Source: a virus
Lineage: Duplodnaviria; Heunggongvirae; Uroviricota; Caudoviricetes
Reading direction: 5' to 3' (one strand)
IMG/VR virus record: IMGVR_UViG_3300037488_000489
Coordinates: 1-53,711 of that record
Length of the DNA: 53,711 bases
Shown: in pieces, positions 1-53,711 of the stretch
Layout: each line of letters begins with the position of its first letter
How positions within the stretch are numbered: the stretch's first letter is position 1
Translations under genes and position numbers: made by a program
The notes under the pieces: generated by a model
Database searches by the model: none
The model's input: the letters and a program-made list of their open reading frames with translations, nothing else
What the model was told of the DNA's origin: nothing

Positions 1-291
1 CAAGATGTAACTCCTACTAGTATAGGTAACTTTAATACTACTAGACAATTTAGTAAAGCTTATTATAGTCCTAGATTTGATATAGCAGATCAGTATGGAC
101 AAGGTTTTATTGCTGAGGTACCAAGAGCAGCTTCTGATTGGGGAAAAAGATATGGTAAAAAAGAATGGAGTCAAATTGCTCAAAAAGACATACCTATAAC
201 TGAAGGTAAAGTTTTACAGAAAGATTGGTTAAAAAGATATAAAGAAGTTCCTAAAAAAGAAGAGGGTGGCTGGTTAAACAAATATAAATAA
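1..291 (+). CDS. 3' end of a truncated CDS, putative virion protein, ending ...KKEEGGWLNKYK*
   Basis: Frame +1 is open from base 1 to TAA at 289-291 (manual translation). AYYSPRFDIADQYGQGFIAEV loosely resembles ADP-ribosyltransferase-like folds; the C-terminus carries the xxGG motif. Confidence 0.75.
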   Translation, partial: QDVTPTSIGNFNTTRQFSKAYYSPRFDIADQYGQGFIAEVPRAASDWGKRYGKKEWSQIAQKDIPITEGKVLQKDWLKRYKEVPKKEEGGWLNKYK

Positions 292-311
292 ATCATACAA
301 TAGATTATAAT

Positions 312-3300
312 ATGAAAGATCAAATCTTAAAGATCGCTAAAGTAAAATCTGAAAAGGAATTCTATAAGAAGTATCCTACAGAAGAAGCATTCATGAAAGC
401 TCATGGTAAAGCATTTAAAAAAGCTGCCATGGGTGCTAAGATGGTAGAAACTCAATTAGACCAATTAACTGACTTTGGTAATCCTCCTATAGCACAGGTA
501 GGTACAATGATTGGTGGTAATAACCTAAACCCTAAGCTTAAACCTGTGGGCTTCAATGATTTAATGACTGGAGCAAAAGCTACTAATGCTGGCATTAGTA
601 AAGAGGAACAAATGAGGCAAGATAACCTGGCTGCTCTTGAAGTAAAAAATGCTCCTGATCAAGAAGTTGATGGTGGGTTTGCAAAAACATTATCTGGAGT
701 TGCTAATCAATTTCTTGGAGAAGGTGGAGGTGGGGATGTTGGAGATATTGTAAATGATTTACCTATTCATAGATATGGTGGTGATTTATATAAATACCAA
801 GGCGGTGGTGGATTAACTGGTCTTGGTAATTCTATTGGAAGTGCTTTCCAAGGACAAGGTGGTCTTGGTAATGGTTTAATGAATCTATTTGGAAATAAAG
901 GAGGTGGTCAACAGATGATTAAAGATAGTCAGGCTATGTTTAAAGGTTCTGGAATGGCTGGATTAAAAGGTGGATTAAAAACACTTGGTACGTCTGAAGG
1001 ATTAAAAACTGCTGGTAAGGCTGCTGGTATAGGAGTGTTAAATGCTGCTCCTCAAATCTTACAAGGTATTGGTCAAATTAAAGAACAAAAGCAAGCAATT
1101 AAACAAGCTGATCAAACTGCTCAAATATCAAACGTTACAGCATTAGCTGCTGAGTCACAACCTCAATTACAAAAACGTAGATATGCAAGACCAGAAGATT
1201 CTTTAGTACAACCTGGACAATTAGGTAATCCTCAAGGTGCTGGTACAAACTTCTTGGCTCAGAACGGTAGATCTATTGGAGGTAACTCAACAGAGATTCA
1301 AAATACATATAGTAATCCTTTAGATATATATTCAGATCTTGGATTTACTCCACTGAATGATAATATTGTTAAACAATATCAAGTGGGTGGTAAAGTTAAG
1401 TTTGATCCAAGCACTTATAAACGTAGACCTGATGCAGAGTCGTCTGATATAAAATCTTCATCTAATTTATTATTATCAGCTGGAGCTGGAGGAGCTAACT
1501 CAAATGATTTTAGTAACTATTCTACAACTATTAATAAGTATGCTAATATGGGGAATGATACCTCATATATGTCTACACGTAACACTCCTGCAGGAACTGA
1601 AGAATTCTTTCATAATACAAATCAAGGAAATCCTATTTCTCAATTACGTAGAGGTAAGGAATTTATTAATTTAAGTCCTGATCAAGTAAATGCATATAAG
1701 CAAAAAGTATTAACAGGAACAGGTGGATTTGAACAAGGTGGTAATTTACCTACAGCAGAGTTTGGTGATTACTTCCAAGACTCAGGTCAAGCTTCCATTG
1801 GTAAAGGTGTAGGTTCTGCAATTGGTAGTGCATTTGGACCAGTTGGTGGTATGATTGGTGGATTCTTAGGTGGTGTTGCTGGTAACTTATTAGGTGGTGC
1901 TAAAGATGCTAATCAACTTGCTAACTTCCAAGATACAACAAAGAAAAATACAGAAAGAGCTGCTTGGGCACAAGGTGCTCAAAATATACAATCTACATAT
2001 TCTAGTTTTATGGAAGATGGTGGATATATGAATCCTGAATACAATCCACAAATGATTGCTAAGTTTGGTGATTATTCTATGGATCAATTATTAGCACCTC
2101 CTTATGATGCTGATATGTTACGTGCTGGTGGTCATTTAAAAGAGTACACTCCGCCTAGTGCAGAAGCTATGTTTACAGACAGAGCTCAATATGGTAAATG
2201 GATGAAGAGAACTAATGACCCAGGTGTAGAAGTTGCACCTACTGGTGGTGCTATGGCAAATCCAAGATTGAGTGATATTAAAGCTTATACACAAATGAAT
2301 GCTACTGATACAAATAGAAATGGTAGAAGTAATTATAATCAAGACTTTACAAGTGCTCAATACACTAAAGACTATTATGATAATCAACCTTCTCAAGAAG
2401 TTTACTCATATGGTAGAGATAACGGTAATAAGTTTTCAGAGTTTACTAGAATGGCAACAGAAGGACAGCCTGCTGTTAATGAGTTACATAGAACAGAAGA
2501 ACGTAGACCATTTCTTAATTTGATTGGTAAGAAACAAATTATGGATAGATATGATATGTTAAATGAGAAGAAAGCTCAAGGATACATGCAACAAATGAAT
2601 AATGCTATGCCTGGCGGATTACCAGGATATACAGCTCCTAATATGGAGTATGGTGGACAGCTGGCTATGGGTGGTGACTTACAAGTACATCGTGGTACAG
2701 CAGAAACTATGTCTTACAATCCATACTTACCAGGAGATGGAGAAACAGTTATGTTCAGAGGACCTTCTCATGACAATGGTGGTATACCAGTTAGTTATGG
2801 TCAGAATGGTGTAGAGGTAGAAGGTGGCGAACCAGCTATTAAGTTACAAGATGGTGGTCAAGAAGAGAACTTAGTTGTATTTGGTAACATGGTTATTCCT
2901 AAGTATGGTGTAGCTGAAATAGGTGATGACAAAGCTAAGGGTAAGAAGTTCAAAAACTATATTGCAGACCTTAGCAGAACAGAAGCTAAACAAAACAAAA
3001 TTATAGATAAATCAACCAAGTTAGTTAATAGCCTTAAAAATGATAATCCATTTGATCAATTATCAATGAACGCTAGTCGTGCTAACTTATTAGGAGCTAA
3101 TATGAAATTAAAAGATATTGCTGACAAAAAGCAAAGAGCAGCTGTAGTACAAAATGCTATTCTTGACACAGCTAAAGAGTTTGGTGTAGAAAGCGATGGT
3201 TTGGCTAAAGGTAAAATCAAAGCTATTAAAGATCCATTAATTGGTAAGAATGGTTTAAAGTTAAAGAAAGCTCAAAGTGGAGACAAGGTGGTAACATGGC

Positions 3301-4337
3301 ATCCAGACTGGGATGATGTATATAACAATGATGCACCAGATGTGTTAAATGCAGCAGATCTTGAGATGATTAAAAGAGGTATGAGCAAACCAGGGTTTAT
3401 GGGACAAGGTGCAACTGATTTACAAGAAGTGGTTGTTACAGCAAAACGTCCAAAGTTAAAAGGACCACTAGATATTATTCCAATGGAAACTAATCTTCGT
3501 AAATTGCCATTACCTCCAGTAACTTTCTCTGGTAAACCTCTTGATTTACAAATGGCTAAAGGTAAGAAGAAGAAAGGTAAGTTTGATTGGGAAATGTTAG
3601 CTAAAACTTTAGCTTCTGGTTTAGGTGATTACTTTAGACCTAGTACTAACAATCCATTAGATGGCAGTCAATTAATGGGTGAGATGTACGCACTGGGGAA
3701 TAATCAACAAGATCCTGTATATGCTCAAACATATCAGCCAATGTTGGATAATATTTATGACATTTCATTACAAGATCAAATTAACTCTATAGATTCTCAA
3801 GCTAGAGCTGCTATTAGAGCTGCTGGTGATAATCCTTCTGCACAGGCTTACATTATGAGTCAAGCTGCTGAACTTAAGAATAAGACATTGGGTGAGCAGA
3901 TGAGAATCAATCAAGCTAATAGAGCTCAAGTGTTCCAGGGTAATAGAGCAGCAATTAATGATTCTGTATTAAAGAATATAGGAATCCTTGATAATCAACA
4001 AGTTAGACAATCAACAGCTAAGTCTAGAACTAAAGAGCAAGCTATTGAAGCCCTTAACTCTATCTCTGATAAGATTGCTAGAAACAAACTTGAGACTAGA
4101 AATATAAATACTATGGAGAATTTGTATGGTTATAGATTTGGTCAAAATGATCGTGTGTATAATGCAAACAATCCTTACTTCTTTAACAGTCCTATAGTTG
4201 GTTCAATGAACGTTGGTGGCCTTAGTGAATATGAAAAAGCTAAAGCTATCACTAATGCTTATGAAAAGAAAACTAAGGGTTTAGGTAAGGAAGAAAGTAG
4301 AAACGGTTCTATTGTAAAAGCTCTTAAAAACATCTAA
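312..4337 (+). CDS. Large Gly/Gln-rich virion cargo (internal/ejection) protein, 1341 aa
   Basis: Long ORF at the head of a crAss-like cargo block; GPSHDNGG motif; many phi-[QEKR]-x-G(G) motifs; low-complexity Gly-rich hydrophobic stretches. Confidence 0.65.
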   Translation: MKDQILKIAKVKSEKEFYKKYPTEEAFMKAHGKAFKKAAMGAKMVETQLDQLTDFGNPPIAQVGTMIGGNNLNPKLKPVGFNDLMTGAKATNAGISKEEQMRQDNLAALEVKNAPDQEVDGGFAKTLSGVANQFLGEGGGGDVGDIVNDLPIHRYGGDLYKYQGGGGLTGLGNSIGSAFQGQGGLGNGLMNLFGNKGGGQQMIKDSQAMFKGSGMAGLKGGLKTLGTSEGLKTAGKAAGIGVLNAAPQILQGIGQIKEQKQAIKQADQTAQISNVTALAAESQPQLQKRRYARPEDSLVQPGQLGNPQGAGTNFLAQNGRSIGGNSTEIQNTYSNPLDIYSDLGFTPLNDNIVKQYQVGGKVKFDPSTYKRRPDAESSDIKSSSNLLLSAGAGGANSNDFSNYSTTINKYANMGNDTSYMSTRNTPAGTEEFFHNTNQGNPISQLRRGKEFINLSPDQVNAYKQKVLTGTGGFEQGGNLPTAEFGDYFQDSGQASIGKGVGSAIGSAFGPVGGMIGGFLGGVAGNLLGGAKDANQLANFQDTTKKNTERAAWAQGAQNIQSTYSSFMEDGGYMNPEYNPQMIAKFGDYSMDQLLAPPYDADMLRAGGHLKEYTPPSAEAMFTDRAQYGKWMKRTNDPGVEVAPTGGAMANPRLSDIKAYTQMNATDTNRNGRSNYNQDFTSAQYTKDYYDNQPSQEVYSYGRDNGNKFSEFTRMATEGQPAVNELHRTEERRPFLNLIGKKQIMDRYDMLNEKKAQGYMQQMNNAMPGGLPGYTAPNMEYGGQLAMGGDLQVHRGTAETMSYNPYLPGDGETVMFRGPSHDNGGIPVSYGQNGVEVEGGEPAIKLQDGGQEENLVVFGNMVIPKYGVAEIGDDKAKGKKFKNYIADLSRTEAKQNKIIDKSTKLVNSLKNDNPFDQLSMNASRANLLGANMKLKDIADKKQRAAVVQNAILDTAKEFGVESDGLAKGKIKAIKDPLIGKNGLKLKKAQSGDKVVTWHPDWDDVYNNDAPDVLNAADLEMIKRGMSKPGFMGQGATDLQEVVVTAKRPKLKGPLDIIPMETNLRKLPLPPVTFSGKPLDLQMAKGKKKKGKFDWEMLAKTLASGLGDYFRPSTNNPLDGSQLMGEMYALGNNQQDPVYAQTYQPMLDNIYDISLQDQINSIDSQARAAIRAAGDNPSAQAYIMSQAAELKNKTLGEQMRINQANRAQVFQGNRAAINDSVLKNIGILDNQQVRQSTAKSRTKEQAIEALNSISDKIARNKLETRNINTMENLYGYRFGQNDRVYNANNPYFFNSPIVGSMNVGGLSEYEKAKAITNAYEKKTKGLGKEESRNGSIVKALKNI

Positions 4338-4378
4338 TCAATTCAGTTATACCAAGTTAATCAAAGCAGTTAATTCTC

Positions 4379-4409
4379 TTGGTAATTATAATAATTTAAA
4401 TTACATTTG
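4379..4409 (+). promoter_or_regulatory. Bacteroidota sigma-A type promoter, TTGGTAAT-N15-TACATTTG
   Basis: -7 box TAnnTTTG at 4402-4409; TTG 20 nt upstream; 14 nt before the ATG at 4424. Confidence 0.75.
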
Positions 4410-4423
4410 CTAATTCATACATC

Positions 4424-7027
4424 ATGGCTTCATTTACAGACCAAATATCAAAATTTAATCCTTACGTAGCACAATTGCCCTCAGATGCAATGGTGAAAGT
4501 GGGCATGTACAAACAGGCTCAATATGACGCTGGTGTGCAAAAGATCCAGTCCTATATGGATAATATAGCTGGTATGGATATTTACAATGAAGGAGATAAG
4601 GCATACGTACAATCCAAACTTGATAGTTTAGGTAATGATCTTAAAATAGTTGCTGCTGGAGATTTCTCTAATCAGCAATTAGTTAATTCTGTTGGCGGTA
4701 TGGCTACTCAAATTGTCAAAGATGCTAACGTACAAAACGCTATTGCTACCACTGCACAATTTAGAAAAACATTAGCTAGGATTGAAAAAGATCAAGCTGA
4801 TGGTAAAGCAGGTGCAAATAATATAGAAGATTTCTATGCACAAGCTAAACCTTGGATGGATAGTACAGAAGCTGGTGTTAAGTTAAAAGCTAACTATTCT
4901 CAATATAGAGATGTTAATAAAAGTGCCCTAGAGATTATAAAAGGTATGCACTCAAGCTTAAGATCTATTGATATTCCTTTTGTAGTGAAAGATGGTAAGA
5001 TTAACACTAAAGCAATTGCTGATGCAATGAAGCGTAATAAGATTGAAGGCATCACTGAAGGAGCAATTGTTACAGCTTTAAGAGCTGGTTTATCTTCAGA
5101 AGATTATAACCAATTAGCTATTGATGGTAGATCTACATTTAGAGATGTACCTGAAGAGAAATTGAATTCTATTGTAAGCGACACCTTAGGAAAAACTAAG
5201 GAGCAGAATGGTTTAGATATTAAAAAATTACAAACTGAACTACCTTCACAAGTACAAGACCCTAATAAAACTGACGAGATTAATAAAAGAATTGAATTTT
5301 ATAAGGGTCAGGGTTATATCATGAAGGATGCAAAAGGTAATGTTACAGAAAATGTTAGTGGTGAATTAGATAAACAAGCTGAAGAAGATTTTAGTCTTAT
5401 TCAATCCAATCCAAACAAGGTAAAGGAATCTCTATATAGACAAGGTTTCTTTCAACAGTTTGCTAATGGTTTTAAATGGAATAATGAAGACTTTAGTTAT
5501 GTAACAAATCCTCTTAAACAACAAGAGAATTGGGTTGCTGATATGAATCTTAAATGGGTTACTGAGAATAGACAAAAATTAAAAGATGAAAGAGATTATG
5601 TATTAGCAGTAAAAGATGATGCGAGAAAAGATGCTAAAGAAAGAAGAGAGGCTCAAGAATTTGATGGTGCTCCAGGTATTCCAGTTGAGGAAGGAAATAC
5701 AACAGATAATGCTTTAAAATCTCCTGAACGATTGCAAGGTCACATGACTGAAGTTGCCAATGAGATTTTAGGTAAGAAACAAGCCTTGATGGGTAAGGGA
5801 TATACAGATGCTCAAGTTAATGGAATGATTGCTGATTACGAAAAGAATGGCAATAAGGCTAACATTCCTGCTACAGAGATTGGAACCATTCAAGATATAT
5901 TAAGACAAAAGCAATACTTTAATGATTTAGATAAATTAAATAAAACTGCTAAGGCTGAAGCTCAGAATGAAATAACTGGCGATGCTGCTGTTGGAAAACA
6001 AATAGCTGAAAGAGAAGCATTTGTAGCAAGCAATTTTAGTCCAGATAAAAAGATTACACAGCCAGGAGCCAAAGATTGGAGAGATGGTTTAAACATCACT
6101 GAAAAACAATTTATAGATGGTGTAAGAAATGGTACAATTTCATATTCTTATGATAAAGGTCCTCTTGGTCAAGTATATGTAAATGTTAATGGTAAACAAT
6201 TTAACTTTAAGAAAGTAGGATATGGTTCAAACCCTGCATTTAAAGCCTTAGTTGAAAAAGCAATATCATATAGTAATAAATATGGTAAGATAGATAAAGA
6301 CATTGAAACCAAGATTGATCAAAAATATAAAGAGAAGTTAGGTCCTAGAGTTGCTGAGTTAGTTCCAACAGTTACAGGAATGGGCTTTGGTAAAGATGGT
6401 ACTGTTCCAACAAGAGTTGCTAATAACTTAGTTGCATTTATTGGTGCTGCTGATGCTAAAGAGATTGCAGCTAATGAAGACTTTAATACAAAAACTGCAT
6501 CTGGTAGACTTGCTGGAGATAATTTAAAAAACACAAAGGTGTTATTACGTCAAGATGGTAACAAGTACCAAGCAATCATTAGAGATCTTACAGATCCAGG
6601 CAATGACCAGGTACTTAATATAAGCCAAAAGAATGCTATTGATATATTTGGAGCTGAGAATGTAAATATGAATAAACAAGATGCATTAAGAATTAGAGCT
6701 GGTAGAGGCAGTAATAATGTTAACGGTAGCCCTAATTCTGCACCTATGCAAGTTCAGTTTGGTGATTTTCCAAACGTTAGGAGTTTTCAGGTTACAGCTC
6801 AACTAGATGAAGATACTAAATACCAAGGACAATTTGTACCTAAAGTGCATCTATTAAAAAAAGATGGAACATATCAAACATTTGAAATCTCTGGTAAGAA
6901 TAGAGCACAAAGAGTTGGATATGATCAAGGTAAGCAAGTATTGAATAATTTAACAGATGACACAATGATGAAGTTATTAAAAGAACTTTATCCAACATAC
7001 GATTTCTCTCAAATCTATAGAAAATAA
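4424..7027 (+). CDS. Virion cargo/ejection protein, 867 aa
   Basis: Helical/coiled-coil-rich ORF directly upstream of the vRNAP; the N-terminus MASFTDQISKFNPYVAQLP is typical in style of crAss-like cargo proteins. Confidence 0.6.
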   Translation: MASFTDQISKFNPYVAQLPSDAMVKVGMYKQAQYDAGVQKIQSYMDNIAGMDIYNEGDKAYVQSKLDSLGNDLKIVAAGDFSNQQLVNSVGGMATQIVKDANVQNAIATTAQFRKTLARIEKDQADGKAGANNIEDFYAQAKPWMDSTEAGVKLKANYSQYRDVNKSALEIIKGMHSSLRSIDIPFVVKDGKINTKAIADAMKRNKIEGITEGAIVTALRAGLSSEDYNQLAIDGRSTFRDVPEEKLNSIVSDTLGKTKEQNGLDIKKLQTELPSQVQDPNKTDEINKRIEFYKGQGYIMKDAKGNVTENVSGELDKQAEEDFSLIQSNPNKVKESLYRQGFFQQFANGFKWNNEDFSYVTNPLKQQENWVADMNLKWVTENRQKLKDERDYVLAVKDDARKDAKERREAQEFDGAPGIPVEEGNTTDNALKSPERLQGHMTEVANEILGKKQALMGKGYTDAQVNGMIADYEKNGNKANIPATEIGTIQDILRQKQYFNDLDKLNKTAKAEAQNEITGDAAVGKQIAEREAFVASNFSPDKKITQPGAKDWRDGLNITEKQFIDGVRNGTISYSYDKGPLGQVYVNVNGKQFNFKKVGYGSNPAFKALVEKAISYSNKYGKIDKDIETKIDQKYKEKLGPRVAELVPTVTGMGFGKDGTVPTRVANNLVAFIGAADAKEIAANEDFNTKTASGRLAGDNLKNTKVLLRQDGNKYQAIIRDLTDPGNDQVLNISQKNAIDIFGAENVNMNKQDALRIRAGRGSNNVNGSPNSAPMQVQFGDFPNVRSFQVTAQLDEDTKYQGQFVPKVHLLKKDGTYQTFEISGKNRAQRVGYDQGKQVLNNLTDDTMMKLLKELYPTYDFSQIYRK

Positions 7028-7029
7028 CT

Positions 7030-10000
7030 ATGCCAGATTTTGACAAAAACCTCAAGCCTATTCTAAAAAATGAAGATGTTAATCTTCCTAATTTAGACAA
7101 TCCAGCTTCTACTGGAAACTTTGGATATAGACAAAGTGTAGAAGGTAAGCAAAGTGCTGTAGATCAATTCTTTGGAGGTGGTCCTGTTGTTAATGATATG
7201 GCTCCAACTGTTACAGCTAAGGAATTATATGAGAATAGAAGATATGAAATCTTTAGTCCTGATATTACAGATATAGAAAATCAAAAAGCTAATGCTCAGT
7301 CTTGGGGAACTCAGGCTGCTAATGGTATTTTGAAAGGATTAAACTTAACTGCCACAACTGTTGTTGGTGGATTTGGTATGTTGGAGGGTGTGTTAGAAGC
7401 ATCTTTCTCTGGAAGACTTGCTGACATTTGGGATAATAAAATCTTAAGGGATCTTGATGATTGGAATAATAAAGTGGATCAAGAGTATCTTCCAAACTAT
7501 TATAGTACAAAAGAAACTGAAGCTAATTGGTACTCTACTGATAACTGGTTCAGACCTAACTTCCTATTTGACAAGTTAGTAAAGAATAGTGGATATGCTG
7601 TAGGTGCAATGATTAGTGGTAATATTGCTAATGCTGGTATCCTAAGATTAGGACGTGGTATTGGTGCACTAGCTGATGCGTATGCTATAGGAGCTGAGAG
7701 TTCTCAAGCATTTAAATCATACACTCCTCTATTAAGAAACATGTCAAGAGCTTTCAGTGCTGGTAAAAACATTGAAGCTGCTGCTGTATTAGAAAAGGGA
7801 ATTGCAACTGTAGCAGATGTTACAGCTCAATCTTCTCAACTAGCTGAGATTGCTGCACAAACAAATAATTTTTTTAGAATTAATGATATAGGTAGAAGAA
7901 CAGCTATTGCTGCATATTCTTCTGCAGGTGAATCATCTTTTGAAGCTTTACAAACAAGTAGAGAATATAGAAAGAATGCTATTGCTCAATTCATACAAGA
8001 TTATGGATATGAACCTACTGGTTCTGATTTAGAAAAAATCAATCAAGACACAGAATCTGTTGGTAAAGTTTCATTCTTTGCTAACATGGGTATTCTTAGT
8101 GCTACAGAATATGTACAGCTTCCTAGACTTTTAGGTTCTTCTTACTCTGCAAGCAAGCAAGCTGCTAATAGCTTAATGGGACAAGTTGATAATGTTGTAT
8201 TGAGAGAAGGTAAATATGTAGCTGAAGAAGCTGCTACTAGATTTGGTAAGATATATGATAAAGCTAAAGGTGTAGGCAGATATGTATTTGATCCTAAAGA
8301 AGCTTTACAAGAAGGTTTACAAACTGGATTACAAGTAGGTACTCAAAACTATTACAATAAAGCATATCAAACTGGTAATGCTAATGTATGGGTAGATGGT
8401 TTCTTATATGGTGTAAATGGTGTTAATAAAGAAGGTAGAGGTGTTGGTGTATTGAATTCTAAAGAAGGTGCTGAGAGTATTTTACTTGGAGGTATCACTG
8501 GAGGAATGATGCAGATTAAAGGAAACTTCTCTCAACAAGCAGCACTTGCTACTAATACGCAAGCATTCATAAATACACTTAATAGTACACCATCGTTTAA
8601 ACAAGCCTTCCAAGATAGAATGGATGGTATTAATAGAGGTGTAATATTACAACAACAACAACAAGTTGCTGTTCTTCAAGGAGATAGATTAGAAGCTAAA
8701 GATCTTGATGCAGATTTATTACACAACTACTTAGCCCCACGTATCAAATACGGTAGATTTGATATGATTATTGAAGACATTAAAGAATTAAAAAGAGATG
8801 GTCTTACAGAAGGTGGATTAAGTCAACTTAAAGAACAAGGACTTGCTAATATTAATGATACTGTTGACATGTATCAACAAAGACTTGCTAACTTTGAAAA
8901 GGTTGCAGGACAAGTAAGTGAATTATATAAGTCTCTTGATTTAAGATATTCTGGTGAGGTTGATGATAAAGGGAATAGAAAATATTCATCTCAAGTAATT
9001 GATAAGTTAGTATATGCTGGTGCTAAAATCATGAACTATGATAAACGTATCCCTCAAGTTAATGCACCATTGGCTGCAGCAGGTATTGATACCACTGCTG
9101 TATTAACAGATATTATTAAGAACAAACAACCTAACAAAGAAGCAACAGATGGTGTTATTGAGCAAATCAATAACATGGATGTAACTTCTGAGGTGAAGGA
9201 TGATCTTAAATTAGCATTAACTGATACTATTGAACTTTCTTTACGTAGAAAGTTATTCATAGATCAGTATGATGATATTAAATCTAACCCTGAAAAATAT
9301 CAGGTTAAAACTACATTAGCTGAAGAAGAAGAACTTCCAGTTGAAGTGGATCAAGTTGAAGACGGTAAGACTAAGAAAAGAGAATTAGAAGTGGGTCAAG
9401 AGTATTCTCTTAAACAATCTTATCTTAGAGATGGTAATGGTTTAGTATTAGCTCCTAAGATAACTGTGCAAGCACAGACTCTTGGTGGTGAATATGAAGT
9501 TGTTCTTCCTAATGGAAAGACTAGCTTCTTAACTCCTGAGCAATTTAAAGCTTATAGCGTTAGTGATAACAATAATACATCTGAAGAACTATCAGATTTA
9601 TTAGATAATGTAATTACTAGAATTGTTAGCCAACCTAAATATAAAGATGTTGCTGATACAATGCCTGCTGGAGAAGAGTCTGAAAAGACTTTATTACAAC
9701 ACATTAATGAGCAAAACAATCCTGAGTTGATTGATGAAATTGAAGCAGAGTTCAAAGAGAAATCTGAAGCATTCATGAAACAAGCTGAGGCAATTGCTAA
9801 AGATGAAAAGCTTGCAGCTGAATTTAATGCTACAATGGATATGGCTGGTACAGAAGTAATAGCTACAGAAGAAGCTAGTGCTCCTGATACTAATGCTAAA
9901 TCAACAGATGTTCTTCCTAGAGCTACTATCCCATCTCAACAAATTCCTGGTTACAAGAATTCAAACTTCTTTGGTAACAAGTTAGGTAGTTTCTCTAATA

Positions 10001-13000
10001 GAGCAAACATCCGTGGTGTATATGTTACACAAGCTAATGAAGCTAAACTAGGTTTAGGTGGTACTATAGTAGATGGTAAGTATGTTGGTGGATTAATGAA
10101 CTACTTAAAAGGTGATAGTGATATAGATCCTGCTAAGACTATTGCATTTGTAATGGTTGAACAAGTAGGAGATAAAGTGACTGTTGTAGATAAAGATGGC
10201 AAACCTCTTGCTAATCCTACATTTGAAACTGCTGTATTCCAAGTGATGCCAGATCCTAAGTTTCAATGGAGTGAGAAGTTTGGTGGGAAGAGTATGTTCA
10301 GAGAAGGTACTCCAGAAGATGTCAAAGAAAACATTATTGCTAGATATACAGAATTTGTTAATGAAACTCTATCTGAAACTGGTATTATTCCTCATACAAT
10401 AGAAGCTTCTTTTGGTACTGCTCAAAAGACTAAGGGTGCAAAGAACTCTGTGACTAGTGCTGGATTAATCAAATCTTCTGATTTGAATACTAAGTCTGTA
10501 CTAAATGTTCCTACAAATAATGGTACTATCACAAGAGGTTCTACTTCTTTTTCTAATCCATTAGGTAAGATATTTTTAAAAGCTGCTAATGGTTATGTGA
10601 TGTTACAAAATAACAAACACAATAAAAAGCAAGCTGGGGTTATATTTGATGCAATCAGGGAACTTTGTAATATTGCAAATACTGAATACAACTTACAATC
10701 ACCTGAGGCTCAGAGATTGTATAAGTGGTTAACTACTGTGGTGTATTGGGGTAAACCTAAGAATGCTCCAGGGGTTAACAGTATGTGGTTTGAGAAAGGT
10801 AAGTTACGTGTTGGAAACGAAGGTAAAACTTACACGTTTACAACTGAAGGATTGGATGCAGCTAAAGATAAAATCATGGCTGACATAATGGACTCTTACC
10901 ATAATGTAAGATCTATATTTGTAGCTAGTGATGTAAAGACCAATAGTATTTACAACTGGCAGTTACCCTATGAGCAAATTGTTGGTATAAAAGATGGTAA
11001 GATAGAAGCTAAGCAATGGAAGAACTATCAATCATACTTATTATCTTCTGAAGGAAGAAATGGTGAAGATGCTCCATTGACTACAAACATTAATCCTATA
11101 TCAGCTGAAGCTGAAGTTAATAGACAAGGTGTATACTTTGTAGCTACAGATACAGCTGCTAGATATGCAGCTCCTCTTCCTAAGGTGAAAGCTCCTAAAA
11201 CATTGACTCCAGGTTCTCCTAAAGCTGATGTTACTAATGCTATTGAAGATGGTAAGGTGACTACTATTAGCAACCCTGCTTTTGGTACAGTTCACTTTAT
11301 TGCTAACTTCAACAATCTAGATGAGATTCAGTTTGTTACAACAGATCCAACTAATCCAGATTCTATTAAAATGGCTGCAGATAACACTTCTGCTTTTGCT
11401 AAAGTGAATGCTAATACAATTGCTGCATCTATTGCTCAAAAAATTAGAGGGGAACAAACAGCTATTAAAGAAGAAGCTAAAGTTGTAGCTCCTATTATTG
11501 AAGAGAATAATATCCCTGAGACTGATGAGGAGTTGATGAGAAAGCAAATGAATGAAACAGAAGATGATGCTCCTTTCCGTACTAAGTTACGCAATCAAGT
11601 TGATTCATTTGAGAAAGAGAACTGGCCTAAGATTGAAAAATTCTTAAAAGAAAAGTTTCCTAACCTTCCTGTATATAGAGTAAAGAACATCATCAGAAAT
11701 GCTGCTGGACAAGAAATGTTTGGTATGTTTAAAGATGGTGCCATCTATGTATATGAAGGAGCTGAGACAGGTACATTATATCACGAAGTGTTCCACGGTG
11801 TGTACAGAATGTTTACTAGCCCTGATGAACGCAATAGTATCAGAGATGAATTTAGATCTAGAGCAGGAAGCTTTACAGATAGAGCTAGTGGTGAAGAGCT
11901 TAAATACTCTGATGCTACTGATATACAAATAGAAGAGCAATTAGCTGAAGAGTTAATTGACTACATTCAAAATGGTAAGCTACCAGCTAAACCAAAAGAT
12001 GGTAGACCATTCATTGTTAAGATGTTTGCTGACTTTGTAAACTTTGTTAAGTCATTGTTTACAGGTGCTAAAGCTGAATTAAATACAAGAGAATTATTTA
12101 AGCAAATTAAGAAAGGAGATTTTAAACAGTACTCTCCTGTTACATCTAGTTTGTCTTATGCTAATAAAGGTATTATAGATATTGATTCTGCTATTGCAGA
12201 ACCTGGTGCTGTTGCACGTTTAAAGATGGGTGGACAAACTGTTCATGACATCATGCAACAAATGACTTACATTACGCTAGGTGATATTGTTAAGAGTGAT
12301 GAAGGTTTGTTCAATATTGAGAAGGTTAAGAAACCAGCTCTTTATGCAAAACTTAAAGATAACTTACAGAAGACAGCTCTTAAATCTAGAAAAGAAGCTG
12401 AAAATGATGTTAGAGATGGTAATATGACTAATGAAGCATCTCTTCCTATTATTGAAAAGTCTATTGCTTTATGGAGAGACATTACTGATAACTGGGATGA
12501 TATTGTTGCAAAACATGAAGAATATCTTAAAGCATATTCTATTCAGTTTGATGAGAATGAAGAAACAGAATTTACTACTGAAGATAAATCTAAAGGTTCT
12601 GATTATATGGATAGTAGCAAGATTGATAGCTTTAAGAAAGCTGCAGCTGCTACTAAGATTTTATTAGCCACTGTGCCTATTGTAAAAGATGGCAAGTTGG
12701 ACTACTCATCTATCAATGGTGTAAGATTATTACCTGTTAGTGAGGTGTACATGACTTTGTTAAACAAAACTCATAGCTCACGTAGTATTGATGAGATGAT
12801 TAGCAGAATCTATGATATAGCTAAGGATGACGAAAACTATCGTACATTATATGAGCGTATTACTAAGACTAAGTATATTGATAATAACTTTGACTTCTCT
12901 TCTATTAAGAACACTAATGAAGAAAGATTAATTTCTGCATTATGGAAGTTACTTAAGAAACAGAACCCAGAGGTTAAGAACTTATTTATATTAGAGAATG

Positions 13001-16000
13001 GCGAAGCTCAAGTTGGAGATTCTAACTTTAGCACAGCAACTAGACAACTAAGTGCTACATATACAAGTGCTGTTATTAATAGCATTAAGACCACTCCTAA
13101 ATATTTTACGTTTGATAAGAAAGAAAATGCTTTTGTCCCTGTAAGAGATGACAACGGTGTTGCAGCTATAGAAGATGCAGATGTTAACACTCCAGAAACT
13201 CAAAGAAGATTCTTAGGTTCATTAGGTATCAGTTTCACTAAAGATGAGTATGATACATTAGCGATGAATGGTACTGATGATATAGATAGATTCCAAGAAG
13301 CTGTTAGAGGTATTAAAACTAGTTTTGTAAGAGCTAAGAAGATCACAACATTCTCTGGTAAGACATTATCTATCAAGGGAAGATTGATGACATTAGCTGA
13401 GTTGAAAGTTAAGCTTGCAAACCCAGAGTTTGACAGCACGTTCTACAACGTGAATGGTGAGATGACTCAAACGTTCCTTGGTACAAATGCTGCTAGTAAC
13501 TTATTTGATACACTTTCTCAAATTAACAATAAGTCAGAGTTAGCTAACACTCCGTATGCATACTTACTTACAGATTCATTTGCTCAAAACTCTATTATAT
13601 TAAACATGATGTTTGATGAAGAGGGTAATAGAATTGAAGGGTCTAATGAGTTAATGAAAACATCTTGGGCTGATGGTACACAGAATGCTGTAAACGGTAA
13701 GAAGAAGTCTTCTTCTAAATTAACATACCAAGAGCGTTTAATCCAAGAGATTAATATGAACTTGGCTGGATACTACTATACACTTATTCCTGGTGATGCA
13801 TCATTACAATGGCAAACTTATATGAAGAATGCTATTATTGCTGATCAATTACTTTCAGGATATGATGCTGTATATGATATCTTCAAAGGTTATTTCACTT
13901 CTGAAATGAATTTATCTAGAGAAGACCGTCCTACTAAAAACCAAAAAGAGTTACGTTTCTTTAAACCTATTCTTGGTGAAACCCTTCATAACAAATTAAT
14001 TGCACTTGACGGAGCTCCTGAGGTTATATATGACAATAATAAAGAAGCTATTGATAAAGCTGTATTGGCATTTATTAACAAGAAGACAACTTCATTTAAA
14101 AATAATCTTGAGACATACGGTGTAATCACCAATGCAGCAGGACGTATGGTTGAACAGATAATGAACAAACAATTTGAAGTAAAAAACTTACAGTTTGCTC
14201 AGGGAGGGTCTATGACAGAAGAAAAATTGAATAGAGAGTTGACAGCATTGTCAGTTAACTTCATGATTAATAACATTGAGTTACATAAGTTATTGTTCTC
14301 TGACCCTTATCAATATACAGATGAGTTGAAGCGTATCAAGAACTTTTTATCTCCACGTCAATCTATTATTTCTAACTCAGCTAATATGAATGATGTGTTA
14401 GATAGAGTTTGGAATGAGGGCTATGAGGTGGGTGATATTGGTTACACAGATATGACTCAAGATTCTTTTAAAACTGTAACTGTTGCTGATATAAATAGTT
14501 TCCGTGATCTTGATGGATACAAGCCAGCAGACACAGAGGAAAAGAAAGATACTAAATGGCAACCATATGAGGAATCAGATGGTTCTGGTATTATTATGTT
14601 TAAATCATACCGTAACTTCAGAATCCGTGCTAATGATTGGACTGATGAAAATGAAGAACAATATAAATATGATATAGCTTGGGAGAAAAGATTCAAAGGG
14701 TTAAAGCTTTCTGATAAAGAAAAAGCAATCTTAAAAGAACTTAATCCTAATGTTAAGAGCACGTATACATCTATTAAGCCTATTGTATCTGGTAACAAAG
14801 CTAACGGTCAATCATACAATGATGTTGTATTAGATAAGTTTGCGTTGTATCCATTATCTTTCCGTGTTCTCCAAGAGATTAACATGGCTGGTGGTAAAGA
14901 AAGCTCTAACGCTGTTGAGCATTACAACAAGATGCAAGCTGAGAATATTGATTACAGCATCTTTAAATCAGGTAGAAAGGTTGGTGCACAAGGTCAACAT
15001 GATTTATATAAAGATGGTGAGTTTAATACTGATTCATATGCTGATGATACAATAGTTAATGTTCCATTTAATATTATATCTGTTCAGTCAGAAGTTCCAT
15101 CTAAAGAAATAGAACAAGTAACTAGAGGTTCTCAAATCACTAAGTTAGCTACTATGGACTTCATGGAAGCTGGTGTACCTATTGACTTTGAGAAAGGTAA
15201 AGATATTAACACTCGTTATGAGAAATGGTTTAAGTTAACAGGAGATCAAAAGTTAGCTAAATCTAAATTATACAAAGAGATTAAAAATAACCAAGCATTG
15301 TTAGAGGCAATGATGGAAGAGGGTTATCAAAATCTACTTAAACAAATGGGCATTATTGAAAATGCTGATGAGACATTTAGCATTGATAGTACTGCTAAGG
15401 TGGGAGAGATTTTACGTAAAGAGATTCTTAAAAGAGAAGTTAATGACAACATTGCTGATGCATTAGCTGGATTCTTAGAAGGTCATACAGTTATAGAAGC
15501 TACTCCTGCATATCAACAAATTAGAAGTATTCTTTACTCAATTGCTAATAGAGAAGTTATTAGTCCTAAGATTTCTGGTGGCATGAAGGTACAAATCCCT
15601 TCTACATTATTTGAAGAAATTAAAGGTAGACCAACTAAGATTAATGGTAAAGAAGCTTATGAGTCTGATGTATTAGACTTCTATGTAGATAAAGAGGGCA
15701 AGCGTGTATGTGAAATAATGTTAGGTAGATGGTTCTACAGTCCAATGAGTGACAAAGACCTACTTGACTATTTAAATAATACAGATGAAGGAAAAGAGAT
15801 TTTAGCTGGTATTGGATTCCGTATCCCTACACAGAAACAAAACTCTATTGATAGCTTTGTAATTAAACAATTCTTACCAGAAGAGTTTGGAGACAACGTA
15901 GTTATTCCTTCAGCTTTGGTTAAGAAAGCAGGTTCTGATTTTGATATTGATAAGTTATCTGTATACTTAAAGAACGTTTATGAAGATGCAAAAGGTGATG

Positions 16001-18534
16001 TAAGACTTGTTCCTTATTTAGGAATGGGAGAAGAAGCTAAAGCTAAATTCAATGAGCAATTAAACCTTGGTAAGAATGGATATAAAATGTCTCTTGAGAA
16101 TGCATATATTCAATCTATTCAGAATTTAGTATCTAGTCCTGAGAACTTTAAATCATTAGTACAACCTAACTCTGCAGATCAGTTAAAAGACTTAGCTAAA
16201 GAAATCACTAAGAAATTAGGAATGGAATCACTTGATTCTTCTTCTTTAGATAATATGTTGGATAGAGAATATATGTCTAGACTGAGACAAGCGTTTGTAG
16301 CTGGTAAGTATGCAATTGGTATTGCTGCTAGAAACCAGACAAACCACTCATTGAATCAACGTCAGCTTGTATATATTGATCCAACAAAGATAGCTAGTGA
16401 AGATGCTGCTTGGTTAAAAGATGGATCTATTACATTTACAGACTATAACAAAGTTACAGTTAAGGGTAAAGAGTATGCTACTATCTCTATGATTAATAAC
16501 GTAGATGGTCAGAAGATCTCTGATATTAACGCTCAGTTCATTGATGGATACGTGGATATTTCTAAGGGTCCTTGGATTATGGAACTTGGTGCTACACCAA
16601 ACGTAACCTCTACTTGGATGTTCTTATCAAGCATTGGTGTACCTATTGATACAATTGCCTACTTCATGAACCAACCAATCATTCGTGATTACTTGGCTAA
16701 GGTGGAGAACGCAGGATATAGTTGGTTATTTATTGATGATTATGTAGCTGAGACAAAAGCTCTTAATAAATATAGTGTAGGAAAGAACTATGACTTCTCT
16801 AAGATCAAGTCTATTCCTAGCAAAGAAAGTTTACTTAAAACTGTAGGAGCTATAGGTAGAGATTTAACTAGAGATCAAAAGGCTGAACAACAATTCATGT
16901 TAGATGAGTTCTTGAAATATGCTAAGATGTCTAGTCAGATGTTTACATTCTCTCAGGGTACAAACTTTGATACAGCTACATTCAATGATCCATACTTAGT
17001 ATTCAAGAAGATGGAGCAATTGAAGAAAGCTCAGAATACAATCTTCTCAGCATTAGATGAAGAAGGTAATGTTATATCTGGTGTAGATGATGTATTGAAG
17101 AACTCTTTCTTAGGTAAGCTAGCTGAGAAGATTGGTTATATTAGAAATGCTTATGCAGAGATTCTTAAGTCTGATGCTCCTAATGTAAGAAACGTAATTG
17201 AGAATGTATTAGTTGATTACATAGATATGCCAGACTCTGATTTTATTAGAGTGAGTCAAAAGGCTGTATCTGATTTGTTTGACTGGGCTGTACAGATTGA
17301 TAAAGGATATAACAAACAAATCACTGAGTTATTGTTATCTAAAGACAATGCTTCAGGTGAATTATCTAAATTCATAAAAGAAGTTAAGGATACAAAAGAT
17401 CATCCTTTACGTAACAATCAGATAATCAAGTTGTTAGATCCAATCATTAATGGTGCTGTAGATGGTGTCAATAATGCTAAGATTAACAACAAGAGCAATA
17501 AGGTGTTTGATCAAAACCAAATCATCTATGGATTTAATGAAATGAAACAATACTTAGAAGACAATGGTAGTACATTGTACGATAAGCTTGTAAGACTTGC
17601 AGTGTTACAATCTGGATTGTCTAACTCTCCAATATCATTCACTTCGTTATTGCCATATGAAGATTTCAAAGAAATCTATAATAAGACTTTGTCTAATTTA
17701 GAAAATATGCCTAACTTAGCGGACTTCAATACGTTGAAGGTATTCCAAAGAAACAACTGGAATGATAGTGATATTGTTCCATCAAGAAAGGCTAAGAAGA
17801 TATCTGGACCATCTGGAGATTATTATCAAAACAATACAATCTTTAATGGTAACCTAGCTGTAACAGAAGCAGTGGCAGCTGGACAGATTCCAAAGCTACT
17901 TAAGTTGTCATCTCTATCTAGAGAAGCAAAAGCTGATGTTGTTATTTATTCTTGGGAAGAAGTACCTCAGGATAAGAAGAAATATGACATGATTAAAGAA
18001 GGTGACTTCTCATATATCAAGAAAGGATTATTCCAAAAGGTATATGATGGTACAACTCCTTTATCATTTGATAATAGGTATGGCACTCCAACATTTGTCT
18101 ATAAAATGATTAATGCTTGGGGAGAATCTAAAAGAGTTGGTGAAAGCTATTTCAGTGCAAATGAGTTTTATGCATTTGCTCAGAAGTCTGTAATTGATAA
18201 TGGTTTCTTAGAAGCTAAGGAAGTAGAAGATGATGTAATCACACAATACTTCTCAGCTGAACCAAAGGCAATTGTTAGCACAGAACCAAAGATTCAAGAT
18301 GAATTGATAGATGAAGATGCTGTATTAATTGAAGATGACGCAGAACAATTAGGCGAAGCGTTAGAAGAATCAATTAAGAATGATGCTAAAATGGAAATAC
18401 CTTCTGGTGAGGTAAAATTAAAAGATGGTAAGTATCATGCACTAGCTGATATAAATGGTACATATCTTAGTGAGCTAGGATATTCACAGAAGAAAATAAG
18501 CGAAATATTACAAACAATCTGTAAACTAGGATAA
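7030..18534 (+). CDS. Virion-packaged DNA-dependent RNA polymerase (crAss-like, double-psi beta-barrel) fused to an HExxH zincin-like domain, 3834 aa
   Basis: Catalytic GSDFDIDKL at 15937-15951, preceded by GFRIPTQ; LYHEVFH at ~11776-11796 followed by EEQLAEE; size and position match crAss-like vRNAPs such as phi14:2 gp66 (DFDID). Confidence 0.88.
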   Translation: MPDFDKNLKPILKNEDVNLPNLDNPASTGNFGYRQSVEGKQSAVDQFFGGGPVVNDMAPTVTAKELYENRRYEIFSPDITDIENQKANAQSWGTQAANGILKGLNLTATTVVGGFGMLEGVLEASFSGRLADIWDNKILRDLDDWNNKVDQEYLPNYYSTKETEANWYSTDNWFRPNFLFDKLVKNSGYAVGAMISGNIANAGILRLGRGIGALADAYAIGAESSQAFKSYTPLLRNMSRAFSAGKNIEAAAVLEKGIATVADVTAQSSQLAEIAAQTNNFFRINDIGRRTAIAAYSSAGESSFEALQTSREYRKNAIAQFIQDYGYEPTGSDLEKINQDTESVGKVSFFANMGILSATEYVQLPRLLGSSYSASKQAANSLMGQVDNVVLREGKYVAEEAATRFGKIYDKAKGVGRYVFDPKEALQEGLQTGLQVGTQNYYNKAYQTGNANVWVDGFLYGVNGVNKEGRGVGVLNSKEGAESILLGGITGGMMQIKGNFSQQAALATNTQAFINTLNSTPSFKQAFQDRMDGINRGVILQQQQQVAVLQGDRLEAKDLDADLLHNYLAPRIKYGRFDMIIEDIKELKRDGLTEGGLSQLKEQGLANINDTVDMYQQRLANFEKVAGQVSELYKSLDLRYSGEVDDKGNRKYSSQVIDKLVYAGAKIMNYDKRIPQVNAPLAAAGIDTTAVLTDIIKNKQPNKEATDGVIEQINNMDVTSEVKDDLKLALTDTIELSLRRKLFIDQYDDIKSNPEKYQVKTTLAEEEELPVEVDQVEDGKTKKRELEVGQEYSLKQSYLRDGNGLVLAPKITVQAQTLGGEYEVVLPNGKTSFLTPEQFKAYSVSDNNNTSEELSDLLDNVITRIVSQPKYKDVADTMPAGEESEKTLLQHINEQNNPELIDEIEAEFKEKSEAFMKQAEAIAKDEKLAAEFNATMDMAGTEVIATEEASAPDTNAKSTDVLPRATIPSQQIPGYKNSNFFGNKLGSFSNRANIRGVYVTQANEAKLGLGGTIVDGKYVGGLMNYLKGDSDIDPAKTIAFVMVEQVGDKVTVVDKDGKPLANPTFETAVFQVMPDPKFQWSEKFGGKSMFREGTPEDVKENIIARYTEFVNETLSETGIIPHTIEASFGTAQKTKGAKNSVTSAGLIKSSDLNTKSVLNVPTNNGTITRGSTSFSNPLGKIFLKAANGYVMLQNNKHNKKQAGVIFDAIRELCNIANTEYNLQSPEAQRLYKWLTTVVYWGKPKNAPGVNSMWFEKGKLRVGNEGKTYTFTTEGLDAAKDKIMADIMDSYHNVRSIFVASDVKTNSIYNWQLPYEQIVGIKDGKIEAKQWKNYQSYLLSSEGRNGEDAPLTTNINPISAEAEVNRQGVYFVATDTAARYAAPLPKVKAPKTLTPGSPKADVTNAIEDGKVTTISNPAFGTVHFIANFNNLDEIQFVTTDPTNPDSIKMAADNTSAFAKVNANTIAASIAQKIRGEQTAIKEEAKVVAPIIEENNIPETDEELMRKQMNETEDDAPFRTKLRNQVDSFEKENWPKIEKFLKEKFPNLPVYRVKNIIRNAAGQEMFGMFKDGAIYVYEGAETGTLYHEVFHGVYRMFTSPDERNSIRDEFRSRAGSFTDRASGEELKYSDATDIQIEEQLAEELIDYIQNGKLPAKPKDGRPFIVKMFADFVNFVKSLFTGAKAELNTRELFKQIKKGDFKQYSPVTSSLSYANKGIIDIDSAIAEPGAVARLKMGGQTVHDIMQQMTYITLGDIVKSDEGLFNIEKVKKPALYAKLKDNLQKTALKSRKEAENDVRDGNMTNEASLPIIEKSIALWRDITDNWDDIVAKHEEYLKAYSIQFDENEETEFTTEDKSKGSDYMDSSKIDSFKKAAAATKILLATVPIVKDGKLDYSSINGVRLLPVSEVYMTLLNKTHSSRSIDEMISRIYDIAKDDENYRTLYERITKTKYIDNNFDFSSIKNTNEERLISALWKLLKKQNPEVKNLFILENGEAQVGDSNFSTATRQLSATYTSAVINSIKTTPKYFTFDKKENAFVPVRDDNGVAAIEDADVNTPETQRRFLGSLGISFTKDEYDTLAMNGTDDIDRFQEAVRGIKTSFVRAKKITTFSGKTLSIKGRLMTLAELKVKLANPEFDSTFYNVNGEMTQTFLGTNAASNLFDTLSQINNKSELANTPYAYLLTDSFAQNSIILNMMFDEEGNRIEGSNELMKTSWADGTQNAVNGKKKSSSKLTYQERLIQEINMNLAGYYYTLIPGDASLQWQTYMKNAIIADQLLSGYDAVYDIFKGYFTSEMNLSREDRPTKNQKELRFFKPILGETLHNKLIALDGAPEVIYDNNKEAIDKAVLAFINKKTTSFKNNLETYGVITNAAGRMVEQIMNKQFEVKNLQFAQGGSMTEEKLNRELTALSVNFMINNIELHKLLFSDPYQYTDELKRIKNFLSPRQSIISNSANMNDVLDRVWNEGYEVGDIGYTDMTQDSFKTVTVADINSFRDLDGYKPADTEEKKDTKWQPYEESDGSGIIMFKSYRNFRIRANDWTDENEEQYKYDIAWEKRFKGLKLSDKEKAILKELNPNVKSTYTSIKPIVSGNKANGQSYNDVVLDKFALYPLSFRVLQEINMAGGKESSNAVEHYNKMQAENIDYSIFKSGRKVGAQGQHDLYKDGEFNTDSYADDTIVNVPFNIISVQSEVPSKEIEQVTRGSQITKLATMDFMEAGVPIDFEKGKDINTRYEKWFKLTGDQKLAKSKLYKEIKNNQALLEAMMEEGYQNLLKQMGIIENADETFSIDSTAKVGEILRKEILKREVNDNIADALAGFLEGHTVIEATPAYQQIRSILYSIANREVISPKISGGMKVQIPSTLFEEIKGRPTKINGKEAYESDVLDFYVDKEGKRVCEIMLGRWFYSPMSDKDLLDYLNNTDEGKEILAGIGFRIPTQKQNSIDSFVIKQFLPEEFGDNVVIPSALVKKAGSDFDIDKLSVYLKNVYEDAKGDVRLVPYLGMGEEAKAKFNEQLNLGKNGYKMSLENAYIQSIQNLVSSPENFKSLVQPNSADQLKDLAKEITKKLGMESLDSSSLDNMLDREYMSRLRQAFVAGKYAIGIAARNQTNHSLNQRQLVYIDPTKIASEDAAWLKDGSITFTDYNKVTVKGKEYATISMINNVDGQKISDINAQFIDGYVDISKGPWIMELGATPNVTSTWMFLSSIGVPIDTIAYFMNQPIIRDYLAKVENAGYSWLFIDDYVAETKALNKYSVGKNYDFSKIKSIPSKESLLKTVGAIGRDLTRDQKAEQQFMLDEFLKYAKMSSQMFTFSQGTNFDTATFNDPYLVFKKMEQLKKAQNTIFSALDEEGNVISGVDDVLKNSFLGKLAEKIGYIRNAYAEILKSDAPNVRNVIENVLVDYIDMPDSDFIRVSQKAVSDLFDWAVQIDKGYNKQITELLLSKDNASGELSKFIKEVKDTKDHPLRNNQIIKLLDPIINGAVDGVNNAKINNKSNKVFDQNQIIYGFNEMKQYLEDNGSTLYDKLVRLAVLQSGLSNSPISFTSLLPYEDFKEIYNKTLSNLENMPNLADFNTLKVFQRNNWNDSDIVPSRKAKKISGPSGDYYQNNTIFNGNLAVTEAVAAGQIPKLLKLSSLSREAKADVVIYSWEEVPQDKKKYDMIKEGDFSYIKKGLFQKVYDGTTPLSFDNRYGTPTFVYKMINAWGESKRVGESYFSANEFYAFAQKSVIDNGFLEAKEVEDDVITQYFSAEPKAIVSTEPKIQDELIDEDAVLIEDDAEQLGEALEESIKNDAKMEIPSGEVKLKDGKYHALADINGTYLSELGYSQKKISEILQTICKLG

Positions 18535-18535
18535 T

Positions 18536-21500
18536 ATGGCAACCTGCCCAAATACAAGTCTTGATTCTTGGAAGAAATTAGTAGAAGATAAAGGAGAAGC
18601 TGCAGCATACTATCTTTGGGATAAGTATGATGGAAACATTCCTGTAGAAGCTACTGAAGAGCAATTAGCTGTAAAAGATAAATTGTTTCAAACTAAGAAG
18701 GAAGTTAAGAAGGTTACTATTGATAAAAAAGAAACAGATCCATTACTATTAGATTCTGAAGAAGCTAATAATGGATATGAAGTTCAAGATGAAACTGGTA
18801 AATGGACACCTATTCTTAAAAGGGTTACTAATAGAGTGAAGGCTTGGTACAAAGAGAAGTTTGGCACTAAGGTGTTTACTCCTCAAGAACAAGCGTTCAA
18901 TGATTTGAAAAGAGATTATGGTATTGCTGGTCACAATGATTTACAAGAAATACATGAGAGATACTTCTATCCAGACGGAACTAAAAGAGATGTTCCATTA
19001 GATAGACCTGCAGAAATCAACTTACCTTCTCAAGACATGTATGAAAAGTTAGAGAAGTATTATGTAAAGCTTATTGACTCATTCCCAGAAGGAACTAATA
19101 TCTATTCTGAGGTGGTGATTTATGATAAGAAGAATAAGGAAGCTGGTACAATTGACTTCTTAGCTGTTGAGAAGAATGGTAAGGGTCATATTCTAGACTG
19201 GAAGTTTATGTACATAGCTGGTAATGATGTTGCTTGGTTCAAGCAAGGAGCATTCAATATTCAGATTGGTACATACAAAGAGATGTTACGTACTAACTAC
19301 GGCATCAAAGAGTTTGGAATGCTACGTGCTATTCCTATTGCCATGGACTTCCAACTTAAGAACAAGCAAGATCCAAAGTTAGGATATAACTTAAATGGTA
19401 TTGCTATTGGTTCTGTAGACAAGAATGAAATAGATCCTCTTGTAGACTTAAAACTTATTCCTATATCTGAAGAAAGTGAATCTACAGGATTTGCAGCTTT
19501 AGATAAAGTGTTAAGTAATCTAAATGCATTATACCGTCAGTATAGTAAAGAGCAAGTTACTGATGAGCAAGAGCGTCAATTTAAAATAGAAAGACTTAAT
19601 CAGTTAAAGAAAGCTGTACGTATTGTACAGGGAACCAATAACTTACAACCTTTAATTGATGTAATTGAGGTGATGAGAAAAGATGGTGACAGAATCATGA
19701 ATGATTATGATGCTATCTATAAAGACAGACCTGCTTCAGCTGATGATTCTAATGATGCAGACCTATCTGACTTTGCTGAAGATATGAATAACTACATCAG
19801 ATTCTCTGAAGTGTTTTCTACAATCAGTGATGATATTGGAGATTTAATTTGGAATGCAGAGATGGATGCTGCTGCTACATCTGAAGCAGAAAAAGATAAC
19901 ATTAAAGCTAGAAAAGATATTCTATTTAATTTAGAGAGTGAATCTAAGTTAATTAGAAAGTCTATTAAAAGTATTACAGAAGCTTCTGAGAAGTTTGCTG
20001 ATAAGCATATTGGAGAAAGAAACTTGGTAACAGGTTTAACTAAAGCTGAGGCAGTTGTAAAAGGACTTGCTTCTAACTTTAGAGGTATTTCAGAATTACC
20101 ACTACGTGCCCTACAAGTGTTATACAAGCTAACTAGAAATGCACAAGGTAAAGCATCTCAAGAATCTTTAAGTGAGGTGGAAGAGCTTATGGCTATTAGA
20201 GAGAAGTTAGCTAAAAGAGGTGGTGATTTAAGAAAGCTTGTACAAAGAATTTATCAGAAAGATAGCTCAGGTAAATTGGTTAACAAGCTTGTAAAGAAGT
20301 TTGACTCTGACTTCTATGAGCAGGTTGATGAGAAAGCTGCAGCTGGTGGAGATAGACAATGGTTAACTGATAATATTGATATAGAAGCTTACAAAAAAGA
20401 AGCTAGTGTATTATTAGAAAAGCAACTTAAGAACATTGAGAGAAACTCTTATGCTGGTTCTGAAGAAGAGGTTGAAGATCAGAAGCGTAGATATTCTGAA
20501 GAAGCTAGACGTCTTTGGGATATAGAGAATGAGAACTTTAATGGTTGGAACAACTATGTAATCAAAAGACATCCGTTGGATAAATGGTTCTCTAAGGATT
20601 ACCAAGATGTACAATCTGATCCAGAACTATTAGAACTTTATAATTATATTGGTAAGGTTAATGATAAGGCTAAGGACTTAGGATATATCAATAACATGGT
20701 ATCTAAGAACTTCTTACCTTTCATTAGAAAGAGTATGGCTGAGCAGTTAGTTTGGGATAACAAACTTTCTGTAATGAGCAACTTTTATAATAGCTTACAG
20801 ATTAGAACAGATGATGCTGGTTATGGTCAAATCAATGAGGTGACTGGAGAATTAGAGAACAGCATCCCTAAATATTACACTGCAGACTTTAGTAAACAAG
20901 AAGATGGTACAAATGATTATTCTGATGTAAGTGAAGACTTATTCAAGAATATGATTTTATATGTTCAGCAAGTGAACAAGTATAAATACATGTCTGAGGT
21001 GGAAGGTCAACTTAAATTAGTTAAAACTATTGAGTCTTTCAAAAAGCACCTTAACACTAACCGTGTAGGTAATATTGTTAGAAAAGATGGTAAACCTGAA
21101 GAACTTCCTGGTAATGAAGAGAATACAAAGATGTATGATGAATTCTTACGTGCATTGTTGTATGAGCAAAAATATGTAATCAATGATTCTGATGTTCCTT
21201 TGAATATTGACAAAGTGCTAAACTTTGTTAAGAAAGGAATTAATAGGGTGGCTGGTAGAGAAGTATATAAAGAAACTGATGCTACAACAGCTACATCCAT
21301 GGTTAAAACTATTGATGCTGCTAATAGAGCATTTCAGTTAAAGACTCTTGGATTTGAATTCATCTCTGGTGCTGCCAACATGTTTGGTGGTAACATTCAG
21401 ATTGCTACACAGGCTGGAAACTATTTCAAGGCTAGAGAGTTTCTGAAAAATGAAACTAAATTAATTGGACAGAAGTTTGATAGTGAAGAAGACAAAGAAA

Positions 21501-22786
21501 CATTTGTTCAATTAGTTAATACATTCATGCCAATGAAAGATGACCCTTCTTATGAAGAGTTTAAAAAAGCTGGTATGTCTGCTTTAACAAGAGTGAGCTT
21601 AGGAGATACACTTATGGTATTTATGAGACAGCCAGAACAACTTATTGAGAAAGCTGTGTTCACCACATTGCTAGAAAACGTAATGGTTGAGAATGGTAAG
21701 ATTGTGAGTATTAGAGAGTTTGTTAAGAATCAATATAAAGATAGATATAAGTCAGCTGCTGATTTCAAGAATGCTAAAAGCAAAATGGAATCTGAAGTTG
21801 AAGAACTTAAAAAGACTAGAGCTATATCTGTAACTAAAAAGTTAGAGGATGGTAAGTTGGTTATCCCTGGACTTGATTTAACCAATAGAACTGAGCTTCA
21901 AAGACTTACAAACTTGACTAGACGTATTTCTAGAAATGCCACTGGAGGTTTATCTGATGGTGATATTAATAGAATGTCTATGTCTATTTGGACTAAGTCT
22001 ATGATGTTGTTCAAGAACTGGATTCCAAAACTAACAGATACACGTTTCTCTGAGTTCAGAAAGGTGAGTGATGACTTCTCTGTACGTATCAATGAAGATG
22101 GTATAGCTGAAGGAGAGAAGTATGACGTGGGTAGAATTCGTTTACTAGCTTCTGTTATGGCTTCATCTTTCCAAGATAAGGCTAATAACTTAATGAACAT
22201 CATGAAAATGAATGATGCTGGTATTGAGAAGTTAAATAAAATGTATGAAGAATACAGAGAGCAATATGAAACTGAGACAGGAGAAGTGTTAAACATGACT
22301 AAGGAAGACTTCATTGATATGATTAGAACTAACCTTCACAATCAGATTAAGGAACTTGCTATGCTAGGAGCACTTATAGCATCTATGTTTGCTTTAGGAT
22401 ATATGGCTCCAGATGATGATGAAGATAAGGCTAGTAAAAACTTCTATCGTTTTACATTAAAAACAATGGATAAGTTTGTAAGTGAGCTTTCATTCTTCTA
22501 CAATCCTGTAAACTACGAACAGCTTTTAAGTGGATCAATGTTCCCAGCGTTAGGTATTGTGGGTGATTATTCTAAATTTGTGTCACATACATTTAGAGAA
22601 GTGACAGGGTTTGATTTTGATCCAAACACATCTGCTGAAGATGTTAGGAAGAAGGCTTACCCATTAAAATATGGTATGAAAGCAGCACCTATCACTAAGT
22701 CTTTAGTCACTTACATTTCAATTTTTAATTCAGAGTTTGCTAAAGATAATGATGTAACTATACAAGCTCAAAATAGAATAAGATAA
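18536..22786 (+). CDS. Large virion cargo protein with an N-proximal PD-(D/E)xK nuclease-like domain, 1416 aa
   Basis: E..IYD....AGTIDFLAV.......ILDWK...Q...Y motif at ~19100-19290; N-terminal CPN...W..LV...GE..AY..W; follows the vRNAP with a 1-nt gap. Confidence 0.65.
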   Translation: MATCPNTSLDSWKKLVEDKGEAAAYYLWDKYDGNIPVEATEEQLAVKDKLFQTKKEVKKVTIDKKETDPLLLDSEEANNGYEVQDETGKWTPILKRVTNRVKAWYKEKFGTKVFTPQEQAFNDLKRDYGIAGHNDLQEIHERYFYPDGTKRDVPLDRPAEINLPSQDMYEKLEKYYVKLIDSFPEGTNIYSEVVIYDKKNKEAGTIDFLAVEKNGKGHILDWKFMYIAGNDVAWFKQGAFNIQIGTYKEMLRTNYGIKEFGMLRAIPIAMDFQLKNKQDPKLGYNLNGIAIGSVDKNEIDPLVDLKLIPISEESESTGFAALDKVLSNLNALYRQYSKEQVTDEQERQFKIERLNQLKKAVRIVQGTNNLQPLIDVIEVMRKDGDRIMNDYDAIYKDRPASADDSNDADLSDFAEDMNNYIRFSEVFSTISDDIGDLIWNAEMDAAATSEAEKDNIKARKDILFNLESESKLIRKSIKSITEASEKFADKHIGERNLVTGLTKAEAVVKGLASNFRGISELPLRALQVLYKLTRNAQGKASQESLSEVEELMAIREKLAKRGGDLRKLVQRIYQKDSSGKLVNKLVKKFDSDFYEQVDEKAAAGGDRQWLTDNIDIEAYKKEASVLLEKQLKNIERNSYAGSEEEVEDQKRRYSEEARRLWDIENENFNGWNNYVIKRHPLDKWFSKDYQDVQSDPELLELYNYIGKVNDKAKDLGYINNMVSKNFLPFIRKSMAEQLVWDNKLSVMSNFYNSLQIRTDDAGYGQINEVTGELENSIPKYYTADFSKQEDGTNDYSDVSEDLFKNMILYVQQVNKYKYMSEVEGQLKLVKTIESFKKHLNTNRVGNIVRKDGKPEELPGNEENTKMYDEFLRALLYEQKYVINDSDVPLNIDKVLNFVKKGINRVAGREVYKETDATTATSMVKTIDAANRAFQLKTLGFEFISGAANMFGGNIQIATQAGNYFKAREFLKNETKLIGQKFDSEEDKETFVQLVNTFMPMKDDPSYEEFKKAGMSALTRVSLGDTLMVFMRQPEQLIEKAVFTTLLENVMVENGKIVSIREFVKNQYKDRYKSAADFKNAKSKMESEVEELKKTRAISVTKKLEDGKLVIPGLDLTNRTELQRLTNLTRRISRNATGGLSDGDINRMSMSIWTKSMMLFKNWIPKLTDTRFSEFRKVSDDFSVRINEDGIAEGEKYDVGRIRLLASVMASSFQDKANNLMNIMKMNDAGIEKLNKMYEEYREQYETETGEVLNMTKEDFIDMIRTNLHNQIKELAMLGALIASMFALGYMAPDDDEDKASKNFYRFTLKTMDKFVSELSFFYNPVNYEQLLSGSMFPALGIVGDYSKFVSHTFREVTGFDFDPNTSAEDVRKKAYPLKYGMKAAPITKSLVTYISIFNSEFAKDNDVTIQAQNRIR

Positions 22787-22813
22787 ATGCTATATTATAT
22801 AGCATAGTTTTTT
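22787..22813 (+). terminator. Weak AT-rich hairpin terminator candidate after the cargo operon
   Basis: ATGCTATA-TTA-TATAGCAT perfect 8-bp inverted repeat immediately after the stop codon, followed by AGTTTTTT. Confidence 0.45.
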
Positions 22814-22821
22814 ACAACTCA

Positions 22822-22850
22822 TTGAAATTAAATAATTTTAGCTATTTTTG
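22822..22850 (+). promoter_or_regulatory. Bacteroidota-type promoter for the tail fibre genes, TTGAAATT-N13-TATTTTTG
   Basis: -7 box TATTTTTG at 22843-22850; spacing slightly short. Confidence 0.55.
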
Positions 22851-22855
22851 TACCT

Positions 22856-22889
22856 ATAGGCACAAGCTATTTCAAAGCTATGTGCCTAT
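22856..22889 (+). promoter_or_regulatory. Hairpin in the leader of the tail fibre genes
   Basis: ATAGGCACA-AGCT / AGCT-A-TGTGCCTAT, 13-bp stem with a 1-nt bulge, followed by TTGT. Confidence 0.5.
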
Positions 22890-22926
22890 TTGTATATCAA
22901 TAGATTACACATAATACAACTTTACT

Positions 22927-25900
22927 ATGAACGTTACATGTTCTGCAACTCCTTGCCCAGTCATACTTAACAGCACCTGCGTATTTTACGAGGGTGCTAA
23001 TCTTGTTTATACAGGTATCAACACTAATGATTCCATTCAGACAGCTTTACAAAAAATTGATGAAGCTATTGGTAATGGAGGAGGTGGTGGAACCACTGGA
23101 ACCTCAGGTACTTCTGGTACCTCAGGATCAAATGGTTCATCTGGAACTAGCGGTGCTTCTGGATCTTCTGGAACATCTGGTGCTTCTGGATCTTCAGGTG
23201 TAAGTGGTAGCTCAGGGACTTCAGGTTCATCTGGAACACGTGGTACATCTGGTTCAAGTGGAACTAGTGGTGTAAACGGTGCTGCTGGTACATCTGGAAC
23301 TTCTGGTGCATCTGGTTCAAGTGGAACAAGTGGAACAAGTGGAGCTGCTGGATCAAGTGGAACAACTGGTACAAGTGGTACATCTGGTTCACGTGGTACT
23401 TCTGGTACGTCAGGTGTTAATGGAACAAATGGAACAAGTGGTGTGAATGGCTCAGCAGGTTCTTCAGGAACTGCTGGAAGCTCAGGCACATCAGGTATAA
23501 ATGGTACAAGTGGAACTGACGGTACAAGTGGAACAAGTGGTTCATCTGCAACAAGCGGAACCTCTGGAACAAGTGGAACGTCTGGTATAAATGGTACATC
23601 AGGATCTTCAGGAACTACAGGAACTAGTGGCACATCTGGTGTTAATGGAACTAGTGGAACTTCTGGAGAAAGTGGAACATCTGGAACAAGCGGAACTTCA
23701 GGTGAAAATGGTACATCAGGAACAACTGGTAGTGATGGAACAAGCGGAACGTCTGGAACTTCTGCAACAAGTGGTACATCAGGAACAAGTGGATCTACAG
23801 GTACAAGCGGTTCTTCAGGAACAACAGGTACATCAGGGTCTTCTGGCACTGCTGGAACAAGTGGTGTTGATGGAACATCTGGTACTTCAGGATCTGACGG
23901 TACTAGTGGAACTACTGGAACCTCAGGAACTACTGGAACCTCAGGTACTTCAGGGGAAACAGGAACTAGTGGTACTTCAGGAACATCTGCAACAAGTGGA
24001 TCTTCTGGAACTAGTGGGTCTTCTGGAATAGATGGAACAAATGGTACTAGTGGCACTACAGGTACAAGTGGTAGTTCAGGTACATCAGGAAGTGATGGTA
24101 GTAACGGAACATCTGGAACTACAGGAACAAGTGGTACAAGTGGTGAATCAGGATCAAGTGGTACAACAGGTACTTCTGGATCAAGTGGTACAAGTGGTAC
24201 AGACGGTAGTCATGGAACATCAGGATCTACAGGAACTTCAGGTTCATCTGGAATAGATGGTACTAGTGGAACAAGCGGTACTTCTGGAGCACAAGGTGAT
24301 ACATATAGAACAACATCTACTGATAGCTTTACATTAGGTAACTCTGGTACATTAACAGTTGATACAGGTTTAGCATACTCAGTGGCTCAATCAATAATTG
24401 TGGTTTATGATGCTAATAACTTCCAAGAGTGTGAGGTTACTGCTTATAATCCAGCAACAGGTCAATTAAGTTTTGGTGCCCCTTTTAGAACAGTGGGTTC
24501 AGGCACATATACAAGTTGGATAGTAAACCTTGATGGTGCATCAGGTGGTGATGGTAGCTCAGGTACTAGTGGAACATCTGGAATAGATGGTTCTTCTGGC
24601 ACTTCAGGTACTACTGGTACTTCTGGAACTTCTGGTACTGATGGCTCATCAGGCACTACTGGGACTTCAGGCACAAGTGGCACGTCAGGATCTAGTGGAA
24701 CAACTGGAACTAGTGGTTCTAGTGGAACTTCTGGAACTTCTGGTATTGATGGTACAAATGGTACAAGTGGTACAAGTGGAAGCACTGGTACTTCAGGAAC
24801 AAGTGGTACATCAGGTTCTAGTGGTATTGATGGCACTTCAGGGACTTCAGGCTCAAGTGGTACTTCTGGTACAGACGGAACATCAGGAACTGATGGAACA
24901 TCTGGTACTGACGGTACTTCTGGAATAGATGGAACTTCAGGAACAAGTGGAGTTGACGGAACTAGTGGTACAGACGGTACAAGTGGTACAGATGGTACAT
25001 CAGGAATTGATGGAACTTCTGGCACTTCTGGTTCATCTGGTACTAGTGGAACAACAGGTACAAGTGGAACTTCAGCAACTAGTGGCACCTCAGGAACTTC
25101 TGGTTCTTCAGGAACTACTGGCACCTCAGGTACAAGTGGAACTTCTGGTTCATCAGGTACGTCAGGTGTGGATGGTACATCAGGCTCTAGTGGAACAGCT
25201 GGTACTTCAGGAACTTCTGGTATAGACGGTACATCAGGATCTAGTGGTACATCTGGAACATCTGGCACTTCTGGAACAAGTGGTGTAGATGGAACTAGTG
25301 GAACCTCAGGAACATCAGGAACTAGTGGCACAAGTGGAACTAGCGGTACGTCTGGTACTAGTGGTACAACAGGTACATCTGGTAGCTCTACATTATTATA
25401 TGGTACAAGTTCTAATACAATTACACTTCCTCCTGCAGAAGCTACAACTACAAGCACAACTACAACAGCTGCTCCTGTAGCATATGTAATTGATAATGCA
25501 GCTACAGGTACTTCTGGAGAAGCTTGTGTTGGTTCAACTACAACAAGTACTGTTTATGCTTTACCTGGATATACTGTTCCTATGGTAGGAATGATTTTTT
25601 ATAATAGCCCAAGTTTAACAACACCGTTTGTTGGTTCAGTGGGATGGAGAAAATTAACTAAAGATGGTACTGATTATGCAGTAGAAGTAGATGTTAATGG
25701 AGAACTTACAAACTATATAACTTGTCCTTCTGAATATCCTGTTACTTTTTATTTAAAGAAAAAGGCAGCAACAACAGAAGGATCTGTTAAAATAATGTAT
25801 AGTGTAAATGCTGGATCAACATGGAATGAATGGATTGAACTTTCAAATAGTTTTGTTACTGTTAATAGTTATTCTGGTAGTAGTGGATTATTCATTACTG

Positions 25901-26103
25901 CTGGTTCTAGTTTATTAATTGGTTTATTAGATGGTTCTTCAAATAATTTAAACTTTGGAAAAATTGTAGGTAATCCACCAACAGATTGGGATTCTTATTG
26001 TGGTATTAGTATACCGTATAATGTTGGCCTTATAACATCAACTACTGATTTATATCTAAATCTAGATGTACAAGGTCCTTCGTTTGCAATATGTGGATTA
26101 TAA
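22927..26103 (+). CDS. Tail fibre protein 1 with Ser/Thr collagen-like (G-T-S)n shaft, 1058 aa
   Basis: Cys-containing N-terminal attachment-like domain; G-X-Y runs at 23089-24300 and 24535-25389 separated by a 78-aa domain; Thr-rich linker; two C-terminal beta domains. Confidence 0.8.
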   Translation: MNVTCSATPCPVILNSTCVFYEGANLVYTGINTNDSIQTALQKIDEAIGNGGGGGTTGTSGTSGTSGSNGSSGTSGASGSSGTSGASGSSGVSGSSGTSGSSGTRGTSGSSGTSGVNGAAGTSGTSGASGSSGTSGTSGAAGSSGTTGTSGTSGSRGTSGTSGVNGTNGTSGVNGSAGSSGTAGSSGTSGINGTSGTDGTSGTSGSSATSGTSGTSGTSGINGTSGSSGTTGTSGTSGVNGTSGTSGESGTSGTSGTSGENGTSGTTGSDGTSGTSGTSATSGTSGTSGSTGTSGSSGTTGTSGSSGTAGTSGVDGTSGTSGSDGTSGTTGTSGTTGTSGTSGETGTSGTSGTSATSGSSGTSGSSGIDGTNGTSGTTGTSGSSGTSGSDGSNGTSGTTGTSGTSGESGSSGTTGTSGSSGTSGTDGSHGTSGSTGTSGSSGIDGTSGTSGTSGAQGDTYRTTSTDSFTLGNSGTLTVDTGLAYSVAQSIIVVYDANNFQECEVTAYNPATGQLSFGAPFRTVGSGTYTSWIVNLDGASGGDGSSGTSGTSGIDGSSGTSGTTGTSGTSGTDGSSGTTGTSGTSGTSGSSGTTGTSGSSGTSGTSGIDGTNGTSGTSGSTGTSGTSGTSGSSGIDGTSGTSGSSGTSGTDGTSGTDGTSGTDGTSGIDGTSGTSGVDGTSGTDGTSGTDGTSGIDGTSGTSGSSGTSGTTGTSGTSATSGTSGTSGSSGTTGTSGTSGTSGSSGTSGVDGTSGSSGTAGTSGTSGIDGTSGSSGTSGTSGTSGTSGVDGTSGTSGTSGTSGTSGTSGTSGTSGTTGTSGSSTLLYGTSSNTITLPPAEATTTSTTTTAAPVAYVIDNAATGTSGEACVGSTTTSTVYALPGYTVPMVGMIFYNSPSLTTPFVGSVGWRKLTKDGTDYAVEVDVNGELTNYITCPSEYPVTFYLKKKAATTEGSVKIMYSVNAGSTWNEWIELSNSFVTVNSYSGSSGLFITAGSSLLIGLLDGSSNNLNFGKIVGNPPTDWDSYCGISIPYNVGLITSTTDLYLNLDVQGPSFAICGL
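23089..25389 (+). repeat. 9-bp (GGN ACN TCN/AGY) coding tandem repeats, collagen-like G-X-Y
   Basis: Strict Gly at every third residue; synonymous codons are scrambled; interrupted at 24301-24534. Confidence 0.95.
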
Positions 26104-26133
26104 AAATAAAATAAAAATATAAAATCAATATAA

Positions 26134-29100
26134 ATGGCTTATTCTAACATAACAATAACTACTCAAACAGGTCTATCTTTTATCACTGGACAATTTATCC
26201 AGCTAATAGCAGATAGTACTGACTATATTTTTGGTCAGGTAGTTTCTTACAATCCTGCTACAGGAGAGTTGGTTTTTACACCAACCAAATCTGTAGGTAG
26301 TGGTAGTTATAACCTTTGGGAAGTAATTGCTTCTGGTTCTCCTGGTGATGATGGTACATCTGGTACTTCAGGTATTAGTGGTAGTGGTGGAACAGGTGGT
26401 ACTTCTGGTACTTCTGGCACCTCTGGTATTGATGGAACAAATGGAACATCTGGCTCATCTGGTACAAGTGGTATAGATGGCACAAGTGGAACTAGTGCAG
26501 TTGATGGTACCTCAGGTACAAGTGGGACAGCAGGAACTGGTGGAACTAGTGGTACTTCAGGCACCACTGGTACTAGTGGTATTGATGGAACAAGTGGAAC
26601 TGATGGTAGTAATGGTACTTCTGGTACTAGCGGCACTTCAGGACAAACAGGTGATCAATTTGCAACAACTTCTACTACATCATTTACATTAGGTACTAAT
26701 GGAGCCATTGTTGTAGGAACACAACTTGCCTATACAGTAGCTCAATCTATTGTAATAGCTTATGATATAAACAACTTCCAAGAATGTGAAGTGGTATCTT
26801 ATAACCCAGCTACTGGGGGATTGATATTTGGCTCTCCAACTAGAACAGTTGGTAGTGGTACATATACAAGCTGGATTGTTAACTTAGACGGTGCTTCTGG
26901 AGGAGATGGTTCTTCTGGAACATCTGGCACAACTGGTACATCTGGTACATCTGGGACTAGTGGCTCTTCTGGAACTGCTGGAACAACAGGTACAAGTGGA
27001 TCAAGTGGAACATCTGGAACACACGGAACTAGTGGTACATCTGCAATTGATGGTACTAGCGGAACAAGTGGCACAACTGGAACTAGTGGAACGGCTGGTA
27101 CAAGTGGAACATCCGCTATTGATGGAACATCTGGTACAACTGGAACCTCAGGAACTAGTGGTACAACAGGTACAAGCGGTACATCTGGCACAAGTGGAAC
27201 ATCTGCTACCAATGGTACAGGTGGTACAAGTGGATCAAGTGGATCAAGTGGTACATCAGGAATTGATGGTACCAATGGTACAAGTGGAACTACAGGAACA
27301 AGTGGAACCTCAGGATCTTCTGCAACTAGTGGAACATCTGGTACAACAGGTACATCTGGAACTAGTGGAACAAGCGGCTCTTCAGGAACTGCTGGTACTA
27401 CTGGTACTTCAGGTACTTCTGCAATAGATGGAACAAGTGGTACATCTGGCACTACTGGTACGTCTGGTAGTGGTGGTACATCAGGTACTTCTGGAACAAC
27501 TGGTATTGATGGTACTAACGGAACTTCTGGTACAACAGGTACTAGTGGTACGTCTGGATCAACAGGTACTTCTGGCACTAGTGGAACTACTGGTGTAGAT
27601 GGAACAAGTGGTACAACTGGAACAAGTGGATCTTCAGGTACAAGTGCTACTGATGGTACAAGTGGAACTTCAGGTACTACTGGAACTTCAGGCAGTTCAG
27701 GATCTACTGGTACCAGTGGTACATCAGGTACTACAGGAACAAGTGGTACTTCTGCAACTGACGGAACTAGTGGAACTAGTGGCACATCAGGTAGCTCAGG
27801 TACAACTGGTACCTCTGGTACATCAGCCACAAGTGGTACAAGTGGAACTAGTGGTTCTACAGGAACTAGTGGTTCATCAGGAACTACAGGAACAAGTGGG
27901 TCTAGTGGAACTGCTGGTACAACTGGTACATCTGGTACTTCAGGTATCAATGGTATAGCTGGTGGTCAAGTGTATTGGATGAATTTATCTAGTGACACAT
28001 CATCTGCTTTTGGTTCTCCTACATATAAGAAACTTTCTTATGATCCTTCTGGTGGTGCACAACAAACTACAACAGTAAGTGTTGCAGCTAATGCAACTGC
28101 TACAATAGCAACCTTTGCTACAGACTCAAATGTTCCTAACTTGACAAGTATACCTGGTGGTAACTGGGGATTCACAGGTCACTTTTTAACAAATAGTGCT
28201 AATGCAGCTTGGAATATTTATTATGAGCTTTGGAAATATACTACAGGTGGCGTTTCTACATTATTAGGTACAACTAATAGTGTATTAGTTACTTTAGATA
28301 ATGTTGTAGTACAACAAATTTATGCTGACTCTTTTATAGCAGCACAATCATTAAACGCAACAGATAGACTTTTTATAAAGGTTATTGCTACTAATACAAG
28401 CAATCAATCACATAATATAATCTTCTACACAGAGGGTACAACCTTTTATTCATACGTACAGACAACTTTCACTTCTCCTTCTGGAACTAGTGGTACAGGT
28501 GGTACATCAGGAACCTCAGGTTCTTCTGGTACAACTGGCACTTCTGGAACCTCTGGAACAAGTGGTAGCTCTGGAACTTCAGGTTCAACTGGTACAAGTG
28601 GTAGCTCTGGAACAACTGGTACATCAGGTTCTTCTGGTTCATCTGGCTCATCTGCAACTTCTGGTACTTCAGGTACCTCAGGTTCAAGTGGTATTGATGG
28701 AACTAGTGGTTCATCAGGTACAACAGGTACATCAGGTAGCTCAGGAACAACTGGAACAAGTGGTACTGCAGGTACTACAGGTACGTCAGGTACATCAGGA
28801 ACCAACGGTACTGGTGGTACGTCAGGTACTACTGGTACATCAGGCTCTTCAGGCTCTTCAGGTACAAATGGTACAGGTGGTACATCTGGTACAAATGGTA
28901 CAGGAGGAACTTCTGGTACAACTGGTACCTCAGGTACAACTGGTACAAGTGGTTCATCTGGTACAACAGGAACAAGTGGAACTAGTGGAATAAACGGTAC
29001 ATCAGGTACAACAGGTACCTCTGGCACCTCTGGTGTTAATGGATCAAATGGTACTTCTGGAACCACAGGAACTAGCGGTTCTTCTGGCACTGCTGGTACG

Positions 29101-31899
29101 TCAGGTATAAATGGTACATCTGGTACCACTGGTACAAGTGGTACTACTGGTACCTCTGGTACCTCTGGAGTAAATGGTTCAAACGGTACCTCTGGTACTA
29201 CAGGAACAAGTGGTACCTCTGGAGCTGCTGGTAGTAATGGTACTTCAGGCTCTTCTGGTGCAGCTGGTAGCAATGGTACTTCTGGATCTAGTGGTATTAA
29301 TGTTGGTTCTAGTGCTGTTATTATTCTTGGAGATGGTGCATTATCTTCTGTAAGATGTGGAGCTGGTAATACAGCAACAGGAAACTGTAGTTCTGTAGTA
29401 GGAGGTCAAAATAATAATGCTACTGGAGAATATTCATTTGTTGGGGGTGGTAATAGCAATGGAGCTTCTGGAACATCTGGAGTGGTAGCTGGTGGTAGCA
29501 ATAACACTGCTAATGGATCCTTTTCAGCAATACTAGGAGGTTCAGGTAATACTGCAATGGGAGCATATTCTGGTATATTTGGATGTAATTTAACAAACAG
29601 TTTATCATGTTCATTCATGGCTAACTGCTTTGTACAACCTAATTTAAGTAATGCTGCAATAGGTGGATGTGCTGTATGTGCAGGACCTAGTGGTGAATTG
29701 ATTGCTTACACAGCTGGTGGTGGTGGAGGTAGTGTAATGGTTGCTGGTAGTGGTGTTTGTTCAATTGTTGGTAATGGATTTAGTAACACAGCAAGCGGAT
29801 ATTGTTCTAGTGCTTTAAGTGGTCTTCAGAATGCTAGTTCTAGCTTTGGATCAGTTATTACTGGTGGTGGATTTAATAGTAACTCTGGAATGTATTCATT
29901 TATTGGAGGAGGTTTCTTTAACTCTGTAATTTCTGGAAGCTGTTCAGTTGTTGCTGGGGGTGGTAACAACTGTGTTTGTTCATCTTATTCAACAATATCT
30001 GGTGGTGTATGTAACAAAATACTTGCAAATACAAACTGTTCTACAATTAGTGGTGGTGCATGTAATATTATTTGTGATAATTCTATTGGTAATTTAATTG
30101 CTGGTGGTAAGTCTAACACTGTTAGTACTTATGCCAACTGTAATGCGATTGGAGGCGGTGAGGCCAACATGATTGGAACAGGTGCAACACATGGTGTAAT
30201 TGGTGGTGGTTCTTTTAATAGCACTGGTAATTACTCAGGCAACAGTACTATATCTGGAGGATTTATGAATAACACTGGTAGTAATGGTACTTCAGGTACT
30301 ATATCTGGAGGAAGCATGAATACTATTAGTGGATATGTAACTGGTGCAACTATAACTGGAGGACAGAGCAATACTGCCTCTGCAAATTTTGCAACTATAT
30401 CTGGATGTAGTATAATAAATTCATTAGCATGTACACACATGGTTAATGAGTTAGCAATCACTTCATTTTCTCCATACGTTGGAATGGGCTGTAGTATAAG
30501 CTTTGATGCATCTGGTAAATTATGTTTAACTGCTGGTGGCGGTGGTGGTTCAAGCATCATGGTTTTAGGAATGGGAGCTGGTTCCACAGAAAGATGTGGT
30601 AACTTTAACACGACAATGGGTAATTGTGCTGCTACTTTAAGTGGTTATTTTAACAACGCTATGGGAGCAACTTCTACAATTGCTGGTGGTGCTAATAATA
30701 ACAATGGTGCAGCTCTTTCATTTATTGGAGGTGGATTTAATAATTTTACTGCTAGTAATTATCCTTTTAATAATACTGGGATGACAATTGGCGGTGGTAA
30801 TAGTAATAAAGTGTGCGTTAGTTATGGAACAATAGGTGGAGGATGGTGTAATACTATTGGAAACGCAGGAAGTTCAGGATATAGCACTATTGGTGGTGGT
30901 AGAAGTAATAATGCAAATGGAGATTTTTCAACAGTTAGTGGTGGATATACTAACACTGCTGGAGCTGAACGTACCTTTATTGGGGGTGGACAGGGCAATG
31001 GAGCATTTGCCCCAGGTGCTGGAGTTTCTAGTGGTTATTATAACAACGCTATGAACTGCCGTGCATATGTTGGTGGTGGTGAGATGAATACTGCTGGTGC
31101 ATGTCATTCTGCTGTTATAGGAGGTACCATGCATAATGCAAATGCTAATTGTTCAGCTATTATAGGAGGTGCTGGTAATAATACTAACAGTGCATATTAT
31201 GGTAGCTTCCCTGGTTATTCATTTGTTGGTGGTGGGCAAACCAATAACAACTGTGGTGGTTGGGGTTTCATTGGAGGTGGTAGTAATAATACTATAGCTG
31301 CAGGTAATATGTTTAGTAGTACTATGAAGTCAGGTATTGTTGCTGGATTTCAAAACTATATAGGTTCAGAAGCGAGTGGTATTCTTGCTGGAACATCTAA
31401 CAACGCAATAGCTGCATCTTCTGCTATTACTGGTGGTTGTTTTAACATGACTATGGGAATAGGAAGCACTGTAAGTGGATGTAGCATAATGTCAATGAAC
31501 TCATTTGTAAACCAGGCTACTTGTTTTGCTGCATCTAATCTAGGTACAGGAGGTGCAATTTGTGCAAACAGTAGTGGAACAATTGTTTTAAGTACATCTG
31601 ATGCTAGATTAAAGTGTTGCATTCAACCTGTTGGATATCAGCTTTGTGATATTAGCAAATTAGTTCCTTCATTCTATGAATTCAATAGTGCTAATAAAGC
31701 TAATGGAGAAGGAAAACAAGTAGGATTCATTGCTCAACAAGTTAAAGACGTAGTACCTGAATCAGTAAAAATGACCTTTAGTGGATACTACTCATTTGAT
31801 TCATCAAAACTAATACCTATTTTAACCAAGGGTGTACAAATTTTGATATCTTGTGTAGATTCATTAACTTTACAATTAGAAGAATTAAAGAATAAATAA
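26134..31899 (+). CDS. Tail fibre protein 2: collagen-like shaft, Cys-rich GGxxN beta-helix heads and C-terminal peptidase S74 intramolecular chaperone, 1921 aa
   Basis: Three G-X-Y segments; GGxxNxAxG repeats; SDARLK...GFIAQQV..VVPESV S74 signature from ~31597; terminal coiled coil. Confidence 0.88.
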   Translation: MAYSNITITTQTGLSFITGQFIQLIADSTDYIFGQVVSYNPATGELVFTPTKSVGSGSYNLWEVIASGSPGDDGTSGTSGISGSGGTGGTSGTSGTSGIDGTNGTSGSSGTSGIDGTSGTSAVDGTSGTSGTAGTGGTSGTSGTTGTSGIDGTSGTDGSNGTSGTSGTSGQTGDQFATTSTTSFTLGTNGAIVVGTQLAYTVAQSIVIAYDINNFQECEVVSYNPATGGLIFGSPTRTVGSGTYTSWIVNLDGASGGDGSSGTSGTTGTSGTSGTSGSSGTAGTTGTSGSSGTSGTHGTSGTSAIDGTSGTSGTTGTSGTAGTSGTSAIDGTSGTTGTSGTSGTTGTSGTSGTSGTSATNGTGGTSGSSGSSGTSGIDGTNGTSGTTGTSGTSGSSATSGTSGTTGTSGTSGTSGSSGTAGTTGTSGTSAIDGTSGTSGTTGTSGSGGTSGTSGTTGIDGTNGTSGTTGTSGTSGSTGTSGTSGTTGVDGTSGTTGTSGSSGTSATDGTSGTSGTTGTSGSSGSTGTSGTSGTTGTSGTSATDGTSGTSGTSGSSGTTGTSGTSATSGTSGTSGSTGTSGSSGTTGTSGSSGTAGTTGTSGTSGINGIAGGQVYWMNLSSDTSSAFGSPTYKKLSYDPSGGAQQTTTVSVAANATATIATFATDSNVPNLTSIPGGNWGFTGHFLTNSANAAWNIYYELWKYTTGGVSTLLGTTNSVLVTLDNVVVQQIYADSFIAAQSLNATDRLFIKVIATNTSNQSHNIIFYTEGTTFYSYVQTTFTSPSGTSGTGGTSGTSGSSGTTGTSGTSGTSGSSGTSGSTGTSGSSGTTGTSGSSGSSGSSATSGTSGTSGSSGIDGTSGSSGTTGTSGSSGTTGTSGTAGTTGTSGTSGTNGTGGTSGTTGTSGSSGSSGTNGTGGTSGTNGTGGTSGTTGTSGTTGTSGSSGTTGTSGTSGINGTSGTTGTSGTSGVNGSNGTSGTTGTSGSSGTAGTSGINGTSGTTGTSGTTGTSGTSGVNGSNGTSGTTGTSGTSGAAGSNGTSGSSGAAGSNGTSGSSGINVGSSAVIILGDGALSSVRCGAGNTATGNCSSVVGGQNNNATGEYSFVGGGNSNGASGTSGVVAGGSNNTANGSFSAILGGSGNTAMGAYSGIFGCNLTNSLSCSFMANCFVQPNLSNAAIGGCAVCAGPSGELIAYTAGGGGGSVMVAGSGVCSIVGNGFSNTASGYCSSALSGLQNASSSFGSVITGGGFNSNSGMYSFIGGGFFNSVISGSCSVVAGGGNNCVCSSYSTISGGVCNKILANTNCSTISGGACNIICDNSIGNLIAGGKSNTVSTYANCNAIGGGEANMIGTGATHGVIGGGSFNSTGNYSGNSTISGGFMNNTGSNGTSGTISGGSMNTISGYVTGATITGGQSNTASANFATISGCSIINSLACTHMVNELAITSFSPYVGMGCSISFDASGKLCLTAGGGGGSSIMVLGMGAGSTERCGNFNTTMGNCAATLSGYFNNAMGATSTIAGGANNNNGAALSFIGGGFNNFTASNYPFNNTGMTIGGGNSNKVCVSYGTIGGGWCNTIGNAGSSGYSTIGGGRSNNANGDFSTVSGGYTNTAGAERTFIGGGQGNGAFAPGAGVSSGYYNNAMNCRAYVGGGEMNTAGACHSAVIGGTMHNANANCSAIIGGAGNNTNSAYYGSFPGYSFVGGGQTNNNCGGWGFIGGGSNNTIAAGNMFSSTMKSGIVAGFQNYIGSEASGILAGTSNNAIAASSAITGGCFNMTMGIGSTVSGCSIMSMNSFVNQATCFAASNLGTGGAICANSSGTIVLSTSDARLKCCIQPVGYQLCDISKLVPSFYEFNSANKANGEGKQVGFIAQQVKDVVPESVKMTFSGYYSFDSSKLIPILTKGVQILISCVDSLTLQLEELKNK
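26335..29301 (+). repeat. Collagen-like G-T/S-S/T coding repeats in fibre 2
   Basis: Segments ~26335-26655, 26890-27966 and 28483-29301, separated by globular domains. Confidence 0.95.
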
Positions 31900-31928
31900 T
31901 TTAAAAAACAAAAATAAAAAATAAAGTT

Positions 31929-32273
31929 ATGTTAGTAGCTAAAATTAGTCCAAGTGCATCTTTCTCTCAAAAAGATGAGAACCCATTCAGTTCTGCAACA
32001 GTTGCATCATTTGATCACTTAGGAGTGATTGGTGTAAACTATATTCCAGGAAATGAAAATCATGAGTTTGTAGTTGTTTATGGCAACATCAAAAATGTAA
32101 ATGATGTAGATTATTTACAGAGAGCTCCTCAACGTACACAACTTGTGTTAACTGCTGCAGAAGTAGCTAACTGGGGTACAAATGACGAAGAGTTATTTGA
32201 AATTGTTGCAGCTAAATTAGGAACATCTGTAGTGGAGTTCAAAGAAGTTAGCAATAACCTTAATGTATTGTAA
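31929..32273 (+). CDS. Hypothetical protein, possibly tail-fibre associated, 114 aa
   Basis: ORF after an A-rich leader, last gene before the terminator. Confidence 0.7.
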   Translation: MLVAKISPSASFSQKDENPFSSATVASFDHLGVIGVNYIPGNENHEFVVVYGNIKNVNDVDYLQRAPQRTQLVLTAAEVANWGTNDEELFEIVAAKLGTSVVEFKEVSNNLNVL

Positions 32274-32295
32274 TATTGATTTAAGGTGAAGTAAT

Positions 32296-32327
32296 AAAAA
32301 AAGCCCAGTTAATTCTGGGCTTTTTTG
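32296..32327. terminator. Bidirectional rho-independent terminator
   Basis: AAAAAAA-GCCCAG-TTAATT-CTGGGC-TTTTTT between convergent genes. Confidence 0.9.
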
Positions 32328-32333
32328 TTTTTA

Positions 32334-33155
32334 TTATTTACTATATCTAAATTGGTCATAGAACCATTTGTAATTGGTATAGATCCAATCTGTTACGTCC
32401 TTACCTAATAACTCTTTGGCCTTACTTCTTACAGGCTCAAGTTTTGTACGAATAACGTGATCCCCAAATGCACCGTACACTTCATCATCTTCTTTAGTAA
32501 CTTGTTCAATATTATCAAAATCATGTTGGTAATACGGTAAGCCTAGATATTCATATATCTTAATCATTGTAGTATCTGGATATAAACACAAGTCTTCAAA
32601 CCTTACAAATAACATTTTATTATTAATTCCTGTTCTAAATATCTCACTAAGTCTTTCAATAGCTAGTCCTACAGGAGGTTGTTGACTCCATATATCTATA
32701 CGCTTAGGTACAGTAGTTCCTTGTCCTTTAGACCAATCTAGAATATCTGATTGCTTCTCTGGATGTTTTCTAAAGTTACCTTCCATAGATGCAAATATAT
32801 CACGTAAGTCTCTCACCATACAAATGATTTTTGGTTCCTCGTTGTGTACAAACTGTAAGAAATCATAGTGTATGCCCCAACCTCTGCTTTTATCTATAAC
32901 ATATTTTTTATCTGTAATAGCATTATAGAAAGCATCCATACCAGATTTAGCAAATGCCTGCCATCCTTTTTTCATAGTTTCAGCATCTTGAGCTTTAAAC
33001 TCAGTAGAGCTTGTGTAATTAGCACGTGCACCAAATATTAATTCAAGTACACCAGATGTAGGTGTAGCATATATATCAGGGTTCTGTGCAAGGATGTTTT
33101 GTAACAATGTAGATCCTGACCTAGGTAAAGAACTTTGATAGAATATTTTTTCCAT
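32334..33155 (-). CDS. PAPS-dependent sulfotransferase, 273 aa
   Basis: 5'-PSB motif SLPRSGSTLLQNIL; 3'-PB motif VRDLRDIFAS; later VRFEDL. Confidence 0.9.
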   Translation of the reverse strand: MEKIFYQSSLPRSGSTLLQNILAQNPDIYATPTSGVLELIFGARANYTSSTEFKAQDAETMKKGWQAFAKSGMDAFYNAITDKKYVIDKSRGWGIHYDFLQFVHNEEPKIICMVRDLRDIFASMEGNFRKHPEKQSDILDWSKGQGTTVPKRIDIWSQQPPVGLAIERLSEIFRTGINNKMLFVRFEDLCLYPDTTMIKIYEYLGLPYYQHDFDNIEQVTKEDDEVYGAFGDHVIRTKLEPVRSKAKELLGKDVTDWIYTNYKWFYDQFRYSK

Positions 33156-34021
33156 TATTTTAAAGATTTAATTACATTGTTTATATTAAATATTTCAGAC
33201 TCATTGTTATAAGGAAATTCTATAAGCTCACCTGATATATTATATTTATTTAAATAAGAGTTCCTTAGTTCAGGAGAGATTGTTTCTGGATTAGCTACAA
33301 TATTTGTATGAATGTCATAACCAAACACATTAGGAACATTCACAACCCATAGTACAGTGGATGGTTTATTCAAAGCAGCTGCAGCATGTTGACCAAAGCT
33401 ATCCATCATTAATCTCTTATCACTTATACTTATAAGTACAAGAAGTGCTCTGAATGTATCAGTTACAGGAAATGTACCTTCATAATTTATTTGATCTTCT
33501 CTTCTTATATGAACAATGTTATATTCATCTTTAAATTCATGTATAACATTCTCAACCACATAACTAGGAATATCTCTAGCCCATGAGTATTTAACATCAG
33601 ATTCAGTTCCACCGTTTGTTTGTAATAGCAGAATAGGTTTATCAGACACAAACTTTTTACTAAAGAAATCTATTTCTCTTTTTGTAAGAAATAGTTCCCC
33701 AACAGTTTTAGTTACAGGTAAGTCATATAGCTTACACCAAGTTTCAATAAGATGTTCTTCTTGTTTGATGTGCTTTGTTTCTAGATAAGGATCGTGTGCA
33801 AACAACATAATCTCTTGATTCTCAATGTACTCCTTATAGAAATAAGCTTGTTGACCAAAGCCATAAGCTCTATCCACATTAGGATTACCTAGAAATACAT
33901 CTGGATAACCAGAGACAACAATTAGTTTACAATCAGGGTACTTAGTTTTTATTGAAGCACACACAGCTGTGGAGGCAATCACCTTGCCTATACCACCATT
34001 AATTTGAAATATTATATTCAT
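33155..34021 (-). CDS. GT9-like (heptosyltransferase-fold) glycosyltransferase, 288 aa
   Basis: N-terminal GGIGK loop, ...FLGNPNV, and C-terminal MDSFGQHAAAAL.KPSTVLW typical of GT-B/GT9 proteins. Confidence 0.7.
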   Translation of the reverse strand: MNIIFQINGGIGKVIASTAVCASIKTKYPDCKLIVVSGYPDVFLGNPNVDRAYGFGQQAYFYKEYIENQEIMLFAHDPYLETKHIKQEEHLIETWCKLYDLPVTKTVGELFLTKREIDFFSKKFVSDKPILLLQTNGGTESDVKYSWARDIPSYVVENVIHEFKDEYNIVHIRREDQINYEGTFPVTDTFRALLVLISISDKRLMMDSFGQHAAAALNKPSTVLWVVNVPNVFGYDIHTNIVANPETISPELRNSYLNKYNISGELIEFPYNNESEIFNINNVIKSLK

Positions 34022-34404
34022 AGTTTACCTTCTTTTTTCATTTGTTCTCTAATTTGTGTAGCAGATATATCATGTATCTCTTGTGGTGGTACATGTTCTA
34101 CAACATCATAACCCACTCCTCTTCCAAAATTTATAGACTCAATATCAGGGATAATCATGAGTCTCACTTTACCTTCTTCAATTAAATCATTTAATGCCTC
34201 TGCTAAGTTCATCATTATTTGATATGCAGACCATGGATTCTTTTCATCCTCTTTAACATCTCTTACACACAATAACACTTTCTTTCCTTGGTTCAATTGT
34301 TGATCAATTAACCATCTATGACCAGCATGCCAAGGTTGCCATCTTCCTATAAACATTGCATACCCATCTGTCTTACGGTTTCCTTCAGCTAAAATATTCT
34401 GCAT
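34018..34404 (-). CDS. HxGH nucleotidyltransferase (cytidylyltransferase-like/NadM-like), 128 aa
   Basis: FIGRWQPWHAGH and C-terminal ISATQIR motifs. Confidence 0.85.
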   Translation of the reverse strand: MQNILAEGNRKTDGYAMFIGRWQPWHAGHRWLIDQQLNQGKKVLLCVRDVKEDEKNPWSAYQIMMNLAEALNDLIEEGKVRLMIIPDIESINFGRGVGYDVVEHVPPQEIHDISATQIREQMKKEGKL

Positions 34405-34826
34405 ATACGTTTGATTTTATCTAAACTGTCTTCAATAGAAGTGTTAGAAGTGTTAATAATTAAATCTACATTATCCATATGAGGAACTTCAAAGTCTTTC
34501 ACTTTAAAGTCATCTCTACCTCTATCTTCTTCATAGATAAGGTAGATCCATTTAACACCTCTGTTTAATTTACTAAGGTACTCTCTAGCTTCTTCATAAG
34601 GATATACTAATGAGAGCACTACATTGTAGTTTTTTATCTTATCTAAATAATGAGCTATATCACTAGCTCTATTTAAATTCTTAATTCTACCTTCTCTACT
34701 ATAGTCTTTATTTTTAAAAAGGTCTCTTAACTCATCTCCATCTATGTGATGAAAGCCTTCTCCTATAAATTTTTTAGCTAGAGTGGTTTTGCCTGATGCA
34801 GGCTGACCAAATAATACTATTATCAT
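34389..34826 (-). CDS. cysC: Adenylyl-sulfate (APS) kinase-like protein, compact, 145 aa
   Basis: P-loop GQPASGKTT, IDGDELR, DYSREGR..NL, VVLSLVYPY and C-terminal FEVP, matching CysC motifs. Confidence 0.75.
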   Translation of the reverse strand: MIIVLFGQPASGKTTLAKKFIGEGFHHIDGDELRDLFKNKDYSREGRIKNLNRASDIAHYLDKIKNYNVVLSLVYPYEEAREYLSKLNRGVKWIYLIYEEDRGRDDFKVKDFEVPHMDNVDLIINTSNTSIEDSLDKIKRICRIF

Positions 34827-37800
34827 AGTAAGTGTTTTATTTTATTAATTACTGTTTCTGCAGATATACCTTTGTGACATTCAAATTGTCTATTAGTTCC
34901 TTTATGTACAGGACACCAATCCCAATCACCTTTATCAAACTTAAAGTTAGGATTATTCCAGCAACCATGACATAAGTTTGTATCTGTAATTCTTAAACAA
35001 TTAGATTGAAACTCATGATCTGCTTCTGTAAAGTTACTAATCATTACAGTTTGCTTACCCATCATCCAAGCTAACCAACTTAATCCTGAACTTAATCCTA
35101 TAAAGAACTTACTGTTCCAAATCATATTGATAGTGTTATCCATAGAAGTGTCTTCTATCTGTGTACAGTTATCAAATGGATTTTTTTCTTTAGATACATT
35201 GTACACTTTGTATCCATGATCAACTAGATAGTTAATCAAAGCTTGCCAACCTTGCTTAGTCCAGAACTTACATCCTGATGTACTATTAGTAGCAATTGTT
35301 ACAAATGTATCTTTGCCACTAAATTTAACTGGCTCGTAAGCAAATCTAGGTCTAATCTCTTTAAATTCTAACCCTAGTATGTTAGTAGCTGCTTTCTGTA
35401 AAGGGATAGTGTTACACAACACAGGTTCTTTATCTTTACCATATCTCCAGCCAACAATGTACTGACCGTGGATGTTGCCCACTACACTTCCTGGAGTGAC
35501 AAACTCAAGCTCTGGATACGCTTTCTCAAATAAGAAGTTCTTATATGTGCTCACTACAACATGACAGTTGTGTTTCTTTCTGAATTCATTGCAATACGGT
35601 ATCCAAGCAATAGTATCACCTAATGATTGACTATCTATACAGATGTATACACGCTTACCTTCATAGTTTAACGTTTCTTCAAAGATGAGTTCTCCATCTT
35701 CCCACACCCTAGCTGTCCACTTGGTAAACCATTGTCTATTTAACTTAACCCAACGGTTGCTAGTAATTGTATTTTCATAATGGCAAACTTCTTTCTCATC
35801 AAAGAATTTGATTAAGAAGTTGCTATCACTATTTCCTGTAATTTCTAAGGTGGGACTCTCTACAAATAGCAAAGATATGTTCACCTTTGTTTTCTTCTTC
35901 TTTTTAGGTTTGATAGGAAGGAACATTATGTTGTTGTACAATTCATCATGTTCTTCTGCAAATCTATTTTCTGGTATATTATAATGAACAATACCTTGTA
36001 TAAACTTTGATCTAACTTCATCTAAGTCAGTATCTATAGGTAGAAGATAGTTGGTAAACATATCTTCATACTGTGGTAGGTTTCTAGCTACAACAGGTAG
36101 AGCATATCCAATTGCTTCTCTAAGTACTAGAGGATTACACTCCCATGTACTATTAAACATAAAGATGTCTGCAGCTTTTAAGAACTCATCTACATCATCT
36201 CTTTCTCCCCACACGGTTACATTACTTGGTAAGTCTTCCATCAATGGTTCCCAATACTCTTTAAAATTAGGGGCTTGATTACCTACAAAATGGAACTCCA
36301 TGTGAGGATATCTTCTAGCTATCTCTATACCTTCCTTTTGATTCTTACCAGGAGTCCATAGTCCTACATTGACAACAGCAGTTTTAAATGGAGCAAAGCC
36401 CAACTTATCTTTTGCAATTATCTTAGATAGAACACCTGGCTGCTTATTCTCTATTGGAAACTGTATCACTTTCTTGTGAGCTTGCATATTAGCAAATGTC
36501 TTAAGATGATATGTTGTACAGAAAGCATATGCTTCTGGCTCATACTTCTTAAGTTCATCAGGATTAAACCAAACATTATGACATGTCTCAACTATTCTCC
36601 AGGTTCTATCAGGAGCATACAATGCATCTAATAACTGAGGGCTTATTTGATTAAAGCTCTCAAACCCTTCTAACATTTCTTCTACATGTACAACATCAAT
36701 ACTATTCTTTTTGATGATGTCAATGAGCTCCATCTTGTTCTCCTCTAGTGTAAAGAATCTATTCTCAGGTACTAATTCTTTGATTTGATTCTTCTGCACT
36801 ACATACACTGGACTGAAGTTGGAATACTCCACTACATAAATTCGTACGAAATTTTGTAATTCTTGCACTCTTTTTAGGAGGAAAGATGGCATCCCACCTG
36901 TAGATAGGTGAGGGGCTAAGAACAATACATTTAATTTATTCTCTGTATGCACCAAAGCATCTATCATACTAAGCATTACACTTGGATCTTTCTCTCCATG
37001 TAAGAATAATAATTTATGTTTATTATCTGGTAATCTTGACCAGCTTCCGTGGTGTTTTCCCCACTCAAGTTTATCGTAGATGTCTTCTATTCTATCTAGG
37101 CTAGCATTAGTATAGATGTAAGGTAAGCCATCTAACACTCCCCACTTCCACAATAGCACGTTAGCTATTGTTTCTTCATGGTATGGAGCATACCACTCAT
37201 GGTTAGCCATCACTTTAGGATGAGTACACATCCAGTACCACTCATCTAAGAAATCAAAGCAGTAGTGGTTAGCTACAAAGTATCCTGTTTGTCTATATCT
37301 CTGTCTGACATATTGATTGACACCAAACAATTCACACGCTGGTGCTTCAAGTGTAGTAGACATATCTTCTCTAGTATCAGCACCACCTCTACCATTGATG
37401 TGTAGATAATCATAGATACCTTCTACAAAGTAAGGGTAGTTCATCTTAGGATACATATCAAAGATGCTATCAATATATTCTGTAGCCACACTGTCACTAT
37501 CTATATAAGCTACTGTATGAGCACAGTTTAATAGAGCATCTTTAACAATCATTGGACGTTCTATCAACAGTCTATAGACATTCTTATCACTTCTATCAAT
37601 GTATTTGTTGATAGAAAGTTTTGGTAGATTAGACTTCCACATAATTGTTGTAGCACCAGGAATATCTGCAGTGGTATCTAATAAATATACATAGATGGGA
37701 AGTTCACTATATCTTCTTATAGAAGCTACACAAGCTTTAACAGTAGGGACATAAGATGCATTTGCATATAAAACGTACGCTTTTTCAGCTTTTATATGCT

Positions 37801-38299
37801 TATTCGTATAATATCCATACAAATGGTTGCTATAAAGTTCAACTAGCTGGGGGTATCTAGTCTTCATAACACTATGAGTCAGGTCCTCCTGGAGATGAGT
37901 TTCATATGTATTACCATACTCCTCACCATCCTGAGCCATCATATATGGCACAGCTACCAAACATTCCTTACCTGCATCTGTTATATCTGTAATAAGCTTC
38001 TGACCTTCTTCAGCTGTAAGATGTTCTAGTATATCTCCTAAGATGATGTAGTCATATTCTGACCAGTCAAACTTACGGATGTCTGCATTATGTACTGTTC
38101 CGTACCAATCTTTCAGTTTGAATTCTTCAATGTAAGGGGCCCAAGCTTCAACAGCATCTATATCATAACCAATATCTTCTAAAAGCTTAGCGTAAGTACC
38201 CTGTCCAGGGCCCACATCTAGTATCTTTTTATGTGTAGGAACATGATGTTCAAAGTATTTCTTAATCTCAGGTTTATAAAAAGTATAACTATTTGGCAT
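34823..38299 (-). CDS. Four-domain enzyme: class I SAM methyltransferase + GT-A (DxD) + GT4 (GT-B) + autotransporter strand-loop-strand O-heptosyltransferase (TibC/Aah-like), ~1158 aa
   Basis: ILDVGPGQG; AYIDSDS; APHLSTGG...DIFMFNSTWECNPLVLREA; SLGDTIAW...GLSSGLSWLAW...CHGCW...DWDWCP...FEC. Start moved from the track's 38320 to the ATG at 38299 because a -7 box lies at 38318-38325. Confidence 0.8.
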   Translation of the reverse strand: MPNSYTFYKPEIKKYFEHHVPTHKKILDVGPGQGTYAKLLEDIGYDIDAVEAWAPYIEEFKLKDWYGTVHNADIRKFDWSEYDYIILGDILEHLTAEEGQKLITDITDAGKECLVAVPYMMAQDGEEYGNTYETHLQEDLTHSVMKTRYPQLVELYSNHLYGYYTNKHIKAEKAYVLYANASYVPTVKACVASIRRYSELPIYVYLLDTTADIPGATTIMWKSNLPKLSINKYIDRSDKNVYRLLIERPMIVKDALLNCAHTVAYIDSDSVATEYIDSIFDMYPKMNYPYFVEGIYDYLHINGRGGADTREDMSTTLEAPACELFGVNQYVRQRYRQTGYFVANHYCFDFLDEWYWMCTHPKVMANHEWYAPYHEETIANVLLWKWGVLDGLPYIYTNASLDRIEDIYDKLEWGKHHGSWSRLPDNKHKLLFLHGEKDPSVMLSMIDALVHTENKLNVLFLAPHLSTGGMPSFLLKRVQELQNFVRIYVVEYSNFSPVYVVQKNQIKELVPENRFFTLEENKMELIDIIKKNSIDVVHVEEMLEGFESFNQISPQLLDALYAPDRTWRIVETCHNVWFNPDELKKYEPEAYAFCTTYHLKTFANMQAHKKVIQFPIENKQPGVLSKIIAKDKLGFAPFKTAVVNVGLWTPGKNQKEGIEIARRYPHMEFHFVGNQAPNFKEYWEPLMEDLPSNVTVWGERDDVDEFLKAADIFMFNSTWECNPLVLREAIGYALPVVARNLPQYEDMFTNYLLPIDTDLDEVRSKFIQGIVHYNIPENRFAEEHDELYNNIMFLPIKPKKKKKTKVNISLLFVESPTLEITGNSDSNFLIKFFDEKEVCHYENTITSNRWVKLNRQWFTKWTARVWEDGELIFEETLNYEGKRVYICIDSQSLGDTIAWIPYCNEFRKKHNCHVVVSTYKNFLFEKAYPELEFVTPGSVVGNIHGQYIVGWRYGKDKEPVLCNTIPLQKAATNILGLEFKEIRPRFAYEPVKFSGKDTFVTIATNSTSGCKFWTKQGWQALINYLVDHGYKVYNVSKEKNPFDNCTQIEDTSMDNTINMIWNSKFFIGLSSGLSWLAWMMGKQTVMISNFTEADHEFQSNCLRITDTNLCHGCWNNPNFKFDKGDWDWCPVHKGTNRQFECHKGISAETVINKIKHLL

Positions 38300-38303
38300 A
38301 ATG

Positions 38304-38334
38304 ATGGTTATTTTGAACAAAATTAGTATATTTG
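38304..38334 (+). promoter_or_regulatory. Rightward promoter ATGGTTAT-N15-TATATTTG
   Basis: -7 box at 38327-38334, upstream of 38359. Confidence 0.65.
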
Positions 38335-38348
38335 TTGTAAATAAACAA
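38318..38348 (-). promoter_or_regulatory. Leftward promoter TTGTTTAT-N15-TAATTTTG for the glycosylation/sulfation operon
   Basis: -7 box at 38325-38318 on the - strand; TTG 20 nt upstream. Confidence 0.7.
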
Positions 38349-38358
38349 CAAAATTTTT

Positions 38359-38727
38359 ATGCAAATAGAAGTAAGTATTGGGGAAGTTGTGGACAAATGG
38401 ACCATCCTTTCCATTAAGGCTTTGAACATTACAGACAAAGACAAACTTAAGAACGTTTTTGTTGAGAAAAACTACTTAAATACAGTGATTGACCCTGAAA
38501 TTCTACACGATCCACTAGTAGATGATCTACTTAAGACAAATAAAGCTCTTTGGGATGTAGAAGACTTGCTCAGAGACTTTGAAAGAGCTAATAGTTTTGG
38601 CCCAGAATTCATTGATTTGGCTAGGTCTGTATACAAATTGAACGATAAAAGAGCACATATTAAAAAAGAAATTAATATTAAGTACTTCTCTGAGTTTGTA
38701 GAGGAGAAATCCTACAAACCATATTAA
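38359..38727 (+). CDS. DUF6165-like helical protein, 122 aa
   Basis: EVSIGEVVDKWTILSIK...LWDVED.LR..E...F...FI.LARSVY.LND.RA.IK..IN pattern. Confidence 0.75.
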   Translation: MQIEVSIGEVVDKWTILSIKALNITDKDKLKNVFVEKNYLNTVIDPEILHDPLVDDLLKTNKALWDVEDLLRDFERANSFGPEFIDLARSVYKLNDKRAHIKKEINIKYFSEFVEEKSYKPY

Positions 38728-38735
38728 AAAAAGAT

Positions 38736-38766
38736 TTGGTTATATCAAATCTTTTACATAGTTTTG
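38736..38766 (+). promoter_or_regulatory. Promoter TTGGTTAT-N15-TAGTTTTG
   Basis: Canonical TTTG-N20-TAnnTTTG, 9 nt before the ATG at 38776. Confidence 0.7.
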
Positions 38767-38775
38767 CTCATACAT

Positions 38776-38982
38776 ATGCCATTGGTAAAGAGACACATAG
38801 CTAAGACTATTAGCTATAGAATAATCAGCACCTTAATAGGTTTCCTAATAATGTGGTGGATCAGTGATTCTATCAAGGTGGGAGCTGCCTTTGGGGTAGC
38901 TGAGCTTATCTACAAGCCTGTTCAATATTACCTTCACGAACGTTTCTGGTACAAGTGGATTAAGTACGGATTGAAGAAATAA
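38776..38982 (+). CDS. DUF2061-like small membrane protein, 68 aa
   Basis: RHIAKTISYRI...YYLHERFW pattern with two hydrophobic helices; start moved to the ATG at 38776. Confidence 0.8.
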   Translation: MPLVKRHIAKTISYRIISTLIGFLIMWWISDSIKVGAAFGVAELIYKPVQYYLHERFWYKWIKYGLKK

Positions 38983-39002
38983 AATTTTATTTATAAACTA
39001 CA

Positions 39003-39050
39003 TAGAATGATCTTCTCCCAATTAGGGGGACAGGCATTCTATTTTCTATT
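39003..39050 (+). terminator. Hairpin (terminator or leader) before the lysis cassette
   Basis: TAGAATG...CTCCC-AATTA-GGGGG...CATTCTA followed by TTTTCTATTTT. Confidence 0.45.
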
Positions 39051-39057
39051 TTAAAAC

Positions 39058-39366
39058 ATGACAACAAAACAAGAAAATGTTTCAGAAGTTAGTGCATTTA
39101 AGGTTTGGATATTTCCTAGCCTAGTGTCAATAGTTAGTCTTCTAATCTGGAACGATGTTAATGAAATCAAATCTGATGTCAAAGCTTTGATGGCTCAGTC
39201 TAATATAGACAAGACACGTATTGATAATTTAGAAAGACTTGTTTATAAGAAAACAGCGTCTCTTCCTTTTGATTTACCTATTGCAGATTTAGAGATGGAA
39301 AGCTATGCTATTCTGCCTAATAAAAAAACAATTAAAAATAAAAAACATGAAGAAATTCTTTTCTGA
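39058..39366 (+). CDS. Single-TM plus coiled-coil membrane protein (holin/antiholin-like), 102 aa
   Basis: TM segment VWIFPSLVSIVSLLIW then heptad repeats; located in the lysis cluster. Confidence 0.5.
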   Translation: MTTKQENVSEVSAFKVWIFPSLVSIVSLLIWNDVNEIKSDVKALMAQSNIDKTRIDNLERLVYKKTASLPFDLPIADLEMESYAILPNKKTIKNKKHEEILF

Positions 39367-39598
39367 TCTATTTGATGATAATAACACAATCAATGAGAAA
39401 GCTGTAATTGGCTTTGCTTCTTTTGTAATTATGGTGGTGTTTGCTTTGGCAGATATTATCACTGGTACATTACATAAAGAGTTGGTTGTCAATGAATTCA
39501 TATATGATTCATTCAAGGTGCTAACTATAGCTTGTTTTGGAATTGCTTCTGTAGACAAGTTTATCAATAAAAAGAACCAAACTGAAGATAATGAATAA
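39347..39598 (+). CDS. Putative holin with 2 TM helices, 83 aa
   Basis: Two hydrophobic segments and a charged C-terminus; ATG at 39347 after an A-rich leader. Confidence 0.55.
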   Translation: MKKFFSDLFDDNNTINEKAVIGFASFVIMVVFALADIITGTLHKELVVNEFIYDSFKVLTIACFGIASVDKFINKKNQTEDNE

Positions 39599-40190
39599 AC
39601 TGCTTACTGTCATAATTTTTGTTTTACTAGCATTTATATTTTTTCAAAACGATGGATGCACTTACATAGACAAAAAGTCTGAAATAGTAACTGTCCACGA
39701 CACTGCCTGGGAAGTTCATGACTCATTGATTGTTAAGAAGATAAAGATTAAAGAGACAATACATGACACTATTGCAACTCCTCCAGAATATATAGCAGAC
39801 ACAAACTATCCAATTCTTAAGCTTCAATACGAAGCGTTAGTATCAGAGTTCTTAGCTAAGAATGTCTATGCTGACACAGTGAAATTGGATACATTAGGTT
39901 ATGTAGCTGTAGCTGATACAGTGTATAAAAATGAGTTATTAAATAGATCTTACAAATACAACTATAAGATTCCTACAATCACTGTAACAACCACTATTAC
40001 TAAGTATGCTCCTCTTAAAGGGGCTCTATTTATAGGTGGAGGCATTGCAGGTAATAAGAATAATTTAGATGTTTTACAAGGGGGGCTTCTATACAAATCT
40101 AAAAAAGATAAAATATTTGGATTAAATATTGGAATCAACAATAATAGTCAAGTTATATATGGTTTTCAATCATATTGGAAAATTAAATAA
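39591..40190 (+). CDS. Membrane-anchored/exported lysis-cluster protein, 199 aa
   Basis: N-terminal hydrophobic helix ending ..NDGC; C-terminal amphipathic beta strands ending YWKIK. Confidence 0.6.
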   Translation: MNKLLTVIIFVLLAFIFFQNDGCTYIDKKSEIVTVHDTAWEVHDSLIVKKIKIKETIHDTIATPPEYIADTNYPILKLQYEALVSEFLAKNVYADTVKLDTLGYVAVADTVYKNELLNRSYKYNYKIPTITVTTTITKYAPLKGALFIGGGIAGNKNNLDVLQGGLLYKSKKDKIFGLNIGINNNSQVIYGFQSYWKIK

Positions 40191-40195
40191 AACAC

Positions 40196-40357
40196 ATGAA
40201 AAAAATTATTGAACTTGTCAAAAGCCTTTTTGGTGAAGGGTCTTTTGCTAAAAAATTATTAACTATCAAAAGCTTAGAGAAAGAAGTTAAAGCTGTAGTT
40301 AATGGTTCTGAAGAGAAAATAGAAAAAGTTAATCATAAAAAGAAAAAGAAAAAATGA
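40196..40357 (+). CDS. Small basic protein with poly-Lys tail, 53 aa
   Basis: Manual translation MKKIIELVKSLFG...NHKKKKKK*; ATGA overlap with the endolysin start. Confidence 0.6.
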   Translation: MKKIIELVKSLFGEGSFAKKLLTIKSLEKEVKAVVNGSEEKIEKVNHKKKKKK

Positions 40358-40959
40358 ATTTAGATAAATTAAAAGGACACATTCCTGACACAGTGATTGC
40401 TCAAATCCCTGCTGTACAAGAGAAGTTTGAGATCAATACTCCTTTACGTTTAGCTCATTTCTTGGCTCAATGTGGACATGAATCTGGCGGCTTCAAAGCT
40501 GTTTCAGAGAACTTAAATTACGGTGCTGCTGGTTTACAGAGCATCTTTAAAAAATACTTTACTCCTGTGAGTGCTAAAGAGTATGAACGCAAGCCTGAAA
40601 AGATTGCTAACATTGTCTATGCTAATCGCATGGGTAATGGTCCTCAAGCTAGTGGAGAAGGTTGGAAATTTAGAGGTCGTGGTTACATCCAGTTGACTGG
40701 TAAAGATAACTACACAGCTTTTGATAAGTCAGTAGAGGATGATATTGTTGCCACTCCTGATCTTGTAGCTACAAAGTATCCTTTATTATCTGCTGCTTGG
40801 TTCTTCCATAAGAATGGATTACACAAGATTGCTGATGAGGGGGCTACAGATGCTGTGGTTACCAAGGTGACTAAGCGTGTTAATGGTGGAACAATTGGTC
40901 TTCCTGATCGTATCAAACATTTCAACGAATACAATAACTTATTAAACGGAAGCATATAA
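40354..40959 (+). CDS. Glycoside hydrolase family 19 endolysin, 201 aa
   Basis: RLAHFLAQCGHESGGF, FRGRGYIQLTGKDNY, SAAWFF and TKRVNGG motifs. Confidence 0.92.
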   Translation: MNLDKLKGHIPDTVIAQIPAVQEKFEINTPLRLAHFLAQCGHESGGFKAVSENLNYGAAGLQSIFKKYFTPVSAKEYERKPEKIANIVYANRMGNGPQASGEGWKFRGRGYIQLTGKDNYTAFDKSVEDDIVATPDLVATKYPLLSAAWFFHKNGLHKIADEGATDAVVTKVTKRVNGGTIGLPDRIKHFNEYNNLLNGSI

Positions 40960-41261
40960 TGGCAGCAAAAAAAGACTTAAATGTATCAGCAAATCCTTTA
41001 CCTATATCGTTTAAGGAGTTTGCTAAAAACCCAATAGTAGGCACCCTTTTCTTGGTGCTTATTGCTATTTCATACCTATATATAGATGTTCGTACAACAT
41101 TTAAAGAGCAGGCAACTTCTCAGAATGTACGTATTGAAAAGGTGGAAACCAGATTAGATAAAGTGCAAGAAGCATTAAGAGTTAGTGATAGCACTAAGGC
41201 TGTGACTACTACTCAGTTACAAACTCTACAACAATTAGGTGCAATCAAAAAACTTAAATAA
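40959..41261 (+). CDS. TM plus coiled-coil protein (i-spanin-like candidate), 100 aa
   Basis: IVGTLFLVLIAISYLY TM followed by a coiled coil; directly after the endolysin. Confidence 0.5.
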   Translation: MAAKKDLNVSANPLPISFKEFAKNPIVGTLFLVLIAISYLYIDVRTTFKEQATSQNVRIEKVETRLDKVQEALRVSDSTKAVTTTQLQTLQQLGAIKKLK

Positions 41262-41262
41262 T

Positions 41263-41592
41263 ATGAAAAATATATTATATATATTAGTATTATTTGCATA
41301 TGGATGTCAAATTGGTACAGCTCAGCAAGTTGATGGAACAGCTAAGGAAGATAAGGAATTTGAACTTCTACTTAACAAAGTTTCAGAAAACAATAAGGCT
41401 GGTGCAGTTGTACAAGAAGGTGCTACCAAAGCACAAACAAAAATAGTAAACCAAGCAGTTAACCAAATAGTATCGTTAAAAGCAGAGGTTAGTTCATTAA
41501 AATCTGAATTAAATGATGTTAAAAGCAAACTTGATAGTAATCTTAGTGACACTGGTGTCAAATTTAGGTTATTGCCAGTATCCAATCGTTAA
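41263..41592 (+). CDS. Putative lipoprotein with coiled coil (o-spanin-like candidate), 109 aa
   Basis: MKNILYILVLFAYGC lipobox-like signal; long coiled coil; start moved to the ATG at 41263. Confidence 0.5.
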   Translation: MKNILYILVLFAYGCQIGTAQQVDGTAKEDKEFELLLNKVSENNKAGAVVQEGATKAQTKIVNQAVNQIVSLKAEVSSLKSELNDVKSKLDSNLSDTGVKFRLLPVSNR

Positions 41593-41902
41593 GAAGATAG
41601 GAAATGATTCTGTGGTGATAATGACCTTAAAACAGGCAAACACTATAAATGATAAGTTTCAATCTAATCAAACCACAATTGATTCGTTGAAGACGTATGT
41701 TTATATAAAAGACAGTATTATAAGCAAAGACAAAATAACATATGATAGCTTGCATACAGTTACAAATCAGTATAGAGCAAGATATGATGAAAGGTTAAAT
41801 ATGCGTATCCCTGTTGCTAAAGACAATAGTGGATGGGAGTTTGCTCAAAAGATGGTACTGATTGGTGTTATAGTATTACAATTCTTCACTATAAAAAGAT
41901 AA
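41513..41902 (+). CDS. Exported protein with N-terminal signal and C-terminal TM, 129 aa
   Basis: MMLKANLIVILVTLVSNLGYCQ signal-like N-terminus; coiled coil; C-terminal MVLIGVIVLQFF; overlaps the previous gene by 80 nt. Confidence 0.55.
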   Translation: MMLKANLIVILVTLVSNLGYCQYPIVKKIGNDSVVIMTLKQANTINDKFQSNQTTIDSLKTYVYIKDSIISKDKITYDSLHTVTNQYRARYDERLNMRIPVAKDNSGWEFAQKMVLIGVIVLQFFTIKR

Positions 41903-41910
41903 AAATCAAC

Positions 41911-42039
41911 ATGGCAAAGGCTAAAGGAGGATCATCCTCACAAAAAGTAACTTTTGGAAAACGTAAAGGTGGCAAAGCTGCTAAATCACAAGGTCCAAAA
42001 GATAAACCAGTAAAGAAATATAAAGGTCAAGGTAAGTAG
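41911..42039 (+). CDS. Small Lys/Gly-rich basic protein ending KYKGQGK, 42 aa
   Basis: ATG at 41911 after an A-rich leader; the Y(R/K)GQG(R/K) C-terminus is a recurrent phage small-protein motif. Confidence 0.75.
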   Translation: MAKAKGGSSSQKVTFGKRKGGKAAKSQGPKDKPVKKYKGQGK

Positions 42040-42138
42040 TATTACTACCAATATACAAACATTTCTAAACTAAAATCTATAACTAACTTGATTAGAGTTG
42101 AGTTAATTAATTTGGTTATACCAATTTCATAAACCTCA

Positions 42139-42168
42139 TTGGTTATAGTAAAAAACAACATATCTTTG
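42139..42168 (+). promoter_or_regulatory. Promoter TTGGTTAT-N14-TATCTTTG
   Basis: -7 box at 42161-42168; a second TTGGTTAT copy lies at 42112-42119. Confidence 0.7.
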
Positions 42169-42187
42169 AAAATTAATTTTTTATAAC

Positions 42188-42343
42188 ATGGCAATACCAT
42201 CAAGACCCATAGGGCAAGATCCAGTTTCACAACAATTGTGGGCTATATCAAAACAAATGGAACAGTTGATTGGACAAGTTGGAGCTGTAGTTAAAAACAC
42301 TGCAGGCTTAACTACCACAACTACCACTACAACAACCCCTTAA
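42188..42343 (+). CDS. Small protein with C-terminal poly-Thr tail (T9P), 51 aa
   Basis: Manual translation MAIPSRPIGQDPVSQQLWAISKQMEQL...GLTTTTTTTTTP*; downstream of a promoter; Thr codons are varied. Confidence 0.8.
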   Translation: MAIPSRPIGQDPVSQQLWAISKQMEQLIGQVGAVVKNTAGLTTTTTTTTTP

Positions 42344-42354
42344 ATAAAATAAAA

Positions 42355-42552
42355 ATGGCAAATTTACAAACGTTAAAAGCAGAAATAGAAGCAACAGACA
42401 AAGCAATTCAAGAAGCAAGAAAGGCTCAAGTTGATGCACTTATTGCAGCAAAAGCAGCTGCAGAAGAAGCAAAGACTCCAGCAGATTATGAAGCTGAATT
42501 ACAAGCTCAACTTGATGCTAAGAAAGCTCTATTAGCTGGTCTTCAAGCATAA
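42355..42552 (+). CDS. Ala/Lys/Glu-rich coiled-coil protein, 65 aa
   Basis: ORF track; helical composition. Confidence 0.75.
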   Translation: MANLQTLKAEIEATDKAIQEARKAQVDALIAAKAAAEEAKTPADYEAELQAQLDAKKALLAGLQA

Positions 42553-42590
42553 AGATAAAATACATTTATCTAAACCAACAATAACTACAT

Positions 42591-43607
42591 ATGAAGGATT
42601 TAAAATTTATCTGTGCTCAGCCAGATGACACTTACTATACATGGCAAGTACATGCCTGGTTAGAAAGTTTAAAAGAAATTGGGCACTTGGACAAAGCAAT
42701 TGTGTTAATATACACTCCTAGCTTTAGAGAAAAAAGTGATAAATGGCAAAAGATAGTTGATCTGTATCCAGAAGCAGAGTTTGCTTTCTATAAAGACACA
42801 GGAGATGTAAGTAAATACTTAGGAGTTTATATTCCTGTTTTACGTCCATATGTCTTGATGAGATACTTTCAGGAACACCCTGAGATGATAAGCAAAGCAG
42901 TGTTCTACTGTGACTGTGATATTCTGTTTACAGATAAATTTGATGTAGAGAAGTATAGAGACGATGAAGTCTGCTACTTGTCTGACACAAACAGCTACAT
43001 AAATGCTTCATATTTTGATAGTAAAATAAAAGATGTTCTTCCTGCTAAACTGGAAGAATACAAAACTAGAGATGTCCTAGCTGAGATTACAAGCTTAATA
43101 GGAATCAATAGAGAAATAGCAGAAGCTAACAACGAACATTCAGGAGGAGCTCAATACTTCTTAAAGAATGTAGATGCTAATTTCTGGAAGAAGGTGATGA
43201 ATGACTGTATTGTTATTCGTAGCTATCTTCAACATATAAACAAAGAGTTCTTTGGTAGCGAAGATAAAGGATTTCAAAGCTGGTGTGCAGATATGTGGGC
43301 TGTGTTATGGAACCTTTGGTTAAGAGACCAAGAAACTAAGAACATTCCTGAAATGGATTTCTCTTGGGCAACAGACCCAATTGAAAAGGTGGAGAAACTG
43401 GGACTCTTTCATAATGCAGGAGTAACAGCTAAAACAATGTATGGATATCCTGCGTTCTACAAAGGAATATATCATACAGGTAAAAATCCTTTTGATGATA
43501 GTCACATGTATGTAGTACATACTAGTGATGAGTCTAAGAAACATGGTACACACTACTATGTTAAAAAACTATTAGAATTAAAACAAAAATATAACCTAAA
43601 CTATTAA
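42591..43607 (+). CDS. GT-A glycosyltransferase resembling plant protein O-glycosyltransferases (HPAT/peptidyl-serine alpha-galactosyltransferase type), 338 aa
   Basis: FICAQPDDTYYTWQV, LRPYVL..YF..HP, DxD motif YCDCDILF, SGGAQYFL, WCADMWAVLW, and a late HNAG. Confidence 0.6.
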   Translation: MKDLKFICAQPDDTYYTWQVHAWLESLKEIGHLDKAIVLIYTPSFREKSDKWQKIVDLYPEAEFAFYKDTGDVSKYLGVYIPVLRPYVLMRYFQEHPEMISKAVFYCDCDILFTDKFDVEKYRDDEVCYLSDTNSYINASYFDSKIKDVLPAKLEEYKTRDVLAEITSLIGINREIAEANNEHSGGAQYFLKNVDANFWKKVMNDCIVIRSYLQHINKEFFGSEDKGFQSWCADMWAVLWNLWLRDQETKNIPEMDFSWATDPIEKVEKLGLFHNAGVTAKTMYGYPAFYKGIYHTGKNPFDDSHMYVVHTSDESKKHGTHYYVKKLLELKQKYNLNY

Positions 43608-43627
43608 CGTAATTAAAAAACAAAATT

Positions 43628-43813
43628 ATGGGAAGTAATCAAAACTTAAAAGCTTATGTACGCTACGATGGTAGTGGCAGAGTAGTTGCAGGTAGTCTTA
43701 TCTTTAGAAGAAAGAAGCCTACAGTTGGAAGATGGCATGAAATTGCTATAACAGAATGTTGTGAGTATGTTCCTACAACTACTACTACAACCACTACTGC
43801 TGTTCCTGAATAG
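43628..43813 (+). CDS. Small protein with ECC and poly-Thr tail (PT8AVPE), 61 aa
   Basis: ORF track; LKAYVRYDGSGRVV core. Confidence 0.8.
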   Translation: MGSNQNLKAYVRYDGSGRVVAGSLIFRRKKPTVGRWHEIAITECCEYVPTTTTTTTTAVPE

Positions 43814-43830
43814 TATAAAAACCAAACAAA

Positions 43831-44235
43831 ATGGCAAAATCACTGTTCCCTGATGAGATGATGAAATCAGGAGAATTAAACTTGGAAACAATAGCTGGGA
43901 AGCTTACGTATTTTCATGAGCAATTACATTTAACTCATTGGCAGACAAAAAGTTATGCTGAGCATCAAGCTCTAGGAGGATTGTATGATTATGTACATGA
44001 TTTTAAAGATGGTGTAATTGAGAAGCTTATGGGTTATACAGGTAAAAGACCTGCTCCATATAAGATAGAACCTCTTACAAATTGTACAGGGAATGAATGT
44101 GTGTCAAATCTTTTATCTTTTGCATCCTCTTTAAAAAGCTATGCTGAAGCAAATAGCTATCACGATATAGCAAATCTAGCAGATGCGTTGTCTGGTGAAG
44201 CTGCAAAAACCAAATACTTATTAACCTTGTCTTAA
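43831..44235 (+). CDS. Ferritin/Dps-like four-helix protein (DUF5856-like), 134 aa
   Basis: LHLTHWQTKSYAEHQALGGLYD...D...E motif; C-terminal KYLLTL. Confidence 0.8.
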   Translation: MAKSLFPDEMMKSGELNLETIAGKLTYFHEQLHLTHWQTKSYAEHQALGGLYDYVHDFKDGVIEKLMGYTGKRPAPYKIEPLTNCTGNECVSNLLSFASSLKSYAEANSYHDIANLADALSGEAAKTKYLLTLS

Positions 44236-44525
44236 TGCAAATTAATAAAAAGTATTTCCCCAAGATAATGCAAGACAATGAAATGATTTATTTTGCACAT
44301 CTTGAGGGGATTATTGATTCAATAGATGAGCTGTCTACATTAGAGATAGTTAAAAATCCTCGCTCATATCATTTTAGATTGGCTCCTAGCGTACCAAAAT
44401 ACACTGAGTCTCTTTTACAGGAGCTATTGAAGTTTCATAATATGTTTAAAATTAGACTAGAGTTATCTAAAAGTATTAAAAATTCATCTACTATTACATT
44501 TGAAATAAATTTGGAAGATTCGTAG
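44235..44525 (+). CDS. Hypothetical protein, 96 aa
   Basis: TAATG-coupled to the previous gene. Confidence 0.7.
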   Translation: MQINKKYFPKIMQDNEMIYFAHLEGIIDSIDELSTLEIVKNPRSYHFRLAPSVPKYTESLLQELLKFHNMFKIRLELSKSIKNSSTITFEINLEDS

Positions 44526-44541
44526 TAAATACATATCTTCG
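44511..44541 (+). promoter_or_regulatory. Promoter TTGGAAGA-N15-TATCTTCG
   Basis: TAnnTTCG variant of the -7 box with TTG 20 nt upstream; precedes the basic-protein cluster. Confidence 0.55.
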
Positions 44542-44565
44542 CTATTAAACCAAAAAAATAAAGTT

Positions 44566-44835
44566 ATGTCAGAAGAAATTCAAGAAGTTGGACAAGAAGC
44601 TCCAAAATTTGACCCTAATAAGAAATATACATGGGCTGGTGATGTTAGTATTGTAGTTTCTGGTGCAGAGTTTGGTGCAATCTTAAATGCTTTACGTGGT
44701 GTTACATCAACTCAAGAAGCACAAGCATTATTTTTAGCTGCAGAAACTGCAGATAAAGTAGAAGCTATTTTAGCAAGAAATGTTGAAATTGGTATTATTG
44801 TAGAAGCTCCTGAAGCTCCAAAAGCAAGTTTATAA
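44566..44835 (+). CDS. Hypothetical acidic protein, 89 aa
   Basis: ORF track; A-rich leader. Confidence 0.7.
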   Translation: MSEEIQEVGQEAPKFDPNKKYTWAGDVSIVVSGAEFGAILNALRGVTSTQEAQALFLAAETADKVEAILARNVEIGIIVEAPEAPKASL

Positions 44836-44845
44836 AATAATCATC

Positions 44846-44992
44846 ATGGCTACTGCTAAGAAAAATTGGATACAAGGTGCTGTTAACCCTAAACATAAGG
44901 GTTATTGCACTCCAATGACCAAAGCTACATGCACTCCTAAAAGAAAGGCATTAGCTAAAACATTCAAGGCAATGGCTAAGAAACGTAAGTAA
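44846..44992 (+). CDS. Small basic protein MATAKKNWIQGAV..., 48 aa
   Basis: Manual translation; TAATG overlap with the next gene. Confidence 0.75.
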   Translation: MATAKKNWIQGAVNPKHKGYCTPMTKATCTPKRKALAKTFKAMAKKRK

Positions 44993-45372
44993 TGGCAACT
45001 ATTAAAAAAGCTGGTCCTTGGAATCCTCAAAAAGCTACAGCTTATGTAGGTAAGGGTGTTCTTAGAACTGGTGGTAATATAACTCCTGTTCCTAATGGTC
45101 ATCTAATTAAAAAAGATGGTACATCATTAAAGGATGGTGGTAAGGTTGTTAAAGCTGGTGGTCAAACACACAAAGTGTTTAAAAAGAAAGTTGATAAAGG
45201 TATAGGCAATAAGGGGGATATAGTTGTAGATCATACAGCTGGTCCCTCTGCTGGTAAATGGGATAAAATTAATCTCACAAAGAAGTCAAGAGCTAAAACT
45301 GTTAAACAAGGTGTTGCATCTGTTAAGAAATGGCACAGAGATAATCCTAATTATAAAAGCAAAAAGAAATAG
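44992..45372 (+). CDS. Lys-rich putative internal virion protein (MATIKK; 3 x xGG motifs), 126 aa
   Basis: LRTGG, LKDGG and VKAGG motifs. Confidence 0.75.
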   Translation: MATIKKAGPWNPQKATAYVGKGVLRTGGNITPVPNGHLIKKDGTSLKDGGKVVKAGGQTHKVFKKKVDKGIGNKGDIVVDHTAGPSAGKWDKINLTKKSRAKTVKQGVASVKKWHRDNPNYKSKKK

Positions 45373-45374
45373 CC

Positions 45375-45677
45375 ATGGCTACAGTTAAAAAGGTTATGAA
45401 GTCTGGTGGTAGTACTCCTGCTTGGACTCGTAAGGAAGGAAAGAATCCTGAAGGAGGATTGAATGCTAAAGGTGTAGCAAGCTATAGAGCTGCTAATCCT
45501 GGAAGTAAACTAAAAACTGCTGTTACTACTAAACCTTCTAAACTTAAAGCTGGATCTAAGGATGCTAAAAGACGTAAGTCTTTCTGTGCTAGAATGTCAG
45601 GAGTTAAAGGACCTGCAAAGAAACCTAACGGTGAACCAACAAGAAAAACGTTAGCATTAAGAAAATGGAATTGTTAA
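45375..45677 (+). CDS. Lys-rich protein with DUF6321-like domain, 100 aa
   Basis: AWTRKEGKNPEGGLNAKG..SY...NPGS...RRKSFCARM...RKWNC pattern. Confidence 0.75.
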   Translation: MATVKKVMKSGGSTPAWTRKEGKNPEGGLNAKGVASYRAANPGSKLKTAVTTKPSKLKAGSKDAKRRKSFCARMSGVKGPAKKPNGEPTRKTLALRKWNC

Positions 45678-45689
45678 AAAAATAATATT

Positions 45690-46112
45690 ATGGCAACGGT
45701 AAAAAAAGCTGTAAAAGCTCAAAACGGTAAAGATGTCCCTAAAGGATATGTCCGTGGTGAAATGACTAATAGACTATATAAGAAAGAAGATATGGCTAAG
45801 CATGAAGCTGGAATGGCTGATGCTTTAGACAGACAAGCTGGTCTTGGTAAATATGCTCCTAAAAAGAATCCTGCTATTAAAAACAATCCTTTCAAAGAAG
45901 CGATTTCTAACTTCTCAGAAGCTGAAATAAAGAAAGCAAAAGCAGCTCCTAAAAAGAAAATGAAAGCAGGCGGTATGTTGAAACGTGCTGATGGTTCTTA
46001 TTCTAAAAGAGGATTATGGGACAACATTCGTGCTAACAAAGGCTCAGGTAAAAAACCTACAGCTGCTATGTTAAAACAAGAGAAAAAAATTAACGCTAAA
46101 ACTAAAAAATAA
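45690..46112 (+). CDS. Lys-rich putative internal virion protein (MATVKK), 140 aa
   Basis: AQNG and MKAGG motifs; GLWDNIRA.KGSG module. Confidence 0.75.
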   Translation: MATVKKAVKAQNGKDVPKGYVRGEMTNRLYKKEDMAKHEAGMADALDRQAGLGKYAPKKNPAIKNNPFKEAISNFSEAEIKKAKAAPKKKMKAGGMLKRADGSYSKRGLWDNIRANKGSGKKPTAAMLKQEKKINAKTKK

Positions 46113-46117
46113 ATAAA

Positions 46118-46558
46118 ATGGCAACTGTTAAAAAAATGAAGAAAGCCCAAGACGGTAAATTGATAGATGCTTTTAAGAAGGCTTCAAACTCATCAGCTGT
46201 TAAAGCAAAAGAAAATTCAGCTTATACTAAAAGTTCTTTTAAAACTGCAGATTCATTACGTTCAGCATTTCCTAAATTAGGTTCAAAAGGATTAAAAGGA
46301 TTAGTAGAAGAAAGAAAATCCAATAAAGCAAAAGCTGATTCTATTGAAGGTGCTGTTGAGAAACGTATAGGTGTTCCTAGAAAGTACAACATGTATGACA
46401 ACAAGAAAAATGGCGGACCAGTTAAAAAAGCTAAATCTGGTGGTTCATTTCCTGACTTAAACAAAGATGGTAAAATCACTAAGGCTGATATTTTAAAAGG
46501 TCGTGGTGTTATTGCTAAGAAAGGTGCTATGATTAAGAAATCTATTAAAAAGAAATAA
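46118..46558 (+). CDS. Lys-rich putative internal virion protein with an EF-hand-like FPDLNKDGKITKADIL module, 146 aa
   Basis: AQDG, KKNGG, AKSGG and AKKG motifs. Confidence 0.75.
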   Translation: MATVKKMKKAQDGKLIDAFKKASNSSAVKAKENSAYTKSSFKTADSLRSAFPKLGSKGLKGLVEERKSNKAKADSIEGAVEKRIGVPRKYNMYDNKKNGGPVKKAKSGGSFPDLNKDGKITKADILKGRGVIAKKGAMIKKSIKKK

Positions 46559-46559
46559 A

Positions 46560-47033
46560 ATGGCAACTATAAAGAAAATAAAGAAAGCTGAAGATGGGCT
46601 TAGAACAGGTCAATACAAAAGACTTGGTAGAATTGCAGAAAAGAATCCAGAAAGAGCTGAAAAAGTAGCTGGACGCATGACTAGAAAAGCTGATCGTATT
46701 GAACGTGGTAAAGATATTGCAAGCCCTCGTGCAAACCTTATGATGAACATGAATAATGCAGCAGAAAAGAGAGAGCGTCTAATGATGGACATGAGGAAAG
46801 AAAAGAATGGCGGTAAAAATAAGAAGTTTGAATCTGGTGGTAGTCTATCTGGATTAAATGCTTCTAATAAGCGTGTTGGTCCTGTAGATCCTAAAGGTGC
46901 TTATACTAAAGTTCAAAAGAGAACATTAGCAGGTGCTAAAGGTAAAGCTGTTTTAAAGAAAGATAAACAATTAGGTGCTACTAAAATGAAAAATGGTGGA
47001 CCTATGAAAAAATGCAAGTATGGCTGCAAGTAA
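46560..47033 (+). CDS. Lys/Arg-rich putative internal virion protein (MATIKK), 157 aa
   Basis: AEDG, EKNGG, FESGG, MKNGG and CKYG motifs. Confidence 0.75.
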   Translation: MATIKKIKKAEDGLRTGQYKRLGRIAEKNPERAEKVAGRMTRKADRIERGKDIASPRANLMMNMNNAAEKRERLMMDMRKEKNGGKNKKFESGGSLSGLNASNKRVGPVDPKGAYTKVQKRTLAGAKGKAVLKKDKQLGATKMKNGGPMKKCKYGCK

Positions 47034-47034
47034 T

Positions 47035-47193
47035 ATGACTGCTGGCAAAGCTAAAAAATCAGGTGCACCTCGTAAGGCACCAAAGGTACCAGCTCCTAAA
47101 CCAATCAATGGTAATTATATGAAGGAGTCTGATACAAAGTTACAAAGAAAGAGTCCTATGCTTCCTATGAAGCAGAAGAGATTATCAAAATAA
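47035..47193 (+). CDS. Small Lys/Pro-rich basic protein, 52 aa
   Basis: Manual translation MTAGKAKKSGAPRKAPKVPAPKP...; starts 1 nt after the previous stop. Confidence 0.7.
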   Translation: MTAGKAKKSGAPRKAPKVPAPKPINGNYMKESDTKLQRKSPMLPMKQKRLSK

Positions 47194-47320
47194 TTGTCTT
47201 CTCCTGCATCCCATAAGAACTGCACGCTCAGGTTGATCCTCCAGTTTCTAGAACTGTGGTCTTAAAGAAGAGTCATTCCCCCCTATAGTCTCAGTATTGT
47301 AGGTCTGCTCCTTCTGGGAG
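47194..47320. ncRNA. Candidate structured non-coding RNA / 3' UTR
   Basis: ~47% GC (hand count 60/127) non-coding island with local hairpins, before a terminator; no family recognised. Confidence 0.3.
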
Positions 47321-47326
47321 TAAAAG

Positions 47327-47351
47327 AAAAGCCCCTATTTGGGGCTTTTTT
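47327..47351. terminator. Bidirectional terminator at the + / - strand switch
   Basis: AAAA-GCCCC-TATTT-GGGGC-TTTTTT; overlaps the 3' end of the GT31-like gene. Confidence 0.85.
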
Positions 47352-48066
47352 CATTTAGAAGGGTATGTAAATATTTCATAAAGCTTTTATGTCTTATGTA
47401 ATGGTGTGTTACATGTTTAGATAAAAAGGTAACATCTTCTTCTGTAAGTTCAGCTAGCATCTTAGGTACATAACTATCTCCTTCTTTCCAAAGGTCATTG
47501 AAATATCTTTGAAAGGGAAACCAACCATTTAGATATAGTTTATGTAAAACATTTGAATCTAAAAACTTATCATAGATTTTTATCTGGTTCTCTTTTAACC
47601 ATGTGCCCATACAAACATCTTCATACCCATAACCTTTTACAGTCATAGGTTGACACTTCTTAATTAACTGTGGAGATATAAAATAACCACATCCTCCAGA
47701 TGGATAATCTAGTTCAGGTTCTTTTGTATATGATCCTTTCATACTATATCCATATACAGCATCTTTACTAAAGAATGTAACTACTTCTTCAAATAAAGGA
47801 ATGTTAAGTATGGCATCATCATCAATAAAGACTAACCAATCATATGCATCAAATTGGTCAGTAGTCCTAACCAGGTTGATGAAGTTGACTGTCTTCTCTT
47901 CATTGCTTTGATAATCATCTTTGTCAGAACAAGATATCTCATTAGGTCTCCCTGTGAGTTTATCTGTAAGACATACATAATCAAGAGCAGATAACCACGT
48001 TTCAAGGCAGTTATCTACTCTGTCAGTATGCTTATGACTAGTTTTTAATACAATTTTGTATTTCAT
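47335..48066 (-). CDS. GT31-like (Fringe / core-1 beta-1,3-galactosyltransferase fold) glycosyltransferase, 243 aa
   Basis: YDWLVFIDDDAIL, YPSGGCGYFIS, EDVCMGTWL and a late HHY motif. Confidence 0.75.
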   Translation of the reverse strand: MKYKIVLKTSHKHTDRVDNCLETWLSALDYVCLTDKLTGRPNEISCSDKDDYQSNEEKTVNFINLVRTTDQFDAYDWLVFIDDDAILNIPLFEEVVTFFSKDAVYGYSMKGSYTKEPELDYPSGGCGYFISPQLIKKCQPMTVKGYGYEDVCMGTWLKENQIKIYDKFLDSNVLHKLYLNGWFPFQRYFNDLWKEGDSYVPKMLAELTEEDVTFLSKHVTHHYIRHKSFMKYLHTLLNEKSPK

Positions 48067-48353
48067 TACCAGATTTGAATTATATCAAATGGTGATACTA
48101 AGATTGCACGGTCATCATCTTCATTGATTGGAACCAATGTAGCTTTGTTTAAAGCTGCTGGATCTACTAATACATAGTCTCCTGCTTTGATTTCTGTAAC
48201 AATTGTACCTACCTGTAACACTTTTAACTTAGACATCTTATTAAGCAATTCTCTTTGTAATGCTTCTTTAGTGTTATCGTCCACAATTAATTTACTATTG
48301 TCATCTTGTGGCGGCATTTCTAATAAAATTCTATTTCCTAATAACTTTGGCAT
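48066..48353 (-). CDS. groES: GroES/Cpn10-like co-chaperonin, 95 aa
   Basis: KLLGNRILLE...KVLQVG...EIKAGDYVLV pattern. Confidence 0.75.
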   Translation of the reverse strand: MPKLLGNRILLEMPPQDDNSKLIVDDNTKEALQRELLNKMSKLKVLQVGTIVTEIKAGDYVLVDPAALNKATLVPINEDDDRAILVSPFDIIQIW

Positions 48354-48355
48354 GA

Positions 48356-48640
48356 TTAATTATTTAAACTGTTAAATCTTGTAATGTCTTCATCAAACAG
48401 ACTGATTTCTGTTGAATATGTATTACGTTGTCTTTTAATTCCTCTTTGTTTTCCTGTCTTAGGATCAATATCTGGAACATCTTCTGAACGATCATGTGCA
48501 TCATCTAATAAGACTAACACTTTGTTGTCATCAACTTGTACAGATCTAATCACTTTATCTAGATTAAAGCTGTCTGTGAAGATTTTACCATCTTCTGTTT
48601 TTCTTGTGTAAAAAAATAAATTGCTCATTTTAATTTTCAA
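48356..48640 (-). CDS. Hypothetical protein, 94 aa
   Basis: ORF in a tightly packed operon. Confidence 0.7.
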   Translation of the reverse strand: MKIKMSNLFFYTRKTEDGKIFTDSFNLDKVIRSVQVDDNKVLVLLDDAHDRSEDVPDIDPKTGKQRGIKRQRNTYSTEISLFDEDITRFNSLNN

Positions 48641-48899
48641 TTTTATCTGGGTTATTTAAATCTGTCATTCTTTGAACTAATATGTTTTCATAATTCTGCA
48701 TAGTAGTCAATTGACTATCTAGCAAACGTTTATGAAAGTAATTTACATTTTTAAAATCAGGACTCATTGTCATAAAAGTTTTTAACTTTTCAATTTTATT
48801 TGAAAGTTCTATTCTTTCAATGTGTAATTTACCTGCTAGACCTACTATAGGTTCTTTTAATTCTTGTTCTGGAACATTGTCCCATGCTGTTGCAATCAT
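48630..48899 (-). CDS. crAss001_48-related helical protein, 89 aa
   Basis: E..EL..KIEKL..F.....F.......LL..QL..M..Y..IL..R pattern. Confidence 0.6.
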   Translation of the reverse strand: MIATAWDNVPEQELKEPIVGLAGKLHIERIELSNKIEKLKTFMTMSPDFKNVNYFHKRLLDSQLTTMQNYENILVQRMTDLNNPDKIEN

Positions 48900-49333
48900 T
48901 TGTTTATATTTATTTGGTTATCTAATTGCTGTGATAAGTGTTGTAATTCATATGCATACACTTCTTCTGTGGCTACATTAAATGGTACTGATGCCCAAGT
49001 CATAATTTCCACTGTAACGTGAAATAATTCATGATTAATTATTGCTACAGGAGAATGATATGGCAACCATATAATTGGAGGTTTACCATCAACTATAGGA
49101 AATGTAATTCCTCTACAATCAAACTGTTCACTTGTAACAGTACTATCTAAATTTTCTCTTACATATTTAGCAGCAAAAGCTGTATCATCTGTAATAAGAA
49201 CTTTTACATCCATATCAAATGTGTCTCCTGTAAGTGTAACTAATTCATATTTAACTGTTAAATCCTCAGCACTTTTACATGATGAATATAACATTGCTAT
49301 TGTAATAATAGATAATAAGATTTTAGATTTCAT
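48896..49333 (-). CDS. Putative lipoprotein with HExxH...E zincin-like motif, 145 aa
   Basis: Signal ending LYSSC; INHELFH...EEVYAY. Confidence 0.55.
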   Translation of the reverse strand: MKSKILLSIITIAMLYSSCKSAEDLTVKYELVTLTGDTFDMDVKVLITDDTAFAAKYVRENLDSTVTSEQFDCRGITFPIVDGKPPIIWLPYHSPVAIINHELFHVTVEIMTWASVPFNVATEEVYAYELQHLSQQLDNQININK

Positions 49334-49733
49334 ATTTCTTTTTTAATTGTTCACGTCTAATATTAACTTCTTCATACTTATACATGTCATTTTCAACATT
49401 AGAATGTTCATCTAATGTCAAAAGTATGATATTTTCTTCATCCAAAGAAGCCTCAGGATATTTTTCTTTTGGCAATATGTGGTGAAAGTATACTGAGAGA
49501 GGCTCCCCAACCAAGGGAAGCCCACTAATCTCAGATAAATGTTGTCTTTTCTTCCAGATTTGTAAAAAGAAATTTTGCATGTCTACAACACGTGCAAGTG
49601 CTTCTCCATACTTTTCTGCATTATCTTTACTAACCCAACCTTTAGTATTCTTTTTAGCTAAAGGCTTTCTAGGTTTGTGCTGAAAACAATATTCTCCATC
49701 ACATTTTTTACCACATGTCTTACAGGTAGGCAT
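49323..49733 (-). CDS. Zn-finger plus HNH-like nuclease, 136 aa
   Basis: CxxC...C....C..H N-terminus; FHHILPK......DEENIILL...EH. Confidence 0.65.
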   Translation of the reverse strand: MPTCKTCGKKCDGEYCFQHKPRKPLAKKNTKGWVSKDNAEKYGEALARVVDMQNFFLQIWKKRQHLSEISGLPLVGEPLSVYFHHILPKEKYPEASLDEENIILLTLDEHSNVENDMYKYEEVNIRREQLKKKYEI

Positions 49734-50173
49734 TATTGCACACCAGTTGAACCAAATCCACCTTCTCCTCTTTCAGACTCTTCAAGCTCATGTACTTGCG
49801 TAAGATCTGCAATCATAACTGGTTCAAAATAGATTTGAGCAACTCTCTCACCTACACCATAAGGAAATTGATTCTCTGTTATAGTTCCTTTTAATGATGT
49901 AAATACAGCTTTCCATTCACCACGGTAATCTGCATCAATTATACCAAAAGAGTTGTTTAATACCCAATCATACTTAGTTAGATTACTTCTAGGTACAATA
50001 ATTCCTTTGTATCCTACAGGAATTTCTGTTTTAAAACCTAAACCCACTATAATCTTGTTATTAGCATTAGATGTGATATCATGTGCATATACATCAAAAC
50101 ATGCTGCATACTTAGAGCCTTTGATAGGCATTTTTACGTCATCGCTGACTTTCTTAAATTTCACTTGTATCAT
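49733..50173 (-). CDS. dut: Trimeric dUTPase, 146 aa
   Basis: AACFDV, PRS, GIIDADYRGE, RVAQI and RGEGGFGSTG motifs. Confidence 0.95.
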   Translation of the reverse strand: MIQVKFKKVSDDVKMPIKGSKYAACFDVYAHDITSNANNKIIVGLGFKTEIPVGYKGIIVPRSNLTKYDWVLNNSFGIIDADYRGEWKAVFTSLKGTITENQFPYGVGERVAQIYFEPVMIADLTQVHELEESERGEGGFGSTGVQ

Positions 50174-51191
50174 CTTCTTCAGTTTTAATTTCTACTTGAT
50201 TAATTTTGTTAATAATTTCTTTTTTGATTTCATCATAAAACTCCTGGTTATCAGTAAGCATACTCTTAAATTGTTCAAGATCATATTTATGTTCACCAAT
50301 AGTCATTGTTTTACCATACTTTCTACCAATACCAAAATCATTGATAAGAGTCATGATTTCATCAAGCTTATCAATACCTGTACCATATACAATCTCAAAC
50401 TGAGATAGTTGGTACGGAGGACACATCTTATTCTTGATAGCTTTCACCTTGGTAATATTACCATAGTTTACATCACCATCTTTTGCTAAGCTCTTGCTCA
50501 CCTCAATTCTACAATCACTGTAGAACTTAAGAGCATGCCCACCTTGTGTAGTTGTTGGATTACCAAACATTACACCAATTTTTTCTCTATACTGAGAAAT
50601 GACAATAAGACATACATTATGTTCTGATAGAGCAGATTTAAGTTTTGGATAGGCATTGCTATTTAGTCTAGACTTGTAACCAATAGTACTATCACCCACC
50701 TCACCATCTAATTGTTTCTTAGGAATTAATGATGAATCTGAGTCAATGATAATAAGACCAACTTCTCCAGTGTTAATCATTTCCATAGCAATGTTAAAAC
50801 CTTCCTCACCACATGATGGTTGAGCAATCAATAACTCACTAGTGTTAACACCAATAGCTTCAAAATAATTTTTATCAACAGCATGCTCGCCATCAATATA
50901 AACCACCTTGTTACCTTTCTTCTGAGCTTCAGCTACAACGTGTCCACAAATAGTAGACTTACCTGTACCTTCCCAGCCCATTAGTTCGTACATCTTACCT
51001 TTAACAAATCCACCAACACCTAATGTAATGTAATCAAATCCAATAGAACCTGTTGAGATGACATCATACTCACCACTGTCTTTTGAATCAAGTGTAAGTA
51101 CTGTACCTACACCATATGCCTTGTTTAATTTATCAAGAGCATCTTGGAATTTAGAGACACCGCTGTCTACTGTTTTTGCTGCTTTAGCCAT
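50154..51191 (-). CDS. recA: RecA-family recombinase, 345 aa
   Basis: ISTGS, Walker A GWEGTGKST, IDGEHA, QYREKIGVMFGNP.TTQGGHALKFY. Confidence 0.95.
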   Translation of the reverse strand: MAKAAKTVDSGVSKFQDALDKLNKAYGVGTVLTLDSKDSGEYDVISTGSIGFDYITLGVGGFVKGKMYELMGWEGTGKSTICGHVVAEAQKKGNKVVYIDGEHAVDKNYFEAIGVNTSELLIAQPSCGEEGFNIAMEMINTGEVGLIIIDSDSSLIPKKQLDGEVGDSTIGYKSRLNSNAYPKLKSALSEHNVCLIVISQYREKIGVMFGNPTTTQGGHALKFYSDCRIEVSKSLAKDGDVNYGNITKVKAIKNKMCPPYQLSQFEIVYGTGIDKLDEIMTLINDFGIGRKYGKTMTIGEHKYDLEQFKSMLTDNQEFYDEIKKEIINKINQVEIKTEEDDTSEI

Positions 51192-51215
51192 TATTTAACT
51201 GTTTTTGTTTGAGAG

Positions 51216-51246
51216 CAAATTTACTGAAATTGTATGATATTTCCAT
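51216..51246 (-). promoter_or_regulatory. recA operon promoter ATGGAAAT-N15-TAAATTTG
   Basis: -7 box at 51223-51216, just downstream of a terminator. Confidence 0.7.
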
Positions 51247-51267
51247 AACTTTTTTGGATAATTGCAA

Positions 51268-51300
51268 CAAAAAACCCCCACCATAGAAATAGTAGGGGTT
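51268..51300 (-). terminator. Rho-independent terminator after nrdJ/DUF5522
   Basis: AACCCCTACTAT-TTCT-ATGGTGGGGGTT 12-bp stem (two G.U pairs) followed by TTTTG. Confidence 0.8.
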
Positions 51301-51329
51301 ATATTGTGACACACATTAAACAAAAACAG

Positions 51330-51370
51330 TTACGCAATATTACGCATATATTCGTATATATTCGCAAATA
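51330..51370. repeat. Four tandem imperfect 10-11 bp repeats (TT(A)CGYA(T/A)ATA-like)
   Basis: TTACGCAATA, TTACGCATATA, TTCGTATATA, TTCGCAAATA. Confidence 0.7.
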
Positions 51371-51373
51371 TTA

Positions 51374-51535
51374 TCATTTATTTTCTTTTTCTAATTTTTT
51401 GTTACCTTTTTTAACAGGTTTAGTGTATGGACAATGCCTACAGTTGTTGCCACAGCAAAATCCCCTTTCTTTCAAGTATTCTTCTGTAAAGACTACCTTG
51501 TCTTTGTCCAGATAATACAGATTAGGCGATTTCAC
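51374..51535 (-). CDS. DUF5522-like Cys-rich protein, ~53 aa (start uncertain; track gives 51583)
   Basis: YYLD....VFTEEYL..RGFCCGNNCRHCPY motif; GTG at 51535 overlaps the nrdJ end. Confidence 0.75.
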   Translation of the reverse strand: MKSPNLYYLDKDKVVFTEEYLKERGFCCGNNCRHCPYTKPVKKGNKKLEKENK

Positions 51536-53375
51536 AAGCACCTCCTGCACAGGCTGCAACTTGACCAAAATCAACGTTGTCATCCATCTCTACAACCTTT
51601 GTTAAATCTATTTCTTTTACAGAAGCAATACGTTTGTTGTATTCTTCTTCTGTTATGTCTTCAAATGGAGCTTGTTGATATGATCCACCAAAGAATGGTA
51701 ATACAGATAAGCCATTATATGTTTCTCTGTTATCCCACATCCAGGTACCCACTTCTTTCCACTCATCAGCAATAGAAATAGTAGCACTTACATTGTGTGT
51801 ATTAGCCCCATTAATATGACCTGGTTTAACCCATTCTGTAGAGAACTTCTTAACACGCTCTAACGTATCTAATGGAGACTCTGTACGGAATATAGAACCT
51901 TCAGGAGCTTTAACTGGAATACGTACACACACTGTATCTGTAGGACGTAATACATCATCTTCACATAACTCAGGATGATTAATCATCAAGTATAATGCAA
52001 TAGCTTCATTCTTGTTAAATCTCATTGTACGTAGATAGTATGGAGCATGCCAAGCATGAATACCACTAGCTGTACCTAACACAAGACTAGTTGTACCTGA
52101 AGGCTTTATACATGTAATACGAGCTGCTTCGTTGGTTCCAATTAATCCAGAGATATCTCTATTCACTGTCTTAGCTGTATTAGCTACTAGTTCTAGGTCA
52201 TATTTAAGGATTTCTCCACTTCCTATACCTGTCATACCAATTCCTAATAGAGCGTCTTTTTGAGTTGTTTTAGACCAAATAGGACGTAGGTAATGAAAGT
52301 CATAAAATCCTGCTTGTAATGTACCAAAGAATGCAGCCACTGCTACACGGTTATTAAGATCTTCTTGAGACTCAACATCTGACACATTCACTTCACATAG
52401 GTTACAGAACTGGAATGGACGTAATCCAATCTCACAACAAGGATTAGTTCCCCAATCTAGGTCATTAGACCAATAGATTCCTGGTTCACCACTTCCTGAT
52501 GCTTCAATTCTCTTCCATAGAGACATGAATTCTTCTTCACCTACCTCTCCTCTTTTAAGAACAGCTGAGTTATTACTTCTACCACGTTGTTCATTCAATT
52601 CCCACCAGTTACCATACTTACAGGTAATCATTTCCTCATCATCATGACTAAATAAGCTAATCATAGCTGATCTACGAATACCACCTGCTAACACTGAGTT
52701 AGCAATATGACACATAATATCATGACACTCTAGAGGAGATAGTTTACTACCATCTGCTTTACGTTCCATGATGGCATCAATGTGAGCTAGTGCAATCTTT
52801 AATGGTTCAGGGCCAGGTGCTTTACCACCAGCTGTTACTAGTCTAGCTCCTTTCTCACGGATAGCTCTAAAGTCAAACTTAGGCTTTGGACCACCTTCAA
52901 AATAGAACTTGATCAACATCTTTACTGAGTCAGCCCAGCCCATAATAGAATCTTCAATAAGATAGTTACGTTGTTTGTAAGTATCCTGCTTCTTAATAGC
53001 TGGTAACTGCTCTACATGATGCTTTTGTACTGAAAAGCCTACACCTGAACCTCCTAACAATAGAAACATAGTCTCACTGAAACTATATAAACTATCTACT
53101 GGTAAGTAAGCACAGTTATAACCTCTAGCATTATTCACTTCCATTGCTGGACCAGCAAACTGTAAAGCTCTCATAGAAGGTAACACCTTCTTATCTCTGA
53201 TGAACTTAGCACTTTCAACAATTGCTAATTCTAATTTAGGATATTTCTTGACCATCATCACTTGATATCTATCCACTATTTCATCCCAAGTCTCTCTTCT
53301 TTGTAGCTGGGGATTGTGCTTAGCGTACTTGCTAAACACTGTAATCTTTCCTAAGGCATCTAATCCTAAATCCAT
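51522..53375 (-). CDS. nrdJ: Class II (adenosylcobalamin-dependent) ribonucleotide reductase, monomeric type, ~617 aa
   Basis: PSMR, YNCAY, GTNPCCEI...FCNLCEV, TCIKPSGT and C-terminal ACAGGACEI; no Tyr pair or class I beta subunit nearby; start moved to the ATG at 53375. Confidence 0.85.
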   Translation of the reverse strand: MDLGLDALGKITVFSKYAKHNPQLQRRETWDEIVDRYQVMMVKKYPKLELAIVESAKFIRDKKVLPSMRALQFAGPAMEVNNARGYNCAYLPVDSLYSFSETMFLLLGGSGVGFSVQKHHVEQLPAIKKQDTYKQRNYLIEDSIMGWADSVKMLIKFYFEGGPKPKFDFRAIREKGARLVTAGGKAPGPEPLKIALAHIDAIMERKADGSKLSPLECHDIMCHIANSVLAGGIRRSAMISLFSHDDEEMITCKYGNWWELNEQRGRSNNSAVLKRGEVGEEEFMSLWKRIEASGSGEPGIYWSNDLDWGTNPCCEIGLRPFQFCNLCEVNVSDVESQEDLNNRVAVAAFFGTLQAGFYDFHYLRPIWSKTTQKDALLGIGMTGIGSGEILKYDLELVANTAKTVNRDISGLIGTNEAARITCIKPSGTTSLVLGTASGIHAWHAPYYLRTMRFNKNEAIALYLMINHPELCEDDVLRPTDTVCVRIPVKAPEGSIFRTESPLDTLERVKKFSTEWVKPGHINGANTHNVSATISIADEWKEVGTWMWDNRETYNGLSVLPFFGGSYQQAPFEDITEEEYNKRIASVKEIDLTKVVEMDDNVDFGQVAACAGGACEIA

Positions 53376-53401
53376 GTTTGTTTGTTTTAATATATGTAAA
53401 A

Positions 53402-53444
53402 AAATGAGGGTTGCAAATGTACAACCCCCATTTCTATAAACCAA
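53402..53444 (-). promoter_or_regulatory. nrdJ promoter TTGGTTTA-N15-TACATTTG, with the -7 box forming the loop of a 12-bp hairpin (also terminator-like)
   Basis: Arms at 53433-53422 and 53413-53402 (one G.U); loop 53421-53414 = TACATTTG; followed by a T tract on the - strand. Confidence 0.7.
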
Positions 53445-53459
53445 GAAAATTAGAAAATT

Positions 53460-53711
53460 CTATCTAATCAATTCTCTTATTTTGTGTCCTAATTCTGCGT
53501 CATTTGAATGATTTTTAACCAACTTAGTTATTTCCTTGTTTTGGTCCATCATCTTTTGCAGATACAGGGTTGCATCCATCAATTCTTCCTGGAGATGCTT
53601 AAGATAGTTATCTTTATTGTTGGTCTCTAGAGTGGTGCCATACTTGGCTATACCTATCTCGCTACGTTTAGCGTACTTCTCTATTACCTCCAATACTATT
53701 TGGTCACTCAT
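53460..53711 (-). CDS. Small all-alpha protein, possibly NTP pyrophosphohydrolase-like, 83 aa
   Basis: R...GI.KYGTTL......L.HLQEELMDA.LY motif common in phages; the ATG is at the window edge. Confidence 0.55.
   Translation of the reverse strand: MSDQIVLEVIEKYAKRSEIGIAKYGTTLETNNKDNYLKHLQEELMDATLYLQKMMDQNKEITKLVKNHSNDAELGHKIRELIR

Follow-up and report, generated by a model that had tools for sequence, protein, structure and literature searches.

A crAss-like lake phage with three enzyme sets that most likely add sugars and sulfate to its own fibres

Gene organization of the fibre locus

The window analyzed here, a whole stretch of 53,711 nucleotides, originates from a crAss-like lake phage, and every element named in an earlier note on this DNA was recovered at the position assigned to it. 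Fibre 1 (22927-26103, + strand; 1058 aa) contains six proline-free G-[TS]-[ST] collagen-like segments totalling 684 residues, the remainder consisting of one spacer domain of about 80 aa, a TTTSTTTTAAP linker and a C-terminal globular domain. Fibre 2 (26134-31899, + strand; 1921 aa) is composed of an N-terminal part (residues 1-1056; 26134-29301) with 711 residues in G-[TS]-[ST] collagen-like segments, interspersed with one larger globular domain and the spacer domain in duplicate, followed by a Gly/Asn/Ser-rich pseudo-repeat region (29302-31596) and, as in trimeric fibres, a C-terminal Peptidase_S74 intramolecular chaperone domain with an SDARLK site (31597-31899; PF13884, 5e-10). The pseudo-repeat approximates the motif GGxxNxAxG-x-[YF]S, with 20 motif matches, a GG spacing of 14-18 residues and a composition of 21% G, 14% S and 12% N. 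In the G-X-Y runs of fibres 1 and 2, X is mainly Thr/Ser and Y mainly Ser/Thr, with 0 and 1 prolines and Pfam Collagen matches of E 1e-91 and 7e-78, respectively. Since Ser is encoded by TCN and AGY codons alike, and Gly by four codons, the repeat is maintained at the protein level.

An enzyme operon convergent with the fibre genes lies beside them, as had been proposed, but does not directly abut them: a 114-aa ORF and a bidirectional intrinsic-terminator-like hairpin (32297-32326; 12-bp stem between an A run and a T run) stand between it and fibre 2. The operon (- strand) encodes a sulfotransferase (32334-33155; 273 aa), a GT9-like protein (33155-34021; 288 aa), an HxGH nucleotidyltransferase (34018-34404; 128 aa), an APS-kinase-like P-loop kinase (34389-34826; 145 aa) and a fusion protein of 1165 aa. 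Divergent from the fusion gene is a gene for a DUF6165 protein (38359-38727, + strand), its companion in many loci, and a small hydrophobic DUF2061 protein (38764-38982, + strand) goes together with the set of kinase, nucleotidyltransferase and sulfotransferase. Further on, a 338-aa glycosyltransferase (42591-43607, + strand) is flanked by genes for two mini-proteins of 51 aa (42188-42343, + strand) and 61 aa (43628-43813, + strand), and a Fringe/GT31-like GT-A enzyme is encoded at 47335-48066 (- strand). None of the enzymes contains membrane-spanning segments or export signal-like hydrophobic stretches, and therefore all of them should act in the cytoplasm, the site of virion assembly.

A multidomain TibC-like fusion accompanies Ser/Thr-rich collagen-like fibres

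The fusion protein consists, in this order, of a class I SAM methyltransferase domain (residues 1-170; 37811-38320, - strand; PF13489/PF08241 matches), a GT-A fold domain with an invariant DxD (IDSD) motif (residues 171-490; 36851-37810, - strand), a GT4 (GT-B) domain (residues 491-800; 35921-36850, - strand; PF00534, 3e-11) and a TibC/Aah-family domain (residues 801-1165; 34826-35920, - strand). The GT-A domain has no Pfam match; its structural model (pLDDT 85.9) matches GT6 alpha-1,3-Gal/GalNAc transferases (E 1e-8), and the domain resembles retaining GT6/GT8 enzymes. The TibC/Aah assignment is borne out by a match to TibC (PDB 4RAP) with an E-value of 7.6e-45 and by a score of 247.8 bits on TIGR04414, which passes the NCBIfam curated cut-off of 200. 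The catalytic Asp, the equivalents of TibC Thr-226, Lys-230 and Trp-305 and the four iron-finger Cys are all kept (Asp902, Thr1014, Lys1018, Trp1082 and Cys1117/1120/1136/1148, respectively) and are invariant in 19 phage homologues. Heptose, previously suggested as the sugar, is not established, because Thr1063 replaces the adenine-reading Arg-286 of TibC and genes for GmhA, a PfkB kinase and an epimerase are all missing from the phage.

Among non-redundant loci picked by the enzyme and extending at least 3 kb downstream (n = 40), a Ser/Thr-rich, proline-free collagen ORF started within 6 kb downstream in 30, and 0 of 39 carried one upstream. The other ten had no qualifying collagen gene within these 6 kb, and none was seen beside the TibC homologues of lowest identity (35-40%). 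Loci picked by the spacer domain instead showed a bimodal Ser/Thr fraction of the repeat, and the TibC-like gene was present in 20 of 30 Ser/Thr-rich versus 0 of 19 ordinary-collagen lineages (Fisher p = 2e-6, shared ancestry uncorrected). The GT-A/GT4/TibC core is thus associated with Ser/Thr-rich collagen. The ten Ser/Thr-rich lineages lacking the TibC-like gene all belong to incomplete records, six of which stop at the fibre. The ordinary-collagen fibres are more distant relatives (36-53% spacer identity) and, with ancestry uncorrected, a small number of gains or losses could suffice to yield these co-occurrence tables. Microcystis phage Mel-JY01, contigs of jumbo phages and two contigs from bacterial bins show the same pairing. 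Conserved adjacency and composition-specific co-occurrence across many phages thus support a link between the enzymes and Ser/Thr-rich virion proteins.

The fibres are a probable substrate of the fusion protein, and we would put some confidence in this assignment. Its TibC-like domain would attach the initial sugar to hydroxyl groups of Ser and Thr in the collagen-like, proline-free Gly-Thr-Ser repeats; elongation would then fall to the GT4 and GT-A domains, and capping of the glycan to the methyltransferase domain.

The sulfotransferase genes form a separate module

The sulfotransferase (PF13469, 3e-18) carries a PRSGST 5'-phosphosulfate loop and an RDLRD...S motif; its other matches are NoeE-like (3e-9) and, weakly, TPST. 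Its constant partner, the GT9-like protein, is weakly assigned (hhalign E 0.003; NCBIfam RfaQ 0.0026; an Atlas lead), with an apparent Lys, in a weak alignment, at the catalytic Asp position of GT9/TibC. The CysC-like assignment of the kinase holds (PF01583, 7.5e-9), its nearest relatives being APS kinases. The nucleotidyltransferase (PF01467, 6.6e-5; GRWQPWHAGH ... ISATQIR) has archaeal NMN adenylyltransferases, and not ATP sulfurylases, as its nearest sequence relatives, and most of its longer homologues (n = 107) are fused to an APS-kinase domain; whether it is a small ATP sulfurylase we consider evenly balanced. Neither a PAPS reductase nor a canonical ATP sulfurylase was found in the phage, in which the single-copy sulfotransferase is the only gene found that would use PAPS.

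The kinase and the nucleotidyltransferase might instead restore NAD, as a nicotinamide-riboside kinase and an NMN adenylyltransferase, or the kinase might feed host sulfate assimilation, as phage cysC has been interpreted in the literature (PMC10914622). The former would agree with archaeal NMNAT and NadM as the nearest solved or curated relatives of the nucleotidyltransferase, and with the name nicotinamide riboside kinase given to fused homologues in some sources. Both proposals are unlikely, as the kinase scores above the Pfam APS kinase cut-off in a match that covers the DGD..R and FS..R.. region, accompanies the sulfotransferase in 39 of 65 non-redundant sulfotransferase-picked loci and, in TibC-picked and fibre-picked loci, occurs only with the sulfotransferase or where the locus ends before it; moreover, the phage has a sulfotransferase and no PAPS reductase.

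The same 65 loci contained the GT9-like gene in 56 cases, a Gly/Asn-repeat fibre in 40, TibC in 17 and Ser/Thr-rich collagen in nine. In a control set, the Gly/Asn repeat was present in 14 of 17 module-bearing versus 1 of 83 module-free loci (p = 2e-13, shared ancestry uncorrected). The sulfotransferase, GT9-like and PAPS genes are thus a separate module that tracks a Gly/Asn-rich repeat of 14-17 residues, as in the C-terminal half of fibre 2, and sulfation as the last step on collagen, proposed previously, is not supported, given the predominant occurrence of this module without TibC or collagen. The APS-kinase-like protein, probably with the 128-aa nucleotidyltransferase as small ATP sulfurylase, would supply PAPS, which the sulfotransferase and the GT9-like protein would use on the Gly/Asn/Ser-rich repeat, either on a sugar added there or on a side chain. 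Fibre sulfation by this route is a tentative proposal, slightly short of an even chance.

These data also bear on the target of the TibC-like domain, which could act on the beta-solenoid-like repeat of fibre 2 and not on collagen: TibC and Aah glycosylate Ser of beta-helical repeats, and the Gly/Asn-rich region directly precedes the operon. About 40 TibC-bearing lineages with collagen fibres nevertheless lack this repeat, which tracks the sulfotransferase/GT9-like pair instead, making such a target very unlikely.

A putative poly-Thr glycosyltransferase and its neighbours

The 338-aa GT-A enzyme (phrog_4417; invariant DxD, CDSD) has no Pfam match. Its model (pLDDT 87.7) is nearest in fold to plant SERGT1 (E 1.8e-9, TM 0.58) and HPAT1/2 (TM 0.57-0.59), which outscore generic GT8 enzymes, and the HPAT/SERGT-like assignment is thereby sustained by predicted fold. 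Both flanking poly-Thr mini-genes are real and belong to conserved families, composed of a conserved N-terminal domain, a poly-Thr stretch and, in some members, a variable C-terminal domain. The 51-aa protein has the N-terminal domain MAIPSR..LW.ISKQLE.L followed by a T9P tail, and its relatives continue from the same domain into poly-Thr linkers and variable C-terminal domains. The 61-aa protein (pT2 family; N-terminal domain LKAYVRYDGSGRVVAGSL...ECC, then PT8AVPE) represents a family adjoining the enzyme in nearly every enzyme-bearing locus. Poly-Thr linkers also occur in at least six further tail-module proteins of the phage, and a conserved 379-aa protein has a poly-Thr C-tail in 18 of 18 relatives examined, all 18 with the enzyme and so offering no enzyme-free contrast. 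The enzyme may glycosylate poly-Thr linkers, a proposal to which we give an equal chance of being right or wrong; the mini-proteins encoded on either side, fibre 1 and several proteins of the tail module encoded elsewhere in the genome would be candidate acceptors.

The Fringe/GT31-like enzyme (243 aa; DDD motif; PF02434, 3e-7, above cut-off) had been regarded as an elongating enzyme of the same system. This finds no support: the gene, the end of a replication-gene operon, is confined to phages 96% identical to the one studied and is missing from 20 other records with the TibC-like gene and eight without it. Nor is a glycocalyx on the capsid supported, the crAss-type major capsid protein having no Thr-rich tract and the poly-Thr tracts lying on tail-module proteins.

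Proposed decoration of the phage's own fibres

Because each enzyme set travels, in many phages, with one kind of Ser/Thr-rich tail-protein repeat, the three sugar- or sulfate-adding sets most likely serve to decorate the phage's own fibres. The earlier note had envisaged a single line that initiates, extends, methylates and sulfates on collagen; its link between the enzymes and Ser/Thr-rich virion proteins is supported, but comparison of about 300 viral loci separates three modules instead. On balance we favour three cytoplasmic modules, each modifying a particular region of low complexity in the tail proteins of the phage itself, presumably before or during assembly. The data show gene content, family membership, folds and co-occurrence; all acceptors and sugars, and sulfation as such, are inferred. 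Decoration would likely benefit the phage by keeping the proline-free collagen helix stable and hydrated and the linkers hydrophilic and resistant to proteases; it may also contribute to host recognition.

The enzymes could alternatively remodel host envelope glycans (LPS, capsule or glycoproteins), blocking superinfection or aiding release, with the fibre link reflecting a shared late-gene neighbourhood. Serotype-changing phage glycosyltransferases are described as well known, lipid-linked glycans are the usual substrates of GT4 and GT9-type enzymes, the nearest sulfotransferase relative, NoeE, is a carbohydrate sulfotransferase, and the operon is oriented opposite to the fibre genes. We regard this as improbable, since the TibC family is protein-directed, the enzymes lack segments for membrane insertion or export, the modules track fibre-repeat composition and not mere fibre presence, and the pairing persists in unrelated phage types with probably different hosts. 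Composition dependence, as opposed to position alone, also argues against a swappable, co-inherited cassette of fibre and tailoring genes without any enzyme-substrate relation, whose separate product might be, for example, a free or lipid-linked sulfated glycan. The evidence is indeed a genomic association uncorrected for shared ancestry, and collagen is missing from some TibC loci and the repeat from some sulfotransferase loci; the association nevertheless survives in different phage types and among enzymes as little as about 50% identical, and such a cassette therefore has a very small probability.

Comparison with known systems

No paper describing the TibC-collagen pairing or the PAPS module was found. 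The previous statement that no characterised example exists in tailed phages needs qualifying, as virion glycosylation is known in mycobacteriophages, with glycans on the capsid and on tail-tube C-termini according to a 2023 report cited in PMC12619734. BAHT enzymes are cytoplasmic protein Ser O-glycosyltransferases encoded beside their substrate genes (PMC4358343, PMC8498110). TibC is a dodecamer acting on a folded beta-helix, whereas the phage domain is fused within a chain of 1165 aa and has a thumb hairpin 10 residues shorter, with the hydrophobic tip lost. Glycosylation of collagen-like proteins, as proposed here for the fibres, has a precedent in the BclA proteins (PMC8968730).

Genome layout and collagen-like fibres

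The window covers the first 53.7 kb of a 117,711-bp IMG/VR virus record rated complete by CheckV. The products of its two fibre genes, fibre 1 (22927-26103) and fibre 2 (26134-31899), hold 684 and 711 residues, respectively, within G-X-Y runs, where X is Thr/Ser, Y is Ser/Thr and proline is essentially absent; both match the Pfam Collagen family (1e-91 and 7e-78, respectively). Serine codons of the fibres are mixed (TCN and AGY), which indicates that the Ser/Thr composition is maintained at the protein level. In fibre 2, the collagen region is followed by a Gly/Asn/Ser-rich pseudo-repeat of about 14-17 residues and then by a terminal Peptidase_S74 chaperone domain. At the sequence level, features of a collagen triple helix are present, namely uninterrupted G-X-Y runs and the S74 chaperone domain on fibre 2. 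A strong bidirectional terminator (32297-32326) parts the fibre genes from a convergent enzyme operon encoding a sulfotransferase, a 288-aa protein, a 128-aa nucleotidyltransferase, an APS-kinase-like protein and a 1165-aa fusion protein. The observation made in the earlier note, that fibres with a Gly-Thr/Ser-Ser/Thr repeat lie beside tailoring enzymes, is thereby confirmed. None of the enzymes has a membrane segment, so they should act in the cytoplasm, where the fibres fold.

Between positions 22927 and 29301, one and the same Gly-to-Ala step (GTS-A-[TIV]-[SDN]-G) interrupts the collagen runs 14 times, which looks like a regular tolerated interruption and not like random decay. Outside the window, the record encodes a third G-T-S collagen-like fibre (598 aa, 288 G-X-Y residues, with a probable S74-type C-terminus) and four more tail-module proteins with poly-Thr linkers, one of which (1543 aa) has three tracts; this third fibre and further poly-Thr tail-module proteins are located at 95930-97726, 97714-100358 and 103966-108603 of the whole genome record. 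The Crass_capsid major capsid gene also lies outside the window, its ORF ending near position 90744 of the genome.

Upstream of the fibres, positions 312-22786 encode four giant proteins of 1341, 867, 3834 and 1416 aa; a PHROGs search gave no match for any of them or for a coiled-coil protein. In crAss-like phages, genes of this size include those for virion-packaged cargo and RNA polymerase. The plus strand at 44846-47033 encodes a run of six small, strongly basic proteins starting with MATxKK (MATAKK, MATIKK or MATVKK), which look like paralogues; one of them (45375-45677) is similar to phrog_4689 and to the C-terminal ends of several larger PHROG families. A nucleotide search with region 31900-48100 found nothing related among GenBank phages. 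The frequency of the Bacteroidota-type promoter pattern in the window was not above chance, and a sigma-70 scan gave fewer hits than the shuffled expectation.

The fusion protein and its TibC-like domain

The 1165-aa fusion protein (34826-38320, minus strand) consists of a methyltransferase domain (residues 16-115, Pfam), a GT-A domain (171-490), a GT4 domain (about 520-770, Pfam) and a C-terminal TibC-like domain (835-1163). The GT-A domain and its homologues gave nothing significant in a Pfam scan and nothing in a profile search of PDB sequences; its structure, modelled with 16 homologues (pLDDT 85.9), matched GT6 retaining transferases (E 1e-8), and its DxD motif is invariant. The TibC-like domain matches TibC (PDB 4RAP) with an E-value of 7.6e-45 and scores 247.8 bits on TIGR04414 (cut-off 200), the match spanning positions 29-373 of the 374-position profile.

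Residues that the structure paper on TibC (PMC4358343) describes were transferred to the fusion protein through a HMMER alignment. The catalytic base Asp-110 and Thr-226, Lys-230 and Trp-305 of TibC correspond to Asp902, Thr1014, Lys1018 and Trp1082, and the iron-finger cysteines 339, 342, 358 and 370 to Cys1117, Cys1120, Cys1136 and Cys1148; none of these varies among 19 phage homologues. In TibC, ADP-sugar specificity is attributed to the contact of Arg-286 with adenine N1 (PMC4358343); in the phage domain this Arg aligns, with high posterior probability, to Thr1063, a Thr that hardly varies within the phage clade. The β-hairpin thumb, which builds the stand-alone TibC dodecamer (PMC4358343), is shorter by ten residues (deletions of six and four), and at its tip Cys and Thr replace the hydrophobic Phe-265 and Val-266. 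Neither GmhA nor a PfkB kinase nor an SDR epimerase of the heptose pathway is encoded by the phage, and there is no autotransporter near the fusion gene. By sequence, the domain is a member of the BAHT family; because of the Arg-286 replacement, the altered thumb and the missing GmhA, PfkB kinase and epimerase, the label 'heptosyltransferase' is not established. Hence, of the TibC/Aah-like O-heptosyltransferase proposed earlier, the family assignment stands, but heptose as the sugar does not.

A DUF6165 protein (38359-38727) is encoded divergently from the fusion gene and was found with it in 35 loci, at identities as low as about 46%; a function as partner or as regulator is possible.

Association of the TibC-like gene with Ser/Thr-rich collagen

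A set of 80 viral loci was picked by the TibC-like domain, 49 of them non-redundant and 40 of these with at least 3 kb downstream. The GT-A, GT4 and TibC-like parts travel together in the 80 loci, with the methyltransferase domain present in about half. A qualifying collagen ORF, defined by 100 or more G-X-Y residues and a Ser/Thr fraction no lower than 0.45, was convergent and started within 6 kb downstream in 30 of the 40 non-redundant loci; on the upstream flank it was found in 0 of 39.

The reverse set comprised 78 loci picked by the fibre spacer domain, a choice blind to the enzymes. The Ser/Thr fraction of their collagen repeats is bimodal (≤0.32 or ≥0.48, with two values between). A TibC-like gene was present, in the flank or elsewhere in the record, in 20 of 30 non-redundant Ser/Thr-rich lineages versus 0 of 19 ordinary-collagen lineages, whose fibres are the more distant relatives in this comparison (Fisher p = 2e-6, without correction for ancestry). 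The ten Ser/Thr-rich lineages without the gene come from records that are 9-61% complete, six of which end at the fibre. The co-occurrence of GTS-collagen with the enzyme set, which the earlier note had put forward as a check, is thus borne out for the TibC-like gene.

The pairing extends to contigs of up to 321 kb and to two bacterial-bin contigs (39-41% identity), and no collagen neighbour was found for classical BAHT genes (≤36% identity). Short contigs attributed to Sediminibacterium and Chitinophaga gave the closest TibC-like matches among bacterial bins. The pairing is also present in a cultured phage, Microcystis phage Mel-JY01, which makes the idea open to direct test; there, 1.7 kb separate the fused gene from a 606-residue G-X-Y frame upstream of it.

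This open frame of Mel-JY01 occupies positions 2-3049 on the plus strand of PP395634.1 (locus L160; GTSGTSGTDGSSG...) and is overlain by two annotated minus-strand 'hypothetical protein' genes, which are probably antisense frames of a collagen-like gene running across the start of the record.

The 338-aa enzyme and poly-Thr proteins

Further along the window, a 338-aa enzyme (42591-43607, plus strand) is flanked by two small genes with poly-Thr ends, encoding mini-proteins of 51 aa (42188-42343) and 61 aa (pT2, 43628-43813). The enzyme belongs to phrog_4417; together with 16 homologues, it gave no Pfam or NCBIfam match and nothing in a profile search of PDB sequences, and profile-profile comparison detected no link between it and the GT-A domain of the fusion protein. 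Its model (pLDDT 87.7) matches GT-A enzymes of the PDB, including glycogenin (GT8) and the UGGT catalytic domain, and resembles most closely SERGT1 (E 1.8e-9, TM 0.58) and HPAT1/2 (TM 0.57-0.59), against TM 0.41-0.50 for GT8 enzymes. The HPAT/SERGT-like assignment therefore holds for the fold, but not for sequence membership.

Neither poly-Thr mini-protein has a match in PHROGs. They represent two conserved families in which an N-terminal domain of about 45 residues precedes a poly-Thr stretch; relatives add repeated T7-AAP units and variable C-terminal domains after it. The pT2 family occurs only in loci with the 338-aa enzyme, and in nearly all of those. Fibre 1 also contains poly-Thr linkers, as do six or more tail-module proteins encoded beyond the window. 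One tail-module protein of 379 aa (92637-93776 of the genome record; 2638-3777 of locus L321) ends in poly-Thr at its C-terminus (ITSTTSTTTTIWPSTSTTTTLIP); its homologues number more than 3500, with identities of 83-100% for the 120 best listed. Its poly-Thr tail, although varying in sequence, is retained in 18 of 18 relatives examined, and since the 338-aa enzyme is likewise present in all 18, they provide no presence/absence contrast between enzyme and tail. The capsid, invoked earlier as a second surface for the glycocalyx, drops out as a poly-Thr acceptor, its protein having no poly-Thr tract.

PDB and Atlas searches with the 379-aa protein returned nothing. It was considered as the major capsid protein and rejected, the Crass_capsid match belonging to another ORF (that ending near 90744).

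Putative sulfation genes

The four genes between the fibres and the fusion gene (32334-34826, minus strand) form a putative sulfation module. The sulfotransferase matches PF13469 with 67 bits (cut-off 27) and carries the motifs PRSGST (5'-PSB) and RDLRD..S (3'-PB), with Pro11, Arg12, Gly14, Ser15, Thr16 and Arg115 invariant among 10 homologues; family match and both motifs mark it by sequence as a PAPS-dependent enzyme. Its nearest relative is NoeE (3e-9), and the match to tyrosylprotein sulfotransferase is weak. The APS-kinase-like protein scores 36.2 bits on PF01583 (cut-off 21.1), covering profile positions 4-97 of 152, and falls below the cut-offs of the NCBIfam APS-kinase models; its best PDB matches are APS kinases (6e-6), and it has 145 residues versus 175-211 in the matched stand-alone enzymes. 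The 128-aa nucleotidyltransferase is closest to archaeal NMN adenylyltransferases. Most of its 107 longer homologues bear an APS-kinase domain, and a single PHROG family covers both kinase and nucleotidyltransferase. Because of this recurrent fusion and the gene neighbours, a sulfurylase role is proposed for the 128-aa protein, and the layout of the pair parallels that of PAPS synthases. The genome encodes one sulfotransferase and no PAPS reductase, so that PAPS would have a single phage-encoded user. Phage cysC has been read as a sulfate-assimilation gene (PMC10914622); the gene context here argues for a different use.

As a recognised ATP sulfurylase (Sat/CysD), the 128-aa protein was rejected: it is nearest to NMNAT, and PF01747 matches nothing in the genome.

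The 288-aa protein (33155-34021) was earlier called GT9-like; a weak likeness of this kind remains, but neither the protein nor its homologues gave a significant Pfam match, and a profile search of PDB sequences found nothing. A weak alignment of profiles between it and the TibC-like domain places an invariant Gly-Lys at the position of the catalytic Gly-Asp of GT9/TibC, and the protein may have Lys in place of the catalytic Asp.

Putative sulfation module as a separate unit

In the enzyme- and spacer-picked sets, the genes for the kinase, nucleotidyltransferase, 288-aa protein, sulfotransferase and DUF2061 are confined to one subset, the loci whose fibres bear the Gly/Asn-rich repeat. Another 80 loci were fetched by the sulfotransferase, of which 65 are non-redundant. 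These contain the 288-aa gene in 56 cases and the kinase in 39, the TibC-like gene in 17 and Ser/Thr-rich collagen in nine; a large Gly/Asn-repeat ORF is present in 40 of the 65, usually ending just before the sulfotransferase. In a control of 100 loci of at least 12 kb taken from the enzyme- and spacer-picked sets, the Gly/Asn-rich repeat was found in 14 of 17 loci with the module versus 1 of 83 without it (p = 2e-13). The initiate-extend-methylate-sulfate pathway envisaged in the earlier note thus splits in two. Both modules adjoin fibre 2 because this fibre carries both repeat types.

One 262-kb record, classed as a provirus (G036, locus L151), has nucleotidyltransferase, GT9-like, sulfotransferase and DUF2061 genes beside short Ser/Thr-rich collagen ORFs; no TibC-like gene was found anywhere in this record (84% complete).

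A Fringe-like protein (PF02434, 30.4 bits versus a cut-off of 21), earlier seen as a GT31 core-1/Fringe-like elongating enzyme of the same system, is encoded by the gene that closes the minus-strand replication operon. Among 30 records searched, it occurs in two 96%-identical relatives only and is absent from 11 records at least 90% complete. It is not counted here as part of the system.

Proposed function and significance

In the mechanism proposed here, dense O-glycosylation by the fused TibC-type enzyme would stabilise the proline-free collagen-like fibres, and the kinase and 128-residue nucleotidyltransferase would supply the sulfate donor for sulfated tail-fibre glycans. The interpretation given in the earlier note is partly supported. 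A broader generalisation is possible, if rather unlikely: that tailed phages infecting Bacteroidota and other aquatic bacteria sulfate their own fibre glycans, with the donor made by an unrecognised 128-residue ATP sulfurylase fused or paired with a minimal APS kinase, that they separately stabilise proline-free collagen by TibC-type dense O-glycosylation, and that phage 'cysC' mostly serves virion decoration. BAHT-family protein O-glycosylation and phage virion glycosylation are of already known kinds; the system may contain a new type of PAPS synthase and opens the prospect that virions are sulfated. In a literature search, no paper was found that connects phage virions with BAHT-type enzymes, collagen-like fibres or sulfotransferases.

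Were the fibres of widespread aquatic and crAss-like phages to carry sugars or sulfate, the recognition of hosts, the stability and the antigenicity would hinge on chemistry that is unreadable from the fibre sequence, and this chemistry would escape predictions of structure and host range that use sequence alone. Sugar-dependent folding of a proline-free Gly-Thr-Ser collagen, if true, would be a new solution to triple-helix stability, of interest for the design of collagen-like materials. The kinase/nucleotidyltransferase pair, in turn, could be a new kind of PAPS synthase, which would call for a recount of phage cysC in viral sulfur-cycling studies.

Comparison with known systems

Among the closest parallels are the BAHT pairs of E. 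coli, TibC-TibA and Aah-AIDA-I (PDB 4RAP/4RB4), which share with the phage a homologous catalytic domain having the same catalytic Asp, phosphate-binding Thr and Lys, sugar-contacting Trp and iron-finger cysteines, and a cytoplasmic enzyme beside a repetitive Ser-rich surface protein, which the E. coli enzymes hyperglycosylate. TibC-family enzymes glycosylate, and thereby stabilise, the neighbouring repetitive protein. Unlike TibC/Aah, the phage domain forms the C-terminal part of a four-domain, 1165-aa fusion, with a shortened thumb and Thr for Arg-286; its neighbour is a proline-free collagen-like fibre instead of an autotransporter, and the phage lacks the heptose pathway. Among viral proteins, A064R of chlorovirus PBCV-1 is also multidomain, with two glycosyltransferase domains and a methyltransferase domain, and both assembles and methylates the glycan on a structural protein of its own virus; it differs from the fusion in belonging to a eukaryotic virus, in acting on an N-linked capsid-protein glycan and in its unrelated domains.

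The repeats of BclA contain proline (GPT). The phage repeats do not, they would be displayed on a virion and not on a spore surface, and the enzymes of the BclA systems are unrelated to TibC. The likeness to BclA of Bacillus and BclA3/SgtA of C. difficile lies in a Thr-rich, bacterial-type collagen-like region, which is O-glycosylated there, in C. difficile BclA3 by the dedicated glycosyltransferase SgtA; BclA glycosylation is thought to help hydration and stability of the hydroxyproline-free helix (PMC8968730, PMC7157674).

For the 338-aa enzyme, the best fold matches are SERGT1, the plant/algal peptidyl-Ser α-galactosyltransferase (GT96), and HPAT, the hydroxyproline O-arabinosyltransferase (GT95), both GT-A enzymes that initiate the O-glycosylation of structural proteins, on extended repeats rich in hydroxyl groups. 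With 13-15% identity and no Pfam match, the likeness is at the fold level only, and the proposed acceptor is poly-Thr instead of Ser-Hyp4, in the cytoplasm instead of the Golgi.

Mycobacteriophages, according to Freeman et al. (2023, Cell Host Microbe; as cited in PMC12619734 and PMC12801897), carry glycans on the C-termini of capsid and tail-tube proteins, which their own glycosyltransferases attach to Ser/Thr-rich tails of structural proteins. A conserved poly-Thr tail likewise ends the 379-aa protein of the tail module here. Compared with those phages, the present system differs in enzyme families, host phylum and the presence of a putative sulfation module, and its proposed acceptors are long collagen-like repeats and interdomain fibre linkers.

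Finally, the putative sulfation genes recall PAPS synthases, in which ATP sulfurylase and APS kinase are fused or paired and supply a dedicated sulfotransferase, such as NoeE/NodH in rhizobial Nod-factor sulfation: in the phage, the APS-kinase-type enzyme has a partner of nucleotidyltransferase fold, to which it is fused in relatives, and both genes lie beside a sulfotransferase with no reductive branch. Unlike in PAPS synthases, the phage nucleotidyltransferase has 128 residues and is NMN-adenylyltransferase-like, and the kinase is truncated to 145; unlike in Nod-factor sulfation, the proposed acceptor is a phage fibre.

Follow-up and report, generated by a model that had tools for sequence, protein, structure and literature searches.

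A minimal phage nucleotidyltransferase linked to APS kinases as a candidate third kind of ATP sulfurylase

The window analysed here is a stretch of 53,711 nucleotides from IMG/VR record IMGVR_UViG_3300037488_000489, a freshwater crAss-like phage of 117,711 bases rated 100% complete. Directly behind the collagen-like tail-fibre genes of this phage, the minus strand carries an operon of five tightly packed, translationally coupled genes running from 38320 to 32334. These encode, in order, a 1165-aa methyltransferase/glycosyltransferase fusion (34823–38320), a 145-aa APS-kinase-like protein (34389–34826), a 128-aa HxGH nucleotidyltransferase (hereafter NT; 34018–34404), a 288-aa GT9-like protein (33155–34021), and a 273-aa PAPS-type sulfotransferase (32334–33155), with successive overlaps of 4, 16 (34389–34404), 4, and 1 nt. 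An initial annotation made from sequence alone had reported the kinase, the NT, the sulfotransferase, and DUF2061, as well as the 16-nt overlap between kinase and NT, and both the positions of every frame and the overlap were confirmed. Two further genes are divergent from the operon on the plus strand, encoding a 122-aa DUF6165 protein (38359–38727; PF19662) and then a 72-aa DUF2061 small membrane protein (38764–38982; PF09834). A bidirectional intrinsic terminator acting on both strands (32297–32326), with a 12-bp stem between A and T runs, ends both the operon and a convergent plus-strand fibre block. This gene order, like the overlaps, is shown directly by the sequence. A megablast search of the region against cultured phages returned zero matches.

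Family assignments are likewise shown for most of the operon. The 1165-aa protein matches the Pfam families Methyltransf_23/11, Glycos_transf_1, and Glyco_transf_9, arranged as an N-terminal SAM methyltransferase (about aa 16–115), a GT-B domain of the Glycos_transf_1 type in the centre (about aa 638–758), and, towards the C-terminus, a Glyco_transf_9-like domain (about aa 999–1106) followed by a Cys/His-rich tail; its real start codon may be the ATG at 38299, and homologues were found in 17 of 80 related loci. The 288-aa protein corresponds to phrog_8954, of unknown function, has no Pfam match, and gave nothing in a BLASTP comparison with a phage GT9 protein. An atlas feature search connected it to related viral clusters, in one of which 45% of members carry PF01075, and it is likely a GT9-like GT-B glycosyltransferase, an assignment offered as a lead only. 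Its gene occurs in 21 of the 80 loci, 16 of which also include the sulfotransferase. The latter passes the PF13469 and PF00685 model cut-offs (Sulfotransfer_3, E-value 3e-18, 67 bits; Sulfotransfer_1, E-value 3e-12, 47 bits) and matches phrog_27463 (E-value 1e-43), along with a weak match to the NoeE-like carbohydrate sulfotransferases (E-value 3e-9) that is far under the model cut-off. Its translation displays PRSGST and RDLRD...S, which we take to be the 5'-PSB-like and 3'-PB-like PAPS-binding motifs of sulfotransferases, respectively. The DUF6165 protein (36.8 bits to PF19662) has no known function, and co-occurs with the kinase–NT pair in 10 of the 80 loci.

The APS-kinase-like protein matches APS_kinase (PF01583) with an E-value of 7.5e-9 and 36.2 bits (cut-off 21.1), over residues 2–89 and model positions 4–97 only. 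It has the fold, P-loop, and LDGD motif of CysC (PF01583; M. tuberculosis 4bzp, P. chrysogenum 1m7g), as well as the residues that hold the phosphosulfate and adenine of APS, among them a pair of phosphosulfate-binding arginines and a stacking aromatic. Specifically, the P-loop, DGD (corresponding to LDGD in M. tuberculosis CysC), Arg34, Tyr42, Arg47, and Asn50 are retained, and across 54 non-redundant homologues from phages they are invariant or nearly so (Tyr42 is replaced by Phe in one), with Arg34/Tyr42/Arg47 aligning to the APS-contacting Arg483/Phe492/Arg497 of the M. tuberculosis enzyme. The top 25 matches among PDB sequences were all APS kinases (best E-value 8e-17), and the top 22 Foldseek matches to an AF2 model (pLDDT 92.9) were all APS kinases or kinase domains (TMq 0.72–0.86), a count in which fungal ATP sulfurylase is represented by its APS-kinase-like C-domain. 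These comparisons show both the fold and the APS-site residues of an APS kinase, and the protein is likely a cut-down, CysC-like APS kinase, its activity being inferred from sequence and model. At 145 aa, the phage kinase is shorter than CysC (about 175–200 aa), and it falls under NCBIfam equivalog cut-offs. Compared with M. tuberculosis CysC, where the lid comprises residues 552–581 with Arg559, Lys562, and Phe576, every phage homologue has a lid that is ~18 residues shorter. The effect of this shortening on activity is unknown, and it counts against reading the operon as a sulfurylase module.

The NT shows only a weak match to CTP_transf_like (PF01467, E-value 6.6e-5) and carries the motifs GRWQPWHAGH, VRD (Arg48), NP, FGRGVGY (Gly94-Arg95), and ISATQIR (Arg119). 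It belongs to a large family, with over 6000 relatives of comparable length and 1103 cluster representatives, in which many homologues are annotated at source as NMNAT. Its closest relatives in both sequence and fold are NadM-type NMN adenylyltransferases (M. jannaschii MJ0541, 1f9a; M. thermautotrophicus, 1ej2), with a profile E-value of 3e-13 and, for an AF2 model (pLDDT 91.8), a best structural match to 1f9a at Z 10.5 (rmsd 3.0 over 110 residues, 26% identity). The two share the nucleotide-binding motifs GRxQPxHxGH and ISxTxxR, whereas the sequence alignment is limited to the first two thirds of the protein. In NMNATs, the segment between strand 4 (DIE) and GYEV forms the NMN pocket. This segment comprises 33 residues in 1f9a vs 8 in the NT family, i.e., ~25 are missing, while the NMNAT IGS following strand 2 is replaced by VRD, and Arg48 and Gly94-Arg95 (the GR motif) are new and near-invariant in the NT family. 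NT scores are also far under the curated NMNAT cut-offs (36 bits vs 127 for NF002243, 31 vs 181 for TIGR01527). Across 90 diverse members, the HxGH and ISxT..R motifs and the new arginines are near-invariant, which argues that the NT is an active enzyme rather than an accessory protein.

Given this ancestry, the kinase and NT could together represent a NadR-like NAD+ salvage system, i.e., a nicotinamide riboside kinase and an NMN adenylyltransferase, perhaps directed against NAD-depleting defence. In favour of this alternative, the nearest solved relatives of the NT are NadM and NadR NMNATs, fusions of a NadR-type NT to a P-loop kinase have been reported in a survey of phages (PMC9503650), and a fused form of the pair in Xylella phage Bacata overlaps a COG3236/NADAR gene. 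Against it stand the deleted DIE–GYEV segment, the low NMNAT model scores, and a kinase which is APS-kinase-like, carries phosphosulfate-binding arginines, and has no NadR match at E ≤ 0.001. NadV (PF04095), whose co-occurrence with NMNATs in phages is reported (PMC9503650), was not found in this phage, in three other NT-bearing phage records including jumbo phages, or in Bacata. The gene context of the NT is also one of sulfate activation instead of NAD, and its links to CysQ, CysC, DUF2061, and sulfotransferases (see below) have no NAD logic. We thus regard the NadR-like reading as very unlikely.

The initial annotation had instead proposed that this NadM-like protein may be a hitherto overlooked ATP sulfurylase that completes PAPS synthesis, on the grounds that Sat-type enzymes belong to the same superfamily and that neither Sat nor CysDN is present in the window. 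The absence was confirmed and extends to the whole 117,711-base record, which contains neither Sat (PF01747) nor any gene of the PAPS_reduct family (CysD/CysH). The relationship to Sat holds at the superfamily level only: ATP sulfurylase 1v47 is matched at Z 8.0, PF01747 does not match the NT, and hhalign alignment of the two families reaches a probability of just 30%. Together with the NadM NMNATs being its nearest relatives, this led us to reject the possibility that the NT is a trimmed Sat. Hints of Sat similarity, namely a PF01747 match on two NT-APSK fusions (E-value about 1e-4) and a Sat-CysC model (NF004040) reaching ~50 residues into the NT C-terminus, are sub-threshold and too weak for use. 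Compared to Sat and PAPS synthases (PF01747; Aquifex 2gks, human PAPSS1 1x6v, fungal 1i2d), the NT shares the HIGH superfamily and the proposed reaction, but lacks the PUA-like N-domain, QxRNPxHxxH, and GRDHAG. The last two were seen in 3 and 6 fetched Sat ORFs, respectively, their counterparts in the NT being GRWQPWHAGH and FGRGVGY, and the Sat catalytic unit spans about 220 residues vs about 110 in the NT. If the NT is a sulfurylase, it would have an origin independent of Sat.

Genomic linkage connects the NT with sulfate activation. Of 80 related viral loci, 78 have a kinase homologue as the gene just upstream of the NT, and in the other two the NT is at a contig edge; this pairing is far above chance. 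Among longer relatives of the NT, ~100 are fusion-sized and the majority of these carry PF01583, either as NT-APSK (P0253, P0270, P0279, P0313, P0315, P0360) or in the reverse order, APSK-NT (P0280). The kinase part of these fusions is a full-length APS kinase (PF01583, E-value 1e-40 to 1e-69, positions 1–152 of 152), and Sat is likewise fused to APS kinase in either order. In independent lineages, fusions are also found next to sulfotransferases of three different families: a 126-kb phage displays the order GT2, GT2, GT9, [APSK-NT], GT1, GT8, MT, MT, Sulfotransfer_1/3, another has Sulfotransfer_2 directly after [APSK-NT], one contig reads GT1, GT2, Sulfotransfer_3, [APSK-NT], and in one bacterial MAG the NT-APSK gene adjoins sulfotransferase-GT fusions. 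The idea of a sulfurylase would have been refuted had homologues failed to co-occur with CysC and sulfotransferases, which is not what we observed. Nevertheless, the pair lacks a clear sulfotransferase in some complete phage genomes, two 320-kb phages show weak matches only, and none was found in Xylella phage Bacata or Stenotrophomonas phage DLP_6. A predicted complex of kinase and NT scored 0.00, which is uninformative in either direction.

Another possibility is that the NT adenylylates or cytidylylates a different phosphate substrate, such as a sugar phosphate (HldE/HldC) or glycerol phosphate (TagD), with the kinase-like protein phosphorylating the substrate or ADP-X to yield a donor for the GT9-like enzymes. 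Consistent with this, GT9-like domains recur near the pair, HIGH-family cytidylyltransferases and HldC are among the NT fold matches (Z 5.7–7.7), and the kinase arginines could in principle bind diphosphate rather than phosphosulfate. HldC itself (5x9q) is matched at Z 5.7, however, under the NMNATs, the pair occurs without the GT9-like gene in 59 of the 80 loci, the kinase family matches APS kinases first, and NT relatives occur as fusions with canonical CysC and within CysQ-CysC operons. The phage also has no SIS_2 (GmhA-like) or PfkB genes, although an ADP-heptose pathway (GmhA and a PfkB-type kinase) could be supplied by the host. An HldE-like activity, the alternative put forward by the initial annotation, is hence disfavoured by the APS-kinase fold and APS-binding residues of the kinase and by the lack of these genes, and we consider this class of explanations unlikely.

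Beyond phages, small-genome bacteria encode an operon in which CysQ (Inositol_P) is followed by NT-APSK and then by a canonical CysC, with overlapping starts. In the four genomes with such operons, the aspartate of DGD is no longer present in the fused kinase-like domain (DGS, DGG, DSK), whereas DGD is kept in fusions without a second CysC. Fungal Sat has a dead APSK-like C-domain alongside a separate kinase, as opposed to the bifunctional Sat-CysC; by analogy, a degenerate fused kinase with a separate CysC would parallel this arrangement, a variant that both the Sat and NT families thus include. In a phyletic survey of 401 genomes, all 13 with a strong NT had an APS kinase and none had Sat (Fisher p 0.0016), and the NT was present in 9 of 17 APSK-positive genomes without Sat or a CysD-like gene vs 4 of 31 with either (p 0.0055). 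These fusion, operon, and phyletic patterns are shown. Because these bacterial genomes are MAGs whose completeness is unknown, however, the absence of Sat or CysD is soft evidence.

These data also bear on a third alternative, namely that the operon is a PAPS module but that APS is provided by host CysDN or Sat, the NT being a nucleotide-binding, regulatory, scaffolding, or by-product-handling accessory. CysDN and CysC are common in Bacteroidota, and a Bacteroides control genome has both CysD and an APS kinase, so that the likely host phylum is able to make its own APS. Additionally, the NT has no specific similarity to Sat, one MAG has cysD-cysN divergently adjacent to its NT-APSK gene, and a second has a CysD-like gene 4.4 kb away from the NT; in these two MAGs, the NT would therefore be redundant or differently employed. 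On the other hand, the catalytic motifs and new arginines are conserved as described above, and 9 of the 13 strong-NT genomes have neither Sat nor a CysD-like gene. Moreover, a CysD-like gene is a poor marker of sulfate activation in the bacterial phylum concerned, since 29 of 45 sit in genomes without any APS kinase. Overall, an accessory role seems unlikely.

The DUF2061 protein (PF09834, E-value 5.6e-15, 56 bits, cut-off 23.1) provides a further link to sulfate activation. DUF2061 is present in 40 of 80 kinase–NT loci, mostly directly after the NT (i.e., kinase-NT-DUF2061), and directly follows an APSK-NT fusion in another phage. As the initial annotation had stated, it is often found beside cys genes in Bacteroidota, being ~0.7 kb from cysD in 4 of 9 DUF2061-bearing genomes. 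Genome neighbourhoods revealed one DUF2061-CysC fusion followed by CysD-CysN-CysQ, as well as the order CysH-OsmC-DUF2061-CysC-CysD-CysN-CysQ; a search for longer DUF2061 proteins yielded DUF2061-only proteins without any other domain. In these cysDNQ operons, DUF2061 is either joined to CysC or its direct neighbour, which ties the phage module to sulfate activation, and GTP-coupled CysDN there occupies the same position beside CysC and DUF2061 as the NT does. CysD nonetheless has an unrelated fold, a PP-loop ATP pyrophosphatase acting with a GTPase partner, and the phage module has no GTPase. The suggestion that DUF2061 supplies sulfate was not supported; being a ~52-residue two-helix domain that can be fused to CysC, it instead resembles a membrane anchor or partner of APS kinase. 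A literature search on DUF2061 function found nothing.

Taken together, we lean towards regarding the NT as an ATP sulfurylase of a third kind, derived from NadM, a reading favoured because of the APS-kinase fusions, the CysQ/NT-APSK/CysC operons, the three sulfotransferase families, the lack of overlap with Sat, and the loss of the NMN segment. Support is comparative, and the function is inferred without any enzyme assay; no assays or papers on the NT family or on a NadM-like ATP sulfurylase were found in the literature searched. Under this sulfurylase reading, the NT would adenylylate sulfate (ATP + sulfate → APS + PPi) and the 145-aa kinase would phosphorylate the APS 3'-OH (APS + ATP → PAPS + ADP), pulling the unfavourable sulfurylase step forward, possibly held or organised at the membrane by DUF2061, as hinted by the CysC fusion in Bacteroidota. 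The 273-aa sulfotransferase would then sulfate, with PAPS as donor, a sugar assembled by the 1165-aa fusion together with the GT9-like protein; the acceptor would probably be the neighbouring collagen-like fibres, or else another virion or cell-surface component. The operon as a whole would thus be a phage glycosylation and sulfation kit making its own sulfate donor, which we hold to be the more plausible interpretation by a modest margin, every step being inferred. A bolder version, to which we give a similarly slight preference, is that the ~110–130-residue NT family is an additional ATP sulfurylase class, the third, which arose independently when a NadM-type scaffold lost its NMN pocket; together with a cut-down or fused APS kinase and the membrane partner DUF2061 it would form the smallest known PAPS synthase, used by phages to sulfate virion or host-surface glycans.

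To our knowledge, there is no established kind of sulfate-activating enzyme beyond Sat and CysDN. If confirmed, a third and four-fold smaller sulfurylase would alter the inference of sulfate assimilation and sulfation from genomes, because NT genes are now labelled NMNAT or cytidylyltransferase, and could account for APS kinases seemingly lacking a sulfurylase partner. It would also mean that phages carry a complete sulfate-donor pathway, make phage-driven glycan sulfation, probably on collagen-like fibres, a testable proposition, and provide a first functional handle on DUF2061. Experiments are within reach, as the fused form is encoded by cultured phages, namely Xylella phages Sano, Salvo, and Bacata and Stenotrophomonas phage DLP_6. 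The NT family itself is very common in environmental phages, and is present in small-genome bacteria.

The initial annotation proposed that a 128-aa HxGH nucleotidyltransferase (hereafter NT; 34018-34404, minus strand) is a previously unrecognised minimal ATP sulfurylase, which would supply APS to an adjacent APS-kinase-like protein and, via PAPS, a sulfotransferase. This interpretation is supported by independent comparative lines and remains biochemically unproven; on comparative evidence without an assay, we lean modestly towards it. The gene module itself, with kinase and NT genes overlapping upstream of a sulfotransferase, held in every detail, as did the claim that neither Sat nor CysDN is encoded in the window. 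This absence extends to the entire phage, with zero PF01747 and zero PAPS_reduct family members.

The phage record (117,711 bases, about 33% GC) is crAss-like and rated complete; the window covers its first 53.7 kb. The operon consists of five minus-strand genes with ends overlapping by 1-16 nt, encoding a 1165-aa methyltransferase, GT1/GT4 and GT9-like fusion (34823-38320), the 145-aa APS-kinase-like protein (34389-34826), NT, a 288-aa protein that matches no Pfam family and for which a GT9-like identity is a lead only, and the 273-aa sulfotransferase. It is closed by a bidirectional terminator with a 12-bp stem (32297-32326), and genes for DUF6165 (38359-38727, plus strand) and the adjoining DUF2061 diverge from its start. 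Its neighbours include giant virion proteins and two plus-strand collagen-triple-helix fibre genes, located directly beyond the operon and converging on it (22927-26103, 1058 aa; 26134-31899, 1921 aa), the second ending in a Peptidase_S74 (endosialidase) intramolecular chaperone domain. By inference only, these collagen-like fibres are obvious candidate acceptors, and may be what is sulfated. An endolysin, a UvsX-like recombinase and a ribonucleotide reductase are also encoded in the window. In the 1165-aa enzyme, the C-terminal ~170 residues hold both the GT9-like match and a tail rich in Cys and His (CHGCW...C...H...C.H).

When a profile of 35 phage homologues of the kinase was compared with solved proteins, the top 25 matches were all APS kinases (best E 8e-17), and superposition of the kinase's AF2 model (pLDDT 92.9) on APS kinases gave TMq 0.72-0.86. 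The P-loop, D29-G-D31, R34, Y/F42, R47 and N50 vary little or not at all among 54 non-redundant phage homologues and line up with their counterparts in canonical CysC. They include equivalents of LDGD, Arg483, Phe492 and Arg497 of Mycobacterium tuberculosis CysC, which hold APS by its ribose, phosphosulfate and adenine (PMC4373884); in human PAPSS1, both DGD aspartates are essential (PMC8528679). The lid is ~18 residues shorter than in canonical CysC. We infer that this protein is a trimmed APS kinase, and probably a working one.

The best solved relatives of NT by profile are NadM-type NMNATs, matched over positions 17-88 only, and Foldseek matches to the NT model (pLDDT 91.8) were weak. Exhaustive structural alignment returned NMNAT (Z 10.5), PPAT (Z 10.3), NadR (Z 8.6-8.9) and the ATP sulfurylase 1v47 (Z 8.0), and profile-profile comparison of the NT family with Sat gave 30% probability. 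Relative to NMNAT 1f9a, the NT family lacks ~25 residues between DIE and GYEV, a segment which, from NMNAT structures, we take to be the nicotinamide pocket, carries VRD instead of IGS after strand 2, and has acquired an invariant Gly94 and a near-invariant Arg95. The two new arginines near the HxGH site, Arg48 and Arg95, could suit a small anion. We conclude that the NT family belongs to neither Sat nor NMNAT; it may combine a Sat-like function, as yet putative, with an NMNAT ancestry. An alternative is NadR-like NAD salvage by the kinase and NT, for which homology to NMNATs, source annotations and the NADAR neighbour of a fused gene in Xylella phage Bacata can be cited. However, this does not fit the partner kinase, which is an APS kinase by identity, the deleted pocket, the missing NadV, or the cys gene contexts.

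The ATP sulfurylase reading also rests on gene linkage. Across 80 related viral loci, the kinase lies directly upstream of NT in 78, and NT is accompanied by DUF2061 in 40 (mostly directly downstream), a sulfotransferase homologue in 20, the 288-aa gene in 21 and DUF6165 in 10. The GT9-like neighbours would favour a role for NT in ADP-heptose or other NDP-sugar synthesis; against this, the kinase-NT pair occurs without a GT9-like gene in most of these loci, and the phage has zero GmhA-like and zero PfkB genes. The NT family comprises >6000 similar-length relatives, and among its 1103 cluster representatives are fusions, in both domain orders, to full-length APS kinases that score highly; longer relatives are mostly fusion-sized, with PF01583. 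Unrelated phages and bacteria carry such fusions inside sulfation clusters, adjoining Sulfotransfer_1/3 or Sulfotransfer_2 genes; another fusion lies within a polysaccharide and nonulosonic-acid cluster, and one phage fusion is directly followed by DUF2061. Other architectures among representatives were NT with DUF6717 (P0287, 249 aa), PF01883 (FeS-assembly SUF-like) with NT (P0131, 237 aa), and a 315-aa NeuB-containing protein with a partial NT match (P0205).

No functional literature on DUF2061 was found in the literature searched. The initial annotation had stated that this domain often lies beside cys genes in Bacteroidota, and the neighbourhoods bear this out: DUF2061 was present in 9 of 151 sampled Bacteroidota, ~0.7 kb from cysD in four of the nine. 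One genome (G566; locus L132, 3862-4716) encodes a 284-aa DUF2061-APS kinase (CysC) fusion heading a CysD-CysN-CysQ operon, and another has the order CysH-OsmC-DUF2061-CysC-CysD-CysN-CysQ. The G566 operon continues into UDP-glucose dehydrogenase and epimerase genes, suggesting that its PAPS serves polysaccharide sulfation. As inferred from gene context, DUF2061 ties the phage trio of kinase, NT and DUF2061 to sulfate activation, with NT in the place held by CysDN in bacteria. The further suggestion that DUF2061 supplies sulfate is unsupported; its two helices, 52 residues and fusion to a kinase instead hint at anchoring.

We also sampled 401 genomes (0.5-2.1 Mb each) from the phylum of one NT-bearing metagenome-assembled genome (MAG), likely Patescibacteria-like though that MAG is labelled Acidobacteriota at NCBI. 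Among these genomes, 45 carry CysD-like genes (~270 aa, scoring far under the equivalog cut-off for CysD), and in 29 of the 45 no APS kinase was seen. Leaving out weaker NT matches restricted to the N-terminal half of the profile, assumed to be ordinary NMNATs, a strong full-length NT was found in 13 genomes. All 13 encode an APS kinase, fused or adjacent to NT in 11 and on a separate contig in two; four have a CysD-like gene, and none has Sat, which is present in 17 of the 35 further genomes with an APS kinase (p 0.0016). Of all the genomes with an APS kinase, 17 have neither Sat nor a CysD-like gene, and NT was present in 9 of these, vs 4 of the remaining 31 (p 0.0055). Four genomes (G254, G396, G107 and G227; loci L097-L100) share an operon of CysQ, an NT-APS kinase fusion and canonical CysC with overlapping starts, in which sulfate adenylylation is the sole step without a known gene. 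There, DGS, DGG or DSK replaces the catalytic DGD of the fused kinase-like domain; fusions without a second CysC keep this motif. Fungal Sat carries a dead, regulatory APS kinase-like domain alongside a separate kinase, while other Sat-CysC proteins are truly bifunctional; by analogy, the degenerate and DGD-keeping fusions would resemble these two arrangements, respectively. The most serious rival is that NT is an accessory protein and APS is made by the host, as CysDN is present in Bacteroidota hosts and a cysD-cysN pair adjoins an NT-APS kinase fusion in one MAG. Against this, the NT catalytic motifs are conserved, and CysD-like genes in the small-genome phylum mostly occur without any APS kinase.

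In some complete phages carrying the kinase-NT pair, sulfotransferase matches are absent or merely weak, which is unexplained. Fused kinase-NT genes are found in the cultured Xylella phage Bacata (L001, 5142-6318), overlapping a COG3236/NADAR gene, and Stenotrophomonas phage DLP_6 (L002, 4593-5324); both keep the motifs, with DAD in place of DGD in DLP_6, and neither phage has a detectable sulfotransferase or NadV. Jumbo phages of 320 kb with the pair encode several ~210-240-aa ORFs that match sulfotransferases only weakly (E 5e-5 to 4e-3), at about 131.6, 189.6 and 226.7 kb in one genome (G005:C1) and about 239.5 kb in another (G010:C1), possibly representing a divergent small sulfotransferase family.
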